From contig QCRN01000006.1 in assembly GCA_003211835.1 (NCBI GenBank), forward strand, positions 2,545-66,544: DNA of 64,000 bases, read 5' to 3'. Source of the stretch: Pelagibacteraceae bacterium AG-461-B04. GTDB lineage: Bacteria > Pseudomonadota > Alphaproteobacteria > Pelagibacterales > AG-422-B15. Shown here piece after piece: positions 1-64,000 of this stretch. Below the pieces are notes generated by a model. The model was given only the letters and a program-made list of their open reading frames with translations, ran no database searches and was not told the origin of the DNA. The translations under genes were made by a program, and so were the position numbers. Within the stretch, counting starts at the first letter, position 1. Every line of letters begins with the position of its first letter.

Positions 1-541
1 CAATTGGATGATGATTAGAATATTCTTCAGCATCATTACCATTACTTTCAAAATATTTATATTCATCAATAAAGAAACCCGCACCAAGAGAAAAGTGTTC
101 AGCTCTCTTACCTTCAACAATATCTTTTATTTCTTTATCCAGCGTCTCCCAAGCCAATTCCATATTTGCGAAAACTGTATCACCACCTACTGGTGGTATT
201 TTAACTGATTTTAGTATGACAGCTTTTGTAGGGTTTTCATTATAGCTGACGTCACTGTGCCACCCTTCACCCCATTGGTTTTTCTCTTCAGCACCTTTAA
301 TGAGTCTTGTTATCTCAGGATAGCCTTCTCTTCCTTTAACATAAGCGTGTTCTTCAATAGGGCCAAAAAATTTTGCAAATCTTATTTGTTCCTCAGGAGT
401 GATGTTTTGATCTCTAAAAAAAATAACTTTATGTTCAAGTAATAATTCATTTACAGTACAAAATATTTCTTTATTGATATTATTAAGAGATATGCCAGAA
501 ATTTCTGCTCCTAATGCACCTGAAAGAAGTTTTACGTCCAT
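1..541 (-). CDS. TauD/TfdA-family Fe(II)/2-oxoglutarate dioxygenase, N-terminal part (gene runs off the left edge)
   Basis: Absent from the ORF track because no stop lies in the window. My minus-strand translation from the ATG at 541 gives MDVKLLSGALGAEISGISL...RFAKFFGPIEEHAYV...GEGWHSDVSYNENPTKAVILKSVKIPPVGGDTVFANMELAWE. It carries the WHxD iron-ligand motif and the GGDT.FAN block of taurine-dioxygenase-like enzymes. The frame stays open to base 1. Confidence 0.8.
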   Translation of the reverse strand, partial: MDVKLLSGALGAEISGISLNNINKEIFCTVNELLLEHKVIFFRDQNITPEEQIRFAKFFGPIEEHAYVKGREGYPEITRLIKGAEEKNQWGEGWHSDVSYNENPTKAVILKSVKIPPVGGDTVFANMELAWETLDKEIKDIVEGKRAEHFSLGAGFFIDEYKYFESNGNDAEEYSNHHPI

Positions 542-571
542 ACTCAAATCTACTTTTTTTAGAAAAAATTG

Positions 572-1450
572 TCATTCTTTATGTTTCTCAGCTTCAAGAA
601 ACTGATCAATCAGTCTCCAAAGGACAAAAGAAAAGACAATTAATCCGCCAAGAAGTTCAATATAAGGAGGTGTTTCACCTACACCGATCCACGCCCAAAG
701 TGGAGCCAGCACTGGTTCAAGAAGCACATAAAGTGCCGCTCTATGTGGTGGTATATATCTTGATCCAATTGTGATTAATAAAAATCCTAACCCAACTTGA
801 AATGCACCCATAAAAAGAACGATAAACAAGTCTTCCATGCTAATTGAATAATCTGGGATGATGGCCAGACCGACAAATAATACAAAGAGGCCAGAGAGAA
901 AGACAGATGGAACATAATCGACGTCTGGCTTGCTATTCACCATTGTTAATTGAATAGCAAAACAAATTGGAACAAATAAAATAATTATATTTCCTAAATT
1001 ATTGGCAGACCCCAATCCTTGAGAAAACATTATAGCAATTCCAAACATCGATCCTGCTATTGCGATGATAGTTTTAGTGCCTATTATTTTTTTTAAAAAA
1101 AAATAACTTGCGAAGGCTGCAAATAAAGGGCCCGTGCTCATTATAAATACAGCGTTAGCAACGGTTGTATTACTCATCCCAAAAACAAAAAAAATATTAC
1201 TAAAACCTAGAACAAGCATTAGTATTATTCCTCTGCTTCCAATATTGATAAATGCCTTAGGGGTCTGAGATTTATACTTAAATAAAATATAAATAAGTGC
1301 CACAAGTGAGAACGTTATTGATCGGTAGGATGTTATCTGCATTGTTGATGCTTCATCAACAAGCCTAATCAGAAGCCCTCCAAAACTAAGAAAGAAACCT
1401 GCTGCCAATAAGCATAAAGTTCCAAAAATTTCATTGTTGTATTTGTTCAT
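572..1450 (-). CDS. EamA/DMT-family permease
   Basis: 292-aa polytopic hydrophobic ORF with the length and two-halves pattern typical of 10-TM drug/metabolite transporters. The + strand ORF 514..774 is its shadow. Confidence 0.8.
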   Translation of the reverse strand: MNKYNNEIFGTLCLLAAGFFLSFGGLLIRLVDEASTMQITSYRSITFSLVALIYILFKYKSQTPKAFINIGSRGIILMLVLGFSNIFFVFGMSNTTVANAVFIMSTGPLFAAFASYFFLKKIIGTKTIIAIAGSMFGIAIMFSQGLGSANNLGNIIILFVPICFAIQLTMVNSKPDVDYVPSVFLSGLFVLFVGLAIIPDYSISMEDLFIVLFMGAFQVGLGFLLITIGSRYIPPHRAALYVLLEPVLAPLWAWIGVGETPPYIELLGGLIVFSFVLWRLIDQFLEAEKHKE

Positions 1451-1489
1451 GTTTTAGTTCAAAATTAATTTACCAAACAAATTCATTAA

Positions 1490-3208
1490 ATGATCAGTAA
1501 TTTAAAAATAATTTTATTAAGCTTATTTTTTCTTATCTCATGTAGTGATCAAAATCAGTCTAATGAGACATTAGACTCTGATCAAGGCTTGTCTCAGAAA
1601 CATAAATATGAGTTTAGAAAAGAATTAATTGAGGTTACAGACGATATTTATGTTGGTGTAGGTTATGGGATTGCAAACTCTATTATGATTGAGACAGTAA
1701 ATAACCTAGTTATTGTAGATACTTTAGGTTCTACAGAAAGTGCCGAAGTACTCTTCAAAGATTTCAGAAAAATTTCAGAAAAACCCATTATTGCCATTGT
1801 TTATACCCATAACCATCTAGATCATTTAGGTGGCGCAACAGTATTCTTTGAAGACAGCAAAACAGAGATCTACGCTCAGGAGAATATCATTTATAATCTT
1901 GATAATATAGCAACCACTATAAGACCAATTATATTAGAGAGAACAAATAGACAATTTGGTATCCCCTTACCTGATGAAGAGATCGTACATCAGGGCATAG
2001 GAGGCTTCATGGAAATCAATAGTGAGTCAACATTTGGCTTGGTAAGGCCAACAAAACTCTTTAAGGATGAATTTACATTTGAAGTTGATGGCTTAACGTT
2101 TATTTTAGCTCATGTACCCGGCGAAACAGATGATCATCTTTATGTCTGGTTACCTGATAAAAAGACGGTAATGGTAGGAGACAATTTTTACAGATCGTTT
2201 GCAAACCTTTATGCAATAAGAGGAACAAAATTTAGAAACCCAATGGAATGGGTTCAAAGCCTCGACAAAATCAGGATGCTTAATGCTGAATATTTAATAC
2301 CGAGTCACTCTCGCCCAATTTCTGGAGCTGACAATGTTTCACAAGCTTTAACAGATTATAGAGATGGCATACAATTTGTGCATGACCAAACAATAAGATA
2401 CATTAATAAAGGCCTTACACCAGATGAGATAGTTGAAAAAGTAAGACTGCCTGAACATTTAGCTAATTCACCATATTTACAAGAATTCTATGGATCCATT
2501 TCATCATATATAAGATCTACCTTCAGCGGTTATATAGGATGGTTCAGTGGAAATATTAGTGATCTTCATCCCCTGACAAATGAACAAAGGGCAATTAAGC
2601 TATCTGAAATGGCACAAAAGCAAACTAAGATTCTCGATGAGGCATTAAATGCTTTTACTGCGGGAGAGTATCAATGGTCTATGGAACTTGCAGATATGTT
2701 ACTAGCAATAAACAAAAATGATGAAAAAGCGAAAGAAATAAAGTCAAGCGCTGCTGATAAACTATCTATTTATCAATCAGCTTCAAATGATTATTATTTT
2801 TATAAAACAGTTGCAGCTGAACTAAGAAATGAATTTTTAATTAGCGCAGAAAATAATAAAGTAACTCCAGACCAACTGAGAGCAACGCCAATGAAAGCAA
2901 TTATGAAGTCACTTCCTGTTAATTTAAATCCTGAAAAAGCTATTGATACAATTCAAACAGTCTCCTTTTCATTTTCTGACAGTAAAGAAATTTTTACCAT
3001 CAAGATTAGAAAAGGAGTAGCTGAATTAAGTTTTTTACCCACCGAGAAGAATGATTTAAAAATAAAAAGTGATCAACAAACCCTTAAGGAGACACTAGCA
3101 GGGTTAAGAAATATTGCTTCAATTTCCCTATCCCTTGCAAATGACACCATACAAGTTGAGGGCGGTAATATTGAATTCTTGAAGTTTCTTGGATTATTTA
3201 CAGATTAG
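1490..3208 (+). CDS. alkyl/aryl-sulfatase (metallo-beta-lactamase fold, SdsA1/YjcS type), lipoprotein
   Basis: 572 aa. Lipobox L-I-S-C at residues 15-18. MBL metal motif THNHLDHLGG. Long helical middle region and an SCP2-like C-terminal part, as in SdsA1-type alkylsulfatases. Confidence 0.8.
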   Translation: MISNLKIILLSLFFLISCSDQNQSNETLDSDQGLSQKHKYEFRKELIEVTDDIYVGVGYGIANSIMIETVNNLVIVDTLGSTESAEVLFKDFRKISEKPIIAIVYTHNHLDHLGGATVFFEDSKTEIYAQENIIYNLDNIATTIRPIILERTNRQFGIPLPDEEIVHQGIGGFMEINSESTFGLVRPTKLFKDEFTFEVDGLTFILAHVPGETDDHLYVWLPDKKTVMVGDNFYRSFANLYAIRGTKFRNPMEWVQSLDKIRMLNAEYLIPSHSRPISGADNVSQALTDYRDGIQFVHDQTIRYINKGLTPDEIVEKVRLPEHLANSPYLQEFYGSISSYIRSTFSGYIGWFSGNISDLHPLTNEQRAIKLSEMAQKQTKILDEALNAFTAGEYQWSMELADMLLAINKNDEKAKEIKSSAADKLSIYQSASNDYYFYKTVAAELRNEFLISAENNKVTPDQLRATPMKAIMKSLPVNLNPEKAIDTIQTVSFSFSDSKEIFTIKIRKGVAELSFLPTEKNDLKIKSDQQTLKETLAGLRNIASISLSLANDTIQVEGGNIEFLKFLGLFTD

Positions 3209-3217
3209 TATTTCATA

Positions 3218-3664
3218 ATGGGTCAAAAGCAATCATATATACTTGGCTTACTTGGTCTTACACCATTTATTATAATTTTTTTGATGTATTTTATCTCTCC
3301 TCCAAATGATGAAATATATGATTTAATGATATTTATTTATATTGCTTATGCTGCAATCATTTCGTCTTTTTTGGGAGGTATACAGTGGGGACTAATAACA
3401 GCCTTTGCTGACAAAATATATTATGTTTTCACTCCACTTTTTATATCAGTAATTCCAGCTCTAATCTCTTGGGTTGCATTATTGTCTTTAGAAAATTTAA
3501 AACTTTCTTTGGTACTATTGCTTATTGGCTATGTTATTTCTCTTTTACATGATTACTATCTTTATCAACAGCTAAAGATTACTCCACTCTGGTTCATTAC
3601 AATGAAAGTTATACTTTCATTAACTGTATCAATGCTGACAATTATACTAATAATTTTTGTTTAA
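3218..3664 (+). CDS. DUF3429-like small integral membrane protein
   Basis: 148 aa with about 4-5 hydrophobic helices and an FLGGIQWG motif resembling the conserved GG..WG of DUF3429. Assignment is from memory of the family. Confidence 0.55.
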   Translation: MGQKQSYILGLLGLTPFIIIFLMYFISPPNDEIYDLMIFIYIAYAAIISSFLGGIQWGLITAFADKIYYVFTPLFISVIPALISWVALLSLENLKLSLVLLLIGYVISLLHDYYLYQQLKITPLWFITMKVILSLTVSMLTIILIIFV

Positions 3665-3665
3665 T

Positions 3666-4889
3666 TTAAACTATTAGTCTTTGAATAAAAAAGTATAGGC
3701 CAAAACAAATCAGCAAGGCAAAAGAAGTATCTTTAAATAAATTAATAATGTAATTTAGGCGAATAAAATTAATTAATTTAAATAATAATAATACTGCTAA
3801 TACGAACAATATTTGACCAAATTCAACTCCAAGATTAAATCCTAATAAACCTGATAAAATATTGCTTGAGTTTATTTCTGTATTTAATAAAAATCCTCCA
3901 AAGCCAAAGCCATGAATGAGCCCAAATACTATAGTTATTAATATTAATAAATTATCACTATTCTTTAAATTTTCTTTTAGAAAAAAATATCCTAAAGAAA
4001 ATAATAATAAGCCCATCATTAGGAACCCAGAAAACTGGATATTAGTAATAAAGCTTAAAATAAATAATAGTGGTAAAATTAAAATTAGATATCCAATACT
4101 TAATAATTTACCATTATTGTGTTTGTAGAAATATTCTAAACCTACAAACATAATGGTAAATCCAATAAGCGATTCTACTATACTTGCATTTACTTGAACA
4201 ATCTCAACTAAAGATAAGAATAAGGTAAGACTATGTCCAATGGTAAAGCCCGTAATGACTAAGATAAGTTTATTAAGATTTGTAACTATAATGAGCAGTC
4301 CGAGGATAAAGAGAAGATGATCATACCCTCCTAAAATATGACTTAGTCCAGAATAAAAAAAATTTTTAAAACTGCTAAAAAAACTTAATTGAGTTTCCTT
4401 TTCTGATATATCAACTGATTGATCGTTAAAAAAAAGTGCTTTCTCTGTGAGTAAATCATTTTCTAAATATATTCGCGCTATATGAATATGACTTTGAATA
4501 ACATTAAATAAAGCATTATTAATAATCTTTATGTTTTCTTCTGAAGGACATTGGAATTCTAGTTCATATCTTAAATAGCCTTCATCTGAACTTAACTCTC
4601 TAATATCATTGCTAGACTGACATTTTACATCAGCTGAATAAACATGAATGTGATCATTTAAATAAATTTTAAATATATCTTTTTCATTAAGCTCATTGCT
4701 TATTAGCATTTTTTCATATTGTTTAACCTGAAGTATTCTTGTTGCTTCTAATTCTAGTATAGAGAAATCAGCAATAATATCTGATCCTATAATATTCCAC
4801 TTAGAAAAGGACTCACTAAAATAATGGGCATATGATTGCGAGTTAAATAAAAGAGATATTAAAACTATAAGTAATTTACAAATGCGCAT
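3666..4889 (-). CDS. HupE/UreJ-family metal permease with an N-terminal extra-cytoplasmic extension
   Basis: 407 aa. Signal peptide, then about 190 soluble residues, then a polytopic C-terminal half opening with the HupE-type signature SHILGGYDHLLFILGLL. Confidence 0.7.
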   Translation of the reverse strand: MRICKLLIVLISLLFNSQSYAHYFSESFSKWNIIGSDIIADFSILELEATRILQVKQYEKMLISNELNEKDIFKIYLNDHIHVYSADVKCQSSNDIRELSSDEGYLRYELEFQCPSEENIKIINNALFNVIQSHIHIARIYLENDLLTEKALFFNDQSVDISEKETQLSFFSSFKNFFYSGLSHILGGYDHLLFILGLLIIVTNLNKLILVITGFTIGHSLTLFLSLVEIVQVNASIVESLIGFTIMFVGLEYFYKHNNGKLLSIGYLILILPLLFILSFITNIQFSGFLMMGLLLFSLGYFFLKENLKNSDNLLILITIVFGLIHGFGFGGFLLNTEINSSNILSGLLGFNLGVEFGQILFVLAVLLLFKLINFIRLNYIINLFKDTSFALLICFGLYFFIQRLIV

Positions 4890-4894
4890 ACAAT

Positions 4895-5797
4895 TTAGAA
4901 AGAATATCGAATAATTTCAGAATTATCTTTTAAATATTTTAGATAGTTTTTTAATTTTTCATCATCTAAACCATTATTATAATCGAAAATAATCTTCTCT
5001 CTAATTTCATTATAATAGTTTTCATCAATTTCTTGTTTAATCCGATCTACGAGCTTGAAGATGAAATATCCATTATCAAAAAATATTGGTTGAGATACTT
5101 CATTAAGATTTAGTGAAGCAATTTGATTGCATATAAACTTACCAAAAAGAAGATTACAATCTTTAATATTAATTAACTTATCGGGAATCTCAAAAAAATT
5201 ATTTTCATCATAACTAGATTTAATATCTAAAAAATCTTTTGTATTAAGCTCATCATACAATTTTGATAATTTTGGCTGAAGTGTCTTTAAGTCCGGCTCT
5301 GTGCCGAGTAGAACAGACTCTTGATTTCGAGAGTTTATATATATTGATTGAAATTGAATTTTTTGTGTAGGGGTATATTTTCCAATATTTTTATTATAAA
5401 AATCTCTAAGATCTTCTTCACTAATCTGATTTTTTTCAACTTGAATGATGAAGTCAATTACTTGTTTTATCATTTCTTTTCTGACACCAATGTCCTTCTT
5501 ATGCAGATCAAGCTCTATTCCTCTTTGCACAAGAAGTTCTTCTTCTATCATTCTTTCTAATAGTAACTCTAAGATTTCGATATCATTTTCTGGTTGAATA
5601 TCTGCTCCGAGGTTTGAGGCGTATTTTAGAAATTGATCTTCAGAAATAACAACGTCATTTACTAAAGCGACAGCCTTTCTATTTTTGAGTTGAAGAAATT
5701 CATCATTGAATGAAATAGTTTCATAAAAAATAAGAGTTAAGCCAATTATTATGGCAATAATAAATATGAGAATATTTTTATTCAAGATCTTGGTCAT
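4895..5797 (-). CDS. membrane-anchored parvulin/SurA-like peptidyl-prolyl isomerase family protein
   Basis: 300 aa. N-terminal TM anchor, VALVNDVVISEDQF (SurA/PpiD N-domain style start) and a C-terminal VSQPIFFDNGYFIFKLVDR block resembling the end of parvulin domains. Sits 5 nt upstream of the HupE gene on the same strand. Confidence 0.55.
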   Translation of the reverse strand: MTKILNKNILIFIIAIIIGLTLIFYETISFNDEFLQLKNRKAVALVNDVVISEDQFLKYASNLGADIQPENDIEILELLLERMIEEELLVQRGIELDLHKKDIGVRKEMIKQVIDFIIQVEKNQISEEDLRDFYNKNIGKYTPTQKIQFQSIYINSRNQESVLLGTEPDLKTLQPKLSKLYDELNTKDFLDIKSSYDENNFFEIPDKLINIKDCNLLFGKFICNQIASLNLNEVSQPIFFDNGYFIFKLVDRIKQEIDENYYNEIREKIIFDYNNGLDDEKLKNYLKYLKDNSEIIRYSF

Positions 5798-5849
5798 TGC
5801 ATGTAATATTATACTTTATTATAATTAATTATTATCAAATAATTTTCTT

Positions 5850-8255
5850 ATGAGTATTGTAAAAGTTATAAAATATTTTTTCATTCTTTCAATTCTCTTT
5901 ATAGTTAGTTTACTCGTAGTTTTAGAATTCCATTTATTTAGTGAAGACTTAGATGGAGGTAAAATCACTGGCACAATTAATACCGTCGAGTTTGTAAAAG
6001 ATAAAGACTCAAGGCAATTAAATGCAATGAAAACTCTTGACGAGTCACCAGCTAAACAAATTTTGTTTGGCGATCTACATGTTCATTCAACATTTTCAGC
6101 CGATGCACATATGATGAGTTTGCCAATCACTGGTGGGCACGGTGTACATCCTGTTGCGGATGCTTGTGACTTTGCAAGACATTGTTCAGCATTAGATTTT
6201 TGGTCAATCAACGATCATGCTGAAGCAACTACCCCAAAAAGATGGATGGAAACGAAAGAAACGATCAGGAAGTGTAACGCATTAAATGTTGATCCAGCTA
6301 ATCCAGATTGTGTTGCTTTTTTGGGATGGGAGTGGACACAAGTAGGGGTTATACGAGGAAATCATTGGGGTCATCATAATGTCATTTTGAAAGAAGAGTC
6401 TGATGAAGCGCTTCCAACCAGAGCTATTGCATCATTATCTGTAACTCGACAAGCAATGACTTCTAGACCTTTAGTACCAAATGTATTTTTCCCATTTGTA
6501 GATTTTGAAAACTTCAAAAGATATAATGATATAAATCGATACTTCACAGAAACTGGAAAAATAAAAAATTGTGAGCGGGGAGTACTTTCTAAAGATCTTC
6601 CAATAAACTGTCATGAAGAAGCAGTAACCCCATTGGATTTAGTTAATAGGCTCGAGGAATATGATAGTGACTACATGGTTATTCCGCACGGGCAGTCTTG
6701 GGGACTTTACACTCCTGCTGGATATACTTTAGATAAGGGCTTAGAGATTTCAAAAAAATACCCAAAAATGTTTGAATTATTAGAAACTTATTCTGGGCAT
6801 GGTAACGCTGAGGAGTACCGCTCATGGAGAGGAGTCGATGTTGTAAGAGACGGTCAGGAAATAATCAGACCATTTACGTTCACGATGGGAGAAATTGACT
6901 TGGATCAAGGAACTTTTACACTCAAAAATCAAAATGGACAGGATGAGGTCATTGATATCGGGACTCAAACTTGCCCAGAACCATCCAATAATTATATCCC
7001 GCAATGTTGGCAAGCGGGTAAAGTAATCTATGAGAGATGCATAGCTGACGGGGAGTCAGATTTAGAGTGCAGCGAAAGACGAGAAGCGACAGAACAAGCA
7101 TCAGTAGATAGAGGCAGATCAGGATACAACGTTGTTCCAAAGTTTACAGAATTTGAACGGAATATATCTGGTCAGTGCTTAGATTGCTTTAGTCCTCCGA
7201 TGAACCATGTTCCTGGGGGAAGCGCTCAGTACGGATTAGCGTTAACAAAATTTAAAGAAGATGGAGTAAAACATAGATTTAGATATGGGTTCATAGGTTC
7301 CAGTGATAACCATTCTGCTGCACCTGGCAGTGGGTATAAAGAACTATTCGGTAACAATATAGATGGAAGCGGACCTCCAAGCGAATTCTTAGATAAGATT
7401 TTACATATGAACCCATATTATTTTCCTAAGAGTACAAGTCCGATTGGTCGAAATTCTGATCCAATTGGTGACTCCTTTGTCTCGCCTTCACAGCCGCAAG
7501 TTTATGATATTCCTGATTTAATCGTTGGCTTTAATACTATTGAGTGGGAAAGGCAAAGAGGTTTCTTTACAACAGGTGGACTAGCAGCAGTTCACTCAGA
7601 GGGACGATCTAAAGAGGAAATTTGGAATGCTCTAAAAAGTAAAGAAACTTATGCAACAAGTGGTACGCGTATGTTGCTGTGGTTTAATTTAACTAGTGAA
7701 AATAAAAAAATCTCTATGGGCTCCTCAATTGAAACAGATACTAAACCTGAATTTGAAGTTAAAGCTATGGGTTCATTTGTTCAGAAACCAGGGTGCCCAG
7801 AAGATGCATACATTGCGTTGGGAGAAGAAAGAGTAGATGAGCTGTGTTTTAATGAATGTTATAATCCTTCGGATGACAGAAAATTTATTCATAGAATTGA
7901 AGTAATTAAAGTGTTACCGCAAGAGTATGTAGATCAACCTATTGAAGGAAGAATTCTAGATCCCTGGTACACCCATTATTGTGATCCAAATGAATTAGGC
8001 TGTTCTTTTAAATTCTCAGATGATGATTTTTCGATAGATCAAAAAGATGTGAGTTATTATGTAAGAGCTATTGAAGTGCCCACTCCACAAATTAATGTTA
8101 AAGGTGGTGTATGTGAATTTGATGCAGATGGGAATTGTGTAAAGTTTAAGCTTTGCACTCAAGACTGGAGGCATCCAAGAGACATCGAGACTTGTTCTGA
8201 AATAGATGAACACCGTGCTTGGTCATCGCCGATTTATTTGGACTATTTATCCTAA
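5850..8255 (+). CDS. DUF3604-family protein (PHP-like metal-dependent hydrolase fold), N-terminally anchored or secreted
   Basis: 801 aa. N-terminal hydrophobic segment. LFGDLHVHSTFSADA motif (the HxH start of PHP-type metal sites) typical of DUF3604. Many Cys residues in the C-terminal half. Confidence 0.65.
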   Translation: MSIVKVIKYFFILSILFIVSLLVVLEFHLFSEDLDGGKITGTINTVEFVKDKDSRQLNAMKTLDESPAKQILFGDLHVHSTFSADAHMMSLPITGGHGVHPVADACDFARHCSALDFWSINDHAEATTPKRWMETKETIRKCNALNVDPANPDCVAFLGWEWTQVGVIRGNHWGHHNVILKEESDEALPTRAIASLSVTRQAMTSRPLVPNVFFPFVDFENFKRYNDINRYFTETGKIKNCERGVLSKDLPINCHEEAVTPLDLVNRLEEYDSDYMVIPHGQSWGLYTPAGYTLDKGLEISKKYPKMFELLETYSGHGNAEEYRSWRGVDVVRDGQEIIRPFTFTMGEIDLDQGTFTLKNQNGQDEVIDIGTQTCPEPSNNYIPQCWQAGKVIYERCIADGESDLECSERREATEQASVDRGRSGYNVVPKFTEFERNISGQCLDCFSPPMNHVPGGSAQYGLALTKFKEDGVKHRFRYGFIGSSDNHSAAPGSGYKELFGNNIDGSGPPSEFLDKILHMNPYYFPKSTSPIGRNSDPIGDSFVSPSQPQVYDIPDLIVGFNTIEWERQRGFFTTGGLAAVHSEGRSKEEIWNALKSKETYATSGTRMLLWFNLTSENKKISMGSSIETDTKPEFEVKAMGSFVQKPGCPEDAYIALGEERVDELCFNECYNPSDDRKFIHRIEVIKVLPQEYVDQPIEGRILDPWYTHYCDPNELGCSFKFSDDDFSIDQKDVSYYVRAIEVPTPQINVKGGVCEFDADGNCVKFKLCTQDWRHPRDIETCSEIDEHRAWSSPIYLDYLS

Positions 8256-8266
8256 AATTTTTATAA

Positions 8267-8431
8267 ATGAAATATCTGCTCCCATCCATTGTATCGTTAG
8301 TAGTAGGCAGTCTCTTTAGTTGGGCTTATTTAACGGCATATGGATTCGGTTTCTCTTATATTATTTACCTTAGCATGATGATTGCCATGGTCTTTCTGGC
8401 CATAGATGCCTGGAGAAATATTAATAAATAA
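8267..8431 (+). CDS. hypothetical 54-aa two-helix membrane protein (below the ORF-track cutoff)
   Basis: Hand translation: MKYLLPSIVSLVVGSLFSWAYLTAYGFGFSYIIYLSMMIAMVFLAIDAWRNINK. Two clean hydrophobic helices and a basic C-terminus. Starts 11 nt after the DUF3604 stop. Confidence 0.4.
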   Translation: MKYLLPSIVSLVVGSLFSWAYLTAYGFGFSYIIYLSMMIAMVFLAIDAWRNINK

Positions 8432-8565
8432 ATCAATTAAAACAATTACTTAGATATTTTAGCAAAAGATATTCACACTTTGTCAATTTGGCAAGCATCA
8501 GTAATTGTGAAAGCCCTTATTTGATAAAAGATGCCCTTATAAAATTAAATATAGGGAGAAAATAC

Positions 8566-9834
8566 ATGTTAAAAAAAGTACTACTTTATACAGTATTGTT
8601 TTCATCACTATTATCTGCCAATGCATTTGCAGCTGTCGATGACGAAACAGCTTATGCATTGAACACATTATTATTTCTAATAAGTGGATTTTTGGTGATG
8701 TGGATGGCCGCTGGATTCTGTATGTTAGAATCTGGTCTGGTTACATCTAAAAGTGTTTCAACAATTGCTGCAAAAAACATAGGTTTGTATTCTATAGCTG
8801 GGATCATGTTCTGGTTGGTAGGCTATAACCTTGCATACGGTATTCCAGAAGGTGGATATATTGGAACGTTTACTACATGGAGCGATGGTTCAGCAGTAGC
8901 AACTGGTTATTCTGATGGATCTGACTGGTTTTTCCAGATGGTATTCTGTGCAACAACAGCTTCAATTGTTTCAGGAACTTTGGCTGAGAGAATAAAAATT
9001 TGGCCTTTCTTTTTGTTCGTAGCAATATTAACAGGAGTTATTTACCCAATCGAGATGGGTTGGCAATGGGGTGGTGGATGGTTATCTGCTGCTGGATTCT
9101 CAGACTTTGCTGGATCAACTCTTGTGCATGCTGCAGGTGGTGCAGCGGCATTAGCTGGTGCAATTGTACTAGGTCCACGACTTGGAAGATTTGATAATGG
9201 AAAGTTAGTTCCATTTGCAAATTCCTCAATACCTCTAGCAACACTTGGTGTATTCATCTTGTGGTTGGGCTGGTTCGGTTTTAATGGTGGATCGCAGCTA
9301 GCTCTAGGTTCATTTGATGATGCAACAGCTGTGGCAACAATTTATATCAATACAAACTTAGCAGCTTGTGCTGGTGTATTGGTCTGTGCAGCCATAACAA
9401 GATTAGCAAGAGGTAAAACTGACGTTGTAATGATGTTAAACGGTGCACTCGGTGGTCTAGTAGCAATTACTGCAGAACCATTAATGCCTTCTCCATTGAT
9501 GGCAATCATCATAGGTGGAATTGGTGGTGCGCTAGTATTCGCAGGTACTGAACTCTTGGTGTCATTAAAAATTGATGACGTTGTAGGAGCTATACCGGTT
9601 CACTTGATAGCAGGTATCTGGGGTACTCTTGCTGTACCAATTACAAATCCTGATACTAGCTTTGGAACTCAACTCCTTGGCACAGCATCTATTTGTGTGT
9701 TTGTTTTTGTGGTGTCCTTTATTATATGGGCAATCATGAAAGCCACAATAGGTATAAGGATAAGTGAAGAAGCAGAAAAAGAAGGAACAGACGTAGCTGA
9801 GACAGGTGTCATAGCCTACTCAATTAGAGACTAA
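8566..9834 (+). CDS. amt: ammonium transporter (Amt family)
   Basis: Gly/Ala-rich 11-TM protein with typical Amt blocks (AAGFCMLESG, FAGSTLVHAAGG, WFGFNGGS, VGAIPVHLIAGIWG). I place the start at ATG 8566 (MLKKVLLY..., cleavable signal ending ANAFA), preceded by AGGGAGAA. The track ORF starts at an upstream TTG, 8488. Confidence 0.93.
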   Translation: MLKKVLLYTVLFSSLLSANAFAAVDDETAYALNTLLFLISGFLVMWMAAGFCMLESGLVTSKSVSTIAAKNIGLYSIAGIMFWLVGYNLAYGIPEGGYIGTFTTWSDGSAVATGYSDGSDWFFQMVFCATTASIVSGTLAERIKIWPFFLFVAILTGVIYPIEMGWQWGGGWLSAAGFSDFAGSTLVHAAGGAAALAGAIVLGPRLGRFDNGKLVPFANSSIPLATLGVFILWLGWFGFNGGSQLALGSFDDATAVATIYINTNLAACAGVLVCAAITRLARGKTDVVMMLNGALGGLVAITAEPLMPSPLMAIIIGGIGGALVFAGTELLVSLKIDDVVGAIPVHLIAGIWGTLAVPITNPDTSFGTQLLGTASICVFVFVVSFIIWAIMKATIGIRISEEAEKEGTDVAETGVIAYSIRD

Positions 9835-9853
9835 GTCTAGTTCGCAATTAAAA

Positions 9854-9908
9854 AACGGGTCCGAAGGTTTCCCCTAGTTATTCCTTCCATCGGACCCGTT
9901 TTAATTTT
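9854..9908 (+). terminator. intrinsic terminator after amt
   Basis: AACGGGTCCGA (9854-9864) pairs perfectly with TCGGACCCGTT (9890-9900). There are 3 further inner pairs (AGG/CCT), then TTTAATTTTAATTTT. An 11-bp GC-rich stem is conspicuous in this AT-rich DNA. Confidence 0.75.
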
Positions 9909-9956
9909 AATTTTAAATTTGAATTAAGTTTTTTTTGGGAATACATTGCACCAGTT

Positions 9957-10901
9957 ATGACCGAACAAAACAATCCTTTTCACAAAAAAAAATCTGGAGT
10001 TTTTTTCTTCAAATCATCTAACCCCTATGAATTTTATGATTTGCTGAATGGTGTTGATATGGAACCCAAACAAGACGTATGGGGAACTTTGATTTTTCCT
10101 GAAAATGCTAAATTTCCTTGTCCAGTAATTGTTCCAATTCATGGTAGCGCAGGTCTGAGAGAAGGTCATTACACACACATGGTTAACCTATTAGAAGCAG
10201 GATTTGCTGTTTTCAGAATTCATCATTTTGAATCTAGGGGAGTAATTTCTATCGTAGAAAATCAAACACAAGTTACTCTGGCTACCATGATAACAGATGC
10301 ATTTCGTGCACTTGCACTTTTAAATAAACATCCAGATATTGATAAAGATAAAATTGGCCTCATGGGATGGAGTTTAGGTGGCAGCACTGCTCTTTATTCA
10401 GCATGGCAGCCAATAATAGATACATTAACCTCAGGGGATGAAAAATTTTCTGCATATTTACCATTGTATCCTGCAGCATTACTTAAACCTGAAGATAATC
10501 GTTGGTCTAATGCTCCAATGCATATTCTATTTGGTGAAGACGATGATTACACGCCCCTAAGTTTATGTAAAAAACTTATTGATTATATGAAACCAGCTCG
10601 TGATGTTGAGTTAACAGTTTATCCCAACGCTCATCATTCGTTTGACTCAATTGATCCCGTTGAATTCATTCCCTACGCCATCAAGTTAAAAGATATGTTT
10701 ATTGATTTGAAGAAAGATGGACGTCAGGTTTATACTGATGAAAACAATAATATTTTTTACTTGGATAATAAGGAAGAACGGTTTCGCTTGATCAAAGAAA
10801 CACCCAATCTCTTAGGTGCTCATGCTGGAGGAAACTGGACGGCACGTAAACAATCACATCAGGATGTGGTTGATTTTTTTAGTAAGCAATTTTTTTCATA
10901 A
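9957..10901 (+). CDS. alpha/beta hydrolase, dienelactone-hydrolase-like family
   Basis: 314 aa. Nucleophile elbow GWSLGG, FGEDDDYTP acid block and NAHHSFD His block, in the order expected for the DLH-type fold. Confidence 0.7.
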   Translation: MTEQNNPFHKKKSGVFFFKSSNPYEFYDLLNGVDMEPKQDVWGTLIFPENAKFPCPVIVPIHGSAGLREGHYTHMVNLLEAGFAVFRIHHFESRGVISIVENQTQVTLATMITDAFRALALLNKHPDIDKDKIGLMGWSLGGSTALYSAWQPIIDTLTSGDEKFSAYLPLYPAALLKPEDNRWSNAPMHILFGEDDDYTPLSLCKKLIDYMKPARDVELTVYPNAHHSFDSIDPVEFIPYAIKLKDMFIDLKKDGRQVYTDENNNIFYLDNKEERFRLIKETPNLLGAHAGGNWTARKQSHQDVVDFFSKQFFS

Positions 10902-10917
10902 ATCTTTTTAAGTAGTG

Positions 10918-10946
10918 TTGACTCTTATATTGAGTAATGCAATAAT
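10918..10946 (+). promoter_or_regulatory. candidate sigma70 promoter of umuDC
   Basis: TTGACT (10918-10923), 17-nt spacer, AATAAT (10941-10946). Confidence 0.5.
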
Positions 10947-10948
10947 AA

Positions 10949-10963
10949 GAACAAAACAAGAAC
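10949..10963 (+). promoter_or_regulatory. LexA (SOS) box, alphaproteobacterial direct-repeat type
   Basis: GAAC-AAAACAA-GAAC, which is GAAC-N7-GAAC (complement GTTC-N7-GTTC). It lies immediately downstream of the candidate -10 and 18 nt upstream of the umuD ATG. Confidence 0.75.
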
Positions 10964-10980
10964 ATAATTAGACGTATTTC

Positions 10981-11370
10981 ATGCTTTTAACATTTTACAA
11001 AGAGGCCGTAGAGTGCGGTTTTCCTTCTCCAGCAAGGGATTTTACTGAAGGGACAATTGATTTGAATGAAGAACTTATTCCTCATCCAAATGCAACTTTT
11101 ATTGTTCGTGCACGAGGAGATTCAATGGTGGGTTCGGGGATTTATCCTGGAGATTTACTAATTGTTGACCGAAGCATTAAACCTCGAAATGAGTCAATTA
11201 TTATTGCCGTCCTGGACGGAGAGTTAAGCGTGAAGATTCTCAGATTTAAGAATAAGCAAGTCAATTTATCATCTTCTAATAAGAACTATAAAGATGTCTT
11301 AGTCTCTGAAGAAATGGATTTTACCATATGGGGAGTATGTACGAACGTTATTCACAATTTAAGTCCATAA
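10981..11370 (+). CDS. umuD: translesion polymerase V accessory subunit UmuD (S24 LexA-like autopeptidase)
   Basis: 129 aa, closely collinear with E. coli UmuD: ECGFPSPA cleavage region (Cys12-Gly13), GDSM catalytic Ser48, Lys85. Confidence 0.9.
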   Translation: MLLTFYKEAVECGFPSPARDFTEGTIDLNEELIPHPNATFIVRARGDSMVGSGIYPGDLLIVDRSIKPRNESIIIAVLDGELSVKILRFKNKQVNLSSSNKNYKDVLVSEEMDFTIWGVCTNVIHNLSP

Positions 11371-11382
11371 AATAGATAAAGT

Positions 11383-12645
11383 ATGAATAATAAAGTTTTC
11401 GCATTAATTGACTGCAACGCATTTTATGTTTCTTGTGAGAGAGTTTTTAATCCCAAGCTTAACAATAGGCCAGTTGTAGCATTATCTAATAATGATGGCT
11501 GCATTATATCTCGTTCAAAAGAAGCAAAAGCACTTGGTATCAAAATGGGTGTACCACTCTTCAAAGTCAAAGATATTGTAGAAAAGGAAAATGTATTTGT
11601 TTTTTCCTCTAATTATACATTGTACGCCGATATGTCGCGCCGTGTGATGAATATCATTTCATATTCATCTCCTCACACAGAGATTTATTCAATTGATGAA
11701 GCGTTTGTAGAGTTAAGCAGTCTATCGATTGACTATGAAGAATACGCACATCAATTGAGAAAGACCATTTTACAGCATACAGGTATCCCAGTTAGCATAG
11801 GCATAGCATCAACAAAAACCCTATCAAAAGTTGCAAATCATAAGGCAAAAAAAGATGAGTCTTTAAATGGTGTTTGCTCTCTAGTAGGCTATGAAAATAT
11901 TGATCAAGTTTTAGAGTCAACTGAAGTGGGTGATATCTGGGGAGTAGGTCGACGTTTATCGAAGAAACTTATTAATCATGGCATATACAATGCAAAGTTA
12001 TTAAAGAACTGTAGTGACTCGTGGATACGTAAAGTAATGAGTGTTAATGGCCTAAAAACAATTACAGAACTGAGAGGAATTTCTTGTATGTCTCTTGAAG
12101 AAAATTCAATTACAAGAAAGAGCTGTTGCACTACCAGATCATTTGGAAAGTTGCTAACCAATTTAGAAGATGTTGAACAAGCTGTCACCACCTTCGCACG
12201 GAGGGCGGCAGAAAGAATTCGTTCTGAAAGCCTTGCTACATCTTGTATTTCTGTTTTTTTAAGGACCAACCCTTTTGACAAGAAAAGTCCTTATTACTCA
12301 AATGGTGCATCTAGAACATTGTCTTACCCAACACATGACAGCATCACTATTATTGAGACTGCTTTGACTCTCACGAAGAAAATTTTCAAAAATAAATACC
12401 AGTACAAAAAAGCGGGCGTGCTACTTAGTGGCTTGTGTGATGAGGCTGCAATTCAGGAAACTTTATTTCAAAAAAACTACAATCAAAATTCAAATCTTAT
12501 GTCAGCAATAGATTCAATTAACTATCGATATGGACGTGACACCATTCAAATGGCATCAGAGTGTAGACTCGGAAGTTGGAAACAAAAAAGAAAAAATTGC
12601 ACACAAAATTATACAACTCAAATTGATAGACTTCTTTTAGTCTAG
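11383..12645 (+). CDS. umuC: Y-family DNA polymerase V catalytic subunit UmuC
   Basis: 420 aa. FALIDCNAFYVSCERVFNP start, SIDEAF catalytic block and a typical UmuC/DinB little-finger-length C-terminus. Lies 12 nt after umuD. Confidence 0.9.
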   Translation: MNNKVFALIDCNAFYVSCERVFNPKLNNRPVVALSNNDGCIISRSKEAKALGIKMGVPLFKVKDIVEKENVFVFSSNYTLYADMSRRVMNIISYSSPHTEIYSIDEAFVELSSLSIDYEEYAHQLRKTILQHTGIPVSIGIASTKTLSKVANHKAKKDESLNGVCSLVGYENIDQVLESTEVGDIWGVGRRLSKKLINHGIYNAKLLKNCSDSWIRKVMSVNGLKTITELRGISCMSLEENSITRKSCCTTRSFGKLLTNLEDVEQAVTTFARRAAERIRSESLATSCISVFLRTNPFDKKSPYYSNGASRTLSYPTHDSITIIETALTLTKKIFKNKYQYKKAGVLLSGLCDEAAIQETLFQKNYNQNSNLMSAIDSINYRYGRDTIQMASECRLGSWKQKRKNCTQNYTTQIDRLLLV

Positions 12646-13578
12646 TTTTTTGGAGAGAAAATCTGAAAATAAATCTATCAGTTTATTTACAATTACACCA
12701 CCACCACCATGACCACCTGTAAAAACAAAAGTATCAGCATCAGGAATTAACTTTAATACTTCATTAACAGTTTTAGGATCAATTTCGTCATCATCACTTG
12801 CATATGCTATATGAATAGGAATATTTGACTCTGAAAATATTTTATAGTCTGGGAGAAAATCTTTATTGGCTATATTACGAATGGAAGAGAGTAGAGAATA
12901 TTCCGTTCCTGGCAAAGACAACTGTGTAATATATCGATTAATAAATTCTTCTTGTCCCTCGTTTTCATGAGCCCATTGTTTAGCTCTATTTTTTGCGAAT
13001 GGGATGCCAAAAGTTCTAAGAAATAAATTTCCTACAATAGGAACTTTTATTAAATCAAGGACCTTACTGTTACTGTGAATAAGAGGAACTTGAAGACCTA
13101 TCGCTAAAATTCTTTCTGAGTAATCATTAGAAAAATTAATTGCAATAGGAGCACCCATCGATGACCCATATAAAATTGCATGTTTTATATCGAGAAAATC
13201 AAGAAGCTCCTTAAGTTGATCAGTATAGAGCTGCATATTATATTTTATTATAGGCCTGTCTGAATACCCTCTTCCATATTGATCATAGCAGATTACCCTA
13301 TATCCCTTAGCGCTTAGCCCACTGCAAAAACCAATGAAGCCCTCAGAGGGTAAAGTTGCTCCATGAATAACTATTATTGCTGGATCGTTTTTATTACCGA
13401 TATCTTTATATGCAGTCAGTCCTTGAGACAATTTTGCAAACTCGTATTCTGAACCTTGACGAAACTCATCTAAGCTACCTTTCTCGAAGCTAGAGAATAG
13501 GTAAATTATTAGAATCAAGATAACAATCATGAGAATAATTAAAACAGTGTTAGAGAATATACCCGAGAAAGTAGTCAT
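12637..13578 (-). CDS. membrane-anchored alpha/beta hydrolase
   Basis: N-terminal TM helix, HGAT oxyanion block, nucleophile elbow GSSMG and a C-terminal GGHGGG. The track ORF extends to 13617. I prefer the internal ATG at 13578 (MTTFSG...), which removes the overlap with the upstream permease. Confidence 0.7.
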   Translation of the reverse strand: MTTFSGIFSNTVLIILMIVILILIIYLFSSFEKGSLDEFRQGSEYEFAKLSQGLTAYKDIGNKNDPAIIVIHGATLPSEGFIGFCSGLSAKGYRVICYDQYGRGYSDRPIIKYNMQLYTDQLKELLDFLDIKHAILYGSSMGAPIAINFSNDYSERILAIGLQVPLIHSNSKVLDLIKVPIVGNLFLRTFGIPFAKNRAKQWAHENEGQEEFINRYITQLSLPGTEYSLLSSIRNIANKDFLPDYKIFSESNIPIHIAYASDDDEIDPKTVNEVLKLIPDADTFVFTGGHGGGGVIVNKLIDLFSDFLSKKLD

Positions 13579-13582
13579 TTTT

Positions 13583-14482
13583 TTACTTGTTAGAAATCTG
13601 ATTGAGATACAAAGCAAATAATATCATAGAGAGGGAAACTAGTACATTCACTCTTATGATTTCTCCTAGAAATATAACTCCAGAAAAATAAGCTATTAAA
13701 GGTACTAAAAAATTAATTAGCGATAAAAAGACAGGTCCTCTTGTTTCAATGACTTTAAAAAAAAGTAAACTGGCTATCGCTGTAGCAAATATACCTTGTA
13801 TTAATAATGATACGACTGTTGGCGAACTATAACTTTCTAGCCAGAAAGGCTGATAGAAAATTGAAAAGGGCAACATTAATACTGTTGCTGCTATTGTCAC
13901 CCCAGTTGCAAGTGAAATAAAATTTATTTTTGGAACGAGTTTAGATATAACGGCATTTAATGCATATGAACATGCACCAACTAATGCTGCAATTTGACTG
14001 TAAAATTCAATTTTATTATCACCTCCAAGCTGATTCAAATTTTCAAAACCAAAGAGTATAAGTAGGCCCAGAAAAGCTGTAATAAAACTAACCAATTTAA
14101 GAAAATTAATTTTTTCATCTCTCAAAATAATTGCCGATAGCGCCAAGGTTATTAGTGGCATAGGGGACATGAGAACACCTGCTAAACCTGCATCAATATT
14201 AATTTCTGCCGTTGAAATTAAAAAAAATGGTATTGCATTACCTAATGCTCCAATAACAAAATAAAAAAAAAGATAATTAATTCTTAATTGAAGTCTATTT
14301 CCTGTAAATCTCATATAGAAATAAAGTATTATTGATGCCAAAATTAATCTTAGGAAAACATTATTAACGGGGCTTATTTCTAAGACTGCGATTTTAATAA
14401 ACAGGAAGTTTACTCCCCAGATAAATGCTAATAAAAAAATGAATATATAGCTGATGACAATAGGTTGATTTATTTGTTTCAT
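13583..14482 (-). CDS. EamA/DMT-family permease
   Basis: 299-aa 10-TM-type hydrophobic ORF with an EamA-like two-repeat layout. Confidence 0.8.
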   Translation of the reverse strand: MKQINQPIVISYIFIFLLAFIWGVNFLFIKIAVLEISPVNNVFLRLILASIILYFYMRFTGNRLQLRINYLFFYFVIGALGNAIPFFLISTAEINIDAGLAGVLMSPMPLITLALSAIILRDEKINFLKLVSFITAFLGLLILFGFENLNQLGGDNKIEFYSQIAALVGACSYALNAVISKLVPKINFISLATGVTIAATVLMLPFSIFYQPFWLESYSSPTVVSLLIQGIFATAIASLLFFKVIETRGPVFLSLINFLVPLIAYFSGVIFLGEIIRVNVLVSLSMILFALYLNQISNK

Positions 14483-14535
14483 TTGATGTTCGAGAAAGGT
14501 ATTATTTAAAACTTTTAAAGTAAATGAGTAAATAA

Positions 14536-15138
14536 ATGAGAGTATTCATACTAATACTAATTTGTTTTTTTATATTATTCAGTTGTGCAAGTAAGCCACC
14601 AGCAAAACAAGAGAATATTTGCTCTATTTTTGAACAAAAATCCTCATGGTATCGATTAGCAAATAAATCATATGAAAAATGGGGTGCACCTATTTATGTT
14701 CAAATGTCAATTTTAAGACAAGAATCTGCATTTCAAAATAGAGTTAAGCCGGAGAGAACCAAGATTTTAGGTGTTATACCTTGGAAAAGAAAATCTAGTG
14801 CATTTGGTTATACTCAAGCAATTGATGCAACCTGGGATTGGTATAGAACTGAAAATAAGAAACCTTTAGCATCACGAGTTAATTTTGCAGATGCTATAGA
14901 CTTTACGGGTTGGTATATAAATAAGTCTAATAAAATTAATGAGATAAGCAAAAGTGATGCTTATAACCAATATTTGGCATATCATGAAGGACACGGTGGG
15001 TACAAAAAAAAATCCTATAAAAATCAGAACTGGTTGATTGATGTTGCCAATAAAGTCAAACTTCGATCTGACAAGTATAGAAGCCAGCTCAATGAGTGCG
15101 AACACAAATTTAAGAAAAAGTTTCTTGGAATTTTTTAA
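14536..15138 (+). CDS. lipoprotein with lytic-transglycosylase (SLT)-like motifs
   Basis: Lipobox LFSC. ILRQESAF (catalytic Glu-Ser) followed by SAFGYTQ, resembling the ES...GLMQ signature of SLT domains. Confidence 0.55.
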   Translation: MRVFILILICFFILFSCASKPPAKQENICSIFEQKSSWYRLANKSYEKWGAPIYVQMSILRQESAFQNRVKPERTKILGVIPWKRKSSAFGYTQAIDATWDWYRTENKKPLASRVNFADAIDFTGWYINKSNKINEISKSDAYNQYLAYHEGHGGYKKKSYKNQNWLIDVANKVKLRSDKYRSQLNECEHKFKKKFLGIF

Positions 15139-16136
15139 TGAGTAAAAATAAAAATTTAATTGCGGTCACCATGGGGGACCCGTCAGGTATTAGTACAGAA
15201 ATAACTATCAAAGCTTGGATAAAAAAAAATAAAAACCTAAGATTTTTTTTAATTCATGACCCAGAGTATGTAAATAAAATTATAAGAAAAATGAAAGCAG
15301 GTTTAAAAGTTCAAATAATTGATAATCCTGCAGAGGCTTTAAGTGTAAATAAAAAATATTTACCGATTATTCCCATAAAGATTGATGCAAAGACCCAGCT
15401 AGGTAAAAGAAATTACAGTAATGCTGGTGCAATATTACAGTCAATTGATATGGCCATAGATTTTGCAAAACAAAAAGTAATCTCTGGAATTGTTACAAAC
15501 CCAATCAATAAAGAAGTTATTGCCAAAAAACTTAGGAAATTTAAAGGGCATACAGAATACCTTGCAAAAAAAGATAAAAAATCAAATGAAATGATGTTTT
15601 TGCTAAATAAGAAAATGAAAGTTACTCCAATTACAACACATGTTGCGTTAAAAGATGTAGCGAAAAAAATAAATAAAAAAAATATTACTAAATCGATCCT
15701 TAATGTTAACCAAACATTAAAAAAAGATTTTGGAGTTCGTAAACCCAAAATTGCCGTTAGCGGTCTTAACCCTCATTCGGGTGATGGGGGAATTTTAGGA
15801 AAAGAAGAGATCATAAAAATAATTCCTGCAATAAATGCATGTAAGAAAAAAGGTATAAATGTTTCTGGGCCTTATCCCGCGGACTCATTGTTTAGAGATT
15901 CAAATATTAGGAAATTTGACTCATTCATCTGCATGTATCATGATCAGGCTTTAATACCGATAAAGGTTATTGATTTTCATAACACCATTAATTATACAGC
16001 TGGACTGTCCTTTGTAAGAACCAGTCCTGACCATGGAACTGGATTGGATATAGCAAAAAAGTTTGTCGCTTCATGTGATAGTTTATTAGCAGCCATTGAG
16101 ATGGCAACAGCAATAGCCAAACATAGAGGGTTATGA
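15138..16136 (+). CDS. pdxA: 4-hydroxythreonine-4-phosphate dehydrogenase
   Basis: 332 aa. GDPSGI start, GHTEYLA, GLNPHSGDGG and RTSPDHGT blocks. Confidence 0.9.
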   Translation: MSKNKNLIAVTMGDPSGISTEITIKAWIKKNKNLRFFLIHDPEYVNKIIRKMKAGLKVQIIDNPAEALSVNKKYLPIIPIKIDAKTQLGKRNYSNAGAILQSIDMAIDFAKQKVISGIVTNPINKEVIAKKLRKFKGHTEYLAKKDKKSNEMMFLLNKKMKVTPITTHVALKDVAKKINKKNITKSILNVNQTLKKDFGVRKPKIAVSGLNPHSGDGGILGKEEIIKIIPAINACKKKGINVSGPYPADSLFRDSNIRKFDSFICMYHDQALIPIKVIDFHNTINYTAGLSFVRTSPDHGTGLDIAKKFVASCDSLLAAIEMATAIAKHRGL

Positions 16137-16759
16137 CTCTCTCGCTTTACCCAGCCTTTTTTATATTTGCATTAATAATGGTTACCACACCCGGACCTGC
16201 CAATCTATTATTGATGAGTTCTGGTGCTCAACATGGACTACTCAAATCATTGCCATTTGTTGCCGGTGTTACTGTTGGAAAACTTTTTTTAACCATTGGG
16301 CTTGGAATTGGATTTTTGTCTTTATTAAATTCTAACCCGATTATAATTAATTTAATTAAAATTGCTGGAACAGGTTATATTTGCTGGTTGTCTTACAAAA
16401 TAATGTTTCTAAATTTAAAGCCAACTTCTAACACAGACTCTGAAAATAAAGTACCCAATTTTTTTAATGGTATTTTAGTACACCCTCTTAATCCTAAAGG
16501 TTGGGCCATGGTGATTGCTGCCTACACTCAATTCACTTCTTTTGGAAGTACAAGCTCAACTTCAAACTGGACACTCGAAGTTTTAATTATAGCCTCAACA
16601 TTTTTTTTAATACAATCAGTTTCCCACTCAGTATGGTGCTGGACAGGAAGTCTTATTTTTAATTTTCTAAGTCAAAAAAATTTTTTGCGTCAATCTATAG
16701 TTTTTATTTTAGCTATACTCACAGTCGGTACTGTTATTTATAGTAATTTTTTTATTTAA
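16133..16759 (+). CDS. LysE/RhtB-family amino-acid exporter
   Basis: 208 aa, 6 TM, N-terminal TPGPANLL motif typical of LysE/RhtB. ATGA overlap with pdxA. Confidence 0.75.
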   Translation: MTLSLYPAFFIFALIMVTTPGPANLLLMSSGAQHGLLKSLPFVAGVTVGKLFLTIGLGIGFLSLLNSNPIIINLIKIAGTGYICWLSYKIMFLNLKPTSNTDSENKVPNFFNGILVHPLNPKGWAMVIAAYTQFTSFGSTSSTSNWTLEVLIIASTFFLIQSVSHSVWCWTGSLIFNFLSQKNFLRQSIVFILAILTVGTVIYSNFFI

Positions 16760-17516
16760 TTTTCTTTAAACTATTTTTTTCAACGGATTCGCTAAAGCTT
16801 GCAAATAACTTTTTAGAAAAATCGTCAGTGGTCGCAGAATATTCAGGATGCCACTGTACACCAAAAAAATATCCACTATAGCCAGACAAACTTATTGCCT
16901 CCACTGTGTCGTCCTTGGCAACTCCTTCGGCAACTAATTCATTTGCTAATTCATCAATTCCTTGCGTATGTAGTGAATTCACCTCGATCGTCGGAGTGCC
17001 AGCTAATTTTTCGAATTTTCCATTTTCTTTTAAATAGACTTCATGTTGTTTAGAAAATTGTATGTCGGGATCACCAGACTCTGGGCATCGATGATCCATT
17101 CTGCCTGGCACCTCATGAATATCTGCATACAGCGATCCTCCCAAAGCAACATTAACTTCTTGAAAACCCCTACATATTGCAAGCATAGGGATCTCATTTT
17201 GAAATATAAAATCAATCATTGGCAGCACTGTCTTATCTCTGTCAATATCTAATGGTTCAACAATTTTATCTTTATTATAAAATTCTGGATAAACATTTGA
17301 AAGGCTTCCAGTTAATAAAACTCCATCAAATTTACGAAGTGTGTCTCTATAATCTACACTTGATCCAAATGCAGGAAGTATCACTGGTATACAGCTAGTA
17401 GCTTCAGAAACAGCCTTAATATAATTGGTTCCAGATGCGTGATAAGTTCGGTGCAACTCCTCTTTCTTAATTACATCTGCAAAAACAGCAATAAGTGGCT
17501 TATTTTGTGTATCCAT
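16752..17516 (-). CDS. gamma-glutamyl-gamma-aminobutyrate hydrolase-like class-I glutamine amidotransferase (peptidase C26, PuuD-like)
   Basis: 254 aa. Nucleophile block LAICRGFQ and GVQWHPE histidine block. Confidence 0.8.
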   Translation of the reverse strand: MDTQNKPLIAVFADVIKKEELHRTYHASGTNYIKAVSEATSCIPVILPAFGSSVDYRDTLRKFDGVLLTGSLSNVYPEFYNKDKIVEPLDIDRDKTVLPMIDFIFQNEIPMLAICRGFQEVNVALGGSLYADIHEVPGRMDHRCPESGDPDIQFSKQHEVYLKENGKFEKLAGTPTIEVNSLHTQGIDELANELVAEGVAKDDTVEAISLSGYSGYFFGVQWHPEYSATTDDFSKKLFASFSESVEKNSLKKIK

Positions 17517-17565
17517 AAAAGAAATTAGTTTACTAGTATTACCATAATATCATATAACAATTTTA

Positions 17566-18771
17566 ATGGTTATTAATATTCAAAATAAAGAAACTGAATT
17601 AAAATCTCTTTCTGCTTGGGATGATGTTCTTAATTTAGATGATCAGCTTTCTGCTGAAGAAAAAATATTACAATCAACAGTGCGAGCATACTGTAAAGAA
17701 AAATTGCTCCCAAGAATAATTGATGACAATAGAAATGAGAATTTTAGTAGGGAAATCTTTACTGAAATGGGAGAACTGGGTCTTCTCGGATCGTACTTAG
17801 ATGGTTATGGATGTGCGGGGAGCAATTATGTCTCTTACGGACTAATTACTCGTGAGATAGAAAAAATCGACAGCGCATATCGATCTATCATGTCAGTGCA
17901 AACAAGCTTGGTAATGTTCCCTATACATAAATTTGGAAGCGATGAACAAAAAGAACATTATCTACCGAAACTGGCAAAAGGAGAATTGATAGGTAGTTTT
18001 GGACTCACTGAACCTGATGCTGGTAGTGATCCAGGTGCAATGAAAACTAAAGCAGTAAAAGTAAAAGGTGGATATGAATTGAATGGAACAAAAACATGGA
18101 TCAGTAATGCGCCTTATGCTGATGTAATAATTATTTGGGCTAAGGATGAAGAAAATGTAATTAGAGGTTTCATTGTTGATAGGGACTCAAAAGGTCTCTC
18201 CACTCCGAAGATAGAAGGAAAATTATCGCTAAGGGCATCGGCAACAGGACAAGTGATTATGGAAAATGTATTTTGCCCTGAAGATAAAATTTTACCTAAA
18301 ACAATTGGTTTAAGTGGACCTTTTCAATGTTTAAATAGTGCTCGTTATGGAATTTCATGGGGTGCAATTGGAGCAGCTGAATTTTGTCTGGCAACTGCAA
18401 GACAATATGCTCTAGATAGAAAAATGTTTGGTAAGCCGATTGCGGGGACACAGTTAGTTCAATCTAAATTAGTAGATATGCAAACGGAAATTGCTTTAGG
18501 GTTGGAGGCCGCATTAAGAGTCGGGCGCCTTATGGATAAAGGTCAATCTGACAGCAATATGGTAAGCTTAATCAAAAGAAATAATGTTTCTAAAAGTTTG
18601 GAAATATGTCGTAACGCTAGAGATATTTTAGGTGGAAACGGTATTTCAGATGAGTATCATGTTATGAGACATATGGTTAACTTAGAAACTGTAAAAACTT
18701 ATGAAGGAACACATGATGTTCACACATTGATAATGGGAAGAAATTTAACAGGTATTCAGGCATTTAAATAA
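17566..18771 (+). CDS. gcdH: glutaryl-CoA dehydrogenase
   Basis: 401 aa. [30 protein letters not shown]...[19 protein letters not shown] matches the GCDH-specific version of acyl-CoA dehydrogenase blocks. C-terminal [14 protein letters not shown]. Confidence 0.85.
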
Positions 18772-18775
18772 AATT

Positions 18776-20143
18776 ATGGCATATCTAAACAGAACTACTA
18801 AGCAATGGCAGGAGATTGACACCAAACACCACCTCCATCCCTTTACTGACTATAAGTCACTTGCTGAAGAGGGAAGTATCATTGTAACAAAGGCAGACGG
18901 TGTACACCTGACTACATCTGATGATAAGCAGCTATTGGATGCAATGTCTGGGCTTTGGTGTGTTAATGTGGGCTATGGCCGAAAAAATCTTGCTGAAGTT
19001 GCTTATAAGCAAATGCAAGAGCTTCCATATTATAATTCTTTTTTTAAAACTGCAACGCCACCATCAATCGAGCTAGCAAGAGAATTAGCAGAGTTAAGCC
19101 CTCATGATTTAAATCATGCATTCTTTTCATCAAGTGGTTCAGAAGCCAATGACACAGTTGTAAGAATGGTGAGAAGATATTGGGACCTAAAAGGTAAGCC
19201 ACGTAAGAAAACTTTTATCAGCAGAGAGTTTGCTTATCATGGTAGTACAATGACGGGCATGAGCCTTGGTGGGATGACTGCAATGCATGCGCAAGGCGAT
19301 ATGATGCCTGGTTTTGAACATGTCTTGCCACCTTATTGGTATAAATACGGAAACAAGATGTCTCATGAAGATTTTGGAATTTTTGCAGCAAATAAAATTG
19401 AAGAAAAGATCAATGAAATAGGTGCTGATAATGTAGCAGCATTTATTGGTGAGCCAATTCAAGGCGCTGGGGGTGTAATTATTCCTCCAGACACTTACTG
19501 GCCTAGAGTTCAAGAGATATGTAATCAGTATGATATTCTTCTTATAGTTGATGAAGTTATTTGTGGATTTGGAAGAACAGGTAATTGGTTCGGATCTGAC
19601 ACGTATAATATCAAACCCGATATCATCACAATGGCCAAAGGCATAACTTCAGGCTACATACCACTATCAGGCATCATGATTGGAGACCGTGTTAGTGATA
19701 CAATTATTAATGAAGGTGGAGAGTTTTATCACGGCTATACATATTCAGGTCATCCAGTAGCGTGCGCTGTAAGTCTTGAAAATCTGAGAGTTATTAAAGA
19801 AGAAAATCTTATTGAGCAATCACGTCAAGTATCAATCTATCTAGAGCAACAAATGCGCGAGATTGAAAAACATCCGCTAGTTGGAGAAGTCAGGATGAAA
19901 AGTTTTATTGGAGCTGTTGAATTAGTTAAAGATAAAGAAAAGATGGAAATGTTTGAAGATACAGGAGTTGTAGGAACAATATGTAGAGATTATTGTATTG
20001 AAAATGGCTTAGTAATGAGAGCGGTCAGAGATGGTATGATTTTCTGTCCACCTCTAATCTTTAATAACTCGCATGTAGATGAATTATGTGAAAAACTAAA
20101 AAAATCTTTAGATCAAACACATAATCATATTTCTAAATCGTAA
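18776..20143 (+). CDS. class-III (omega) aminotransferase, SpuC/putrescine- or beta-alanine-pyruvate transaminase-like
   Basis: 455 aa. HHLHPFTD, SGLWCVNVGYGR, DEVICGFGRTG and MAKGITSGY (PLP lysine) blocks. Confidence 0.85.
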   Translation: MAYLNRTTKQWQEIDTKHHLHPFTDYKSLAEEGSIIVTKADGVHLTTSDDKQLLDAMSGLWCVNVGYGRKNLAEVAYKQMQELPYYNSFFKTATPPSIELARELAELSPHDLNHAFFSSSGSEANDTVVRMVRRYWDLKGKPRKKTFISREFAYHGSTMTGMSLGGMTAMHAQGDMMPGFEHVLPPYWYKYGNKMSHEDFGIFAANKIEEKINEIGADNVAAFIGEPIQGAGGVIIPPDTYWPRVQEICNQYDILLIVDEVICGFGRTGNWFGSDTYNIKPDIITMAKGITSGYIPLSGIMIGDRVSDTIINEGGEFYHGYTYSGHPVACAVSLENLRVIKEENLIEQSRQVSIYLEQQMREIEKHPLVGEVRMKSFIGAVELVKDKEKMEMFEDTGVVGTICRDYCIENGLVMRAVRDGMIFCPPLIFNNSHVDELCEKLKKSLDQTHNHISKS

Positions 20144-20571
20144 CTATAGAACTCATTGTCCCTGATATATCCAAGTGACTCATAAAGAGATTGGCCAGGT
20201 ATATTAGCTTTATTTGTTGAAAGCTCTATGGAGCCAAATTTATTCTCAGTTGCATAATTTTTAGCAGCATCCATTAAAGACTTAGCTATACCTTTTCTTC
20301 TAAACTCTTCTCTTACAAATAAGTCGTATAGAACAATTTTTTTTCTTACATTCACTGAGTCAAAAGTTGGATATAATTGTGTAAAGCCTGCACAAGTACT
20401 ACCTTCTTTCTGAAAAAAGATGATTGACTCATTATTCTCAAGCCTCTGCTTGATATATTTTTGTGCAATTTCAACATTTGACTCCTGGCTATAAAAGACT
20501 CGGTACAAATTAAAAACCTCTCCGATCATATCAGAGTATTCTATGGTTGCTCTTTTAATATTTTCTGTCAT
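20125..20571 (-). CDS. GNAT-family N-acetyltransferase
   Basis: 148 aa. Acetyl-CoA motif A REEFRRKGIAKSLM. Confidence 0.8.
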   Translation of the reverse strand: MTENIKRATIEYSDMIGEVFNLYRVFYSQESNVEIAQKYIKQRLENNESIIFFQKEGSTCAGFTQLYPTFDSVNVRKKIVLYDLFVREEFRRKGIAKSLMDAAKNYATENKFGSIELSTNKANIPGQSLYESLGYIRDNEFYSYDLEI

Positions 20572-20572
20572 C

Positions 20573-21730
20573 TTAGTTTCTTATAGTTCTATAAATTGAA
20601 ATCATTAAGAAAATAAAAGTAAAAAATACAATTGTATATATAAAACCAAAAGGACCAAAAATATCCATAACTCTTCCCCCAATCAGTGGACCAATTAATG
20701 AACCACACTCAAAAACCATAACTAATATTGCCGTTGCACCTGCAACCTGTGAAGCGGTATATCTTTCCCCCAACATTGTGAGCGATATTGAGAATATACC
20801 ACTAGCTGCTCCTCCCCAAACAAAGCAGCTTAATGCCACTAAATAGAAGTTTCCTAAGAAAACACCTATAATTATTGGACAAACAAAAGTACAGAAGACA
20901 GCAATATTCATGAGCAGTCTCTTATTCATTCTATCAAGTAAAATACCAATTAGTGGTTGACATATGACACCACCAACTAAGGTAATAGTGACAAACTGAA
21001 GAGCAATGTCTTGTGAAAACTGGTTCTTAATCATAAAGATTGGAAAAAATGAAACGAACATAACATCGTCCAATCCACAGAGTATTGCTGCTCCAAAAAT
21101 AGTCGGTGCGGCTATAATCGTTGCTAAAACTGGAAGAGATTTTTTCTCAGGCAATTCTTGATCTGCTATATCAAGTGTTATGAGTGGGATAATTGCTATA
21201 AATGACATTGCCGCAATCACAATAAATGGAAGCCATCCTTCGATACCTGTTAAAGATATAACAAGAGGACCTATTGCAAGACCAATTATAAATACTGTAT
21301 TGTATATTGTGACTATTTTACCGCGATTTGAGTCATTAGCCATCGATAACATCCAAGTATCAAAAGCATTCCATGCAAGTGCTCCTGCAAATCCAATAAG
21401 GAAGCGTATAATGAACCACGCAGTTAAGCTTTCAAATATAGGAAAGGTAAAATATAAAATAATTGTAACTATTTGAGCAATGATAATTGATCTAGATAAC
21501 CCAATTGCATGAATAATGATTGGTGTAATTCTTACAAATAAAATTACTGCCAATGGTTGAGCTACAACATTTAATCCAATTTGTGTATTACTGAAGCCTC
21601 TTGACTCAAGTATTAATGATAATAAGGGAATAAGGGTACCAAGTTTTATGCCAATAATAAGAGCACATAAAAATAAAACAATATACGTTTTATAATTACT
21701 TCCAAGTATAGATTGAAAAGTTGAAATCAC
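20573..21730 (-). CDS. MFS transporter
   Basis: 385 aa, 12 hydrophobic helices. Sits between the TetR and GNAT genes with a 4-nt overlap and a 1-nt gap. Confidence 0.8.
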   Translation of the reverse strand: MISTFQSILGSNYKTYIVLFLCALIIGIKLGTLIPLLSLILESRGFSNTQIGLNVVAQPLAVILFVRITPIIIHAIGLSRSIIIAQIVTIILYFTFPIFESLTAWFIIRFLIGFAGALAWNAFDTWMLSMANDSNRGKIVTIYNTVFIIGLAIGPLVISLTGIEGWLPFIVIAAMSFIAIIPLITLDIADQELPEKKSLPVLATIIAAPTIFGAAILCGLDDVMFVSFFPIFMIKNQFSQDIALQFVTITLVGGVICQPLIGILLDRMNKRLLMNIAVFCTFVCPIIIGVFLGNFYLVALSCFVWGGAASGIFSISLTMLGERYTASQVAGATAILVMVFECGSLIGPLIGGRVMDIFGPFGFIYTIVFFTFIFLMISIYRTIRN

Positions 21731-22386
21731 ACAAACCGTTTTTCATCTGTATAAATATTTTTAAAGTATTTTTTTATTAGTCCTTTACAAAATACATGTG
21801 AGTACATTTTAGGATCAAATAAAATTCTTTGCCATAATCCGTCTACCATTGAAAGATAAGTTTCACTTATTTCTCTTGGCGTCAGAAAAGTCTGATCAGT
21901 TAAAAAATTTAATTCTTTAATTAACTTTTCCATCTGAGATGAATATATTTCATCTTGCTTTTGACAGATTGTTAAATAAGAAGGACGAAATTTTACTTCA
22001 CTATAAAACGATACCCAGACTGCAATTTTATTTCTACTTGCAATTTTACTACTAAAATCATTTTCAATTATTTTGATTACTCTTCCAACTGGATCTAAGT
22101 TATTATCTTCGAATATTCGTTGCCAAGAATTTTTATATTCATCTGATAGAAATTTTAGTGAACTAAGCAAAAGATTTTCTTTAGATTTAAATCTAAAATT
22201 TGCATAACCTTGTGATACCATTGCTTTCTTAGCTACTTGCGCAATCGTCGTGTCTGCGAGACCTCTTTTGGCTATAGTTTCAATTGTTGCGTCAATTAGT
22301 TTTTGATGATTGATTGAAAATTCCTGTTCTTTCAGTTGAGGATTACTAATTTTTTTGGGATTTATATTCATTAAAGAACCATACAC
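21727..22386 (-). CDS. TetR-family transcriptional regulator (N-terminal HTH looks BetI-like)
   Basis: 219 aa. HTH region LIDATIETIAKRGLADTTIAQVAKKAMVSQGYANFRFKSKENLL. Confidence 0.85.
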   Translation of the reverse strand: MYGSLMNINPKKISNPQLKEQEFSINHQKLIDATIETIAKRGLADTTIAQVAKKAMVSQGYANFRFKSKENLLLSSLKFLSDEYKNSWQRIFEDNNLDPVGRVIKIIENDFSSKIASRNKIAVWVSFYSEVKFRPSYLTICQKQDEIYSSQMEKLIKELNFLTDQTFLTPREISETYLSMVDGLWQRILFDPKMYSHVFCKGLIKKYFKNIYTDEKRFV

Positions 22387-22412
22387 AAAGTTTAATCATA
22401 ATGGTAGTTTTG

Positions 22413-22432
22413 TATTGAATAATCATTCAATA
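22413..22432. promoter_or_regulatory. palindromic operator in the divergent TetR / flavoprotein promoter region
   Basis: TATTGAAT-AATC-ATTCAATA, with perfect 8-bp arms. The TTGAAT in each arm can serve as a -35: + strand TTGAAT 22415-22420, N16, TATCAT 22437-22442; minus strand TTGAAT (complement of 22425-22430), N18, TACCAT (complement of 22401-22406). Confidence 0.6.
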
Positions 22433-22466
22433 TGGGTATCATATAAATTCAATATTCGTTCATTTT

Positions 22467-24095
22467 ATGCCAAAAAATACTCATGATGTAATTGTTGTAG
22501 GAGCCGGCCATAATGGCTTAACAGCGGCTAGTTATATGGCTAAAGCTGGGCTCGATGTTGTCGTTTTAGAAAAAAATGATTGGATTGGCGGTGCTGCAGT
22601 GAGCCGAGAACTGTACCCTGGATGGAAATATTCAAATTGTTCCTATGTTTGTAGTTTATTAAGACCTGAGATCATGCGTGACTTGGAACTTTATAAATAT
22701 GGACTTCAAATTATTCCTTATGAAGGCAGTGCAACGATGATGAAAAATGGAGATTATTATACTCATTATCATGATCATGATATGACCATCAACTCTATTA
22801 GACGTCATTCTCATAAAGATGCAGAAGCTTATGAAAGATATAGCCGCGATGTTCTTAGGCAATGTAAAATTATTAAGCCTCTTCTTAAAATGACGCCTCC
22901 TGACTTAACATCGTTCAAACCAAAAGATTTATTTGGAGCGCTGGAGTTTGCAAAGCATTTTGCTGCAAAAGATGAATTAGGTGGACTAGGAGAAAAAGAA
23001 ATTTATGACACAATTCGCTTCTATACGATGAGCATCAGAGATTACTTAGAAGAATATTTTGAAAGTGAAATTACCAAAGCTCACCTTGCTGGCAGCGCTA
23101 TTATTGGAACTGCTCTGGGCCCATGCTCACCAGGATCAGCTTATGTATTGTTGCATCATTACATGGGTGAAGTTGACGGATCAGTTGGTTCATGGGGATA
23201 TGCACGAGGTGGAATGGGATCTATTACTCAGGCAATGATGGGTTGTCTAAAAGATCATGGAGGAGAAGTAAAACCAAGCAGCGAAGTAACAAATGTTATT
23301 ACAAAAAATGGAAAAGCAATCGGTGTTGCTACACAAAATGGAGATGAATACTATGCTAAGAAAATAGTCTCCAACCTTGATGTCAAAAGAACTTTTTTAA
23401 AGATTACTGAAGAGAAGGACCTTCCAGATGATTTTGTACGAAGTGTTAAAAATTTTAAGATAAGGGGTTCATCTGGTAAATTAAATATAGCATTAGATGG
23501 CTTACCAGACTTTCCTTGTATTCCTGAAGGTGATCCAGGCGGTGGCGGAGACATGCATTTCACAGAAACGATAGAAGAGATGGAAGGAGCTTACGATGAT
23601 TGGAAAAGGGGAGAATGGTCTCGTAATCCATATGTTGATATGTGCATTCCATCAAAAAGTGACCCTACAATGGCTGAGCCAGGTAAACATTATATGTCTG
23701 TATTTATTCAGTATGTACCATTTAACCTTGCAAATGGTGGTTGGAATGAAGAGAGAAAGCAAGAATTTGGAAGACACATAGTTGATTGTATTGCAGAGTT
23801 TTCTCCTAACTTTAAAGACCTAATTAATCATTATGAGGTACGTACACCACTAGAATTAGAAAACGAAGTTGGTTTGACAGAAGGCAATATTTTTCAAGGA
23901 GAGTTGACCATGGACCAATTAATGTTCAATAGGCCAGTTCCAGGATATGCGCAGTATAGGACTCCATTAAAAAATATGTATATATGTAGCTCTTCAACAC
24001 ATCCAGGCGGAGGTGTAATGGGCGCACCAGGAGCTAACGCAGCTCGTGAAGTTCTATTAGACATGAACGTTCCACAAAAAGGAAATTATTATTAA
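22467..24095 (+). CDS. FAD-dependent oxidoreductase, CrtI/phytoene-desaturase / amine-oxidase superfamily (COG1233-like), copy 1
   Basis: 542 aa. Dinucleotide fold VIVVGAGHNGLTAASYMAKAGLDVVVLEKNDWIGGAA. C-terminal STHPGGGVMGAPGANAA. Confidence 0.8.
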   Translation: MPKNTHDVIVVGAGHNGLTAASYMAKAGLDVVVLEKNDWIGGAAVSRELYPGWKYSNCSYVCSLLRPEIMRDLELYKYGLQIIPYEGSATMMKNGDYYTHYHDHDMTINSIRRHSHKDAEAYERYSRDVLRQCKIIKPLLKMTPPDLTSFKPKDLFGALEFAKHFAAKDELGGLGEKEIYDTIRFYTMSIRDYLEEYFESEITKAHLAGSAIIGTALGPCSPGSAYVLLHHYMGEVDGSVGSWGYARGGMGSITQAMMGCLKDHGGEVKPSSEVTNVITKNGKAIGVATQNGDEYYAKKIVSNLDVKRTFLKITEEKDLPDDFVRSVKNFKIRGSSGKLNIALDGLPDFPCIPEGDPGGGGDMHFTETIEEMEGAYDDWKRGEWSRNPYVDMCIPSKSDPTMAEPGKHYMSVFIQYVPFNLANGGWNEERKQEFGRHIVDCIAEFSPNFKDLINHYEVRTPLELENEVGLTEGNIFQGELTMDQLMFNRPVPGYAQYRTPLKNMYICSSSTHPGGGVMGAPGANAAREVLLDMNVPQKGNYY

Positions 24096-25612
24096 TGCCT
24101 GGCAATTCGAGTTTTGATGCCATCATAATTGGTGGAGGTCATAATGGATTGGTATGCGCAAACATCCTTGCTAGAAAAAATAAAAGAGTATTAATCTGCG
24201 AAGCCCGAAAAGAATGTGGTGGTATGGTCAATAATGATATTACCAACTATGTACCTCCAGTAACATCTGCCGTTTCAAGCTCGATTGGTGGAATGCAAAT
24301 AAACTACGTACCAAAGACCACAATTGCCTTATCTGAAACTGGACAACACATACGACTAGTGGGCAATCAACACATTGATCATAAATCTATCTCAACATTT
24401 TCTTCTCATGATGCTGACCGGTTTAATGATTTTCATGAAAAAATGTCAAAATTCTCAAAAACTTTAGGTTCTTTCATGATGGCATCTCCTCCGCGAATAA
24501 TGAACAATAGTTTTTCTGACTATTTTAAACTCTTTAAGCTTGGATTGAATGTCAGGTTATTAGGAAAGAAAAATTTTAATGAGTTTGCCAGAATGATTGG
24601 CCTAAATATAGCTGATGAACTTGAAGACAATTTTGAAAATACACTACTTCAAGGATTGATAGCGCATGACTCGGTTATAGGTTCTAATTTAGGCCCGCGT
24701 TCACCAGGCTCTCTCATAAATTTATTGTATAGAATGGCTATCCATAACAATTCTTTATTCGGTGGTATATTCCAAATAGAGGGCGGCAATGATCAATTCA
24801 CTAAACATTTAATTGAAAAATGCAAAAGTAATAATGTAGAAATAAAAACTTCAGCTTCTGTTAAAAATTGTATTATTGAAAATGACTGCGCTGTAGGTAT
24901 TGAGCTAAACAATGGTGAAAAAATGTATGCTAAGAAAATTATTTCAAATGCAGATCCACGTTCAACATACTTTTCACTGCTCGGTTCTCAAAACCTTGAT
25001 ACTGACGTAAAGAGGAAAATAAAACACCATCGCTCCAAAGGAAGAGTTGCCAAACTCATTTTAGAGTTGGATAAGCTCCCTAGTTTTAACAATTGTGATG
25101 ACAATGATTTAGACAGCAGAATGGTTGTTGCGCCATCTATTGATTACATTGAAGAAACATATAATCCAAGCAAGTTTGATAAGCTTTCACTAGAGCCAAC
25201 ACTTGAGATATGTGTAAAAAAAGACTCTGATCAAAATCCAAAGTTAGATATTCAAGTGCAATATGCACCATATAAAACTCATCAAGGGTGGGAAAATGTA
25301 AAAGTAAATTATATTGAATCTATAATCAAAATCATTAGTAAATATGCTCCTAATATTAATGAATGCATTGAGCGTAAGAAATTACTAACCCCTGACGATA
25401 TTGAATCAGAATATAATGTATCAGGAGGGCACTGGCATCATGGTGAGATTCAAATTGATCAGCTTTTTATGATGCGCCCAATTCCAGGAGCCTCACAGTA
25501 TAAAACACATTTGGATGGTCTTTTTATGTGCGGTGCAGGGACACACCCAGGTGGCGGTTTAACCGGCATTTCAGGCAAAAATGCAGCTAAAGCAGTCTTG
25601 GATGATTTTTAA
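24095..25612 (+). CDS. FAD-dependent oxidoreductase, CrtI/amine-oxidase superfamily, copy 2 (paralogue of copy 1)
   Basis: 505 aa. AIIIGGGHNGLVCANILA...CGGM and C-terminal GTHPGGGLTGISGKNAA. TAATG overlap with copy 1. Confidence 0.8.
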   Translation: MPGNSSFDAIIIGGGHNGLVCANILARKNKRVLICEARKECGGMVNNDITNYVPPVTSAVSSSIGGMQINYVPKTTIALSETGQHIRLVGNQHIDHKSISTFSSHDADRFNDFHEKMSKFSKTLGSFMMASPPRIMNNSFSDYFKLFKLGLNVRLLGKKNFNEFARMIGLNIADELEDNFENTLLQGLIAHDSVIGSNLGPRSPGSLINLLYRMAIHNNSLFGGIFQIEGGNDQFTKHLIEKCKSNNVEIKTSASVKNCIIENDCAVGIELNNGEKMYAKKIISNADPRSTYFSLLGSQNLDTDVKRKIKHHRSKGRVAKLILELDKLPSFNNCDDNDLDSRMVVAPSIDYIEETYNPSKFDKLSLEPTLEICVKKDSDQNPKLDIQVQYAPYKTHQGWENVKVNYIESIIKIISKYAPNINECIERKKLLTPDDIESEYNVSGGHWHHGEIQIDQLFMMRPIPGASQYKTHLDGLFMCGAGTHPGGGLTGISGKNAAKAVLDDF

Positions 25613-26812
25613 ATGACGCAAGATCTTAGATATTCAGCTTTAAAGAAAACACCTTTTCATTCAAGAACCAGTTTGGCTTCGCGAACGAACAAATATTATA
25701 ACTGGAATGGATATACTGTGCCTACAGAATACTCAACTACCGAGCTTGAATATACAGCAGCAAGAAATGGAACATCAGTTATGGATCTAACCCCTATGGG
25801 CAAATATGAAATTATAGGAGATCATGCGCATCAATTTGTTGATTACTTAGTTACTAGAGATTTATCAAAAATGAAGGACAATACAGTAGCTTATATCATC
25901 TGGTGTAATGAAGATGGAAAGGTGATCGACGATGGTACTATTTTCAAATTTTCTTCAACAAAATTTATGCTTTGCTGTGCTGTTAAAATATATAACTGGC
26001 TTAATGACTCAGCTTATGGTTTTGATGTTACAATTACCGATGTGACAGATACAATTGCTGCACTAGCAATTCAAGGGCCAACATCCTGTTCAACTTTAAA
26101 AAAATTTGGAGCAACAGATCTTGAAACATTAAAACCTTTTGAAATGAGAGAATATAAGATTGATGGTTTCGATATTTTAATATCACGTACAGGATTTACA
26201 GGTGATTTGGGTTATGAATTGTGGACTGATCCAAAAAATGCAGAAACGACGTGGGACAATATTGAAATTGCTGGTAAGGAATTAAAATTAAGACCTTTTG
26301 GAATGTATGCACTCGAAATGACTAGGATTGAAGCAGGATTTATTCAAACCAATACAGACTTTATGGCTGCAGAAGACTCATTAAGGCCGACCAGAATGAG
26401 GTCACCTTATGAAATTGGAATGGGATGGCTTGTGCACTTAAACAAAAACTCATATTTTGTTGGAAAGAAAGCACTTAAAAAAGAAAAAGAAGAAAATTCT
26501 ACTGAAAGATGTTTAGTAGGTTTGGATATAGATGGAGATAAGCCAGCACATGGTTCTGTAATATATAACAGCAAAAAAGAGGATATTGGAATTGTAACTG
26601 CAGCTTTATGGTCTCCTATTATGAAAAAAAATATTGCACTTGCTTCACTCAAGAGACCGTACGGAATAAAAATAAAAGAAAACATATTTGCAGAAATTTA
26701 TCACCCTGAAGAACTTGAGTACCGAAAAATATGGGCACGATGTAAGGTAGTTAAAAGGCAATTTTTTAACCCTGAAAGAAGAAATAAGGTACCTGCAGAT
26801 CTATACGAATAG
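25613..26812 (+). CDS. aminomethyltransferase-family (GcvT-like) folate-binding protein
   Basis: 399 aa. TPFHSRT...NWNGYTVPTEY...EYTAARNGTSVMDLTPMGKYEI, ISRTGFTGDLGYELW and RIEAG blocks of the GcvT fold. The ATG follows the upstream stop with no gap. Confidence 0.8.
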   Translation: MTQDLRYSALKKTPFHSRTSLASRTNKYYNWNGYTVPTEYSTTELEYTAARNGTSVMDLTPMGKYEIIGDHAHQFVDYLVTRDLSKMKDNTVAYIIWCNEDGKVIDDGTIFKFSSTKFMLCCAVKIYNWLNDSAYGFDVTITDVTDTIAALAIQGPTSCSTLKKFGATDLETLKPFEMREYKIDGFDILISRTGFTGDLGYELWTDPKNAETTWDNIEIAGKELKLRPFGMYALEMTRIEAGFIQTNTDFMAAEDSLRPTRMRSPYEIGMGWLVHLNKNSYFVGKKALKKEKEENSTERCLVGLDIDGDKPAHGSVIYNSKKEDIGIVTAALWSPIMKKNIALASLKRPYGIKIKENIFAEIYHPEELEYRKIWARCKVVKRQFFNPERRNKVPADLYE

Positions 26813-26844
26813 CCAAAAAATAAGTATTTTAGAATAATTCAATT

Positions 26845-26862
26845 ATTGAACAGCTGTTCAAT
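26845..26862. promoter_or_regulatory. second copy of the operator, overlapping a sigma70 promoter
   Basis: ATTGAACAGCTGTTCAAT is a perfect 18-bp palindrome with the same arms as 22413..22432. TTGAAC (26846-26851), N17, TATAAT (26869-26874). The ATG at 26880 lies only 5 nt after the -10. Confidence 0.65.
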
Positions 26863-26879
26863 TTAGGCTATAATGATTC

Positions 26880-28283
26880 ATGCCTAAATCAACATCACAA
26901 TCTGCTAAAAACGATTTAAAGAATACTCTAGATGATAGAATCCTTCATCCGTGGCAATACTTAGAATACAGAGGTGAAGATGATCGTACATTTATTGATA
27001 AGTCTGAGGGAATTTACTTATATGACAAGACAGGAAAAAAACTGATTGATGGACCTGGAGGCATGTGGAATGTCAATGTAGGTCATGGCGTTAAAGAAAT
27101 TGCAGATGCAGTTTATAATCAAATTACTAAAATGCCATATGCAAGTCCGTTTACTGAGTCAACAGAAATAGCTCACGATTATGCATCAAGACTTGTTCAA
27201 TACGCACCGGGTGATTTAAAGAGAATTTTTTTTACGTCTGGGGGATCGTCTGCTGTGGACTCAGCATTACGATTTGTAATGTTCTATAATAATATTCTTG
27301 GCCGAAAAGAAAAAAAACAAATTATATCAAGAAACGATGCTTACCATGGCAGTACATTTTTAGGAGCTTCTTGTTCAGGCAAGGAAAGAGATAAAAATAA
27401 TTTTGATTTCGCAAGTAATATTGTTCATCATATTTCATCTCCTAATCCTTTTCGTAAACCCGATGATCTTACTGACGAAGAATTCTGTGATCTAAAAGTT
27501 CAAGAATTAGAAAACAAAATAATTGAAATTGGGGCTGACAAGGTAGCTGCTTTCATTGCTGAACCTATCTTAGCTTCAGGTGGCGTGATTGTCCCACCAA
27601 AAGGTTATCATAAGAAGACACATGAAATTTGCAAAAAACATGATGTGTTGTATATTTCTGACGAAATCGTCACTGGCTTTGGAAGACTTGGTCATATTTT
27701 TGCTTCAGAAAATTATTTTGATTTTACACCAGATATTATTCTTTTGGCTAAAGGGATTACATCTGGATATGTGCCTTGTGGAGCAGTTGTTATATCGGAG
27801 CGATTGATGTCCAAATTAGATAATAAAGAAAAAGTAATTTTTTCAAACGGTTTCACAGACTCAGGGCATCCTGTTAGTATGGCCGCCGCAACTGCTACTT
27901 TAGACTACATTGAAAAAACAAATTTACTTGATCACGTAAAAGATGTTGGTCCTTATTTTCAAGCAAAATTGAGAGAGCTTACTGATTTGCCAATTGTTGG
28001 TGAAGTTAGAGGTGAAGGTCTAATGGCTGCAGTAGAATGTGTAGGCAATAAAGATAAAAAAGATCCACTGAATTTGTCCTATGAGATTGGCTCTAGGATT
28101 AATGAACATTGCCAGCAACTTGGTTTAATTGTACGACCATTATTTAGTACATGCGTCATGTCACCGTCATTAATTATCACGAAGGAACAAATTGATGACC
28201 TTGTTTCTATTTTGCGTAAAGGCATAGAGTTAGCAACTGATGATATCAAAAAAGAAGGTCTCTGGTCAGCAACTTCAAATTAA
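26880..28283 (+). CDS. class-III aminotransferase
   Basis: 467 aa. GGMWNVNVGHG, DEIVTGFGRLG and LAKGITSGY (PLP lysine) blocks. Confidence 0.85.
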   Translation: MPKSTSQSAKNDLKNTLDDRILHPWQYLEYRGEDDRTFIDKSEGIYLYDKTGKKLIDGPGGMWNVNVGHGVKEIADAVYNQITKMPYASPFTESTEIAHDYASRLVQYAPGDLKRIFFTSGGSSAVDSALRFVMFYNNILGRKEKKQIISRNDAYHGSTFLGASCSGKERDKNNFDFASNIVHHISSPNPFRKPDDLTDEEFCDLKVQELENKIIEIGADKVAAFIAEPILASGGVIVPPKGYHKKTHEICKKHDVLYISDEIVTGFGRLGHIFASENYFDFTPDIILLAKGITSGYVPCGAVVISERLMSKLDNKEKVIFSNGFTDSGHPVSMAAATATLDYIEKTNLLDHVKDVGPYFQAKLRELTDLPIVGEVRGEGLMAAVECVGNKDKKDPLNLSYEIGSRINEHCQQLGLIVRPLFSTCVMSPSLIITKEQIDDLVSILRKGIELATDDIKKEGLWSATSN

Positions 28284-29521
28284 TGACCTTTTTTAATCAA
28301 CTTAAAGAAAGATATGAAGAAGGAAAGACTCTTCCGCAAGAGTTTTATACTGACGAAAAAATATTCTCTGATGAAATGAAAAAAATTTATTTCAAACAGT
28401 GGCTGATGGTTGATCATGTTAGCCGTATCCCAAATCCTGGAGATTATTTTTTATTTAACGCGGAAAAAGAGTCAATAATTCTAATACGTGGAAGGGATAG
28501 TCAAGTTAGAGCTTTTTATAATGTTTGTTCTCATCGTGGTTCAAGAATATGTTTGGAAGATGAAGGAACAAAAAAACTTCTAGTTTGTCCATATCATGCT
28601 TGGAGTTTCTCTGCAGAGGGAGAATTAAAGTCAGCGCGCTACATGCCAGAGGATTTTAAAATGGAAGATTGGGGTTTAAAACCATGTCATATGAATATTT
28701 ATCAAGGCTTGATATTCATAAATCTTTCAATGGATGAACCAATGGATTTTAATGAGTTTATTTCTCCATTGACAGAGCTTGTAAATTTTCATAACCCTGA
28801 AAAGGCAAAGATTGCTGCTAGACGAAAATATCCTACGAAAGCTAATTTCAAACTTGTTCTAGAAAATTTCCAAGAATGCTATCACTGTGGTCCAGCACAT
28901 CCAGAACTATGTTCAGTGCATGAAAAAGACTGGGTATTCACAATGGGTGCTGGTCTTGGAACGGCCCCAGAAAAAGAAACACAAGAATATTTAAAAAAGA
29001 TTCAACCATGGATTGAGGATTGCAAATCAAAAGGAATTCCCTCAAAAACATATTTAGAAACTGAAGAAGGATTAAGTAAGGGATTAAATCGATACGTAGA
29101 CCGTACACCCATTGGTAATGGAAATTTATCACAAACTAAAGATGGTAAACCAGCCTCTAAACTAATGGGTCAGTTTAAAGAATTTGATGGTGGTTTATCC
29201 CAAGTAAGTTTTAATCCTTTTGGCTGTTGTTACTTTACAAATGACTTTGGAGTTATGTTTATATTTAAACCATTATCAATTTTGCAATCTGAAGTTGAAT
29301 TGATTTGGTTAGTCAATGAGGAAGCTGAAGAGGGCATAGACTTTAATGAAGAAAATCTTACCCACATATGGGACGTAACTACTGCACACGACACAACCAT
29401 AATTGAAAATAACCAAAATGGCTTATTGTCTCATTCTTTTAGTCCTGGGGTTCTTTCTCAGAATGAGTCAGCTGTTACCTATTTTTATGATTGGTATTTT
29501 ACCAATATGAAGTTACCATAA
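28283..29521 (+). CDS. Rieske [2Fe-2S] non-haem-iron oxygenase, alpha-subunit type (GbcA/CntA/Stc2-like N-dealkylating group is plausible)
   Basis: 412 aa. Rieske ligands CSHRG...CPYHAW. Mononuclear-iron block ENFQECYHCGPAH (H-x4-H). TAATG overlap with the aminotransferase. Confidence 0.85.
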   Translation: MTFFNQLKERYEEGKTLPQEFYTDEKIFSDEMKKIYFKQWLMVDHVSRIPNPGDYFLFNAEKESIILIRGRDSQVRAFYNVCSHRGSRICLEDEGTKKLLVCPYHAWSFSAEGELKSARYMPEDFKMEDWGLKPCHMNIYQGLIFINLSMDEPMDFNEFISPLTELVNFHNPEKAKIAARRKYPTKANFKLVLENFQECYHCGPAHPELCSVHEKDWVFTMGAGLGTAPEKETQEYLKKIQPWIEDCKSKGIPSKTYLETEEGLSKGLNRYVDRTPIGNGNLSQTKDGKPASKLMGQFKEFDGGLSQVSFNPFGCCYFTNDFGVMFIFKPLSILQSEVELIWLVNEEAEEGIDFNEENLTHIWDVTTAHDTTIIENNQNGLLSHSFSPGVLSQNESAVTYFYDWYFTNMKLP

Positions 29522-29558
29522 TATAAAATGTAATAAAGAGGTTACGCTTCAACATAAC

Positions 29559-29777
29559 ATGAAAACGTTCTTCACAGTAGTCACCTTTTTTTTTATTTCT
29601 ACAATAGCTTTTTCAGAAACAGTCATTGAAAATAAAAAAAGATTTGGAGGCCCAAAATCTGATTATGTTTTAGAAAGAAAAGAATTCAATTTTCTTACCT
29701 CTGTAAAGGACACAAAAGGTAATTGGATTACATCAAAAAAGTATGGTGAAATAGTTCGATATGGGATTCCAAATTAA
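29559..29777 (+). CDS. hypothetical small secreted protein (72 aa)
   Basis: Clear signal peptide MKTFFTVVTFFFISTIAFS followed by a hydrophilic 50-residue part. No family recognised. Confidence 0.4.
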   Translation: MKTFFTVVTFFFISTIAFSETVIENKKRFGGPKSDYVLERKEFNFLTSVKDTKGNWITSKKYGEIVRYGIPN

Positions 29778-29802
29778 AGTTTCGTAGGGTGCTATAAATA
29801 GA

Positions 29803-31158
29803 ATGAAACAATTATATGATAAGGCAATATACGATGTCAATAAACCCATCGAAAGCTATTGGGAAGAGGTCAGCGGCATTGATCAAAATAAGTATCCAAA
29901 ATTAATAGGCGATCAATCATGCGATGTATGTATCATTGGAGGTGGATTTACAGGCATTAGTACCGCGTATCATATTGCAAAAAATTATGGTGGAGATGTA
30001 AGAGTTTTAGAAGCTGGGCACTATGGTTTCGCAAGCAGTGCAAGGAACGCTGGTTTTTGTTGTCTGCCAGCAACAAAATTATCAACGACACAATTAATAA
30101 AAAAGTTTGGTATGGAAGAGACAAAGAAATTTTTTTCATCTCAAATTGAGGGCGTTGAACTTCTTTCATCAATCATATCAGAAAATAATATTGATTGTGA
30201 AAAAGTAGGTGATGGCAACCTTGATGTAGCCCACCATCCAGGGAGTAGCGAAGAATTAAAAGAATGGGGGAATGAATTAAAAGAGTATTTTGGAATCAAT
30301 ACAAAATGGATACCTAAGGAAGAATTTGATGAAGTTGGACATCAATCAACAGAACAATTTGGTGCAGTTTTTACAGAAGCTGGATTTGCAATGAATCCTA
30401 TGGCATTTATGCGAGGTTTTGCATCAGCAACTGTAGATGCCGGTGCTAAATTGCATAGTTTTTCGAGAGTAAAAAAATGGGAGAGAAATGGATCACATAA
30501 ATTAATAACAGAAGGTGGATCACTTACTGCAAATAAAGTTGTTGTAGCTACTAACGGCTATACGGATGAATCACTTCACCCAAGTTTTGCTAATAGAATG
30601 ATGCCAGTCTTATCAAACATTATTGTTACTAGAGAAATGAGTGATGATGAATTTAAGTTACAAAACTATAAAACGTTAAATCCCATATGTAATTCTAGAG
30701 AAATTTTATATTATTACAGAAGAATGCCTTCTAACAGAATGTTATTTGGTACAAGAGGCGATACTTATGGCGATGATGCAAGTGCACTGAAAATGAGAGA
30801 ATTAATGACTCATAAATTTAAGGGCGTTTTTCCTAATTGGAACGATGTAGATATTGATCACTACTGGAGAGGTACAGTAGTCATGACTAGAGATTTCGTC
30901 CCAGCATTTGGTGCACTAGATGATGATAAGTCAGTACTGTTTTCTTATGGCTATCAAGCTAATGGAAACAATACTACAGTTTATTGTGGAAAGAAGTTGG
31001 CTGAGATGATTTATGAGTCCAACAGTGGGGAAACAAATATATCAAAAGTCTATCAAGGTCTCTCTCCTAAAATACCACTAGGTTTTTTAAGATTATGGTA
31101 CTTAAGACTGTATCTATGGTATTCAAATTTTACTGATAAAAGTAAAAAAGAAATATAA
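29803..31158 (+). CDS. FAD-dependent oxidoreductase, DAO family (gamma-glutamylputrescine oxidase PuuB-like)
   Basis: 451 aa. DVCIIGGGFTGISTAYHIA dinucleotide fold. Length and layout as in PuuB/OrdL-type enzymes. Confidence 0.75.
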   Translation: MKQLYDKAIYDVNKPIESYWEEVSGIDQNKYPKLIGDQSCDVCIIGGGFTGISTAYHIAKNYGGDVRVLEAGHYGFASSARNAGFCCLPATKLSTTQLIKKFGMEETKKFFSSQIEGVELLSSIISENNIDCEKVGDGNLDVAHHPGSSEELKEWGNELKEYFGINTKWIPKEEFDEVGHQSTEQFGAVFTEAGFAMNPMAFMRGFASATVDAGAKLHSFSRVKKWERNGSHKLITEGGSLTANKVVVATNGYTDESLHPSFANRMMPVLSNIIVTREMSDDEFKLQNYKTLNPICNSREILYYYRRMPSNRMLFGTRGDTYGDDASALKMRELMTHKFKGVFPNWNDVDIDHYWRGTVVMTRDFVPAFGALDDDKSVLFSYGYQANGNNTTVYCGKKLAEMIYESNSGETNISKVYQGLSPKIPLGFLRLWYLRLYLWYSNFTDKSKKEI

Positions 31159-31194
31159 ATTGCATCTATTATTTATATAAATTAAAATTTTCTT

Positions 31195-32079
31195 ATGTTG
31201 CAAGTCTGGAAGTCATTTTATGCGAGGAGTGATCCTGCAAAAGCTTATTCACTACTTTCTCCTGCATTGATCTTGGTTACTTTAGCTATGCTTATACCAT
31301 TAGGGCTAATGTTAAGTTTTAGTTTTTTTACTCAAACCAGTTTCACAGAAATTGACTACTCTTTTACTATCACAAGGTACATTGATTTTTTTCAAAGTAA
31401 TTTGCTTGTTTCACTACTTATAAAATCAGTGAAGATTTCGTTTATTGTAACTTTCGTAACTCTTCTTACTGCATATCCTGTTTGTTATTACATAGCTTTT
31501 TATGTAAAGAAAAATAAAATGCTATGGCTTGTTTTATTGACTTTACCTTTCTGGACATCCTATCTTTTGAGGGTCTTTTCTTGGAAAATTATCCTTGGAA
31601 CTAAAGGAGTTATTAATTCTTCCTTAATTAATGCAGGACTGCTTAGCGAACCTCTCACTTTTTTAATGTATTCTGAGACAGCGGTTATTATAACCCTCAC
31701 CCATGCATGGGCGGCATTTGCTTTACTGCCTTTGTATGTTTCATTGGATAAAATAGATTTTTCTCTAATTGAAGCTGCCAGAGACTTAGGATTGTCAAGA
31801 CTAGAAACTTTTTGGAAAATCACTCTTCCATTATCTCTTCCTGGAATAATTGGCGCTATATTAATTATCTTTATTCCAACTGTTGGAGATTATGTAACGC
31901 CTGCTTTGCTTGGGGGAACTGACGGTAGAATGCTATCAAATATGATTCAAGCCTACTTTGGAAAAGTAAATAATCTTCCTCTTGGGGCTGCTTCTGCGAC
32001 TATTATGCTTATTACTGTAGCAATAGTGACAATCGTTGTTTCATATACAACAAAAAAACTTACTCAGAGGATTTCATAA
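31195..32079 (+). CDS. ABC transporter permease (PotB/PotH-like)
   Basis: 294 aa, 6 TM. EAA loop IEAARDLGLSRLETFWKITLP. Confidence 0.85.
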   Translation: MLQVWKSFYARSDPAKAYSLLSPALILVTLAMLIPLGLMLSFSFFTQTSFTEIDYSFTITRYIDFFQSNLLVSLLIKSVKISFIVTFVTLLTAYPVCYYIAFYVKKNKMLWLVLLTLPFWTSYLLRVFSWKIILGTKGVINSSLINAGLLSEPLTFLMYSETAVIITLTHAWAAFALLPLYVSLDKIDFSLIEAARDLGLSRLETFWKITLPLSLPGIIGAILIIFIPTVGDYVTPALLGGTDGRMLSNMIQAYFGKVNNLPLGAASATIMLITVAIVTIVVSYTTKKLTQRIS

Positions 32080-32895
32080 GTGGAGCAAAAAAATAATACA
32101 TTGTTAATTTACACCTTATTGTATTTTGCATTTTTATATATTCCTGTTTTATTCTTACCAATATTTAGTTTTAATGACGCAAATTATATGTCATTCCCCC
32201 TCTCTGGATTTACAACAGAGCATTATGAAGAAATGTGGGCAAAAACAAATTTACATAAAGCTCTTTGGGCTAGTATCAAAGTAGGTGTAGTGGCAAGTGT
32301 TGTCAGCACAACAATAGCATTGTTTGCGGCCAAAGCATTCGCACGGTATAAATTCAGAGGACAAAATATTTCTTATGGTGCCATTATGATCCCTTTTTTA
32401 ATCCCTGAAATTATTTTAGCAGTTGCAATACTTGTGATTTGGTTGAGCCTTGGTTTTAAATTAGGACTTGTGCCGGTAACTTTAGGACATATTCTTTTTT
32501 GTACTCCGTTCGCGATGCTTATTTTAATCGCTCGTATAGAAGGATTTGATTTCTCACTTGAGGAAGCTTCAAGAGACCTTGGAGAAAACGCTTGGGGGAC
32601 ATTTTACCGAGTATCTCTTCCATTATACCTACCAGGCATAATAGCTTCACTTTTATTGAGCTTTATCATTTCATTTGATGAATTTGTTCTGGCATTCTTC
32701 TTAACTGGAAGTGATGCAACATTGCCTATGTATATGTGGGCTCAAATGAGATTTATTCAGAAACTGCCTCATGTATTGGCTCTAGGAGCGGTTATAATTG
32801 TGTTTACTACTTTTATAGTTTTGTTAGCATTCTGGTTACGAAACCTTGGTCAAGGAAAAGAGAAAGCTGAATTTGGAATAAAAATACATGAATGA
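32080..32895 (+). CDS. ABC transporter permease (PotC/PotI-like)
   Basis: 271 aa. GTG start directly after the upstream stop. EAA loop EEASRDLGENAWGTFYRVSLP. Confidence 0.85.
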   Translation: MEQKNNTLLIYTLLYFAFLYIPVLFLPIFSFNDANYMSFPLSGFTTEHYEEMWAKTNLHKALWASIKVGVVASVVSTTIALFAAKAFARYKFRGQNISYGAIMIPFLIPEIILAVAILVIWLSLGFKLGLVPVTLGHILFCTPFAMLILIARIEGFDFSLEEASRDLGENAWGTFYRVSLPLYLPGIIASLLLSFIISFDEFVLAFFLTGSDATLPMYMWAQMRFIQKLPHVLALGAVIIVFTTFIVLLAFWLRNLGQGKEKAEFGIKIHE

Positions 32896-33970
32896 TTCCT
32901 TCATACAGATAAACGGAATTTCTAAGCATTTTGGAAATGTAAAAGCGGTAGATGATGTCTCTTTTCAAATTAAAGAGGGAGAGTTTTTCTCTCTGCTAGG
33001 TCCTTCAGGTTGCGGCAAAACAACATTATTAAGATTATTAGCCGGCTTTGAGTATCCGACTAGTGGTAATCTATTACTTGATGGCAGTGATATTACTGCA
33101 TTGCCTCCTGACAAAAGACCTACAAATATGGTTTTTCAGAATTATGCAATTTTTCCTCATATCAATGTTGAAAAAAATGTTCAGTTTGGCTTGAGAAAAC
33201 TCGGCTTAACAAATGATGAAATTATCAAAAGAGTTAAGGACGTTTTGTCGTTGGTAAAATTAGAAGGTTATGAGGAACGCTATAGTAGCCAACTATCTGG
33301 AGGTCAAAGACAAAGAGTGGCATTAGCAAGGGCTTTAGTAAGACAACCAAAAGTATTATTACTGGATGAGCCACTTGGGGCACTGGATAAAAAGTTACGT
33401 GACGAAATGCAACTTGAACTTAGAACTCTTCAAAAAGAGATTGGAATAACTTTTGTATTTGTTACACACGATCAGCAAGAGGCTATTAGTATGTCAGATC
33501 GTGTTGCGGTGATGAGTGAAGGTAAAATTCAGCAGATGTCGTCTCCAAACGAATTATATAAAAATCCTCAAAATATATTTGTTAGTGACTTTATTGGCGA
33601 AACTAATTTTTTAAGAGCTAAGACAGCTTCTAAAGATGGAGAATATATTAATGTTAACATTGAAGATCTTGGCTCGTTTAAAATAAAAAATAATCTTAAT
33701 ATAAGTGAAAATGCTTCAGATGTTATTTGCAGTGTTCGTCCAGAGACAATGATGATTGACAGAGAAAAATCAGATTGGGACATTTGCTTAGAGGGTAAAA
33801 TCAGGCAAACATCATATCTAGGTGAAATGACAAAATTTTATGTTGAAACTAAAGAAATAGAAAAAATTATAACCGTATCATCACAATATTTTGATAATCA
33901 GTCTTTTCAAGATGGTAAATGCTTTATTAGCATAAATTTAAACGATATTTCCTTACTGAATAAAAAATAG
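32888..33970 (+). CDS. ABC transporter ATP-binding protein (PotA/PotG-like)
   Basis: 360 aa. Walker A GPSGCGKTT, signature LSGGQRQRVALARAL, Walker B LLLDEP, and a C-terminal TOBE-like domain. Confidence 0.9.
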   Translation: MNDSFIQINGISKHFGNVKAVDDVSFQIKEGEFFSLLGPSGCGKTTLLRLLAGFEYPTSGNLLLDGSDITALPPDKRPTNMVFQNYAIFPHINVEKNVQFGLRKLGLTNDEIIKRVKDVLSLVKLEGYEERYSSQLSGGQRQRVALARALVRQPKVLLLDEPLGALDKKLRDEMQLELRTLQKEIGITFVFVTHDQQEAISMSDRVAVMSEGKIQQMSSPNELYKNPQNIFVSDFIGETNFLRAKTASKDGEYINVNIEDLGSFKIKNNLNISENASDVICSVRPETMMIDREKSDWDICLEGKIRQTSYLGEMTKFYVETKEIEKIITVSSQYFDNQSFQDGKCFISINLNDISLLNKK

Positions 33971-34000
33971 CCTGCCCTCAAGAGAGAACAGGCTATTTTA
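33968..34000. terminator. bidirectional intrinsic terminator between convergent potA-like and binding-protein genes
   Basis: TAGCCTG (33968-33974) pairs with CAGGCTA (33989-33995), with 3 further inner pairs. Flanked by ATTTTATT on the + strand and TTTTTTA on the minus strand. Confidence 0.65.
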
Positions 34001-34019
34001 TTACTCAATTAGCAGTGAA

Positions 34020-35099
34020 TTAACCGCCAGCTACCATTTCAGCCCACTGAGCTTCCATGTAGTCAGTAACTTCGTCAGTTGGCATCACAGAGAACATTCC
34101 ATTATTTAAATGTTCGATAGGATTTGATGCAACACCACGCTCAGCTAATTCCTCAGCAGTAAGTGTGCTAAAGCCAGCTTTATTGCTGTGTCCATAACCC
34201 CACTCACTTAATAAGTATGCAGATGTTTCAGCGCTAGTAGCACCGTTAATCATTGCGTATGCTTTATCAAGGTCTGCACCTTTAACAATCGCAAGACCAC
34301 ATGCCCAAGTCATTGTGCCATTAGCAGGCTGCATCATTTTTGCTCCTGCACTCCATGCTATTTCGTTCCATCCAAGTGCTACGTCTATTTCCTCGTTTCC
34401 TAGCGCTTCAATCATTGAAGATGTATCTCCAAAGAATGCACGAATTTGACCATTATCTCTCATTTCACGAAACTTATCGATACCTTGGTCAATAGCAGCT
34501 TTCGTTAATTGATCTTGTTCTCTGATATCAATTCCAAGATGGTGCATCATTAAAAACAAAGAGTCTGCAGCGGAGTCTAAGATACCAACTTTACCTTTTA
34601 CTCTTGGGTCTTCCATTAGTGCAAAACTTTCATTAGAGGCATCCATCCAATCGACTCTGTCTGCCATGTAAAACAATGTAGTGTCTCCCCAGTCGACTGG
34701 TGCAAAATAATGCTTACCATCAACCATACCACTTGGCAGGTCTCTAACTTCAGGGAACATATCATCCCAGTTGTCAATTCTTGACGGATCAAGTGGCTCT
34801 AATACGCCGGCTCTTACCCATCTTTTTATTTCACCTTGGCAAGGCCATGCTAAGTCAACTTCAAAGCCTGCTTTAAGCTTTTGCAATCCCTCTTCAGCAT
34901 CACCAAATATTGAGTATTCGGGGGAACCATGCTCTGCAGCGTATGATCCAAATAGGCCATCATCATCATAGCCACCCCACAAGAAGACTGATCCAGGTCC
35001 TGGTTTAGACTGTGCAACTTCTTCTTCTTGTTGAGAACATCCAGCTATAAGAGCTATTAAAGCTGCTCCTAATAAAACTGTAAAAATTGATTTTTTCAT
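34020..35099 (-). CDS. periplasmic polyamine-type substrate-binding lipoprotein (PotD/PotF family)
   Basis: 359 aa. Lipobox LIAGC. Size and Trp/Asp/Glu-rich composition typical of PotD/PotF-type binding proteins. Adjacent to the potBCA-like genes. Confidence 0.75.
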   Translation of the reverse strand: MKKSIFTVLLGAALIALIAGCSQQEEEVAQSKPGPGSVFLWGGYDDDGLFGSYAAEHGSPEYSIFGDAEEGLQKLKAGFEVDLAWPCQGEIKRWVRAGVLEPLDPSRIDNWDDMFPEVRDLPSGMVDGKHYFAPVDWGDTTLFYMADRVDWMDASNESFALMEDPRVKGKVGILDSAADSLFLMMHHLGIDIREQDQLTKAAIDQGIDKFREMRDNGQIRAFFGDTSSMIEALGNEEIDVALGWNEIAWSAGAKMMQPANGTMTWACGLAIVKGADLDKAYAMINGATSAETSAYLLSEWGYGHSNKAGFSTLTAEELAERGVASNPIEHLNNGMFSVMPTDEVTDYMEAQWAEMVAGG

Positions 35100-35133
35100 T
35101 ATTAATCATCCTTTTTTTTTATTTATACTAAAA

Positions 35134-35161
35134 ATTGTACACCTATAGGGTCGTTGGTCAA
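35134..35161 (-). promoter_or_regulatory. strong candidate sigma70 promoter of the binding-protein gene
   Basis: The minus strand reads TTGACC (complement of 35156-35161), N16, TACAAT (complement of 35134-35139), followed by AAGGATGA before the ATG. Confidence 0.55.
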
Positions 35162-35165
35162 TATA

Positions 35166-36662
35166 TTAAAAGTGAATCAAAGGACGATTTTTGCTGGAAT
35201 TGAGCCATGGATCTAACATTTCGTAGTTGTACCCACCCTGGAATACTAATTCATCACAGTACGATCGAGCAATAATTTGGATTCCTGTTGGAATATTGCT
35301 AGAGCTTAATCCTGAAGGGACTGATAGGACCGGTAATTTACCCAACATGTTAAACGGATGTGACATAACCCAAGAAAAATCAGCACACTTCTGCTCTTTA
35401 TTATTGATAACGATATTTTCATTAACAATATCAATATCAGCCTTAATGGAAGGTAAAGAGTTTGTAGGACATATAAATAAATCGTAACTGTCTAATATTG
35501 GTCCAATTTCTGAATACATACGGCCTGTGATTTCTGAGCTTTCAATAACATCATATCCAACATAAGCCCCTATTTGATCATGATAGTACTTCTCATTATT
35601 TTGTATCGCTCTTAAATGTAATTCAGGGACTTCAGCAAACATTTTTGCATAATCAGTTAGTAGTTTTTTTTCATCGTTTGAAAATTTTGCTATGAGGCCA
35701 TAAAATGAATTAGCGTAATGACTAAAGCAAACTGAATTTACTTCATCTCGATTCCAATTTAATTTTACTTCTGTAATTGTTGCGCCAAGAGCCTCAAATT
35801 TTTTCAGAGCCTCCAATGTATTTTTTTCAACTTCTTCATCCACCTCAAAAAATCCAAGATCAAGTGAATAAGCAATTTTCCAGTTCTTAATATTCTCAAA
35901 CTTATTAGGAATAATTTTTTTGGGTCTGAGTGAAGCAATATCATTTTTATTTGGACCACTCATAACATTCTGCATAAGGGCACAATCACTAACTGTTCTC
36001 GCAAGGGGACCAACAACACAATACGGATCATGATTAAAAGGATAACCCATTGGATTTCTTCCATAGGGAGGTTTGTAACCAACGACTCCGCAGGCCCCAG
36101 CAGGGATACGAATTGATCCACCTATATCACTACCAGTTGCAAGTGATGCACAACCTGACGCTAGTGCTGCAGCACTCCCCCCACTTGAACCTCCTGGTGT
36201 CATATCTAAGTTCCAGGGATTTCTTGTGACGCCATTAACTTTGGAATGGCAGAATGATGTCAGTGAAAATTCTGGGTTAGTTGTGCGTGCATGAATTATT
36301 GCACCAGAGCTTACAAGGGACTCTACATCTACGTCAGTTCCTTCTGCTATTACGTCTTTATAGATTAAGCTTCCATTCTTATTAGGTTGTCCCTTTATAT
36401 TAACTTCATCTTTAATTGCTAAAGGTAAACCTTCCAAAGGCAAAGTAGATTTATCTTCAGTATATTTTAATTCTGAATGTTTCGCTTCTTTCAATGCTTC
36501 TTCGAAGCGAAAAAAATTAAAAGCATTAATTTTTGGGTTTACATTTTCAATTCTTTTTATTGTCTCATTTAATAGCTCAACTGGAGACAAAGATTTATTT
36601 TTAAATTTTTCTAGGGCTTCAGAAGCTGATAAATAACAAATATCGAGGTCTAAACTACTCAT
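35166..36662 (-). CDS. amidase-signature family amidase
   Basis: 498 aa. AIKDE (catalytic Lys region) and GGSSGGSAAALASG signature with GSDIGGSIRIPA. Confidence 0.85.
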   Translation of the reverse strand: MSSLDLDICYLSASEALEKFKNKSLSPVELLNETIKRIENVNPKINAFNFFRFEEALKEAKHSELKYTEDKSTLPLEGLPLAIKDEVNIKGQPNKNGSLIYKDVIAEGTDVDVESLVSSGAIIHARTTNPEFSLTSFCHSKVNGVTRNPWNLDMTPGGSSGGSAAALASGCASLATGSDIGGSIRIPAGACGVVGYKPPYGRNPMGYPFNHDPYCVVGPLARTVSDCALMQNVMSGPNKNDIASLRPKKIIPNKFENIKNWKIAYSLDLGFFEVDEEVEKNTLEALKKFEALGATITEVKLNWNRDEVNSVCFSHYANSFYGLIAKFSNDEKKLLTDYAKMFAEVPELHLRAIQNNEKYYHDQIGAYVGYDVIESSEITGRMYSEIGPILDSYDLFICPTNSLPSIKADIDIVNENIVINNKEQKCADFSWVMSHPFNMLGKLPVLSVPSGLSSSNIPTGIQIIARSYCDELVFQGGYNYEMLDPWLNSSKNRPLIHF

Positions 36663-36714
36663 AAGATTATTTTATTTTAATTTATTAATTAATAAAATAT
36701 ATTGAATTCACACC

Positions 36715-37809
36715 ATGATTGATCAAAACATTAGAGACATTATTAAAAACCAAGACCCTAATACGGGAATGGATCAGCTTTTTTTCACCAACAAAGCATT
36801 GTTTGATCTAAGTTATGAGGCTGTTTTCAAGAAACAGTGGGTATTTCTTACTCATCTATCTTATTTTAATGAAAACAATACATTCATTTATCAAATTAAT
36901 GGCGGGTTTGTTGAAATAAAAAAGTCTAAAGATAATAATTTTACTATCTCATCATCTTTACCTGATATCAAATGTCATTTAAAAGTTTATGAAAGCTTAA
37001 TTTTTGTCAACTTTTCTGAAGTACCATATTCATTTGAAGAATTCATAAAACCACTAGAACCATATATTAAAATTCATGGCCTTAATGACGGCAAGATCGC
37101 ATTTCAAAAAGACTTTATATTTAATGCTTCCCATCTCGCAACCATTCACAACTTCAAAGAATGTGCACATTGTTGGGGAGGTGAGTTTACTCATAAAGAT
37201 TATTTAAGTGTTCATGGAGAGGCGTATTGTAATTCTTATGGAGCTGGGGTTGGCTCAGGAATTGAATCTCCTGAATTCAATCAACGTATAAAAGATTGGA
37301 CATTAGAAAGTCAAAATAAAGGTTTGTTTGTTGGCGAGTACAGTGAAGACACCAATAAATATTTTAGAATTGCAGAGCGCACTCCTTTACCTGAAGGCAT
37401 TATGTCTGAGACAATGGATGGTAGCTATTCATGCTCTTCATTAATGGGTGACTTTAAAACTATAGGACCAGATCATGGTTATACCGCTATTGGTTTTAGC
37501 CCATTCAATAGCTTTGTTGCCAATAATGAATTTGTAATTCTTTTTTTATTTACTCCTGTTAGTCAAAATAAAACAATCGTTACTCAATTTTGGGTTACTC
37601 ACAAAGATGCTGAAGTTGACATTGATAAAATGATTTTTCTTTGGGACCAAACGTCAACAGAAGACTCCCAATTGTGTGAAATGAATCAAAAGGGCATTGA
37701 AAGTCGAGCTTATCAGCCTGGAAAGTACGGCGAACTTGAGACAAGTTTGGTTCAATATCAAAAGTTCTATCTAAGTCATTTACAAAATCACGTTAATGGA
37801 CTGACTTAA
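36715..37809 (+). CDS. Rieske-oxygenase alpha-subunit paralogue lacking the Rieske cluster (catalytic-domain-only protein)
   Basis: 364 aa, collinear with ORF 28283..29521: FKKQWVFLTH / FKQWLMVDH, CHLKVYESLIFVNFS / CHMNIYQGLIFINLS, NFKECAHC / NFQECYHC, LWDQTSTEDSQLCEMNQKG / IWDVTTAHDTTIIENNQNG. The roughly 45 residues carrying CxH and CxxH are missing. Confidence 0.7.
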   Translation: MIDQNIRDIIKNQDPNTGMDQLFFTNKALFDLSYEAVFKKQWVFLTHLSYFNENNTFIYQINGGFVEIKKSKDNNFTISSSLPDIKCHLKVYESLIFVNFSEVPYSFEEFIKPLEPYIKIHGLNDGKIAFQKDFIFNASHLATIHNFKECAHCWGGEFTHKDYLSVHGEAYCNSYGAGVGSGIESPEFNQRIKDWTLESQNKGLFVGEYSEDTNKYFRIAERTPLPEGIMSETMDGSYSCSSLMGDFKTIGPDHGYTAIGFSPFNSFVANNEFVILFLFTPVSQNKTIVTQFWVTHKDAEVDIDKMIFLWDQTSTEDSQLCEMNQKGIESRAYQPGKYGELETSLVQYQKFYLSHLQNHVNGLT

Positions 37810-37823
37810 GTCAGGGATATAAA

Positions 37824-39194
37824 ATGGAAGTTGCTACACAAGCTGAATTTGATGAAGTATTAAGTCAGCACAATAATATTCAATATGTCGATGCAATCTT
37901 CACAGATTTATGTGGCTATGTAAGAGGAAAACGTTTCCCCGTCCTTGAAGCAAATAAAATTTTTTCAGATGGCGTTCTTCTCCCATTCTCCGCATTTTAT
38001 CTAGATGTTCTAGGAGGAGTAACAAACACCCTAAATCTAGGTTGGACAGATGGTGATCCTGATGGTGTTCTGGTTCCTGTTAAAGGAAGTATTAAGCCAG
38101 TCCCGTGGGATGAACGCTTCTTACAGGTATTAATCACAATGAGAAAAGAGCAAGAAAATTGGGGAGTGATACAAGACCCATCTGAGGTTGACCCTAGAAA
38201 TATTCTAAAAAAAGTTATGAAGAATTTTAAGAACACTGGATTGAAGCCTGTGGCTGCTTTTGAATTAGAATTTTATCTTTTAGACAAAAATAGGGATGAG
38301 TTTGGGAAACCAATACCTGCTGAAGGTGCTAATAAAACACATGTTTATGGCATGCCAGACCTTGATCTCTTCGGTAAGTTATTTGATGATATTAACAAGA
38401 ATTGCGAAATGCAAAATATACCAGCGACTACTGCTTCAAGTGAATTTGCTGCGGGACAGTATGAAATTAATCTAAAGCACACTGGAGATCTTCTAAAAGC
38501 CGCAGATGATGCTGCTTTATTAAGACGTATTATTAAAGAGACAAGTGAACGACATGGCTATGAAGCAACATTTATGGCAAAACCCTTTCTAGATCAAACT
38601 GGTAATGGAATGCATCTTCATCTCTCCGTTTATGATGAAAATGAAAAAAATATATTTGCTACTTCCAATCGTTACGGAAATAAAAAATTAAAAAGTGCTA
38701 TAGCTGGTTTTCAATCAATGTTTTATGATAGTTTTCCAATCTTTATTCCAAATCGAAATGGTTACAGAAGAATAGAAACAAGAAATTTCGTTCCTGTTAA
38801 TACAAGTTGGTCCTGGAATCGAAGAGATGTTTCATTAAGAATACCAGCTGGATCAAATGACGCAAAAAGAATTGAACATCGCGTAGCTTCATCAGATGCT
38901 AATCCTTATCTAGTACTAGCATGCTTATTAGCAGGGTTGCATAATGGCCTTACTAATGAATTGACCCCATCGAACCAAGTTGATTTTGATAATAATGAAG
39001 GAGCGGATAAAGAAGCCGATATTGATATGCCAAAAAATATGGACCAAGCGTTAGCGCGTTTCCAGTCTTCCAAACTATTAAAAAAATATCTTGGGAAAGA
39101 ATACCTTGATCTTTATACTGCTGCAAAACAAGGTGAAATTGATCATGTCGAGTCAAGTTTTGTTCCTCGAGAGGAATATGATCTCTATTTATAA
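37824..39194 (+). CDS. glutamine-synthetase-family gamma-glutamyl-amine ligase (PuuA/PauA/GmaS-like)
   Basis: 456 aa. FELEFYL, SEFAAGQYEINLKH, NGMHLHLSV and RIEHRVASSDANPYL blocks of the GS catalytic domain. Confidence 0.8.
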   Translation: MEVATQAEFDEVLSQHNNIQYVDAIFTDLCGYVRGKRFPVLEANKIFSDGVLLPFSAFYLDVLGGVTNTLNLGWTDGDPDGVLVPVKGSIKPVPWDERFLQVLITMRKEQENWGVIQDPSEVDPRNILKKVMKNFKNTGLKPVAAFELEFYLLDKNRDEFGKPIPAEGANKTHVYGMPDLDLFGKLFDDINKNCEMQNIPATTASSEFAAGQYEINLKHTGDLLKAADDAALLRRIIKETSERHGYEATFMAKPFLDQTGNGMHLHLSVYDENEKNIFATSNRYGNKKLKSAIAGFQSMFYDSFPIFIPNRNGYRRIETRNFVPVNTSWSWNRRDVSLRIPAGSNDAKRIEHRVASSDANPYLVLACLLAGLHNGLTNELTPSNQVDFDNNEGADKEADIDMPKNMDQALARFQSSKLLKKYLGKEYLDLYTAAKQGEIDHVESSFVPREEYDLYL

Positions 39195-39196
39195 TC

Positions 39197-39910
39197 ATGA
39201 CTGAATTACTTTTTAACAATGATGCTTACCTCACTCAGTCTGAAGCTGTTGTTACAAATATCGATCAAAACTCTATTCAACTAAATCGAACAATTTTCTA
39301 CGCTGAGTCAGGCGGACAGCCGGGCGATCAAGGAGAGATCATCTTAGGAGATCAAATTTATAAAGTTACTGACACCCAGAAAGGCAATTCTCCAAATGAA
39401 ATTATTCATTTAGTCGACAGTGATATTGATCAGAGCATTGTTGGTAAAGAATGTGAGATCAAAATTGATTGGGAATTGAGACAAAGTCATATGAGAATGC
39501 ATACCTCATGTCATATTCTGTGTAGTTTGATTGACGCTTTAATTACAGGTGCTTCAGTTGGTGCACAAAAAAGTAGAGTTGATTTTGATGTTGACCCGAG
39601 TTTGCTTGATAAAGAGGCAATGAATCAACAGATTGATGAAATTATCAAAAATAATTTTCCTGTATTCACAAAACAAATTTCTGGAGATGAATTTAGAGAT
39701 AATCCCCATTTAGCAAAAGGCGCTGCTGTTAGCCCTCCCATAATTGATAACAAAGTACAAATTGTTCAAATTGGTGAAGACAAAATTTTAGATATACAGG
39801 CGTGTGGAGGCACTCATGTGAGATCAACGGGTGAGATTAAAGGATTAGAGATTGGAAAAATTGAAAATAAAGGTAAAAGAAACCGAAGAGTGAACATAAG
39901 GTTTAAATAA
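39197..39910 (+). CDS. AlaX-like protein (Ala/Thr-tRNA-synthetase second additional domain, metal-dependent hydrolase)
   Basis: 237 aa. Zinc motifs HTSCHIL (HxxxH) and CGGTHV (CxxxH). Confidence 0.7.
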   Translation: MTELLFNNDAYLTQSEAVVTNIDQNSIQLNRTIFYAESGGQPGDQGEIILGDQIYKVTDTQKGNSPNEIIHLVDSDIDQSIVGKECEIKIDWELRQSHMRMHTSCHILCSLIDALITGASVGAQKSRVDFDVDPSLLDKEAMNQQIDEIIKNNFPVFTKQISGDEFRDNPHLAKGAAVSPPIIDNKVQIVQIGEDKILDIQACGGTHVRSTGEIKGLEIGKIENKGKRNRRVNIRFK

Positions 39911-40695
39911 TGACGAATATTCTCATCAGAAGTGATAAAAATTCAGTTACTACATTAAGTTTGAATGACCTTCCAGCAAACAGTCTAAGTATGCCTATGA
40001 TGGGAGAAATTCAAGATGAACTAACAAGTATTGATCATGATGACTCTATTCGAGTTGTAATTATAAAATCTGAAAGTGATAAAATATTTTCCTCAGGACA
40101 TAATTTAAAAGAGGTAAAAGGCTTTCTTGATAATAATGATACTAAATCTCAAGTTGAATTATTTTCAACGTGTTCCTCAATGATGAAAAAAATTCAGGCT
40201 TTAAGTAAGCCAGTCATTGCGCAGGTCAGAGGCATAGCAACTGCAGCTGGTGCACAATTAGTCGCCTCATGTGATTTAGCTTATGGATCATTAGACTCAA
40301 AATACGCAACTCCAGGAGTAAATATTGGATTATTTTGTCATACACCTCAAGTTGCTGTCTCAAGGACAATCGGCAGAAAACCAATGATGGAAATGTTGTT
40401 AAGTGGAGAACCGATTTCGTCTGAAAGGGCTGTACAAATTGGATTGATCAATGCTGCGGTTGATAGTGCAGATTTAGAAAAAATAGTTGAAAAGTCATGC
40501 AATGATATTTGTAATAAATCAGCTGCCGTTATTGCCATGGGAAAGAAAAGTTTCTACCGTCAAAGTGAAATGCCATTAACTGACGCTTATGACTTTACGA
40601 GTGCAGAGATGGTAAGGAATTTAACACTCAATGATGGCAACGAGGGAATATCTTCTTTTCTTGAAAAAAGAGATCCAAACTGGTCTAACGACTAA
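39910..40695 (+). CDS. enoyl-CoA hydratase/isomerase (crotonase) family protein
   Basis: 261 aa. FSSGHNLKE and RGIATAAGAQLVASCDL oxyanion-hole blocks. 1-nt overlap (TAATG) with the upstream gene. Confidence 0.8.
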   Translation: MTNILIRSDKNSVTTLSLNDLPANSLSMPMMGEIQDELTSIDHDDSIRVVIIKSESDKIFSSGHNLKEVKGFLDNNDTKSQVELFSTCSSMMKKIQALSKPVIAQVRGIATAAGAQLVASCDLAYGSLDSKYATPGVNIGLFCHTPQVAVSRTIGRKPMMEMLLSGEPISSERAVQIGLINAAVDSADLEKIVEKSCNDICNKSAAVIAMGKKSFYRQSEMPLTDAYDFTSAEMVRNLTLNDGNEGISSFLEKRDPNWSND

Positions 40696-41594
40696 CGTCT
40701 AATTACATATTTATCAGGTACAATTTCTTTTTTAAGTATTTTTTCTCTTCTCAGAATAGTTAGTGAAGAAACAATAATGAAAAATGCACCAATATATGTA
40801 TTCCATGCAGGAATTTCATTCCAAATAAAATAGCCAAAGATTATTCCATAAATCAAACTCAAATACTTTAAAGGCGTAACAATTGATACTTCAGCATTCT
40901 TGTATGCTTGAGTTAAAGCGAGGTTTCCAATACCTCCACTAATCCCAACTAACGCCAACATGCCAAAATCAAATAAAGACACAGGCCACCAATACCAGCC
41001 ACCAAAAGGGATTGTAAATAGAGAAGCAATTATTCCGAAAATTGTAAAGTATAAGGCTATTAAGTATGTAGGCTCTGTTTCACTTAACTTGCGTATCGAA
41101 ATTGCAACTATTGAAAAAAATATACAAAATAAAATTGGTAAGATCATATAAAAGTTAAATCCGGATGATGTTGGATTAACTATTACTAAAACTCCAATGA
41201 ACCCAATTGCAATTGCAGTCCATCTCCTGCTTCCAACTATTTCTCCAAGAATGAAAATTGATAATAATGTACTGAAAATAGGCGATGCGAAAGTAAGCGA
41301 TACTGTTGTTGCCAGAGGTAAGAAATGTAAGCTTGCGTAGACACAAAATAAAGCAATTGTTCCAGCTAAACTTCTAATAAAATGAAGTCCAGGCTTTGAA
41401 GTTGTTAATAGATGTGCCCATCGATCACGAGGTATTGTAAATACAAGAGGTATTAAGCCTCCTATCATTCGCCAAAATACAACGTAACCAATACTGTAAT
41501 CTTCTGTAGTCCATTTTACTGCCAAATCCATTAATGCAAAGCCAGTCACACTGACGAGCATAAAAAAAGCACCAACTTTTATATTATTTTCCAT
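40692..41594 (-). CDS. EamA/DMT-family permease
   Basis: 300-aa 10-TM-type ORF, convergent with and overlapping the crotonase stop by 4 nt. Confidence 0.8.
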   Translation of the reverse strand: MENNIKVGAFFMLVSVTGFALMDLAVKWTTEDYSIGYVVFWRMIGGLIPLVFTIPRDRWAHLLTTSKPGLHFIRSLAGTIALFCVYASLHFLPLATTVSLTFASPIFSTLLSIFILGEIVGSRRWTAIAIGFIGVLVIVNPTSSGFNFYMILPILFCIFFSIVAISIRKLSETEPTYLIALYFTIFGIIASLFTIPFGGWYWWPVSLFDFGMLALVGISGGIGNLALTQAYKNAEVSIVTPLKYLSLIYGIIFGYFIWNEIPAWNTYIGAFFIIVSSLTILRREKILKKEIVPDKYVIRR

Positions 41595-41653
41595 ATATAA
41601 AACGATCTAAGATTGCGATTACAAATATTAAGAATTAGACTAGCATAAAAATT

Positions 41654-42388
41654 ATGAACGTTTGGAAATATTTACTCGCTGCTTCTCTTGGCAACATGAT
41701 TGCAGGTCCTCTCGGAGCATTAGCTTTTACAGCCGGTGCATATTTTCTTGGGAAGAAAAACAACTTTAGAAATCCTGGTGCAAATTTTAATACGCAGCAA
41801 GGTGTTTATGCGCTTGGCTTAGTTGTGTTATGTGCAAAGTTAGCTAAAGCAGATGGGAGAGTCACAGATGATGAAATAAGAAAATTTAAAAAGATTTTTA
41901 AAATCCCTCAAGAAAACATGAAACAAGTTGGCGCTATCTGGAAGGAAGCATCGCAAACAAGCGCCGGATTTGAACCATATGCACAGCAACTAAGGGACAC
42001 TTTTAGCCGATCACCTCAAATGTTAGAGCAAGTAATCATAGGACTCTTTGAAATTGGCTATGCTGATCATGATTTATCTAATCCCGAACTAAAATATATA
42101 AAAAAAGTCAGTCAAATATTTGGAATTGATCAAGCAACTTTTAGCAGATTGAGAAATTCAAGACCTGAGTTTGTAAAGGAAGACCCCTACAAAGTATTGG
42201 GAGTTAATAAATCACAATCAACATCAGAGATTAAAAAGATCTATCGAAACTTGGCTAGAAAAAATCACCCTGATATTGTTAGGGCTAAGGGAATTACTGA
42301 TAAGAGTTTAATAACTAAAGCTAAAGAAAATTTTCAACGTATTAATGATGCTTATGAACAAGTTCTAAAAATAAGAGGTGAAAAATAG
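41654..42388 (+). CDS. DjlA-like co-chaperone (N-terminal anchor, TerB-like domain, C-terminal J domain)
   Basis: 244 aa. C-terminal DPYKVLGV...YRNLARKNHPD J-domain with the HPD tripeptide. Middle region LAKADGRVTDDEI is typical of TerB/DjlA. Confidence 0.75.
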   Translation: MNVWKYLLAASLGNMIAGPLGALAFTAGAYFLGKKNNFRNPGANFNTQQGVYALGLVVLCAKLAKADGRVTDDEIRKFKKIFKIPQENMKQVGAIWKEASQTSAGFEPYAQQLRDTFSRSPQMLEQVIIGLFEIGYADHDLSNPELKYIKKVSQIFGIDQATFSRLRNSRPEFVKEDPYKVLGVNKSQSTSEIKKIYRNLARKNHPDIVRAKGITDKSLITKAKENFQRINDAYEQVLKIRGEK

Positions 42389-42445
42389 GCATAATTTAAA
42401 TTTTTTTATCAGTTTAAATTAAATGACCACGGGATATACTTAGTT

Positions 42446-42595
42446 ATGGAATTTATGACATTTATTGCTGTTTGTATCTTAATCTATCTTGTATATTTAA
42501 TCCGTCAGGATTTTAAGGACCACTCAGTGCGTATTGAAAGCCAAATGCAGAGAGTTACTGAAGTGGTTATCAAAAGCCAAGACAAAGACGAATAA
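42446..42595 (+). CDS. hypothetical 49-aa single-helix membrane protein (below the ORF-track cutoff)
   Basis: Hand translation: MEFMTFIAVCILIYLVYLIRQDFKDHSVRIESQMQRVTEVVIKSQDKDE. One N-terminal TM helix and a charged tail. Confidence 0.3.
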   Translation: MEFMTFIAVCILIYLVYLIRQDFKDHSVRIESQMQRVTEVVIKSQDKDE

Positions 42596-42793
42596 TATTT
42601 ATTTTTTCTTACCCCAACTATTTCTTTTTCTATTCCTTATCAATGGCGGATAAGTACCAGTTGATAAGAAGATCTTGATAAATCTCCACTGCAAGAACCA
42701 TATTTTTTTTAAAACCTGAAACATTCTTAGGATTCTTTTTTTAATTAATTATTTTAATTCAATATTTTGGCAAATTCATTATAAATAATCCCT

Positions 42794-43399
42794 ATGAATA
42801 CCGACATATCATCTTTTAATCAGTGGATAGAGGCTTGGGATCATTTTTATGATAAAGAAAAAGAGCTGGTTGACTTAGACCCCAATGCCGCACTGGTGTC
42901 ATCCGTGAGTAGTGATGGTAAGCCCAATGCTAGAGTTATACTTATTAAAGATGTCAGCCAAGAAGGTTTCACATTTTATACAAATTATGAGTCACAAAAA
43001 GGGAAAGAACTTTTTCATAATTCAGAGGGACATCTAACATGGTACAGCCGTGCACAAGGAGCTTCAATTAGAGTTCAGGGAAGAGTCGAAAAAATAAATC
43101 CAAACTTGTCTGATGAGTATTTTTCTTCACGTGATCGTAATGCTCAAATATCAGCAAGCATTTCAAAACAATCTTATGATGTTGATAGTCGTGAAGTACT
43201 GGATAGAGAATTTCAAGAGTTCGCAGATGCACATGAAGGAAAAGAAATAAAAAGACCTCATCACTGGGGGGGAATAATCATTATACCTTCAAGAGTAGAA
43301 GTATGGAAAAGCAGAGATGATTATAAAACTCGACTGCATGACAGAATTGTTTTCACACAATCAAATGATACATGGATAAAGACCAGACTTTACCCATAG
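42794..43399 (+). CDS. pdxH: pyridoxamine 5'-phosphate oxidase
   Basis: 201 aa. PNARVILIKDVSQEGFTFYTNYESQKG, HWGG and RLHDRIVF blocks. Confidence 0.9.
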   Translation: MNTDISSFNQWIEAWDHFYDKEKELVDLDPNAALVSSVSSDGKPNARVILIKDVSQEGFTFYTNYESQKGKELFHNSEGHLTWYSRAQGASIRVQGRVEKINPNLSDEYFSSRDRNAQISASISKQSYDVDSREVLDREFQEFADAHEGKEIKRPHHWGGIIIIPSRVEVWKSRDDYKTRLHDRIVFTQSNDTWIKTRLYP

Positions 43400-43411
43400 A
43401 GTTTTTGTGAA

Positions 43412-43918
43412 ATGATAAAAATATTTTTAATATTTTCCCTCTTTATTCTGTGGCTACCCAACGTATCAGCAGATGATTTACCAACACCTCGATGGGTAAC
43501 TTCAAAAAATACAATTAATTGTCGGGCGTCATATATTACAGATGAAGATGGAAAAGCTATGGGGTCCATAAAATATCAATATGTAAAAAAATATTTTCCA
43601 TGGGAAGTCGTCAGGAATATTGATGATCTATGGGTTCAGGCTAGAGATCCTCTAACTGATGACTTATGTTTTCTTTTCAGGCCGATTCTATCACCTAAGA
43701 GAGCAGCAATTACAAAAGAAGCTGTATTGGGTTACAATAATCCTACAGAAAAGAAGGTCGTGGCTAAAGTTGAAAAAAATGTACATGGCATGATACTCAA
43801 AGCTGATACAGCTTTTATCTTGTTTGAGGTTTATTTAGAGGAAGAGGGTAAAAAAAGTAAATTCTATATTCCAAAAAATAAAGTTTTTGGCATCTATCCT
43901 AATGAAATCATCAATTGA
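43412..43918 (+). CDS. hypothetical secreted protein
   Basis: 168 aa with the signal peptide MIKIFLIFSLFILWLPNVSA. No family recognised. Confidence 0.5.
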   Translation: MIKIFLIFSLFILWLPNVSADDLPTPRWVTSKNTINCRASYITDEDGKAMGSIKYQYVKKYFPWEVVRNIDDLWVQARDPLTDDLCFLFRPILSPKRAAITKEAVLGYNNPTEKKVVAKVEKNVHGMILKADTAFILFEVYLEEEGKKSKFYIPKNKVFGIYPNEIIN

Positions 43919-43923
43919 GTGGT

Positions 43924-43952
43924 TTGAAAAAACACTTATTTTCTGATATAAT
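43924..43952 (+). promoter_or_regulatory. near-consensus sigma70 promoter of the LLM operon
   Basis: TTGAAA (43924-43929), 17-nt spacer, TATAAT (43947-43952). The start codon lies about 80 nt downstream, preceded by AAAGGGGAAG. Confidence 0.6.
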
Positions 43953-44038
43953 ACCTTCCTGAAGCGATACATAACTCACCATTAAAGGAAGCGGGATCGG
44001 TCGACTTTTTATTGTTAATTTAATAAAAGGGGAAGCTA

Positions 44039-45214
44039 ATGATTTTTTCTAAATTCCTAAACGCTACAAACTGGCATAAGCGTCCATATACTGAAATTCT
44101 TGATGAAGTCAGGGAGATTACAGATTATTTAGATCAAAATAGTAATTTTAGACAAGTATGGTTGAGTGAACATCACCTACAAACTACAAATAATTGGACA
44201 ATGGAGTGCATACCCAATCCAATTTTACTGGGCTCAGATCTTGCAGCCCGCACAAAAAATATTCGCATCGGATTAGCCGCAGCTATCGCAACCTTTTGGA
44301 ATCCTCTGAGACTAGCTGAAGATGTTGCGCTTTTAGATAACTTGTCATCAGGCAGGTTGGATGTGGGTCTCGGTCGAGGTGTATTTGGAAAAGAAGCTAT
44401 CCACATGAACATTGAGGCCGATTTAAAAGATCAGCCAAAAAACTTTAGATTGTTTGTTGAAACGCTAGACATATTAAAGAAAGCTTGGACGCAAGAATAC
44501 TTTTCACATAAAGGTGAATTCTATGAGTACCCAGCTCCAGAATTTAAATATTCTAATCCACTGTTGAATGAAACATCAGATGTTGTTGACCCGGAAACAA
44601 ATGTCTTAAAGAAAATCAGTATAGTTCCTAAACCGTTTCAAAAAAATCTTCCTTTATGGCAAGTAGTTGATAGTCCTAGTTCAATTGAATTTGCTGCAAA
44701 GAATGGTCTTAATTGCTTGATGTGGCTACCAACAATTGCTTCCTTGAAGTCACGCTTTGAAATTTATGCAAATGCTAAATCTGAGGTTGAAAAGAGAGAT
44801 GTTCCTATGGGCGAGGGAATTGCATTGGTTCGTGATTGCTTTATTGCCGATACAATGGAAGAAGCTAAAGAATTAGCGGGTGAGCATTTTTTAAGATATT
44901 TAGTATCTGTTTGTGGCGGAGGCAGAGGAGTAGGCATCTTTGCAAACCCTGGTGAGGAATTACCAAAAACAGATAATCCAATTGATCTTTTAACATACGA
45001 TTGGATCCATCCGAGAAACCAATTAGTAGGTACAGCTGAATTTGTAATCGATAAAATTCACGAATTAAAGTCAGAATTAAATCTTCAGCAGTTGGCAATA
45101 TGGTCAAATCCCCCTGGAATGCCTCACAATGCGGCGATGAAATCATTAAAATTATTTAATGAAAAAGTTGCTCCTCAATTCAGTGATGATAATTTAATTA
45201 AGAAAGTTTCTTAG
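44039..45214 (+). CDS. LLM-class (luciferase-like) flavin-dependent monooxygenase/oxidoreductase
   Basis: 391 aa. VWLSEHH motif and LDNLSSGRLDVGLGRG block typical of the bacterial-luciferase fold. Confidence 0.8.
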   Translation: MIFSKFLNATNWHKRPYTEILDEVREITDYLDQNSNFRQVWLSEHHLQTTNNWTMECIPNPILLGSDLAARTKNIRIGLAAAIATFWNPLRLAEDVALLDNLSSGRLDVGLGRGVFGKEAIHMNIEADLKDQPKNFRLFVETLDILKKAWTQEYFSHKGEFYEYPAPEFKYSNPLLNETSDVVDPETNVLKKISIVPKPFQKNLPLWQVVDSPSSIEFAAKNGLNCLMWLPTIASLKSRFEIYANAKSEVEKRDVPMGEGIALVRDCFIADTMEEAKELAGEHFLRYLVSVCGGGRGVGIFANPGEELPKTDNPIDLLTYDWIHPRNQLVGTAEFVIDKIHELKSELNLQQLAIWSNPPGMPHNAAMKSLKLFNEKVAPQFSDDNLIKKVS

Positions 45215-46911
45215 TGTCTTCAAAAAAAATGACTGGCGGCGAAGCCGTTGTTGAAACTTTATTGGCAAATGAAGCTGAAGTGATTACAGGGCTGATCGGC
45301 TCATCGACACTTGAGATCTTGGATGGTCTTTATAATAATTCCGATAAAATCAGATATATAGGTTGCAGACATGAGAGCAATGGGATGATTATCATGGATG
45401 CCTATGCCAGGTATACTGGGAAAAATGGAGTATTTTTAAGTGGCCAAGCAGGTCCTGGTGTCAGCAACACAGTAACTGCGATGGCTCAGGCAAAGGCTGC
45501 TTTTTCGCCAGTTGTTAACCTTGCTGGAGCAATTGCATCAGATCACAAAGGCAAGGATGCTTTTCAGGAAATAGATCAGGTTAGTTTGATGCAAGCGGTA
45601 TCAAAAAAAGTTTTTGAAGTAAAAGAAGTTGAGTCAATACCAGAAGTTTTAAATGAAGCGATGCAAACAGCACTGACACCTCGCTGTGGCCCTGTTCATG
45701 TAGATATGCCTAGAGATGTTTTAGGTAAATCAGCTGAATTTAATCGGCCTACGAAATTTAAATCTATACCAGCTTTAGCTGCTGATGAGGAAAATTTAAA
45801 AAAAGCTGTAAAGCTTTTAAGTGAATCACATAAACCTGTAATTCTAGTTGGGGCAGGAATTAAGAATTACGGAACAAGTGCAGCAGATAGTGTTTTAAAG
45901 TTAGCTGAACTTCTCAATGCCCCATGTGCCACTTCTCCAGGACATGGTGATGCAATTCCATATAGTCATCCGTTAAATGCGGGATCAGCCGGCCCTCGTG
46001 GATCAGGGTTAGGAACAAAACTTTTAAGAGAGGCGGATGTGATTCTAGTTTTAGGGAGTCGATTAGGTTTTAATACAACGTTCTATTCTTACGAGAACCT
46101 AAATGAAAAGGCTTCAATTATACAATGTGAAATAGATCTGAATTCGATAGGCCGATATTTTCCTGTCGAAGTAGGCATACATGCGGATGCTAAAACTGTA
46201 ACCAATGAGCTTTATAAAATGCTTGAAACACATAAGTCAAAAAAAGAAGTACAAGATTGGTCAGATCAATTCAAAGACAATAGAAAAAATTATTTTGATA
46301 AAAGAGATGCTGATGCTGATACTAAAAGTGTACCAATTTTACCTTCAGGATTATTTAAAGAATTAAGGGGAGCCTTGCCGGAGGATTGTGTCGTAACTTT
46401 GGATGCGGGCACAATGTGTCTCCAGTTAACTGATGCTCTTCAATATCATCAACCAAAGAGTCTATTTTCTCCACTCGATTTTGGGATGGTGGGATTCTCT
46501 TATCCCGCTGGACTAGGGATAAAACTTGCAGCCCCTGAAAGACCCGTAGTTTCTTTTCATGGAGATGGTGGCATGTCCATGGTTATTCCAGAGCTTTCAA
46601 CTGCAATCGAAAATAATATTAATACTGTTGTATGTGTCATGAATAACGGCACTTGGGGCGCTGAAGCAGCCTACCAAAAAGATTTTTTTGAGGGACGTTT
46701 TATTGGTGCTCATATCACTACTCCTGAGTTTGATAAAGTTGCTGAATTGTATGGATGTAAGGGCATAAAGGTTGAAAAAGCAGGAGATATTGGAGACGCG
46801 ATTAAAGCTGGAATTGAGGCTGACTGCCCAACAGTAATCGATGTTCAATGTTCTCCTGATGCACTATATTCATTCAGGCAGGACTCATTTAAACATAAAG
46901 TAAAACAGTAG
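45214..46911 (+). CDS. thiamine-diphosphate-dependent enzyme (acetolactate-synthase-like fold)
   Basis: 565 aa. N-terminal MTGGEAVVETL (PYR domain) and ThDP motif GDGGMSM...NNGTWG. GTG at 45214 overlaps the upstream stop. ATG at 45229 is an alternative start. Confidence 0.85.
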   Translation: MSSKKMTGGEAVVETLLANEAEVITGLIGSSTLEILDGLYNNSDKIRYIGCRHESNGMIIMDAYARYTGKNGVFLSGQAGPGVSNTVTAMAQAKAAFSPVVNLAGAIASDHKGKDAFQEIDQVSLMQAVSKKVFEVKEVESIPEVLNEAMQTALTPRCGPVHVDMPRDVLGKSAEFNRPTKFKSIPALAADEENLKKAVKLLSESHKPVILVGAGIKNYGTSAADSVLKLAELLNAPCATSPGHGDAIPYSHPLNAGSAGPRGSGLGTKLLREADVILVLGSRLGFNTTFYSYENLNEKASIIQCEIDLNSIGRYFPVEVGIHADAKTVTNELYKMLETHKSKKEVQDWSDQFKDNRKNYFDKRDADADTKSVPILPSGLFKELRGALPEDCVVTLDAGTMCLQLTDALQYHQPKSLFSPLDFGMVGFSYPAGLGIKLAAPERPVVSFHGDGGMSMVIPELSTAIENNINTVVCVMNNGTWGAEAAYQKDFFEGRFIGAHITTPEFDKVAELYGCKGIKVEKAGDIGDAIKAGIEADCPTVIDVQCSPDALYSFRQDSFKHKVKQ

Positions 46912-46920
46912 GATCATATT

Positions 46921-47502
46921 ATGACACTTGAAATCAGGAAGATGTGTAAGTTTGTTGATACAACATATGTTGAAGATTTTAAAAAATGTGATGAACCTGT
47001 AGTTTTAGTATCTGTCGCAGCAGTAATTACAAACCCATGGGTTGACCAAGGCTATGTAGAAGACTTAAAGCCTACAATTTTAGAGATAGCCCCAAAGCTT
47101 GGTGATTTTTTAGTTGGTGAACTATTAGATGAAATTGGCTCCCCAAAAAAAGTCTTAGCCTACGGTAAGGCGAGTATGACAGGGATGCGTGGAAGCATAC
47201 AACATGCAAGTGCACTGATTCATACATTACATTTTGGCAATAAATTTCGAGATGCTGTTGGAGGAACATCCTATCTTTCATTTACCAATGTACGTGGACT
47301 TGCAGCTTCAAAAATATCAATTCCTATGATGCACAAAACAGATCCCGGTTTGAGACAATTTTATTTAACTCATGAGTTTACCATTCATGATGCTCCTGGT
47401 CCTGCTGAATTAGTTATAGCAATTGGCGCAAGTACTACCCCCCAAGCTCATCATCGTATCGGAAACCGTTATGAAGATGAAAAGGAAATGGGACTGAAAT
47501 AA
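46921..47502 (+). CDS. 'amino acid synthesis' family protein (PF06684/DUF1185-like), function unknown
   Basis: 193 aa. MTLEIRKM...VAAVITNPW...EDLKP pattern as I remember it for this family. Assignment is from memory only. Confidence 0.5.
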   Translation: MTLEIRKMCKFVDTTYVEDFKKCDEPVVLVSVAAVITNPWVDQGYVEDLKPTILEIAPKLGDFLVGELLDEIGSPKKVLAYGKASMTGMRGSIQHASALIHTLHFGNKFRDAVGGTSYLSFTNVRGLAASKISIPMMHKTDPGLRQFYLTHEFTIHDAPGPAELVIAIGASTTPQAHHRIGNRYEDEKEMGLK

Positions 47503-47507
47503 TATTC

Positions 47508-48293
47508 ATGTCATTTCGTGAAGGACTTGACGATCAAGGTACATATTATCAATTTAATGAAGTTACTGGCACTACACCCATAGTATTTATTCATGGGGTT
47601 GGTTTAAGTTTAGAAATATGGAAACCCCAAAGAGATTTTTTTAAAAATCATTCAACAATTGTATACGACTTATATGGTCATGGAAGAACTACGAACGCTG
47701 ATGACATTGCCTTCGATAAATTTTCCAATCAAATTGATGGCCTCATGCAATACTTAAAATACCCTTCATGCCATTTAATAGGTTTTTCCTTAGGCGGGTT
47801 AATCGCTGCTCACTATGCTTCAACAAGATCAAATAAGATCAATAAATTAATTTTATTTGGGACCATCTATGGACGAAGTACCGAACAACAGCAAGAAGCT
47901 ATCAAAAGGTATGAAAATGTTTCAAAAGAATATTTTGATATTCCTAAACAATTAAGTCGATGGTTTAATGAGGATTATCTTAAAAAAAATCCTAATGAGA
48001 GCCAATTGGTATCAACAATATTAGAAAACAATGATCATCAAGAGTTCTTAAAATCATATAAATTATTCTCTCATTTCCAAGACAATATGATTTTGTTTAA
48101 TCAAATTTCAGCTCCTACATTAATTGTAACTGGAGAAAATGAGGAAGGATCTACGCCTGAAATGTCGAAAAAGATTGGGGAAATAGTTAAAGATAGTAAA
48201 GTAGAGATTATTCCTGATGGAAAACATATGTGTGGCATGGAGTGTGCAGACAAGGTTAATCAAGTATTTGGAAACTTTTTAAATGGTAACTAA
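47508..48293 (+). CDS. alpha/beta hydrolase
   Basis: 261 aa. FIHGVG oxyanion block, GFSLGG nucleophile elbow and C-terminal DGKHM histidine. Confidence 0.8.
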   Translation: MSFREGLDDQGTYYQFNEVTGTTPIVFIHGVGLSLEIWKPQRDFFKNHSTIVYDLYGHGRTTNADDIAFDKFSNQIDGLMQYLKYPSCHLIGFSLGGLIAAHYASTRSNKINKLILFGTIYGRSTEQQQEAIKRYENVSKEYFDIPKQLSRWFNEDYLKKNPNESQLVSTILENNDHQEFLKSYKLFSHFQDNMILFNQISAPTLIVTGENEEGSTPEMSKKIGEIVKDSKVEIIPDGKHMCGMECADKVNQVFGNFLNGN

Positions 48294-49755
48294 TAATATT
48301 CATAATTATCAAATGTTCATAGATGGTCAATGGACAGAAGCAGAAAATAATCAAAGATTCGAAAGCACTAATCCTGAGAACAATAAACCTTGGTCTTCAT
48401 TTCCAGATGCAACAGTCAATGATGTCAATAACGCAGTTGCAGCTGCTAAAAATGCATTTAAGTCGTGGTCAGCAAGTGATGTAAAAATAAGAGCTCAATA
48501 TCTGCGGGCAATAGGTGATCAGCTTAAGAAGAACGCTGAGCATATTGGAAAAATAGAAACTATCGATAGTGGTAAACTTTTGAAAGAAACAAAATTTCAA
48601 GCTGAATATATGAAAGATTATTTTTACTATTATGCAGAGCTCGCTGAGAAAATGGAAAATACAAAAATTATTTCTGACATAGATAAGCCTGATATGGAAG
48701 TTATTGAAGCAAGTGAACCAATTGGTGTTATCGCATGTATCATTCCATGGAATTCACAAATGTTTTTAACGGCGACTAAAGTTGCGCCTGCACTGGCTGC
48801 AGGGAATACAGTGGTGATTAAATCCTCTGAACTTGCTCCTGCACCGTTAGCTGAATTTGCAAAATTAACAGAACAAGTAGGATTGCCAAAAGGCGTTATA
48901 AATCTAGTGAGTGGAGGAGCAGAAGTTGGAAAAAATTTAACATCCCATAAAGATATAGGCAAAGTGCTCTTCACAGGTGGGACTGAAACAGGATCTCATG
49001 TAATAAGAAATACAGCTGAAAATTTTGCACAGTTAACCCTTGAACTTGGAGGGAAATCGCCAGTTATTGTATTTGCAGACGCTGATGTAGAAAATGCATT
49101 AAACAATATTACGACTGCTATCTTTTCTGGAAATGGCTGCAGCTGTATTGCTGGATCAGTATTGATTCTGCATGATAAAATTTATGATGAATTTCTTAAC
49201 CAATTAAAAAATAGAGCTGAGAGTATTAAATTAGGTTCACCGCTTGAGGCGGAAACTCAAATGGGACCGTTAAATAATCTCAAACAAGTAGAGTTCATTG
49301 AAAAAAACATTGAGTTATCTATAAAACAAGGAGCTAAAATATTATGTGGTGGTAAGCGGCAAAATAATTGTTATTTCCCACCAACAATTATTGAGTGTCC
49401 AGACAAATCAATCAATACAGCCAACACAGAACTTTTTGGACCAGTTCTCTCTGTGATTAGATTTAGTTCTGAAGAAGAGGCCATAAATTTAGCAAATGAT
49501 AATCGCTATGGCCTTTCATCAGGCGTGTTCAGTGAAAATGAAAAAATATGTGAGAGAGTAAGCAAAAAGATTGAAGCTGGTATTTGTTTTATAAATTGTT
49601 ATAGGTTTATTTCATACGCTGCAAGTTTTGGCGGTAGAAAAAATAGTGGCTATGGACGAGAGAGCGGAGCTGAAGCAATAAGAGATATGCAATTAAGAAA
49701 AACTATCTGGAACTCAACTGCAAGAGTAACAGAAGACCCATTTAAGATCAGATAA
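48283..49755 (+). CDS. NAD(P)-dependent aldehyde dehydrogenase
   Basis: 490 aa. LELGGKSP (catalytic Glu) and GNGCSCIAGS (catalytic Cys) blocks, plus the PWN motif IPWNSQ. Confidence 0.9.
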   Translation: MVTNNIHNYQMFIDGQWTEAENNQRFESTNPENNKPWSSFPDATVNDVNNAVAAAKNAFKSWSASDVKIRAQYLRAIGDQLKKNAEHIGKIETIDSGKLLKETKFQAEYMKDYFYYYAELAEKMENTKIISDIDKPDMEVIEASEPIGVIACIIPWNSQMFLTATKVAPALAAGNTVVIKSSELAPAPLAEFAKLTEQVGLPKGVINLVSGGAEVGKNLTSHKDIGKVLFTGGTETGSHVIRNTAENFAQLTLELGGKSPVIVFADADVENALNNITTAIFSGNGCSCIAGSVLILHDKIYDEFLNQLKNRAESIKLGSPLEAETQMGPLNNLKQVEFIEKNIELSIKQGAKILCGGKRQNNCYFPPTIIECPDKSINTANTELFGPVLSVIRFSSEEEAINLANDNRYGLSSGVFSENEKICERVSKKIEAGICFINCYRFISYAASFGGRKNSGYGRESGAEAIRDMQLRKTIWNSTARVTEDPFKIR

Positions 49756-49766
49756 GTATTTTTATT

Positions 49767-50039
49767 ATGTCTAGTAAATTTAAACAAGATATCTCAAAAC
49801 TTAATTATCTATTTAATCAAATAAAAGAACCAATAGTTTGTGTTAAATGCTCAGATGAATTAACTCAAGGCCTAACAGACGCAAAATCTATTCAAGATTA
49901 TTCAAGAATCGATGTAGGTTTTACTGATCGAGGGCTTCAAATTTGGTGTCAAAGGCATCAATTAAATATTTGTCACATTAATTTTGAAGGAAAAATGCCT
50001 GAAGCAGATTTCAGGTGCTTAGAAAAAAAGAATAAATAA
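49767..50039 (+). CDS. hypothetical 90-aa Cys/His-containing protein
   Basis: Its stop is immediately followed by the sbcB ATG. CVKC...WCQRH...CH could be a small metal-binding knuckle. No family recognised. Confidence 0.45.
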   Translation: MSSKFKQDISKLNYLFNQIKEPIVCVKCSDELTQGLTDAKSIQDYSRIDVGFTDRGLQIWCQRHQLNICHINFEGKMPEADFRCLEKKNK

Positions 50040-51464
50040 ATGAAATATATTTTTTGGGATTTAGAGACATCAACATTGAACGCAGCTTATGGATCCATTG
50101 TTCAGGCAGCTGCTATATGCACAGACGAAGACTTTAATATCATTGACCAATTTGATTTGAGAGGTCGAATGAAGAGGGAATATCCTGTTCCTTCAGCAAA
50201 GGCTTTGTTAGTTAATGGTGTTTCCATTGATCAATTAAAGAATCATGAAAATTCAAACTTTAGTTTAATTGCTCAAATACAAAGTAAATTATTATCCTGG
50301 GGTGAGTGCCTTTTCATAGGATATAATTCAATTTCATTTGATGACATGCACCTAAGACAATCTCTTTATCAATCAGCTTTACCACCTTACATCACAAATA
50401 CGAATGGTAATAAAAGAGGCGATGCGATGAAACTTCTTCATTCTGCAGCAGCAGTTTATCCAAACGCTTTTGTGAGACCGCTTGATGATAATACTGGTAA
50501 AATTACTTTTAGATTAGAAAAATTTGCTTCAGCTAATGGCATAGAGCATTCAAAGGCCCATGACGCTCTATCAGATGTTGAAGCAACATTGGGTGTTTGT
50601 AAGCTTATAAAAGACCGATGCAACGATGTATGGGAAAGTTCATTAAAAACTGCATCAAAACAAGACCTCTATAAATATGTTGATCAAGAAAAAGTGTTTT
50701 GTGCGAGTAGGTTCTTTAGAGGAAAAGAATATACGCACGGCCTTGCCTACATTACCAAGGATCCTTCATATGAAAATCATGTTTACTGTTTTGATTTGTC
50801 AATCGACCCAGATTATGTTTTTGATTTAGATAGGGCAGAGCTTAAGAAGATGTTTAAGGGTAAAAATAAGTGTTTTCATATGATCAAAGCGAACGAACAG
50901 CCGATTTTATTAGATGAAGATTATCTCTTTAGGTCAGAAGATTATAAAGATCTTTCATCCGAAATCGTAAATGAGCGTATGAAAAAAATAAGAGGTAACA
51001 AAAATTTTATAGAAAAATTTACTAATCTTCTTTTAGACAAAGGTGAAGATAGAGAACTTACCCAGGACCAAACTGAAAAACCTGTTGAAGAGCAAATTTA
51101 TAATGGTTTTCCTAGTTCAAAAGATAATTATTTGATGTCTGATTTTCATGCCGCTGAGTGGGATAAGAAGTATGAAATTGCCCAAAAAATAACTGACAAC
51201 CGCTCAAAGGAATTTGCAAAAAGAGTAATTTACAATGAAAAACCTGAGTTTTTACCAGAACAAGAAGTTAAGAATCGCGATAAAATAATAGCTGAGAAAG
51301 TACTCTCATTGGACAAATGTTCATGGAATACAATTCCAGGAGCGATGAGTGAAATTGATGATCTAAGAGAAAGTGAAGATGAAATTGATATGGATCGTTT
51401 GGAAGAAATTGATACGTATATTCAAGAACTGGATACATATCATAGGGAAAAGTTAGATGGATAA
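50040..51464 (+). CDS. sbcB: exodeoxyribonuclease I
   Basis: 474 aa. DEDD exonuclease motifs FWDLETS, YNSISFD and HDALSDVEAT, and an ExoI-length C-terminal region. Confidence 0.8.
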   Translation: MKYIFWDLETSTLNAAYGSIVQAAAICTDEDFNIIDQFDLRGRMKREYPVPSAKALLVNGVSIDQLKNHENSNFSLIAQIQSKLLSWGECLFIGYNSISFDDMHLRQSLYQSALPPYITNTNGNKRGDAMKLLHSAAAVYPNAFVRPLDDNTGKITFRLEKFASANGIEHSKAHDALSDVEATLGVCKLIKDRCNDVWESSLKTASKQDLYKYVDQEKVFCASRFFRGKEYTHGLAYITKDPSYENHVYCFDLSIDPDYVFDLDRAELKKMFKGKNKCFHMIKANEQPILLDEDYLFRSEDYKDLSSEIVNERMKKIRGNKNFIEKFTNLLLDKGEDRELTQDQTEKPVEEQIYNGFPSSKDNYLMSDFHAAEWDKKYEIAQKITDNRSKEFAKRVIYNEKPEFLPEQEVKNRDKIIAEKVLSLDKCSWNTIPGAMSEIDDLRESEDEIDMDRLEEIDTYIQELDTYHREKLDG

Positions 51465-52455
51465 TTTAACAGGTCTTGTTCTATTTAGTTGTGGCCTAAT
51501 CATTGGTGCAGCAATTACTTATTTTTTATTGCAACGGAAAAAATCAGATGATGACAATGATAAAAGTCTATCTGATGTAAAAGAAATGGTTAAAGACCTC
51601 AGTAATCAAATTTCTCTAAAAGAAGGAAAAGATGAAGAGCGCTATGATTTAATTAACAAACTTACAGCAGCATTTACGGGAGGTTCAAAGAAGCAAGGAA
51701 TTGCAGGAGAGATTTTATTATTGAATATTTTACAGCAGTCAGGTTTTAGAGAAGGCAAAGATTTTGAAGTACAGAAGAAATATGATGATGAAATTGATGG
51801 AGAGTTCAAAAAAAAATATCCAGATATTATTTTACACTTACCTGATGATAGAGATTTAGTTATTGACTCAAAAATATCACTGAGTGCATGGCAAGATTAT
51901 TGTAATGCAGATGATGAAACTATTAAGATTGATGCACACAAAAGACATATTCAATCAATACGAACACATATTAAGAAGCTAAGTGAAGCAAATTATCAAA
52001 AAATTTATAAGATCAAAACACTTGATGCTGTGGTGATGTTCATGCCTTACGAAAGTGCTTTTGACTCAATGTTGGATAAAGTTGAAGAGGTAATTCTTGA
52101 AGCTAATAAATTTAAAATTATTTTAGCAAGCCCTTCAACATTGATCTCTGTACTGAAAATAATTGATAACATGTGGTCGATTAATGAGAGAAACAGAAAT
52201 GCTGATTCTATTGCAAGCACCGCATTGGAAATTTATGCGCAAGTTGAAAAAGTTTATTCTGCCTTCGAAAATGCTGGACATGAACTTAATAAATCCATGG
52301 GTTCAATTGAGACAGCTAAATCAAGATTGAGGGATGGAAAGGGGAGCTTGGTATCCAGAGTTAAGAAAATGCTCAAATTAGGTGGCTTGAAACCAGATAA
52401 GGAAATTCCTGACTCTGAAGAAAATGAAGTTACAAAAATAAAAAAAATTAAGTAA
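51457..52455 (+). CDS. rmuC: DNA recombination protein RmuC (short form)
   Basis: 332 aa. N-terminal TM helix, a coiled region, then PDIILHLPDDRDLVIDSK...FMPYESAF, the RmuC nuclease-like core. 8-nt overlap with sbcB. Confidence 0.75.
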   Translation: MDNLTGLVLFSCGLIIGAAITYFLLQRKKSDDDNDKSLSDVKEMVKDLSNQISLKEGKDEERYDLINKLTAAFTGGSKKQGIAGEILLLNILQQSGFREGKDFEVQKKYDDEIDGEFKKKYPDIILHLPDDRDLVIDSKISLSAWQDYCNADDETIKIDAHKRHIQSIRTHIKKLSEANYQKIYKIKTLDAVVMFMPYESAFDSMLDKVEEVILEANKFKIILASPSTLISVLKIIDNMWSINERNRNADSIASTALEIYAQVEKVYSAFENAGHELNKSMGSIETAKSRLRDGKGSLVSRVKKMLKLGGLKPDKEIPDSEENEVTKIKKIK

Positions 52456-52493
52456 ATTCAATAGTTTAATAACGTTTTTAGCGGCCTTTAACC

Positions 52494-52522
52494 TTGACTT
52501 TAGGCCTCTCCGTACTTACATT
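52494..52522 (+). promoter_or_regulatory. candidate sigma70 promoter of trxA
   Basis: TTGACT (52494-52499), 17-nt spacer, TACATT (52517-52522). AAGAAAGGAA precedes the ATG. Confidence 0.35.
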
Positions 52523-52548
52523 ACAACCAACTTAAGAAAGGAATCACT

Positions 52549-52872
52549 ATGGCTACGAAAAATATTACAGACGCAACTTTTGAGGAAGAAGTTTTAAAAT
52601 CTGATAAACCTGTCGTACTCGATTTTTGGGCGCCTTGGTGTGGTCCTTGTAAAATGATTGGTCCATCTTTAGAAGAAATCTCAGATGAAATGGCTGATAA
52701 GATTACTGTTGCTAAAGTTAACATTGATGAGAATCCAGAAACACCAACCAAATATGGTGTAAGAGGAATCCCAACAATGCTTGTATTTAAAAATGGTGAA
52801 GCTGCAGCAACTAAAGTTGGAGCTGTATCAAAGACAGCTATTGTTGAGTGGATTGAAGATTCAATCGCTTAA
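52549..52872 (+). CDS. trxA: thioredoxin
   Basis: 107 aa. WAPWCGPCK active site and GIRGIPT cis-Pro loop. Confidence 0.95.
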   Translation: MATKNITDATFEEEVLKSDKPVVLDFWAPWCGPCKMIGPSLEEISDEMADKITVAKVNIDENPETPTKYGVRGIPTMLVFKNGEAAATKVGAVSKTAIVEWIEDSIA

Positions 52873-54155
52873 TTAACTTCTAAAACTTTTCCAGCAAGAT
52901 AGAGTGAACCGCAAATTAATATGCGCGTATTCTCATTTGCTTCATTAACACTTTTTACTGCTTCAGAAATTGAACTTGAAACTGCAATTTCGGCACATTG
53001 ATCTTCTAGTTTATTTTTGAGTTCATCTGCTGGGATTGCATTGTCCTCACTCGGAATCGTTATTGTTGTAATCGAGAAGCAATTGCTAAATTGTCTGATA
53101 TAGGCTGCAGGATCTTTTGTATTAATCATTCCAATAATGATGCATAACTTTTTTTCTGGCAAATTCTTTAGTGTCTTATTCAAATTAAATGCAGCATCAA
53201 CATTATGTGATCCATCTAAGTAAAGTTCATTTGATGGTTTCATTTTTGAACATAACTTGCCATCCTCTATTTTTTGCATTCGGCCAGGGAAATAAACAGA
53301 TTTGTGTTTTTGATCTTTTAAGAATTCTCTTACTTCTATGTTTGGTAATTGAGATATTGCAGCAATTGCAAGCCCAATATTTTTCTTTTGAAATTCATTT
53401 TGATCATCGAAATTAGAAAATTCCAATGTACTTGTATTGTCTTCATAAATGAGGGTGCCATTTTGTTCCGTTATGTTCCAGTGTATTCCATGAGCAAAAA
53501 CAGGAGCTTCATTGTGCTCTGCTTGATTTATCAACATCTCTTTTGCCTCGGGATAGGGTTGAAAGCCAATGATTGCTGGAATTTTAGTTTTAATAATACC
53601 AGATTTTTCAAATGCAATTTTCTCAATGCTATTTCCCAGGAAATCCTGGTGATCGAAAGATATTGAGGAAATTATTGAGATTAATGGGTCAATTACGTTA
53701 CTGCTATCAAGTCTTCCGCCAAGCCCTACCTCTAGCAGAGTATAGTCAGTACGTGATCTTGATGCTGCCTCAAAAAATGCTGCAGAAGTGCTTTCAAAAA
53801 AAGTTATTTCTGAGCCTTCATTTATGTTTTTAATTTTGTTTAAAAGATTAAATAAGTCTTCATTTGTTATCTGTTTATCATTTAATTCAAAACGTTCATT
53901 AAATCTGACCAGATGAGGAGATATGTAGGCATTGGTAGACTTATTATTGTACCTGAGTATTTCTTGAATAAATCTTAGTGTAGAATATTTCCCATTAGTA
54001 CCTGCTATATGCAATATATTGTTAATTTTGTTTTGTGGATTTCCTAACTTATTTAAAAGTATTTTAATTCGATCTAAAGAAAGATCAATTTTCTTAGGGT
54101 GTAGTTTTAATAATTCTTCTAAAAGATTATCGATTTGAACATTAGAGATACTCAA
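52869..54155 (-). CDS. folC: bifunctional folylpolyglutamate synthase / dihydrofolate synthase
   Basis: 428 aa. HIAGTNGKYST P-loop, Mur-ligase-type layout, TTG start. Position downstream of accD as in other alphaproteobacteria. Confidence 0.85.
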   Translation of the reverse strand: MSISNVQIDNLLEELLKLHPKKIDLSLDRIKILLNKLGNPQNKINNILHIAGTNGKYSTLRFIQEILRYNNKSTNAYISPHLVRFNERFELNDKQITNEDLFNLLNKIKNINEGSEITFFESTSAAFFEAASRSRTDYTLLEVGLGGRLDSSNVIDPLISIISSISFDHQDFLGNSIEKIAFEKSGIIKTKIPAIIGFQPYPEAKEMLINQAEHNEAPVFAHGIHWNITEQNGTLIYEDNTSTLEFSNFDDQNEFQKKNIGLAIAAISQLPNIEVREFLKDQKHKSVYFPGRMQKIEDGKLCSKMKPSNELYLDGSHNVDAAFNLNKTLKNLPEKKLCIIIGMINTKDPAAYIRQFSNCFSITTITIPSEDNAIPADELKNKLEDQCAEIAVSSSISEAVKSVNEANENTRILICGSLYLAGKVLEVN

Positions 54156-55010
54156 TTAAGCAACTCGTTTTAATAACAGTGAAATAATTTGAGATAATTT
54201 ATCTTTTAAATCTTTTCTGTGTACTACCTGATCTATAAATCCATGATCAAGCAAATATTCAGATCGCTGGAAACCATCAGGAAGAGTTTCGCCTACAGTA
54301 TTCGATATAACTCTGGGTCCAGCAAAACAAATTAGTGCATTTGGTTCAGCCAATGTAACAGATCCAAGAGATCCAAATGAAGCAGTTACTCCGCCACTTG
54401 TTGGATTAGTATTGACTACGATGTAAGGTAATTTAGCATCCTTAACCATTTGGCAAGCAATGGTTGTCTTTGGAAGAGATTGAAGTGAGTGTTGATTTTC
54501 ATCCATTCTTGCTCCACCTGAGCAAGTAAAAACAATTAATGGTGTATGATTCGTTACCGAATGCTCTGCAGCTTTTATCATAGCCTCTGCAGCGGAAGCC
54601 CCAACTGAGCCCCCCATGAAATGAAAATTCTGAGCGGCAATTGTTACATTCATGTTATCTATTTTGCCAAACCCGATCAAAAAGCAATCATCCATATCTG
54701 TTTTAGAGCGAGCCTCATTGAACCTTTCTTTGTAAGTTTTGAGAGCTTTGAAATTTAATGGGTCACTAAAACCTGAGGGATATTTAATTTCCTCAAAAAC
54801 TCCACCATCAAAGAGACCTTTAAACCTAGCACGGGGATGAATTTGTAAATGCTCATCGCAATTGGGACACACAAATAATGTTGACTCCAGATCACTTGAA
54901 TAAAGCATAGTTTGGCACTGTGGACATTTAATCCAGGAATTCTCAGCGATATCTAGATTTTTCTTCTTACGTGGAAAAACTTTTGATATTGTTCTGGTAA
55001 GCCAATTCAT
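54156..55010 (-). CDS. accD: acetyl-CoA carboxylase carboxyltransferase beta subunit
   Basis: 284 aa. N-terminal zinc ribbon CPQC...CPNC and FMGGSVG block. Confidence 0.93.
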   Translation of the reverse strand: MNWLTRTISKVFPRKKKNLDIAENSWIKCPQCQTMLYSSDLESTLFVCPNCDEHLQIHPRARFKGLFDGGVFEEIKYPSGFSDPLNFKALKTYKERFNEARSKTDMDDCFLIGFGKIDNMNVTIAAQNFHFMGGSVGASAAEAMIKAAEHSVTNHTPLIVFTCSGGARMDENQHSLQSLPKTTIACQMVKDAKLPYIVVNTNPTSGGVTASFGSLGSVTLAEPNALICFAGPRVISNTVGETLPDGFQRSEYLLDHGFIDQVVHRKDLKDKLSQIISLLLKRVA

Positions 55011-55801
55011 GATTTCAATTTATTTGTAAGTTTTTTAACCATTGCGCCAATATTGGCAGCTGGATTCTGTCCCTCACGCACTGACTTAGATATCTCCCTG
55101 CAAAGTGCAGATCCTACTACACAAGCGTCAGTGTCTTTAAAGTCTCCAATTGTTTCTTCAGTGATCCCAAATCCAATAATACATTTCTTCTCAGGTGCTA
55201 TTGTCTTAATAAAATTAAACCTGTCCTTTATTTCACTTGGGCTCACTTTTAATTTTTGTCCAGTGGTTGATAACATTGAAATATAATAAACAACATCATG
55301 AGCATCGTTCAAAATTAATTTTAACCTCTTTTCATTTGTTGTGGGACAAAGTAGTTGAATGAAATCTATATTATTGTTTTTACATTTGGCTGCAAAATTA
55401 AGGTTAAGAGGCCACGGCCAATCTACACAAATAATTCCTGCCACCTTGCTCTCTACACACTTGCTTAAAAAACTATCTTCACCGTATGACATAATTTTAT
55501 TTTGATAGGTCATTATGATTACATTTGTATCAAATTCATTTCTTAATGTTTTAATTATATCAAATACATCGTCTGTTTTTATACCATTAGAAAGAGCTCT
55601 GTATGTACCATCTTGAATTGCGCCTCCATCACCGATGTTTGCGCCATGGCCCAAGCCACATTCAATAATATCTGCTCCCGAACGAGCTATTTCTCTAAAG
55701 ATTTCAAGAGAAGTTTCTTTGTTTGGGTCTCCACCAACTGTATAAGTTAAGAAAGCTGCATTATTTTGATCAAACGCATTTAATAACGGTGAGTTAGTCA
55801 T
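55007..55801 (-). CDS. trpA: tryptophan synthase alpha chain
   Basis: 264 aa, TIM-barrel TrpA layout. ATGA-type overlap with trpB upstream and accD downstream. Confidence 0.9.
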   Translation of the reverse strand: MTNSPLLNAFDQNNAAFLTYTVGGDPNKETSLEIFREIARSGADIIECGLGHGANIGDGGAIQDGTYRALSNGIKTDDVFDIIKTLRNEFDTNVIIMTYQNKIMSYGEDSFLSKCVESKVAGIICVDWPWPLNLNFAAKCKNNNIDFIQLLCPTTNEKRLKLILNDAHDVVYYISMLSTTGQKLKVSPSEIKDRFNFIKTIAPEKKCIIGFGITEETIGDFKDTDACVVGSALCREISKSVREGQNPAANIGAMVKKLTNKLKS

Positions 55802-57030
55802 ATTTTATATCCTAAACGTTCAGCTATTATTCTAGAGTCCTTTGCAGAGTCTCCACAAGAGTCAACCACAATAATAGTATCCTTACTTAAAGATGGGGCA
55901 ATTTTTATTGCTTCAGCAAAAGCATGAGAAGGTTCTAGTGAAGGACTCACAAAACCTTCCATTCTACTTACCAGTTGAAAAGCATTAATCGCTTCCTCAT
56001 CAGTTGCAGAGGTATATCTTGCTCTACCAGACTCTTTAAGAAAACAGTGCAGTGGTGAAACGCCTGGATAGTCTAAACCCGCACTAATAGATGCTGTTTC
56101 CTCAATCTCTCCCTGATTATCTTGGATAACATATTGTGTTGCTCCGTGAAGCACACCTAAAGGAGAATTATTGGTAAGAGGTGCCGCATGCATTGATGAC
56201 TCTTCAGGTCCACCAGCTTCTACGCCAATTAATTCAACATTATCATGATCTATCCATTCATTCCAAAACCCGGCTGCAGAGGATCCTCCTCCAACACAGT
56301 TAATCAGTTTCATGTCTTTCGGGACCTCTCCAAACTCATCAATCACCTGTTTTTTCATTTCACGAGAAATTTGTGCAGTAGACCATGCACAGATTTTGAC
56401 AAATATTGTTGGTCCAACCGTACTGCCAACGCACATGTGTGCCTGCTCGTTTTCACTAGTCCACCATCTCATACATTCTGAAACGGCATCTACAAGTGTT
56501 TGAGAACCTGAATCAACAGGTATAACCTCTGCACCATAGCTTCTCATTGAAAATACATTAATAGATTGTCGCTCGATATCTTTAGAGCCCATAAATATTT
56601 TACATTTCAAATTGAACTTGGCAGCGGCCATACTCAACATCTTTCCCGCATAACCCGCGCCCGTATCTCCACCGATGAAAGTTTTTCCTAATCTTTTACA
56701 GATAAGACTATGAACTACAGCATTGTATGCCTTATGTGCACCGCCAGTAGCTTTTGAAACAAGCTTGCAGTAAATTTGTGCTCCCCCAAGGTGATTAGTA
56801 AGGTTTTCCAGTTTTATGAAAGGAGTAGGAGCTCCTATAAAGTTTTTGAAGTAGAAATCTCTTTCTGCAATGAAGGTATCGTCATTTCTAAGTTTTTCAA
56901 ACTCTTTAGTTAATTCTTCAATTGGGTGATTTAAACTTTCCGCAATCTGATTTCCACCAAATTTTCCTCCCCAGTATCCATTCTCATCGTGCTGATCAAT
57001 AAGTGGAATACCCTTTTGTAATTCGATCAT
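55798..57030 (-). CDS. trpB: tryptophan synthase beta chain
   Basis: 410 aa. YWGGKFGGNQIAESL, TGGAHKAYN (PLP Lys) and GGGSSAAG blocks. Confidence 0.95.
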   Translation of the reverse strand: MIELQKGIPLIDQHDENGYWGGKFGGNQIAESLNHPIEELTKEFEKLRNDDTFIAERDFYFKNFIGAPTPFIKLENLTNHLGGAQIYCKLVSKATGGAHKAYNAVVHSLICKRLGKTFIGGDTGAGYAGKMLSMAAAKFNLKCKIFMGSKDIERQSINVFSMRSYGAEVIPVDSGSQTLVDAVSECMRWWTSENEQAHMCVGSTVGPTIFVKICAWSTAQISREMKKQVIDEFGEVPKDMKLINCVGGGSSAAGFWNEWIDHDNVELIGVEAGGPEESSMHAAPLTNNSPLGVLHGATQYVIQDNQGEIEETASISAGLDYPGVSPLHCFLKESGRARYTSATDEEAINAFQLVSRMEGFVSPSLEPSHAFAEAIKIAPSLSKDTIIVVDSCGDSAKDSRIIAERLGYKI

Positions 57031-57665
57031 ATATTATTTTTTGCTTTATCAATAAACTCAGTAATTAATTGTTTATCTTTTATACCCTCTGAATCCTCAA
57101 CACCAGAACTAACATCAAAAAAACTAGTCTTTTTAAGGTTTATTGCTGAGATTATATTGTCTTTATTGAGTCCTCCTGAGAGAAAAAAGTTCTTAGATGT
57201 ATATAAATTCTCAATTATATTCCAATCAAATCTATGCCCAGTCCCTCCTTGAACATTAGCTTGAGGAGGTGAATCAAGTAGGAAATATTCTACAACTGGT
57301 TCATATTTAATTAATTCATCTAAATCTTTAGTAGAAGAAATTCCAAAGGCTTTAATAATCTTAAAATCATAATTTAATTTTATTCTTTTTACTATTTCAA
57401 GAGTTTCTTGACCATGCAATTGAATATAATGAAATCCAATTCTTGATAAATCATCTAATAACTTATCATCTGGATTAACTGTGACTGCTACAGGTATGGT
57501 TAGATCTTTTATGTCTGATAAAATTTGCTCACAATTTTCCACTGTAATATTCCTGTGAGACTTTTCATAAAAAATAAATCCAATAAAGTTTGCTCCCGCA
57601 TCAACTGCGTGCTTTGCAATCTCTTTGTCTTTCACTCCACAAATTTTAATTTGAAGATCACTCAC
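57027..57665 (-). CDS. trpF: phosphoribosylanthranilate isomerase
   Basis: 212 aa. KICGV start and QLHG block. First gene of the trpFBA arrangement. Confidence 0.9.
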   Translation of the reverse strand: MSDLQIKICGVKDKEIAKHAVDAGANFIGFIFYEKSHRNITVENCEQILSDIKDLTIPVAVTVNPDDKLLDDLSRIGFHYIQLHGQETLEIVKRIKLNYDFKIIKAFGISSTKDLDELIKYEPVVEYFLLDSPPQANVQGGTGHRFDWNIIENLYTSKNFFLSGGLNKDNIISAINLKKTSFFDVSSGVEDSEGIKDKQLITEFIDKAKNNI

Positions 57666-58354
57666 GTTATTTCTGAGTAGATATTTTCAGCTGCTTTGCC
57701 AGGGTCTTTAGCATCTGTTATCGGCCTACCCACAACTAAAACATCAGCACCAGCGTCAATAGCTTCCTTTGCTGAAAGTGTTCTTTTTTGATCATTTGAC
57801 ACATTCTCTTTACCTCTAATTCCTGGAGAAATTATCTGTAGATTACTTCCATGAGCATTTTTTACTTCTGAAATTTCCATAGGACTGCAAACAATTCCAT
57901 CCATACCACAATTGAACGCAAGTTGAGTTAGTTGTTTCACATTCTCATTGACTGATTTTTTAATACCAATCTCTGTAATGAGATCATCATTAAAGCTGGT
58001 TAACATAGTCACACCGATCAATTTAGTTTTACTATGAAGTTCATTTTTTGTATTTACACATTCAATAAGCATTTCCGAGCCCCCTAAAAGATGTAAAGTA
58101 GTATATTCTGGTTCAAATTGTAAAATATTACTAAGTGCTTTTTTTACTGTATTTGGAATATCGTATAATTTTAGATCTATAAAAATTGGAATTTCCAATT
58201 TTTTAATTTTTTCCAGTCCTAAAAGACCACAAGAAGTAAAAAACTCTAAGCCTAATTTAATCCCTCCTGTATATGGAGAAATTTGATTAACTAATTCCAT
58301 TGCTTTATCAATATCACTTGTATCGATAGCGCAAAAAATAGGATTATTAGTCAA
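57662..58354 (-). CDS. pyrF: orotidine 5'-phosphate decarboxylase
   Basis: 230 aa. IFIDLKLYDIPNT catalytic block and VVGRPI C-terminal block. TTG start. Confidence 0.9.
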   Translation of the reverse strand: MTNNPIFCAIDTSDIDKAMELVNQISPYTGGIKLGLEFFTSCGLLGLEKIKKLEIPIFIDLKLYDIPNTVKKALSNILQFEPEYTTLHLLGGSEMLIECVNTKNELHSKTKLIGVTMLTSFNDDLITEIGIKKSVNENVKQLTQLAFNCGMDGIVCSPMEISEVKNAHGSNLQIISPGIRGKENVSNDQKRTLSAKEAIDAGADVLVVGRPITDAKDPGKAAENIYSEIT

Positions 58355-58361
58355 AACAAAA

Positions 58362-58688
58362 TTAGAAGTTATCGCCTTCTTCTCGTGAAACAGAGGTATT
58401 ATTTTTTGAATTTAATTTAAGTCTTAATTCTTTTCCAGTTTTAAATCTTGGAATATATTTCTCATCTACTTGAACTGCCTCTCCAGTTCTTGGATTTCTT
58501 CCTGTTCTTTCTTTTCTATATTGCACTGAAAATGCTCCAAAACCTCTTAATTCCACTCTTTTTCCCTCAGCCAAGGAATGTGTAATTTCATTAAATATCG
58601 TATTAACTATTCTTTCTACATCTCTGACAAATAAATGAGGATTAGCATCAGTAATATTTTGTATTAGTTTAGATTTAATTAAGCTCAT
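58362..58688 (-). CDS. ihfB: integration host factor beta subunit
   Basis: 108 aa. [42 protein letters not shown] is collinear with E. coli IhfB. Located just downstream of rpsA. Confidence 0.9.
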
Positions 58689-58742
58689 ATGATAATTATA
58701 TGGTATTGAAACTTATTGTAAATAATTGAATTTAAGGAAGAT

Positions 58743-60440
58743 TTAGTCTTCTTTTTTGTCTCTTCCAAGAGCTTTTCCTAATATTGCTCCAAGACTGGCT
58801 CCACTATCCTTTGAGCCATATTTTTCCATTGCTTCGCGTTCTGTAGTTTCCTCCATCATACGTACAGACAAACTAATTTTATAACTTGCTTGATCTATAT
58901 TAGTTATTGTTGCGTCTAGTTTATCATTTTTTGCCCATCTTTCAGGACGTGCATCAGACTTTCGAAGAGCCAATTCATTTCTTTTAATTATAGAGACTGG
59001 TCCTTTTTCACCAACTCGTACCTTCAAACCAAAATCACCAGTTTCAACTACATTACATGTAACTATATCGCCTTTATGTTTATCTTTTAATTCATCAAAT
59101 GGATTTCCATCAATTTCCCTTATAGAGAGTGATACCTTGTCGTTTTCATTTGTGATAATTTTAGCCTTAATATTGTCACCAACTTTATATTTCTTAATTT
59201 CTTCTTTTGGATCTGCATCCCATGAGAGATCTTTACTGAATATTGCCCCATCAATTTCACCCTCGAGGTTACAGAAAATAATTCCATCTTTAATACTTGA
59301 AATATTCGTCTCTATTATACTGCCAATTGGGTTGGCTTCATTGTATTTTTGCCAAGGATTGGGAGTTAATTGTTTGATACCTAGACTTAACCTTCTTTTC
59401 TCATGGTCAATTTCTAAAATTTGACAGTCAACAGACTGGGATCTAGCATATAAGTTGCCAGGTTTGGAGTTTTGTTTTTGACTCCATGTAAGCATATCTT
59501 TATGACAAAGACCCTCAACACCATTCTCAATTTCAATAAATATCCCGTATTCTGCCACATTGGTAACGACACCTTTAACTTTATCATCAACGTTAAATTT
59601 TTCCCTAACTAAAAGCCACGGATCACTCTCTAATTGTTTCATACCCACTGAAACGCGATTTTTTTCTGGATCAACTTTTATAATTTTGACCCTTACTTGC
59701 TGATCAATTTTTAAAACCTCAGACGGGTGACCAATTCTTTTATACGTAATGTCACTGCTATGGAGAAGAGAGTCATAGCCACCAAGATCTACAAATGCTC
59801 CATAATCGGTCAATGCCTTTATCTTTCCTTCTACTTCATCACCTAATTTAAGTTGTGAAAATCTTTCTTGTCTAACCTCTTTATGCATTTCCTCTAAGAC
59901 TGCTCTTCGGGATACTACGATATTATTTCTTTTAGCATCCATCTTAAGAATTTTAAATTTTTGGGGAATATCCAATAAATGGCTCACATCTCTTTGAACT
60001 CTTGTATCTATCTGAGATCCTGGAAGAAATGCGGTAACACCAATTTCAACTGATAATCCACCCTTAACTTTTCCTGTAATGACCCCTTCTACTAATTCTT
60101 CAGCTTCAAAGGATCTTTCTATTTCGGCCCAAATTTCTTTTGATTTAGCTTTTGATCGCGAAAGTACACAATCGCCATTATGGTTCTCAATCTTGTCTAA
60201 ATAAACATCTATTTCATCACCAACTTCTAATTCTTTTTGGTCTTTTCGAAATGCAAATTCACGTTTTGAAATTCTACCTTCGATCTTTGCTCCTATATCA
60301 ACTATTACCGCATCATCCTCAATTTCAGAAATAGTCCCTTTAATGATAGTGCCTTCTTTTAATTTTGAATTTTTGATTGACTCAGCGAGTATTGAGTCGA
60401 ACTCTGTCATTTGATTATTTTCTACGGACTCTTGATTCAT
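58743..60440 (-). CDS. rpsA: 30S ribosomal protein S1
   Basis: 565 aa made of six S1 OB-fold repeats (recurring G.V......G.FV... pattern). Confidence 0.95.
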   Translation of the reverse strand: MNQESVENNQMTEFDSILAESIKNSKLKEGTIIKGTISEIEDDAVIVDIGAKIEGRISKREFAFRKDQKELEVGDEIDVYLDKIENHNGDCVLSRSKAKSKEIWAEIERSFEAEELVEGVITGKVKGGLSVEIGVTAFLPGSQIDTRVQRDVSHLLDIPQKFKILKMDAKRNNIVVSRRAVLEEMHKEVRQERFSQLKLGDEVEGKIKALTDYGAFVDLGGYDSLLHSSDITYKRIGHPSEVLKIDQQVRVKIIKVDPEKNRVSVGMKQLESDPWLLVREKFNVDDKVKGVVTNVAEYGIFIEIENGVEGLCHKDMLTWSQKQNSKPGNLYARSQSVDCQILEIDHEKRRLSLGIKQLTPNPWQKYNEANPIGSIIETNISSIKDGIIFCNLEGEIDGAIFSKDLSWDADPKEEIKKYKVGDNIKAKIITNENDKVSLSIREIDGNPFDELKDKHKGDIVTCNVVETGDFGLKVRVGEKGPVSIIKRNELALRKSDARPERWAKNDKLDATITNIDQASYKISLSVRMMEETTEREAMEKYGSKDSGASLGAILGKALGRDKKED

Positions 60441-61081
60441 ATAGTTTTAGTTTTTAGTATTATCTTTATTAATGCGTTAAAAGCCTGTTCTATATCAATA
60501 TAAGTGGTATCTAGCAATACCGAATTTGCGGCTGGCAATAAGGGGGCAATTTTTCTTGTCATATCCTTTCGATCGCGAACGTTTATTTCGTTAAAAACCT
60601 TACTATAGCTTGTTTTTTTGCCATTTTTTCTTAGCTGCTCTTGTCTTCTTTTAGCTCTTACTTCTGCCGCTGCCCACAAAAAAATCTTAAAGTTTGCTTT
60701 TGGAAAGATAATAGTGCCAATGTCCCTACCTTCAATAATCACAAATTTTTTATCATGCCCATATTTTTTTGGAAAACTTCTTTGGAAAGCAAGCAGTTTA
60801 TTTCTTACTTCTTTTTTTGCTGATATTATTGAAGAAACTTTATCCACTTCACTAGAGTAAAGTTCTGCAGAGCCTAGATTATCTAAATCGATATAAGTAA
60901 TACATTTTAAAATTTCTTTAGTGTTATTAATTTTAATTTTTCGTTTGATGATTTCTAATGCTAATACTCGGTATAACTTGCCACTATATAATACAGGTGC
61001 TTTAAATTTTTTTGAGATTTGTTTAGCTAATGTTGATTTTCCAACTGAGGCAGGTCCATCAATTGCAATTATTTTTGCCAT
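60437..61081 (-). CDS. cmk: cytidylate kinase
   Basis: 214 aa. IAIDGPASVGKST P-loop and GRDIGT block. Sits between aroA and rpsA. Confidence 0.92.
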   Translation of the reverse strand: MAKIIAIDGPASVGKSTLAKQISKKFKAPVLYSGKLYRVLALEIIKRKIKINNTKEILKCITYIDLDNLGSAELYSSEVDKVSSIISAKKEVRNKLLAFQRSFPKKYGHDKKFVIIEGRDIGTIIFPKANFKIFLWAAAEVRAKRRQEQLRKNGKKTSYSKVFNEINVRDRKDMTRKIAPLLPAANSVLLDTTYIDIEQAFNALIKIILKTKTI

Positions 61082-62370
61082 TAATTTGTGGATAACTTTT
61101 TTAAATGTTTCTTAAAATCAGGATAACTTATTGAGATACAGGACTCGTCATCGATAATTAATTTGTTTTTAAAACGTAGACTTAAAATTATAAACGACAT
61201 AGCTATTCTGTGATCACCATATGTTTTTATTTTTTTTGGATTAATTATCTGCAACTTGTTTGATCCTTTGATATGTATATCATCCTTCTTAGAAACGACT
61301 TTAAAGCCAATTCTTGATAAATTTGTTATTATACTTTTTATTCGATCGCTTTCTTTATGTCTAAGCTCTGATAATCCTCTCATAACTGTTACCCCTTTGG
61401 CCTGTGATGCGGCAATTGAGAGTATCGGATATTCGTCTATCAAATAGGGAGATAGTGATGCTTTTATTTTTAGCGATTTTAGTAAGCTATATGTGACTTT
61501 TATGTCGCCAACATTTTCACCAGATACTGTTTTAGTTTTTTTTACACTTATCTTACCTCCCATCATTTTAAGGACATCTATAAAAGCAATTCTAGACTTG
61601 TTAAGCGCTATATTTTTTAGAGTAATTTTAGACCCTGGAATAATAAGCGCTCCTACAATAAAAAAAGCTGCACTGGATGGGTCACTTGCTACTATAATAT
61701 CTCTTGGCTTTATTTCATATGGACCATTAAGCTCAATCGACGTTGAGTTATTGCTTAATATTTTTTTTTCGAAGTTTATTCTAAGATAACGCATTAATCT
61801 TTCTGTGTGGTCACGTGTATTTCTTCTTTCAATTATTCTAGTTTTTCCTCGCAAGTTAAGAGCTGACAGCATAATAGCAGATTTAACTTGAGCAGATGCT
61901 TTTTGCATAACATGCTCCATAGGAATAAGATTTATGTCACCTTTTATATGAAGTGGTAAAAAATCTTTTTTAGTAAGTTTTATTTCTGCCCCCATTTTTT
62001 CAAGAAATATTGATAATCTTGACATTGATCGTTTACTTAGGGAATTATCGCCTATAAATGTGCAGCTTATTGGATTAGAAGAAACTGCTCCCATCATCAA
62101 ACGTGAAGTCGTGCCACTATTGCCACAATCAAGTACTTGAGCAGGTTGAATATATCCCCCAGTTCCATTTCCATACACAATCCATTGTGCTTTTTTTTTA
62201 ATAATTTTTATGCCCAACTCTTTTAAAATCTTCAGAGTTCGCATTACATCATCTGACTCAAGTAAATTTGAAATTTTTACTTTACCTGTAGAAAGTGAGG
62301 CAAAAATTAGTGCCCTGTGTGAAATAGACTTATCTCCAGATATTGTGATTGAACCTTTTAATTTAAGCAC
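61081..62370 (-). CDS. aroA: 3-phosphoshikimate 1-carboxyvinyltransferase (EPSP synthase)
   Basis: 429 aa. GDKSISHRAL, LDCGNSGTTSRLMMG and YGDHRIAMSF blocks. GTG start. Confidence 0.93.
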   Translation of the reverse strand: MLKLKGSITISGDKSISHRALIFASLSTGKVKISNLLESDDVMRTLKILKELGIKIIKKKAQWIVYGNGTGGYIQPAQVLDCGNSGTTSRLMMGAVSSNPISCTFIGDNSLSKRSMSRLSIFLEKMGAEIKLTKKDFLPLHIKGDINLIPMEHVMQKASAQVKSAIMLSALNLRGKTRIIERRNTRDHTERLMRYLRINFEKKILSNNSTSIELNGPYEIKPRDIIVASDPSSAAFFIVGALIIPGSKITLKNIALNKSRIAFIDVLKMMGGKISVKKTKTVSGENVGDIKVTYSLLKSLKIKASLSPYLIDEYPILSIAASQAKGVTVMRGLSELRHKESDRIKSIITNLSRIGFKVVSKKDDIHIKGSNKLQIINPKKIKTYGDHRIAMSFIILSLRFKNKLIIDDESCISISYPDFKKHLKKLSTN

Positions 62371-62472
62371 TTTTATATTGTTAATTTAATAAGTTAGGAT
62401 ATTCTTCATTAATACTGTATATTTTTTGTAAATTGTCAAAATTTTAACCAATAAATTATCTAGAAATTATAT

Positions 62473-62841
62473 ATGCCAGACATAAAATTTGGAAAGAAGG
62501 TTGTTTGCAGTAACTGTGAAGCAAAATTTTATGACCTTAATCGAAAACCAGCTATTTGCCCGCACTGTGGTACTGAATATGTAGATCCTTTAAGCGAGAC
62601 AATAACATCCACAGCCAAACAAGTTTTTATCGATGATGTAGATACAATTGCTGATGATAACTTAGTTGGAAGTAATGCAACAGAATCGATAGCTGATGAT
62701 GCTGAAATAGAACTAAATGATGAAATAGACGAAGACACAATTAGTCTTGAAGATTCGGAAGTAGACAACGAAGTTATGACTAGTGATGTCGACATAGATT
62801 TAGAAAATGGCGAAACTAACGAAGGAATTGATCAAGAATAG
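62473..62841 (+). CDS. TIGR02300 (FYDLN_acid) family zinc-ribbon protein with an acidic tail
   Basis: 122 aa. CSNCEAKFYDLNR...CPHCG followed by a long Asp/Glu-rich tail. Confidence 0.8.
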   Translation: MPDIKFGKKVVCSNCEAKFYDLNRKPAICPHCGTEYVDPLSETITSTAKQVFIDDVDTIADDNLVGSNATESIADDAEIELNDEIDEDTISLEDSEVDNEVMTSDVDIDLENGETNEGIDQE

Positions 62842-62845
62842 ATAT

Positions 62846-62921
62846 GGGGCTGTAGCTCAGCTGGGAGAGCATCAGCATGGCATGTTGAGGGTCACCGGTT
62901 CGATCCCGGTCAGCTCCACCA
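62846..62921 (+). tRNA. tRNA-Ala (anticodon GGC), CCA encoded
   Basis: Hand-folded cloverleaf: acceptor GGGGCTG/CAGCTCC with the G3:U70 alanine identity pair, D arm GCTC/GAGC, anticodon arm TCAGC-ATGGCAT-GTTGA, T arm ACCGG-TTCGATC-CCGGT, then ACCA. 76 nt. Confidence 0.93.
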
Positions 62922-63674
62922 TTAAAACTTGAACGTGTCGCCTAAATAAAATTTTCTTGCTTCTTTATTACCAAGTATTTTTTCACTTGTTCCATGTGCT
63001 ATTATTTCACCACTAAACAGAAGATAGCTATAATCACTAATATCAAGTACCTCTCTGACCTGGTGATCAGTTATAATAACAGAAATACCTTTTTCTTTAA
63101 GCCTATTAATTTCAGACTTAATATCGTTAATTGAAATGGGATCCAACGCCGAGAAAGGTTCATCAAATAATACATAAGAAGGGTTGGTTCCAAGCAGTCT
63201 TGCACATTCACATTTTCGCCTTTCGCCACCTGACAACTGATGAGGCATCGCATTTCGTAAATGAGTTAAATTAAATTCAGCTAATAGCTCTTCAAGTCTA
63301 TTTTTTCTTTGATCTAAATTAAGTTTAGTTGTTTCTAATATAGCCATTATGTTATTTTCAACACTTAGACCTCTAAAAATACTTGGTTGTTGTGGCAAAT
63401 AACCAAGTCCAGCCTGAGCTCTTTTCCACATGGGAAGAGTAGTAATATCTTTTTTGTTTAATTTAATTTCTCCTCCATCACAAACAATGAGTCCCATAAT
63501 ACAATATAAGGCTGTACTTTTACCAGCACCATTTGGACCAAGTAAGCCAATTACTTTTCCTTTTTCAACTTTCATTGAGATATTTCTCACGATTTGTTTT
63601 CCTGAAAGTGATTTTCTTAGGTTATTAATTTCAAGTCCCGAATTTGATGAAATTAATGTAGGTTTATTAGTCAT
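62922..63674 (-). CDS. lptB: LPS export ABC transporter ATP-binding protein
   Basis: 250 aa. Walker A GPNGAGKST, signature LSGGERRKCECARLL, Walker B VLFDEP. Directly downstream of an OstA/LptA-like gene. Confidence 0.9.
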   Translation of the reverse strand: MTNKPTLISSNSGLEINNLRKSLSGKQIVRNISMKVEKGKVIGLLGPNGAGKSTALYCIMGLIVCDGGEIKLNKKDITTLPMWKRAQAGLGYLPQQPSIFRGLSVENNIMAILETTKLNLDQRKNRLEELLAEFNLTHLRNAMPHQLSGGERRKCECARLLGTNPSYVLFDEPFSALDPISINDIKSEINRLKEKGISVIITDHQVREVLDISDYSYLLFSGEIIAHGTSEKILGNKEARKFYLGDTFKF

Positions 63675-63681
63675 TATAATT

Positions 63682-64000
63682 TTATTTTTCGTTGATTATT
63701 AATGCTTCCACTCTTTTATTTGAGTCACTAACCATAATACTTGATGAATTTTCAAGATCCACAATTATTTTGTCACACATGATAATACTTCGATTTTGTA
63801 TAACTTCAACTTTACCAAAAACAATTAATTTATTCTGAATTGGATCATACTGCGCCCTATCACCATTAATGGATAATCCTTCTCTCACAATTTTTACATT
63901 ACCATGAGCATTGATTTCCTCAACTTCAGTTTCATCATTGCTTGAGGTCATAATTAATTTCTCAGACCAAATTTCTAAATTACCTTCTAACGCATATACG
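63682..64000 (-). CDS. lptA: LPS transport periplasmic protein LptA (OstA-like), C-terminal part; gene continues past the right edge
   Basis: The track ORF starts at Met 63951, but the frame stays open to base 64000 (...VYALEGNLEIWSEKLIMTSS...). It shows the repeating beta-jellyroll-style GNV.I....L..D.A.Y pattern and sits upstream of lptB. Confidence 0.7.
   Translation of the reverse strand, partial: VYALEGNLEIWSEKLIMTSSNDETEVEEINAHGNVKIVREGLSINGDRAQYDPIQNKLIVFGKVEVIQNRSIIMCDKIIVDLENSSSIMVSDSNKRVEALIINEK

Follow-up and report, generated by a model that had tools for sequence, protein, structure and literature searches.

The 24-kb region at 16752-40695 of the 64-kb Pelagibacteraceae window (the whole stretch of DNA analysed here) is better read as a conserved core with accessory modules than as one unit. 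On balance, we lean towards a composite amine-catabolic island around a conserved TetR-controlled core, in which a methylated or quaternary omega-amine would undergo stepwise folate-linked N-demethylation and then transamination. The core gene set comprises tetR-MFS-GNAT (20125-22386, minus strand), crtI-like 1, crtI-like 2 and gcvT (22467-26812), and the aminotransferase gene AT3b with a Rieske oxygenase gene (26880-29521); a Pot-type ABC importer including its binding protein (31195-35099) serves this core. An earlier note had described a single 24-kb unit with a gamma-glutamyl/Pot backbone and three unassigned add-ons. Comparative data invert this picture: the conserved core, which spans Proteobacteria and soil lineages, consists of the previously "unassigned" CrtI-CrtI-GcvT triad plus the second aminotransferase, the Rieske oxygenase, TetR and the Pot-type importer, whereas the PuuD-like hydrolase is an accessory of the SAR11 lineage and the GS-like/DAO pair is an accessory that joins the core in some lineages only.

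The triad is probably a widespread, uncharacterised enzyme set at the heart of the island that strips methyl groups from a nitrogen compound. CrtI-like flavoprotein 1 (22467-24095, plus strand; Pfam Amino_oxidase, DAO and NAD_binding_8), the predicted catalytic subunit of an N-demethylase, reaches 94.8 bits against the NCBIfam crtI_fam model (cut-off 238). CrtI-like flavoprotein 2 (24095-25612, plus strand), a divergent partner subunit, is 29% identical to it. The adjacent GcvT-family protein (25613-26812, plus strand; Pfam GCV_T and GCV_T_C) has as its best NCBIfam match the C-terminal, folate-binding part of TMAO demethylase (275 bits), stays under the cut-off of the housekeeping GcvT model (234.6 bits, cut-off 300), and is predicted to be a folate-dependent aminomethyltransferase acting as C1 acceptor subunit. 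It is this GcvT partner, together with the gene context, that leads us to predict an N-demethylase; to our knowledge, no CrtI-family protein is known to act as one, and no description of the triad was found in the literature, NCBIfam models or solved structures. CrtI1 is 62-74% identical to its counterparts in non-SAR11 lineages, its 90% cluster has 754 members and the exact window sequence is present on 240 contigs. CrtI2 always follows CrtI1, with a cross-lineage identity of only 32-44%.

Altogether, 88 loci of marine, soil and freshwater bacteria carry the triad; it nearly always comes with an aminotransferase and a Pot-type ABC importer, and as a rule also with a Rieske oxygenase. In 24 non-SAR11 loci, the sequence extends 7 kb or more from the triad in both directions (the well-flanked loci). 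Among these, GcvT is present in all 24, PotA in 22, an AT-III-family aminotransferase in 21, PotB in 20, PotC and a binding protein in 19 each, a Rieske-family oxygenase in 18 (the other six of the 24 lack one) and TetR in at least 13. Single-operon examples are known from Fuscovulum (TetR beside AT-CrtI-CrtI-GcvT-RHO-RHO-SBP-ABC), Parasedimentitalea, Rhodospirillaceae and a gammaproteobacterium. Recurrent neighbours of the carnitine/butyrobetaine type include a carnitine 3-dehydrogenase-thioesterase (552 bits, cut-off 592), BKACE, an ADP-forming acyl-CoA synthetase, ACAD, ECH and a PuuC/BADH-like ALDH; those of the polyamine type are agmatine deiminase with N-carbamoylputrescine amidase, acetylpolyamine-amidohydrolase-family genes and PauA/PauB-like pairs. 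The carbon-skeleton enzymes vary from lineage to lineage.

The class-III (omega) aminotransferase AT3b (26880-28283, plus strand) scores 654.9 bits against NCBIfam PRK07036, above the cut-off of 618; its best PDB matches are 3i5t (444 bits), pyruvate-dependent GABA transaminases (322-331 bits) and putrescine transaminase (320 bits), and copies adjoining the triad in foreign loci of the AT3b type are 50-59% identical. The next core gene encodes the alpha subunit of a group V (quaternary-ammonium type) Rieske oxygenase (28283-29521, plus strand; Rieske and Ring_hydroxyl_A domains), which matches 3n0q (249 bits), stachydrine demethylase Stc2 (243 bits) and CntA (150 bits). Its best NCBIfam match is GbcA (305 bits, cut-off 670), and it carries the motifs CSH...CPYH, ECYHC and H-x4-H. 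In most foreign loci, the Rieske oxygenase adjoining the triad shares only 23-36% identity with the SAR11 enzyme, against 44-48% in L017 and L018; judged by these identities, such enzymes may not be its orthologues. Loci often have two oxygenase paralogues next to the triad. The second one in the window, a Ring_hydroxyl_A paralogue of the group V alpha subunit (36715-37809, plus strand), is 26% identical to the Rieske enzyme, lacks the segment around both cluster-binding motifs and retains the iron site. Residues E149, C150, H152, C153, H160 and D317 are invariant in Rieske-less and Rieske-bearing relatives, and the Rieske-less clade retains the bridging Glu, both His and the Asp. Only high-identity matches had this form (364-366 aa, at least 60% identity), the one named member being from Pelagibacterales. 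On its sequence, it is a SAR11-lineage deletion variant with the iron site kept; it probably still binds iron and may form a mixed oligomer with the Rieske-bearing paralogue, which would supply it with electrons.

The predicted regulator of the core is a TetR-family repressor with a BetI-type C-terminal domain (21727-22386, minus strand; TetR_N and TetR_C_6; 97 bits against the BetI model, cut-off 201), which shares 33% identity with the TetR portion of the TetR-oxygenase fusions present in soil loci. Its operon continues with an MFS transporter (20573-21730, minus strand; Pfam MFS_1) and ends with a GNAT N-acetyltransferase (20125-20571, minus strand; Pfam); GNAT and/or MFS genes also adjoin the triad in L032, L105 and L107. 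Exact matches to ATTGAA-N6-TTCAAT number two in the 64-kb window, against 0.06 expected. Operator 1, the palindrome ATTGAATAATCATTCAAT (22414-22431), lies in the divergent tetR/crtI-like promoter region and overlaps the -35 element of the promoter TTGAAT-16-TATCAT; operator 2, ATTGAACAGCTGTTCAAT (26845-26862), lies upstream of AT3b and overlaps the -35 element of TTGAAC-17-TATAAT. Operator 1 is present in every SAR11 locus covering the site and also upstream of CrtI1 in a metagenome contig (L069), operator 2 is kept in SAR11 loci, and the motif recurs upstream of the aminotransferase gene in Rhizobium sp. SL42 (L104, 21661-21678). With up to two mismatches allowed, it is missing from the PuuD/gcdH, DAO/Pot, SBP/amidase and amidase/Rieske-less promoters. 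The operator is confined to the core without the importer, which lacks such a site.

The importer itself (31195-33970, plus strand; Pfam) consists of PotB-type and PotC-type permeases and a PotA-type ATPase with a TOBE domain. Its PotD/PotF-family periplasmic binding protein (34020-35099, minus strand; SBP_bac_8) has an altered pocket and scores 45.6 bits against the PotF model, whose cut-off is 636. When aligned to PotF, it keeps W37, Y40, W244 and Y314, with F276 replaced by W, E185 by D, D247 by I and D278 by C, so that the aromatic residues are kept whereas two of PotF's three amine-binding acidic residues are lost; the alignment behind this pocket argument scores only about 58-61 bits and is mostly to engineered PotF variants. 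A SAR11 'PotD' was shown to bind betaines (glycine betaine, DMSP) and not polyamines (Clifton et al. 2024, PMC11485210).

The remaining genes are distributed more narrowly. The PuuD-like gamma-glutamyl amide hydrolase (16752-17516, minus strand; Peptidase_C26, PF07722, 197 bits) scores 129.5 bits against the NCBIfam gamma-glutamyl-GABA hydrolase (cut-off 266). It is followed by a glutaryl-CoA dehydrogenase, gcdH (17566-18771, plus strand; 540 bits to human GCDH 1siq, 512 bits to Burkholderia GCDH), and by the class-III (omega) aminotransferase AT3a (18776-20143, plus strand; Aminotran_3, 311 bits), which exceeds the cut-off of NCBIfam PRK07480 (737 bits against 510). These three genes are seen beside the core in SAR11 loci only, and ACADs adjoining the triad elsewhere are just 25-29% identical to the window gcdH. 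The DAO-family FAD oxidoreductase (PauB/PuuB-like; 29803-31158, plus strand; PF01266, 175.7 bits) has as best NCBIfam matches pipecolate oxidase (153.6 bits) and putative aminophosphonate oxidoreductase TIGR03329 (151.6 bits), both far below cut-off. The GS-like gamma-glutamyl ligase (PauA/PuuA-like; 37824-39194, plus strand; Gln-synt_C, 299 bits) similarly remains under the cut-offs of GlnA (196 bits), type III GS (195 bits) and gamma-glutamylputrescine synthetase (187 bits). The two are paired in L022, L053, L107 and L109; they accompany the core in 7 of the 24 well-flanked loci and also occur without it. The amidase-signature amidase (35166-36662, minus strand; PF01425, 292 bits; best PDB match an aryl acylamidase, 165 bits) was matched in one foreign locus, and in L036 a copy 60% identical to it is flanked by the GS-like and the binding-protein gene. 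The AlaXM-like protein (39197-39910, plus strand; 201 bits against the AlaXM model, cut-off 300) has an intact zinc motif (HMRMH and CGGTH in the translation) and was matched in SAR11 loci only; in the relative L014 it has no match, the GS-like gene there being immediately followed by an ECH match, and AlaX is a doubtful member of the pathway. The enoyl-CoA hydratase (39910-40695, plus strand; ECH_1) scores 316.9 bits against NCBIfam PRK08139, above the cut-off of 313, and ECH genes occur in 5 of the 24 well-flanked loci.

Much of the earlier description stands. ORF calls, Pfam and NCBIfam place every gene that it named at its coordinates and in its family, although the PuuA, PuuB, PuuD and PotF labels hold at the family level only, with scores against the NCBI equivalog models all far below cut-off. 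The reported lack of an aldehyde dehydrogenase was confirmed between 16.7 and 40.7 kb (the nearest, at 48283-49755, belongs to another operon), as was that of an oxygenase reductase: none of the ORFs scanned in the 64-kb window, which were all those of 100 aa or more and a single one of 90 aa, matched ferredoxin or FNR-type reductase families. Synteny bears out an amine-catabolic neighbourhood conserved in SAR11 relatives, the order from AT3a to AlaX being preserved down to about 78% identity and the island arrangement stable over SAR11 lineages with 20-40% protein sequence difference. The proposed linkage by gene overlaps and a shared operator fares less evenly: the start/stop overlaps are real and the operator exists, but only at two promoters. 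Tight gene packing and gene overlaps are the norm in SAR11 genomes, and the overlaps are therefore weak evidence of a unit.

From these data we infer the following route. Import would bring in a cationic N-methylated amine, for which an omega-trimethylammonio compound is the likeliest candidate, and the group V Rieske oxygenase would take the first methyl group off the quaternary nitrogen, like Stc2 and GbcA. A CrtI1/CrtI2/GcvT complex would oxidise the remaining N-methyl groups and pass the C1 units to tetrahydrofolate, and AT3b would transaminate the resulting primary omega-amine to an aldehyde bound for central metabolism. TetR would sit on ATTGAA-N6-TTCAAT and keep the two core promoters repressed until it binds the amine or an intermediate, while GNAT may acetylate and MFS may export excess amine. 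The Rieske-less oxygenase, GS-like ligase and DAO may form a PauA/PauB-style gamma-glutamylation module that, with the further accessories PuuD, amidase, gcdH, AT3a and ECH, would handle the same or related amines in the SAR11 lineage. Of the substrates previously put forward, a methylated or quaternary amine fits best with the group V Rieske enzyme, the TMAO-demethylase-like GcvT and the altered binding-protein pocket. Our favoured, tentative guess is the gamma-butyrobetaine/carnitine family; other candidates are beta-alanine betaine, delta-valerobetaine, choline-derived amines and N-methylated diamines. Compounds measured in ocean communities include TMAB (gamma-butyrobetaine), carnitine and beta-alanine betaine (PMC9321204). 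The guess is weak because the carbon-skeleton enzymes differ among lineages, and an unmethylated polyamine retains some probability since polyamine-type genes recur near the triad. A classical putrescine/spermidine pathway was considered and is unlikely, given the missing PuuC, the sub-threshold equivalog scores, the changed binding pocket and the betaine-binding SAR11 'PotD' (PMC11485210).

Could the modules be neighbours merely through SAR11 compactness and the gathering of amine genes in islands, with the core, GS/DAO/Rieske-less, PuuD-gcdH-AT3a, amidase and AlaX serving unrelated substrates? We consider this unlikely. The confinement of the operator to the core, a Rieske-oxygenase/GS/DAO module without the triad on its own contig (L109), foreign loci that mostly have the triad without a GS-like or DAO gene (17 of 24 lack GS), the missing AlaX match in L014 and the ordinariness of overlapping genes in SAR11 would all agree with it. 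However, GS-like and/or DAO genes lie in or adjoin the triad operon in the unrelated lineages L022, L045, L053, L098 and L107, L036 too has an amidase between its GS-like and binding-protein genes, paired oxygenase paralogues commonly adjoin the triad, and the arrangement has outlasted 20-40% divergence in protein sequence among SAR11 lineages.

Two further readings were weighed. That the whole 24 kb forms a single pathway acting on a polyamine that is larger than putrescine or differs from it (spermidine, norspermidine, cadaverine), with gamma-glutamylation (GS-like, DAO, PuuD) as backbone and CrtI/GcvT, Rieske and amidase/AlaX as extra steps, seems to us quite improbable. The operator restricted to the core, the lack of a PuuC-type ALDH, the Puu and PotF scores far below cut-off and the loss of two of PotF's three acidic residues speak against it; no locus outside SAR11 was found to combine the core with PuuD, gcdH or AT3a, and a folate-dependent GcvT and a quaternary-ammonium Rieske oxygenase would have no role on unmethylated polyamines. 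It would nevertheless account for the Pot-type importer, the GS-like/DAO pair, the PuuD-like hydrolase, the two omega-transaminases and the gene order kept entire in SAR11; gcdH beside PuuD and AT3a fits a route from cadaverine through 5-aminovalerate to glutaryl-CoA, and related clusters are adjoined by agmatine deiminase and N-carbamoylputrescine amidase genes or, in L020 and L105, by acetylpolyamine-amidohydrolase-family genes. The core might instead be an alternative glycine betaine pathway, the Rieske enzyme acting as GbcA (betaine to dimethylglycine) and CrtI/GcvT demethylating dimethylglycine and sarcosine to give glycine. GbcA as top NCBIfam match, the BetI-like regulator, an analogous Rieske and DMGDH/SARDH operon in L110, the recurrent carnitine dehydrogenase and BKACE genes, makers of glycine betaine, and the glycine requirement of SAR11 (PMC12478193) point that way. 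Yet the GbcA score lies far below its cut-off, GbcB is absent, and the omega-aminotransferase, the triad's most constant partner (21 of 24 loci), would be idle if glycine were the product; moreover, SAR11 already has BHMT, DMGDH and SARDH for converting glycine betaine to glycine (PMC3160333, PMC12478193). We regard this version as very unlikely.

Demethylation of a methylated omega-amine by the core, the reading we prefer, has counterparts among known systems. The Rieske oxygenase is closest to the quaternary-ammonium demethylase Stc2 and bears the Cys-x-x-Cys pair that is a feature of group V enzymes (PMC10952381). The proposed CrtI1/CrtI2/GcvT complex would be a functional analogue of sarcosine oxidase or dimethylglycine dehydrogenase that uses other flavoproteins, and a natural analogue is found in L110 and L111, where a LysR gene and two DAO-GcvT fusion demethylases accompany a Rieske oxygenase.

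Two CrtI-like flavoproteins (CrtI1, 22467-24095, and CrtI2, 24095-25612) and a GcvT-family protein (25613-26812) form the triad at the centre of this analysis. The two flavoproteins are paralogues sharing 29% identity, and both carry a dinucleotide-binding motif. Their best named match is the CrtO model (288 and 170 bits, cut-off 1000); they score 94.8 and 86.3 bits with crtI_fam (cut-off 238), and the solved structure nearest to the triad is CrtI 4dgk, at 66.6 bits. A carotenoid role was rejected on account of these sub-threshold scores and of the gene context, as neither annotation nor family scans of triad neighbourhoods turned up a carotenoid gene. Both flavoproteins share their fold family with the CrtI/CrtO carotenoid desaturases and ketolases, whereas GcvT, an aminotransferase and an amine-type ABC importer are the triad's constant partners. 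The GcvT-family protein obtains 234.6 bits with the housekeeping GcvT model PRK00389, under the cut-off of 300, and its best NCBIfam match is the folate-binding C-terminal part of trimethylamine N-oxide (TMAO) demethylase. Unlike housekeeping GcvT, which is found in a gcvH/gcvP context, its gene adjoins CrtI-like genes. An AlphaFold model of CrtI1, built on a 12-sequence alignment, has a mean pLDDT of 67.5, with the most conserved loops (residues 211-249 and 469-496) below 50.

CrtI1 belongs to a cluster of 754 members, and its exact sequence in the window is present on 240 contigs. Outside SAR11, identity to CrtI1 is 71-74% in the next, unnamed marine metagenome protein group and falls to 66-67% in Rhodospirillaceae, Kiloniellales and Gammaproteobacteria. 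Another 80 CrtI1 loci, many of them from soil, peat and freshwater, came from a metagenome scan, at 62-65%. Wherever the locus extends far enough, a divergent CrtI-like gene (32-44% identity with SAR11 CrtI2) and a GcvT-family gene come after CrtI1. Neighbours were counted by clustering all ORFs of 92 loci and considering those 24 non-SAR11 loci that have 7 kb or more on each side; the counts are lower bounds. GcvT was found in all 24, a PotA-type ATPase in 22, a class-III aminotransferase in 21, PotB in 20, PotC and the binding protein in 19 each, a Rieske-family oxygenase in 18 and a BetI-type TetR in at least 13. Less frequent are acyl-CoA dehydrogenases (ACAD) and aldehyde dehydrogenases (nine each), glutamine synthetase (GS)-like proteins and TonB receptors (seven each), ADP-forming acyl-CoA synthetases (six), BKACE and enoyl-CoA hydratase (ECH) families (five each), carnitine-dehydrogenase/thioesterase fusions (four) and DAO-family oxidases (two). 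The most constant enzymatic partner of the triad is an omega-aminotransferase.

Annotated examples illustrate this arrangement. On a Fuscovulum plasmid, a TetR gene precedes genes for an aminotransferase, two CrtI-like proteins, GcvT, two Rieske-type oxygenases, a binding protein, an ATPase and two permeases, all in one direction. A Parasedimentitalea plasmid carries two 'SRPBCC' oxygenase-like genes, TetR, the triad, an aminotransferase, GNAT, an OYE-type flavoprotein, a binding protein, two Rieske-type oxygenases and ABC parts, and a gammaproteobacterial contig brings together TetR, the triad, an aminotransferase, DAO, GS and a binding protein. An earlier note had treated the triad as an unassigned addition to a gamma-glutamyl/Pot backbone; with GcvT in all 24 well-flanked foreign loci and these annotated examples, it is instead the centre of a widespread cluster.

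Some individual loci show further peculiarities. The operon on the Fuscovulum ytuae plasmid (L108) runs into genes for a 'dimethylsulfoniopropionate lyase family protein', an amidohydrolase and a methyltransferase (24647-27899 of that locus), the first two of which have no NCBIfam match at E <= 1e-20. A 7.3-kb contig labelled Marinoscillum sp., from a Bacteroidota single-cell genome (L017), carries a Rieske oxygenase (46% identity), two CrtI-like genes and GcvT in another order, reflecting either horizontal transfer or a mis-binned contig. A marine metagenome contig (L032) shares 83-90% identity with the window in its binding protein and ABC parts but only 72% in CrtI1, and has its genes in another order; judging from these identities, importer and enzymes seem to have had separate histories.

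The tetR/crtI1 intergenic region carries TATTGAATAATCATTCAATA, and ATTGAACAGCTGTTCAAT lies upstream of the class-III aminotransferase gene AT3b (26880-28283). The 64-kb window holds exactly two copies of the common motif, ATTGAA-N6-TTCAAT, where 0.06 would be expected, and just 1 of 100 shuffles gave as many as two. Both copies overlap the -35 hexamer of a sigma-70-like promoter and are kept in every SAR11 locus covering them, distant ones included; since promoter and terminator scans gave overall counts no better than shuffled sequence, only these two operator-overlapping promoters were used. The motif is also present just upstream of the aminotransferase gene in Rhizobium sp. SL42 and of CrtI1 in another related locus (L069). 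The operator proposed in the earlier note as shared by the region therefore holds for two core promoters, with exact matches, and fails for the region's other promoters, none of which has a site even with up to 2 mismatches allowed. From this distribution, the TetR regulon is predicted to comprise tetR-MFS-GNAT, crtI1-crtI2-gcvT and AT3b-Rieske, without the rest of the 24 kb. It equals the core defined by comparison minus the importer (31195-35099), which has no operator site. The regulator itself has a TetR_N + TetR_C_6 architecture and scores 97 bits with the BetI model TIGR03384, under the cut-off of 201.

An additional unusual feature is seen in soil, peat and freshwater loci, where the BetI-type TetR continues, as a fusion protein, into a C-terminal Rieske-oxygenase-alpha-like module (L095, 5588-7237; L091, 3858-5579; L107, 20662-21602). 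The first cluster motif of this module is degenerate, CTEAPH replacing CxH, and one database gene call of the fusion, 617 aa long, combines TetR_N, TetR_C_6, Rieske and Ring_hydroxyl_A. The oxygenase fold may have been reused here as the ligand sensor of the repressor.

The window, with a G+C content of about 34%, can be attributed to SAR11, as its Rieske oxygenase is 94-99% identical to proteins of Pelagibacteraceae single-cell genomes and 78-79% identical to those of more distant Pelagibacterales; these comparisons come from a scan of one genome collection, which detects close relatives only. The order AT3a-GNAT-MFS-TetR-CrtI1-CrtI2-GcvT-AT3b-Rieske-DAO-PotBCA-binding protein-amidase-Rieske-less-GS(-AlaX) is kept in all Pelagibacteraceae loci long enough, among them three lineages whose proteins are only 60-90% identical (L011, L013 and L014); PuuD-gcdH-AT3a precede it in three loci (L024, L025 and L029). 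In the three distant relatives, identity is 92-94% for CrtI1, 68-75% for CrtI2, 63-66% for the amidase and 59-75% for the GS-like protein. The genes flanking the region are housekeeping or unrelated ones (EamA, SLT, pdxA and LysE upstream; EamA, djlA and pdxH downstream).

Every gene listed in the earlier note was confirmed in position and family by ORF calls, Pfam and NCBIfam. The two absences it pointed out were borne out as well: no Aldedh-family gene lies within 16752-40695, the closest being at 48283 in another operon, and ferredoxin/FNR-type reductase families gave no match among the scanned ORFs, namely all those of at least 100 aa in the 64-kb window plus one of 90 aa. Its proposal that the 24 kb are organised as a single unit was not supported. 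The GS-like gene is missing from 17 of the 24 well-flanked foreign loci, PuuD, gcdH and AT3a (18776-20143) were found beside the core in SAR11 loci only, in L014, a SAR11 relative, AlaX has no match and the gene after the GS-like one matches ECH, and the operator is confined to the core. Pure coincidence does not seem to account for the region either. GS-like and/or DAO genes are found in the triad operon or adjoining it in several unrelated lineages (L022, L045, L053, L098 and L107), and in L036 an amidase gene lies between the GS-like and binding-protein genes, as in the window; gamma-glutamylation is therefore likely to be linked in some functional way to the core. The region is thus best described as a conserved core with lineage-specific accessories, neither one indivisible pathway nor a fortuitous assembly.

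Among these accessories, the gene at 17566 encodes a glutaryl-CoA dehydrogenase, matching human GCDH with 540 bits and bacterial GCDH structures with 512 bits over residues 17-400. The GS-like protein has a Gln-synt_C domain and reaches 187 bits with the gamma-glutamylputrescine synthetase model (cut-off 650), about the same as its GlnA and type III GS scores. The PuuD-like protein scores 197 bits with Peptidase_C26 and 129.5 with the equivalog PRK11366 (cut-off 266). In the AlaX-like protein the zinc motifs HMRMH and CGGTH are present, the AlaXM model giving 201 bits (cut-off 300); it may be a trans-editing factor caught in a compact genome.

Other parts of the window were noted in passing. 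In the 282-bp gap between the Rieske oxygenase and DAO genes, a 72-aa ORF (29559-29777) with a hydrophobic, signal-peptide-like N-terminus and no Pfam match has counterparts in just two of the related SAR11 loci, L015 (97%) and L012 (67%), and the spot is thus variable among close relatives. A separate five-gene operon at 44039-49755 encodes a luciferase-like monooxygenase, a TPP-dependent enzyme, AA_synth (PF06684), an alpha/beta hydrolase and an aldehyde dehydrogenase, and is preceded by pdxH and a 168-aa ORF without Pfam match. A few kb upstream of the cluster, an error-prone repair pair (10981-12645) consists of a Peptidase_S24 (UmuD/LexA-like) gene followed by an impB/mucB/samB (UmuC-type, Y-family polymerase) gene. 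The G+C maximum of the window, 0.38-0.39, coincides with 5850-9834, where the gene for an 801-aa protein, which matches DUF3604 only in part, precedes an ammonium transporter gene with TTG as called start. A metallo-beta-lactamase-type alkyl sulfatase (Lactamase_B + Alkyl_sulf_dimr + Alkyl_sulf_C) is encoded at 1490-3208.

The structures most similar to the Rieske oxygenase of the core (28283-29521) are 3n0q (249 bits), an uncharacterised putative ring-hydroxylating dioxygenase, and Stc2 (243 bits), a stachydrine demethylase; CntA scores 150 bits. Its best NCBIfam match is GbcA, at 305 bits and under the equivalog cut-off of 670. The Rieske motifs CSH and CPYH, the H-x4-H motif and the conserved Asp are all present, as in the cluster and iron site of group V enzymes. 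No GbcB/CntB-type cognate reductase was found among the scanned ORFs of the 64-kb window. A Cys-x-x-Cys pair beside the iron site, which marks the group V, quaternary-ammonium oxygenases (PMC10952381), reads ECYHC in this enzyme and ECAHC in the Rieske-less paralogue, and is invariant in the alignment.

This paralogue, a Rieske-less iron subunit encoded at 36715-37809, is a further unusual feature. It aligns to the Rieske oxygenase with 26% identity but the segment holding both cluster-binding motifs is missing; in an alignment of 13 sequences, a clean deletion takes out CxH as well as CxxH. All 13 sequences keep, without variation, the bridging Glu, the Cys pair, the two iron His and the Asp (E149, C150, C153, H152, H160 and D317), and a short insertion between the two iron His is specific to the Rieske-less clade. 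The Rieske-less form, 364-366 aa long, was recovered only as a group of at least 60% identity, in which the only member with a name comes from a Pelagibacterales MAG; outside this group, the nearest proteins are Rieske-bearing ones of 410-411 aa with 35-36% identity. One such relative sits between DAO, GS and DAO genes in the order DAO, oxygenase, GS, DAO, which indicates that oxygenase, GS-like protein and DAO are a recurring module of their own; by its sequence, the SAR11 member of this module is one whose oxygenase has lost the cluster domain. The TetR-fused oxygenase module was considered as the origin of the Rieske-less gene and rejected, as similarity is undetectable and the closest proteins are the 411-aa Rieske-bearing oxygenases. 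In oligomers of these alpha subunits, the Rieske centre of each subunit supplies electrons to the iron of its neighbour (PMC7948474; PMC10952381), and it is therefore reasonable that the Rieske-less protein could stay active in a mixed oligomer with its Rieske-bearing paralogue at 28283.

The importer has a Pot-type ABC architecture, with an ATPase bearing a TOBE domain, two BPD_transp_1 permeases and an SBP_bac_8 protein. The latter is a distant member of the PotD/PotF family (45.6 bits with the PotF model, cut-off 636). In a low-scoring and thus only indicative alignment to PotF, W37, Y40, W244 and Y314 are kept, F276 is replaced by W and E185 by D, and D247 and D278 become I and C. With the roles that these pocket residues have in PotF structures, such an aromatic box, poorer in acidic residues, would suit a methylated ammonium group better than putrescine, as far as this alignment indicates. 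A SAR11 protein annotated as PotD, SAR11_1336, binds glycine betaine and dimethylsulfoniopropionate (Clifton et al. 2024, PMC11485210). A homologue search with the binding protein of the window returned no named HTCC1062 protein among its matches.

With regard to the substrate, extra genes recur near the triad in other lineages: PuuC/BADH-like aminoaldehyde dehydrogenase, ADP-forming acyl-CoA synthetase, ECH, BKACE, an ACAD with weak, sub-threshold matches to several ACAD models, among them AcrC acryloyl-CoA reductase (best) and crotonobetainyl-CoA dehydrogenase, and a carnitine 3-dehydrogenase-thioesterase near threshold (552 bits vs 592). Such a combination of aldehyde dehydrogenase, acyl-CoA synthetase, ACAD, ECH, carnitine dehydrogenase and BKACE constitutes the butyrobetaine/carnitine enzyme set. 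Ocean communities contain measurable TMAB (gamma-butyrobetaine), carnitine and beta-alanine betaine (PMC9321204). Together, this gene set and these compounds lead us to favour, with low confidence, an omega-trimethylammonio compound of the butyrobetaine/carnitine family. The gcdH and ECH genes of SAR11 would also fit a C5 skeleton (delta-valerobetaine, 5-aminovalerate or cadaverine), and N-methylated diamines as candidates would explain the recurring polyamine-type neighbours, namely agmatine deiminase with N-carbamoylputrescine amidase, acetylpolyamine-amidohydrolase-family genes and GS/DAO pairs.

For such a methylated amine, the following route can be proposed by analogy. The Rieske oxygenase would take the first methyl group off the quaternary amine; in a possible 'split' oxygenase, the Rieske-less, probably iron-binding subunit may receive electrons from the Rieske-bearing paralogue. 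A complex of CrtI1, CrtI2 and GcvT would strip the remaining methyl groups and hand them to tetrahydrofolate, and AT3b, whose closest solved relatives include pyruvate-dependent GABA and putrescine transaminases, would turn the resulting primary amine into an aldehyde. The much stronger conservation of CrtI1 suggests a catalytic subunit, with CrtI2 as auxiliary, as in heterotetrameric sarcosine oxidase; alternatively, the two flavoproteins might be sequential demethylases with one common GcvT. An independent natural analogue is offered by two related loci (L110 and L111), whose operon encodes LysR, two DAO-GcvT fusion demethylases and a Rieske oxygenase, as is classical for operons that strip glycine betaine of its three methyl groups. 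That the triad represents a new class of heteromeric folate-dependent amine N-demethylase in ocean and soil, partnered in SAR11 by a 'split' Rieske oxygenase, and that both jointly mineralise an unrecognised methylated amine of dissolved organic nitrogen, is a tentative proposal that we hold to be rather doubtful as a whole.

SAR11 is the most abundant heterotroph of the surface ocean, and its use of dissolved organic nitrogen is still under revision. The core is common in marine metagenomes and conserved from SAR11 to soil bacteria. Full-text literature searches found no description of an enzyme or cluster with two CrtI-like proteins and GcvT, no NCBIfam model is at threshold for the triad, and public names are generic ('phytoene dehydrogenase-like', 'NAD(P)/FAD-dependent oxidoreductase', 'aminomethyltransferase family protein'). 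If the proposed chemistry is right, reactions of a known kind would be carried out by a new enzyme architecture, both in a very abundant organism and in many bacteria of soil. Assigning the core would add a route for the release of C1 units and nitrogen from methylated amines, and would put right a systematic mis-annotation of ocean gene catalogues. The system lends itself to direct tests, with an enzyme encoded by three genes, a binding protein, and a repressor whose predicted operator is defined.

Several known systems share parts of this organisation. As in the Pau/Puu pathway of Pseudomonas and E. coli, a GS-like, putative ligase adjoins a DAO-family oxidase, and a putative C26 gamma-glutamyl hydrolase and an omega-transaminase are present; unlike in that pathway, the cluster has no PuuC/PauC aldehyde dehydrogenase, every equivalog score is under threshold and the ligase is operonic with a Rieske-type oxygenase subunit. 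This ligase-oxygenase pairing recalls the aniline (AtdA/TdnQ) and isopropylamine (Ipu) systems, in which the oxygenase substrate is a gamma-glutamylated amine. The acyl-CoA synthetase, ACAD, hydratase, carnitine dehydrogenase-thioesterase and BKACE families of the aerobic gamma-butyrobetaine/carnitine pathway recur beside the triad elsewhere, whereas the SAR11 window has ECH only and its ACAD is a true glutaryl-CoA dehydrogenase. That pathway ends in glycine betaine and is not known to use a CrtI/GcvT enzyme. Unlike SoxBDAG, the triad has three genes instead of four, no SoxD or SoxG equivalents were seen, and no sequence relationship to SoxB exists except the dinucleotide-binding motif. As in SoxBDAG and N-methylglutamate dehydrogenase, the product would be a multi-subunit flavoenzyme with a folate-binding GcvT-like module, in which one subunit, presumably catalytic, is highly conserved and the other nucleotide-binding subunit more divergent. 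A parallel can also be drawn with the glycine betaine and stachydrine cascades (GbcAB/Stc2, then DgcAB/DMGDH/StcD, then SoxBDAG/SARDH), in which a group V Rieske oxygenase for the quaternary nitrogen is followed by flavoprotein demethylases passing C1 units to tetrahydrofolate via a GcvT-type domain; a Rieske oxygenase of this kind, flavoproteins with GcvT, and a BetI-type regulator are all found here. Unlike in these cascades, the flavoproteins of the window are of the CrtI/amine-oxidase family and not of DAO or OYE type, GcvT is a separate polypeptide, the importer is Pot-type and not ProU/Opu-type, and a reductase gene is absent nearby. The omega-aminotransferase accompanying the triad argues for an end product other than an alpha-amino acid such as glycine or proline.

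Follow-up and report, generated by a model that had tools for sequence, protein, structure and literature searches.

What might be the function of an operon in which the genes for two tandem flavoproteins run directly into the gene for a stand-alone, GcvT-like folate protein? This question is raised by a locus in the window analysed here, a stretch of 64,000 nucleotides of DNA from Pelagibacteraceae bacterium AG-461-B04. The core of the locus comprises three genes, which we refer to as A, B and T:

22467..24095, forward strand: A, 542 aa, ATG start (ORF listing); CrtI/amine-oxidase fold, PYROXD2-like; proposed catalytic subunit
24095..25612, forward strand: B, 505 aa, ATG start; diverged paralogue of A, always directly downstream of A; proposed partner subunit
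25613..26812, forward strand: T, 399 aa, ATG start; stand-alone GcvT-family protein; proposed tetrahydrofolate-dependent C1 acceptor

At the A/B junction the window sequence reads TATTATTAATGCC (24091-24099), such that the final A of A's TAA is the first base of B's ATG (a 1-nt overlap). At the B/T junction it reads TTTTAAATGACG (25607-25618), and the stop codon of B (25610-25612) is followed without a gap by the ATG of T at 25613. A preliminary description of this DNA had reported the TAATG overlap at 24095 and the zero spacing between B and T, and both are borne out by the ORF listing and the sequence. The motifs that it had ascribed to the flavoproteins (GAGHNGL in A, GGGHNGL in B and a C-terminal THPGGG in both) can be seen in the translations, and its portrayal of A and B as diverged but intact paralogues of 542 and 505 aa agrees with the ORF lengths and with an alignment at 29% identity over the full length of the two proteins (E 6e-70).

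The neighbourhood census that the preliminary description had proposed revealed that the A-B-T order, and its coupling, are kept without exception in the independent loci, about 75 in number, that are long enough for the order to be seen. The gap between A and B ranges from -23 to +11 nt, and that between B and T is mostly -8 to +2 nt, with wider B/T gaps in three gammaproteobacterial (Lysobacterales-type) MAGs (17-58 nt) and in locus L073 (834 nt). Carriers include SAR11, other marine Alphaproteobacteria, Rhodospirillales, Hyphomicrobiales, Rhodobacterales and Gammaproteobacteria, and among cultured bacteria Rhizobium sp. SL42, Parasedimentitalea marina, Fuscovulum ytuae and Aestuariispira insulae. 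Because it recurs across several orders of Alpha- and Gammaproteobacteria, the arrangement is not due to chance. (Note that tight coupling is evidence of co-expression, not of physical association.) The genes bear generic names only, at all loci, and a full-text search of literature that took in few subscription journals did not find a characterised A-B-T triad, in keeping with the earlier remark that no characterised system of this composition was known. The preliminary description had overlooked the wide spread of the triad, cultured bacteria included, together with the homology of A to PYROXD2 and the DmmD precedent discussed below.

Profile searches, also proposed earlier, placed the Pfam Amino_oxidase family PF01593 at residues 17-520 of A (54 bits) and in B (34 bits), along with NAD_binding_8 in each; Pfam matches of A and B to the DAO family were limited to the N-terminal Rossmann segment. 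Both proteins retain GxGxxG, the acidic residue after β2, the GG motif and HPGGG. A and B are predicted to share a two-domain CrtI/MAO fold: the top PDB match of the AF2 model of A (pLDDT 80.7) was 4rep, followed by NicA2, CrtI, MAO-B and putrescine oxidase, and that of the model of B (pLDDT 85.1) was likewise 4rep. A is the slowly evolving member of the pair, being 62-75% identical to its orthologues in other orders (32-43% for B), with 173 invariant columns in an alignment of 16 diverse orthologues. B keeps its FAD motifs and has an invariant motif of its own, GGHWHHG.

A is closer to mouse PYROXD2 (38% identity over 549 residues, end to end, 381 bits) than it is to B. The two share invariant SY..SLLRP, PGS.YVLLHH.MG, GGMG, GNIF..., DQL.F.RP and HPGGGVMGA.G.NAA motifs. 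However, PYROXD2 is a single mitochondrial orphan protein, whereas A belongs to a three-gene operon, and to our knowledge PYROXD2 has neither an adjacent or fused folate partner nor a B-like partner. Several bacterial clades, that of A among them, are about equally distant from PYROXD2 (35-45%), so that A is a homologue without orthology being implied. In humans the PYROXD2 locus is a metabolite QTL for trimethylamine and dimethylamine (PMC3169529), for N2-acetyl-N6,N6-dimethyllysine (PMC13352909) and for N-methylpipecolate (PMC5780481); the signal is strong and, within these three studies, the metabolites are N-methylated amines only. The place of A in a PYROXD2-like clade that human genetics ties to N-methylamines fits a role in N-demethylation. 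Independent associations point in the same direction. In Shinella sumterensis a single PYROXD2-like gene immediately precedes a GcvT-family gene distinct from T, and another single PYROXD2-like gene directly follows a gene for RidA, a family of imine deaminases. Against this, several other single-copy PYROXD2-like genes had no GcvT neighbour, and some occur in sugar-type contexts.

The third protein had been described as stand-alone and GcvT-like, and Pfam matches to GCV_T (PF01571, 199 bits) and GCV_T_C (PF08669, 38 bits) agree. Its sequence places T in the GcvT family of folate proteins but not among the glycine-cleavage T-proteins, since it scores below the cut-offs for true GcvT (NF001567, 235 against 300 bits; TIGR00528, 169 against 236). 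Its top NCBIfam match is the C-terminal half of trimethylamine N-oxide (TMAO) demethylase, the part that captures formaldehyde (NF053776, 275 bits, profile positions 376-722 of 763), the solved structure of which, PDB 9q59, it matches at residues 409-745 (E 2e-47); it also matches the folate domains of SoxA, DMGDH and DMGO. Aligned with Thermotoga maritima GcvT, T keeps the key T-protein residues whose presence had been left to be checked, Asp96 (Asp107 in T) and Glu195 (Glu202). At the position of Arg227 it has Leu234, a leucine common to the TMAO demethylase domain, and at that of Tyr188 it has Phe; these two substitutions might count against the proposed role, though less clearly so given the leucine shared with TMAO demethylase.

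The genes that surround A-B-T in the window are the following:

20125-20571, reverse strand: GNAT acetyltransferase (Pfam), co-directional with the TetR gene
20573-21730, reverse strand: MFS transporter (Pfam), co-directional with the TetR gene
21727..22386, reverse strand: TetR-family regulator with a BetI-type C-terminal domain (Pfam TetR_N and TetR_C_6), divergent from A
22413..22432, no strand: perfect palindrome (8-4-8) between the TetR gene and A, TATTGAAT-aatc-ATTCAATA
26880..28283, forward strand: class-III (omega) aminotransferase (PF00202; NF005447 above cut-off, 655 against 618)
28283..29521, forward strand: Rieske non-haem-iron oxygenase alpha subunit of the quaternary-amine N-demethylase type (Rieske and Ring_hydroxyl_A)
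29803..31158, forward strand: DAO-family FAD oxidoreductase (PF01266, full length), weakly like pipecolate oxidase and aminophosphonate oxidoreductase
31195..33970, forward strand: PotB/PotC/PotA-like ABC importer, two permeases and an ATPase (BPD_transp_1 twice, ABC_tran)
34020..35099, reverse strand: PotF/PotD-like periplasmic substrate-binding protein of the preceding importer (weak PotF match)

The top NCBIfam match of the TetR-family regulator is BetI, under cut-off (97 against 201 bits), and a homologue adjoins A-B-T in 13 of 22 diverse loci as well as in L082, L083 and L091. It is probably the repressor of the A-B-T operon. The palindrome, which overlaps a -35-like TTGAAT at 22415 and is followed by a -10-like TATCAT that ends at 22442, is, to judge from sequence and position, probably the operator. 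Other SAR11 loci, and also MarineAlpha5-like SAGs, have TTGAATG-N2-CATTCAA or a palindrome almost identical to it 35-56 nt ahead of A, and Rhizobium sp. SL42 has a shorter TGAATGttCATTCA some 60-75 nt ahead of A.

Several of the other neighbours recur. The aminotransferase, the near PDB chains of which include GABA, putrescine and polyamine:pyruvate transaminases, is of a type that adjoins A-B-T in 7 of the 22 loci and in L082, L083, L086 and L091; a second class-III type is found immediately before A in 4 further loci of the 22. The Rieske oxygenase gene, the start of which overlaps the aminotransferase stop, recurs in 7 of 22; its product matches GbcA best among NCBIfam models (305 bits, under cut-off) and has 3n0q, 3vca, 4qup ('demethylase') and the carnitine monooxygenase CntA as its nearest PDB chains. 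Importer homologues adjoin the triad in 10-12 of 22 loci, and homologues of the binding protein (PDB matches to PotF/PotD, E 1e-15 to 1e-9) in 9. The GNAT gene recurs in 6 of 22 and in L083. The DAO-family oxidoreductase, far under the cut-offs of its NCBIfam matches, was seen in SAR11 loci only. An aldehyde dehydrogenase gene is sometimes present. In A. insulae an OYE/TMADH-like flavoprotein, a Rieske oxygenase, an ABC importer and a TetR gene occupy one side, and A-B-T, an aldehyde dehydrogenase and an aminotransferase the other, a layout that parallels GbcAB, DgcAB and SoxBDAG of glycine betaine breakdown. No ETF, cytochrome or other electron-acceptor gene was found near A-B-T in the window, which speaks against the reading set out below. 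The transporter type hints at polyamine-like cations, and the acyl-CoA genes of some lineages at omega-amino acids.

From these observations we infer, at slightly better than an even chance, that A, B and T, encoded in one repressible operon, constitute a tetrahydrofolate-coupled oxidative N-demethylase for a secondary or tertiary N-methylamine. The Pot-type system would import the N-methylamine or its quaternary precursor, from which the Rieske oxygenase, where present, would probably take the first methyl group. A, with FAD, would oxidise the N-CH3 bond to an iminium ion. B, which would be made in a fixed ratio with A, might pair with it as a pseudo-symmetric heterodimer and serve in the next demethylation or as a docking or electron-transfer partner. 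T and tetrahydrofolate would then capture the C1 unit as 5,10-methylene-tetrahydrofolate, so that free formaldehyde would not be released. The adjacent omega-aminotransferase probably acts on the demethylated primary amine, yielding an aldehyde that an aldehyde dehydrogenase would take next in some genomes, and the neighbour set fits such a demethylate-then-transaminate route. The BetI-like regulator would bind the palindrome before A and let go when substrate is present. A folate-linked N-dealkylase built on a non-DAO flavoprotein lineage, as put forward in the preliminary description, is a candidate reading consistent with every test that was possible; the aminopropylated substrate suggested there is unlikely, because a C3 unit is not transferable to tetrahydrofolate.

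It is unlikely, if still worth weighing, that T alone is a tetrahydrofolate-dependent methyltransferase that moves a methyl group straight from a quaternary ammonium or sulfonium compound to the folate, making 5-methyl-tetrahydrofolate, with A and B as ordinary deaminating or dehydrogenating amine oxidases of a later step and no channelling between these two and T. DmdA, which acts on the sulfonium DMSP, and LigM, which acts on aryl methyl ethers, are enzymes of this kind, and besides GcvT the models for DmdA (134 bits) and LigM/DesA (63-69 bits) match T. An onium substrate is plausible given the BetI-like regulator and the quaternary-amine-type Rieske partner, and the fold matches include MAO-type enzymes, which deaminate primary amines. 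However, T is much nearer to the TMAO demethylase C-terminal domain (275) and GcvT (235) than to DmdA, the B and T genes are overlapping or contiguous in almost every lineage, a sign of fixed stoichiometry, and removal of the primary amine is already covered by the omega-aminotransferase.

We give little credence to the idea that A and B are a polyamine or acetylpolyamine oxidase that cuts the secondary amine in spermidine, norspermidine or an acetylated polyamine, with T merely mopping up stray aldehyde or acting on some other compound. Eukaryotic PAO/APAO, with an SSAT-type GNAT, would be its model, and the Pot-type importer with its PotF-like binding protein, the GNAT neighbour, the PuuD-like and glutamine-synthetase-like genes in the window, the histone-deacetylase-family (acetylpolyamine amidohydrolase-like) genes in L064, L083 and L087, and putrescine oxidase among the fold matches are all in line with it. 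Yet the C3/C4 amino-aldehyde products would be unusable by a folate C1 acceptor, although T is the most constant partner of A and B; the PF01593 matches are weak, A and B being nearer to PYROXD2/CrtI than to PAO; and the Rieske N-demethylase-like and BetI-like neighbours would be left without a role. It is highly improbable that A and B are independent C-C desaturases or ketolases of the isoprenoid or carotenoid type, conserved next to a functionally unrelated T: among NCBIfam models they match CrtO, the CrtI family and CrtD best, and their top PDB matches by sequence and fold are CrtI (4dgk) and gamma-carotenoid desaturase (4rep), but the scores are far under the family cut-offs (CrtO, 288 against 1000; crtI_fam, 95 against 238), no carotenoid or isoprenoid genes were found among the A-B-T neighbours in any lineage, where amine-catabolic genes recur instead, and the overlap with T is preserved across classes.

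Among known systems, the CrtI-family desaturases and the CrtO ketolase thus resemble A and B in overall fold and FAD-binding motifs, and differ in family scores and in setting, A and B lying amid amine catabolism rather than carotenoid synthesis; the characterised members (CrtO, CrtI, CrtD/4rep) desaturate or ketolate C-C, not C-N, bonds. The chemistry proposed here for the N-demethylase is that of SoxBDAG and MgdABCD, in which the flavoenzyme that oxidises an N-methyl group has several subunits and the C1 unit is taken up as 5,10-methylene-tetrahydrofolate by a GcvT-like folate domain, and T matches the folate region of SoxA (156 bits; PDB 1vrq and 2gag, E 2e-26 to 4e-26). The cluster logic is also alike, since A-B-T would come last, following demethylases of the Rieske and OYE types. 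However, those enzymes have a DAO-family catalytic flavoprotein (SoxB), a folate domain fused into a large alpha subunit, and small delta and gamma subunits, whereas A-B-T has PYROXD2/CrtI-like flavoproteins, a separate T and no delta- or gamma-like genes. A GcvT-type domain, and chemistry like that proposed here, are also features of dimethylglycine oxidase/dehydrogenase and gamma-N-methylaminobutyrate oxidase, and the DMGDH and DMGO C-terminal domains are among the matches to T (PDB 4pab, 5l46, 1pj5). However, these enzymes are single-chain DAO-GcvT fusions, whereas A-B-T consists of three separate proteins and draws on another flavoprotein lineage.

A stand-alone GcvT-like partner for a non-DAO demethylase is already known. 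DmmD, which binds tetrahydrofolate (H4F), is encoded together with the N-demethylating DmmABC (PMC5520151; bioRxiv 10.64898/2026.06.26.734754); it is dispensable for dimethylamine demethylation in E. coli but needed for growth, and has been proposed to trap formaldehyde on H4F (PMC5520151). DmmD and T share a RefSeq name ('aminomethyltransferase family protein'), but the DmmABC partners form a monooxygenase system rather than CrtI-like flavoproteins; no Dmm-like genes were found near A-B-T. The TMAO demethylase Tdm provides in its C-terminal domain the closest family match to T, including the Leu at the Arg227 position, but joins it to an N-terminal metal-dependent demethylase domain, with no flavoprotein, and T lacks this N-terminal half. 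If the proposed N-demethylase is correct, A-B-T would represent chemistry like that of sarcosine and dimethylglycine oxidases built on another flavoprotein lineage.

The three joined genes, which encode two tandem flavoproteins of the CrtI/amine-oxidase fold (A and B) and a stand-alone GcvT-family protein (T), are arranged in the window as follows.

22467-24095, + strand: A, ORF of 542 aa
24095-25612, + strand: B, ORF of 505 aa
25613-26812, + strand: T, ORF of 399 aa

The preliminary description of this operon was accurate throughout as to the limits of the ORFs, the 1-nt overlap between A and B and the zero spacing between B and T: the final base of the TAA stop codon of A is the initial base of the ATG of B, and the TAA stop codon of B directly abuts the ATG of T. 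Both flavoproteins indeed contain an N-terminal GxGHNGL motif and a THPGGG block near the C-terminus, a full-length alignment (29% identity) bears out their description as paralogues, and Pfam searches identify A and B as flavin amine oxidoreductase plus NAD_binding_8 proteins and T as a GCV_T plus GCV_T_C protein. The triad singled out there also recurs. A scan of one genome per GTDB species yielded 500 confirmed relatives of A; 80 loci were kept, onto which the proteins of the window were mapped and in which the ORFs for A, B and T were re-called. In every kept locus of sufficient length the genes follow one another on a single strand in the order A, B, T, with A/B gaps of -23 to +11 nt and B/T gaps mostly of -8 to +2 nt. 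Wider B/T gaps occur in three gammaproteobacterial (Lysobacterales-type) MAGs (17-58 nt) and in L073, the locus of another gammaproteobacterial MAG, where 834 nt (11161-11994) separate the two genes; L073 is the sole locus in which the coupling is broken.

Carriers of the triad include SAR11, MarineAlpha5-like marine alphaproteobacterial single-amplified genomes (SAGs), Rhodospirillaceae, Hyphomicrobiales, several gammaproteobacterial MAGs and one Chromatiales MAG. Plasmid records, searched at the protein level, contributed further carriers that are in culture, namely Rhizobium sp. SL42, Shinella, Ensifer adhaerens, Fuscovulum ytuae and Parasedimentitalea marina, and Aestuariispira insulae came from looking up a B homologue. 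Pelagibacteraceae single-cell genomes hold identical or near-identical copies of A, which places the window within SAR11; the exact sequence is found on 240 contigs, and the 90% cluster of A has 754 members. RefSeq always names A and B 'NAD(P)/FAD-dependent oxidoreductase' and T 'aminomethyltransferase family protein', and the protein clusters of the triad members bear names no more specific than these. (A 904-aa database protein, P0099, matches A at E 2e-262 and carries in addition an N-terminal GMC-oxidoreductase domain, PF00732; this could be a true fusion or an artefact of gene calling on its 62-kb contig.)

By its sequence, T belongs to the GcvT-family folate-binding proteins (PF01571 and PF08669): it matches GCV_T at 199.4 bits (gathering score 25.6; residues 24-272) and GCV_T_C at 38 bits (gathering score 25.9; residues 299-385), in the usual domain order. 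T was rejected as a true GcvT, its scores falling short of the cut-offs of NF001567 (234.6 versus 300), TIGR00528 (168.7 versus 235.85) and NF010093 (117 versus 459). No gcvH or gcvP was found among the genes at 14.5-42.4 kb of the window, which were typed by Pfam or NCBIfam or were clustered or annotated in related loci. The best match of T is the C-terminal half of trimethylamine N-oxide (TMAO) demethylase, at 275 bits by model and at E 2e-47 by structure (9q59). Of the residues near folate N5/N10 in Thermotoga maritima GcvT, alignment indicates that Asp96 and Glu195 are kept in T (Asp107 and Glu202), and that Tyr188 and Arg227 are changed (Phe195 and Leu234); the TMAO demethylase domain likewise has Leu at the position of Arg227. 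One rival reading would have T work by itself, transferring a methyl group from an onium compound in the manner of DmdA; the relative scores of T against the family models speak against this.

Both flavoproteins exceed the Pfam gathering score of PF01593 (19.8 bits), A at 54.4 bits and B at 34.4 bits. The AF2 models of A and B are confident (pLDDT 81 and 85; pTM 0.85 and 0.87, respectively); for their matches to NicA2, MAO-B and putrescine oxidase the probability is 1.00 and the TM scores are 0.55-0.62. The top structural match of both models is the gamma-carotenoid desaturase 4rep (TM 0.75-0.77), after which come NicA2 nicotine oxidoreductase, CrtI, monoamine oxidases and putrescine oxidase. 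The PF01593 match and the two-domain FAD fold of the models place A and B among the flavin-containing amine oxidoreductases. A and B could be a polyamine oxidase to which T is incidental, a reading at odds with the constancy with which T accompanies them. They could also be C-C desaturases without relation to T, but carotenoid scores are far below threshold and none of the neighbours in 22 diverse loci is a carotenoid gene. Indeed, CrtI, CrtD and CrtO were each rejected as identities for A and B, the best score against the curated models being 288 bits versus a cut-off of 1000 (CrtO, 288 for A and 170 for B; crtI_fam, 95 and 86 versus 238).

A evolves slowly, with 62-75% identity between orders and 173 columns invariant in a set of 16 diverse orthologues; B is the fast-evolving member (32-43% identity, 44 invariant columns), and the rate of T lies between the two. 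In a separate alignment of 18 sequences, B retains its dinucleotide-binding motif together with the acidic residue that follows the second strand, as well as the GG motif and HPGGG, and a B-specific invariant GGHWHHG occupies the place of EGNIFQGE in A. The idea that B is a decayed pseudo-enzyme was ruled out by its retention of the FAD motifs and of 66 invariant columns that include GGHWHHG.

The conserved motifs of A resemble those of human PYROXD2; a search of the protein collection with a PYROXD2 query retrieved authentic primate and mouse entries at 85-98% identity, and the comparisons employed these retrieved database sequences. Over 549 residues, A and mouse PYROXD2 share 38% identity (381 bits, E 2e-130), a higher score than that of A against B (221 bits); B itself is 26% identical to PYROXD2 (192 bits). 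Fourteen bacterial A orthologues and four mammalian PYROXD2 sequences share 108 invariant columns. An all-against-all comparison gives 35-45% pairwise identity within the group formed by A, PYROXD2 and several single-copy homologues from bacteria, with B as the outlier. That comparison led us to reject A as the orthologue of PYROXD2, since single-copy bacterial homologues are as near or nearer: those of Sphingobium are 43-44% identical to PYROXD2 (408-412 bits) and that of Shinella sumterensis 40% (392-395 bits), compared with 36-41% for A. These alignments place A in a PYROXD2-like clade.

Single-copy PYROXD2-like plasmid genes, 35-40% identical to A, have contexts of their own. That of S. 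sumterensis lies immediately 5' of a different GcvT-family gene, whose product is 30% identical to T, in a cluster with CoA-ligase, enoyl-CoA hydratase, hydroxyacyl-CoA dehydrogenase and BKACE genes. Another is immediately 3' of a RidA gene and close to genes for GABA transaminase and succinate-semialdehyde dehydrogenase; another accompanies PuuC, aminotransferase, acetylpolyamine amidohydrolase and amidase genes; and some stand in sugar-type contexts. The association of the clade with amine catabolism is thus frequent and not universal, and on at least two occasions a PYROXD2-like flavoprotein gene has become associated with one of the GcvT family.

Few human metabolite QTLs are as strong or as often replicated as the PYROXD2 locus, which has also been linked to an infantile mitochondrial disorder. 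PYROXD2 is described as an enzyme without an assigned reaction (PMC8777681). Strong QTL associations at its locus have been found for urinary trimethylamine and plasma dimethylamine (PMC3169529), for N2-acetyl-N6,N6-dimethyllysine (PMC13352909) and, via the missense variant p.Met461Thr, for N-methylpipecolate (PMC5780481); these metabolites are N-methylated amines without exception. Met461 aligns with Val417 of A, within an invariant Q-Y-x-P motif. A tie of PYROXD2 to methylated 5-aminovalerate, which would fit the glutaryl-CoA-dehydrogenase-like neighbour of the operon, was dropped because one study (PMC5780481) mapped N-trimethyl-5-aminovalerate to another locus.

Ahead of the operon, the window has a divergent TetR gene of the BetI type together with MFS and GNAT genes. 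After it come genes for a class-III aminotransferase and a Rieske oxygenase (the stop of the former and the start of the latter overlap), followed by those for a DAO-family flavoprotein, PotB/PotC/PotA-like proteins and a PotF-like binding protein. Farther out are genes for a PuuD-like hydrolase, a glutaryl-CoA-dehydrogenase-like acyl-CoA dehydrogenase, a second aminotransferase, an amidase, a glutamine-synthetase-like protein and an enoyl-CoA hydratase. Clustering of flanking ORFs in 22 lineage-diverse loci gave the following neighbour counts.

TetR gene: 13 of 22 loci
Importer genes: 9-12 of 22 loci
Class-III aminotransferase: 7 of 22 loci, plus 4 with a second type immediately 5' of A
Rieske oxygenase: 7 of 22 loci
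Acyl-CoA dehydrogenase: 7 of 22 loci
GNAT gene: 6 of 22 loci

The Rieske protein is nearest to 3n0q, 3vca, 4qup (deposited as 'demethylase') and carnitine monooxygenase, and by NCBIfam to GbcA; the aminotransferase is nearest to GABA, putrescine and polyamine:pyruvate transaminases. In A. insulae, an OYE/TMADH-like flavoprotein, a Rieske oxygenase, an ABC importer and a TetR regulator are encoded on one side, and A, B, T, an aldehyde dehydrogenase and an aminotransferase on the other. In the breakdown of glycine betaine by Pseudomonas, GbcAB (Rieske) acts on the quaternary amine, DgcAB (OYE-like) on the tertiary amine, and a folate-dependent sarcosine oxidase takes off the remaining methyl group; these three tiers recur in the A. 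insulae cluster, where A-B-T stands in for sarcosine oxidase.

Several further features of these neighbourhoods deserve record. The PotF-like gene (34020-35099, - strand) has 43% G+C, compared with 33-36% in its neighbours, and its product is rich in Ala, Gly, Asp, Glu and Trp. The PotF-like and PotABC genes share 83-89% identity with their counterparts in alphaproteobacterial SAGs outside SAR11 (e.g. loci L040 and L043), in which A is only 74% and B 43% identical to its counterpart in the window; this pattern may reflect lateral exchange of the transporter or strong selection on an abundant periplasmic protein. A 364-aa protein (36715-37809, + strand) has only the Ring_hydroxyl_A/GbcA-like catalytic domain and no Rieske domain; its gene is flanked by the amidase gene (35166-36662, - strand) and the glutamine-synthetase-like gene (37824-39194, + strand), and P. 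marina has two 'SRPBCC family' genes of similar size just 5' of its TetR gene. Between the Rieske and DAO genes is a 72-aa ORF (29559-29777, + strand); gene calling on an independent contig also reports it, and no Pfam family matches it. Just 5' of the GNAT/MFS/TetR block, the segment 16752-20143 holds the PuuD-like gamma-glutamyl hydrolase gene (- strand), the glutaryl-CoA-dehydrogenase-like gene and the second class-III aminotransferase gene (NF005682 above cut-off); its synteny in most SAR11 loci hints at a larger island for the catabolism of amines and lysine derivatives. In the MarineAlpha5-like loci L040 and L045 (13466-16309), the operon is flanked by two acyl-CoA dehydrogenase genes, with NDP-forming acyl-CoA synthetase and enoyl-CoA hydratase genes 3' of the aminotransferase gene, which suggests that the carbon skeleton is handled as a CoA thioester in this lineage. 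The window also encodes a marine-subtype ammonium transporter (8488-9834, + strand; TTG start; TIGR03644 above cut-off); SAR11 amt genes are reported to be under riboswitch control and induced under nitrogen limitation (PMC3870248).

The 80-nt spacer between the TetR gene and A contains a perfect palindrome, TATTGAAT-aatc-ATTCAATA (22413-22432), that overlaps a -35-like hexamer. The same or a near-identical element, TTGAATG-N2-CATTCAA, occurs 35-56 nt 5' of A in other SAR11 lineages and in MarineAlpha5-like SAGs, and Rhizobium sp. SL42 has a shorter TGAATGttCATTCA ~60-75 nt 5' of A. Since the count of the pattern alone is not significant in the AT-rich window, it is on position and conservation that we infer the palindrome to be the operator of the BetI-like repressor. 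No terminator-like site was found from A to the Rieske gene in the window. The gammaproteobacterial loci L066, L072 and L073 are without the TTGAAT palindrome and share a motif, TAAACG-NN-CGTACAATA, ~40-70 nt 5' of A, pointing to a different regulator.

Gene structure, conservation, folds, family membership, the logic of the neighbouring genes and human genetics together make a folate-coupled oxidative N-demethylase the best-supported reading of A-B-T. In this proposal, A would oxidise an N-methyl C-N bond, T would take the C1 unit onto tetrahydrofolate, B would serve as the partner of A, and an aminotransferase would then remove the exposed primary amine. Because many enzymes of this fold are homodimers, a heterodimer of the paralogues A and B is plausible; the conserved His-rich motif of B suggests a distinct site and, perhaps, successive demethylation. 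The neighbours give three hints at the substrate: from the BetI-like regulator and the Rieske partner, that it derives from a quaternary precursor; from the Pot-type importer, that it is a cationic amine; and from the transaminase and aldehyde dehydrogenase genes and the acyl-CoA genes, that it is an omega-amino compound, for example a methylated diamine, GABA, beta-alanine or 5-aminovalerate. Dimethylamine ranks only as a possible substrate because methylamine genes are absent beside the operon: by NCBIfam the left part of the window has no tmm, tdm or other methylamine gene, and none recurs beside A-B-T elsewhere. (Note that the 'general amine oxidase' of nitrogen-limited SAR11 of Lidbury et al. 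is SAR11_1304, a DAO-family 'monomeric sarcosine oxidase', and is neither A nor B.)

A more speculative extension, which we regard as rather improbable as it stands, is that there is a new class of N-methylamine dehydrogenases, coupled to tetrahydrofolate and with a catalytic subunit of the PYROXD2 family, for which A-B-T serves as the prototype. Were this so, a bacterial operon would give the human orphan PYROXD2 a function, mitochondrial N-demethylation, with substrates such as dimethylamine, N-methylpipecolate and N6-methylated lysines, and the SAR11 operon could demethylate dimethylamine or similar secondary methylamines, a step without a known gene; dmmDABC was absent from all SAR11 genomes examined in 2017 (PMC5520151). 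The triad provides a first gene-context clue to the activity of PYROXD2, and its cultured, tractable carriers make both the N-demethylase and the PYROXD2 ideas directly testable. The operon is abundant in the surface ocean, as the contigs bearing A attest, and in SAR11 it bears on methylated-amine handling, in which dimethylamine is a genetic gap; its interest lies in its own abundance in SAR11, in the turnover of methylated amines in the ocean and, above all, in a testable function for PYROXD2. A full-text literature search yielded no description of the triad; most subscription journals lay outside its reach, so an earlier report is possible.

Neither the proposed chemistry nor recourse to a GcvT-type C1 acceptor is new in itself. 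To our knowledge, folate-coupled oxidative N-demethylation is known only with DAO-family flavoproteins (sarcosine oxidase, dimethylglycine oxidase/dehydrogenase, MABO and Mgd), and a version built on a PYROXD2/CrtI-like pair would represent a second, independent origin of this logic. In sarcosine oxidase and dimethylglycine oxidase, the GcvT-like domain is fused to the flavoprotein or the alpha subunit, whereas T is a separate ORF; those enzymes contain a full-length DAO-family PF01266 flavoprotein, whereas PF01266 covers only residues 7-47 and 8-43 of A and B, and the score against the soxB model is 33 bits (cut-off 529). No genes for delta- or gamma-like sarcosine oxidase subunits are found among the conserved neighbours of A-B-T. 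In DmmDABC, the GcvT-like DmmD functions alongside DmmA, DmmB and DmmC, whereas near A-B-T, by Pfam content, the Rieske protein is the only neighbour resembling a multi-subunit monooxygenase. DmmD, a stand-alone GcvT-like helper that is dispensable for dimethylamine demethylation in E. coli and is required for growth (PMC5520151), offers a precedent for a protein of this kind. What would be new relative to these systems is the flavoprotein lineage, the pair of paralogues and the three-protein layout.
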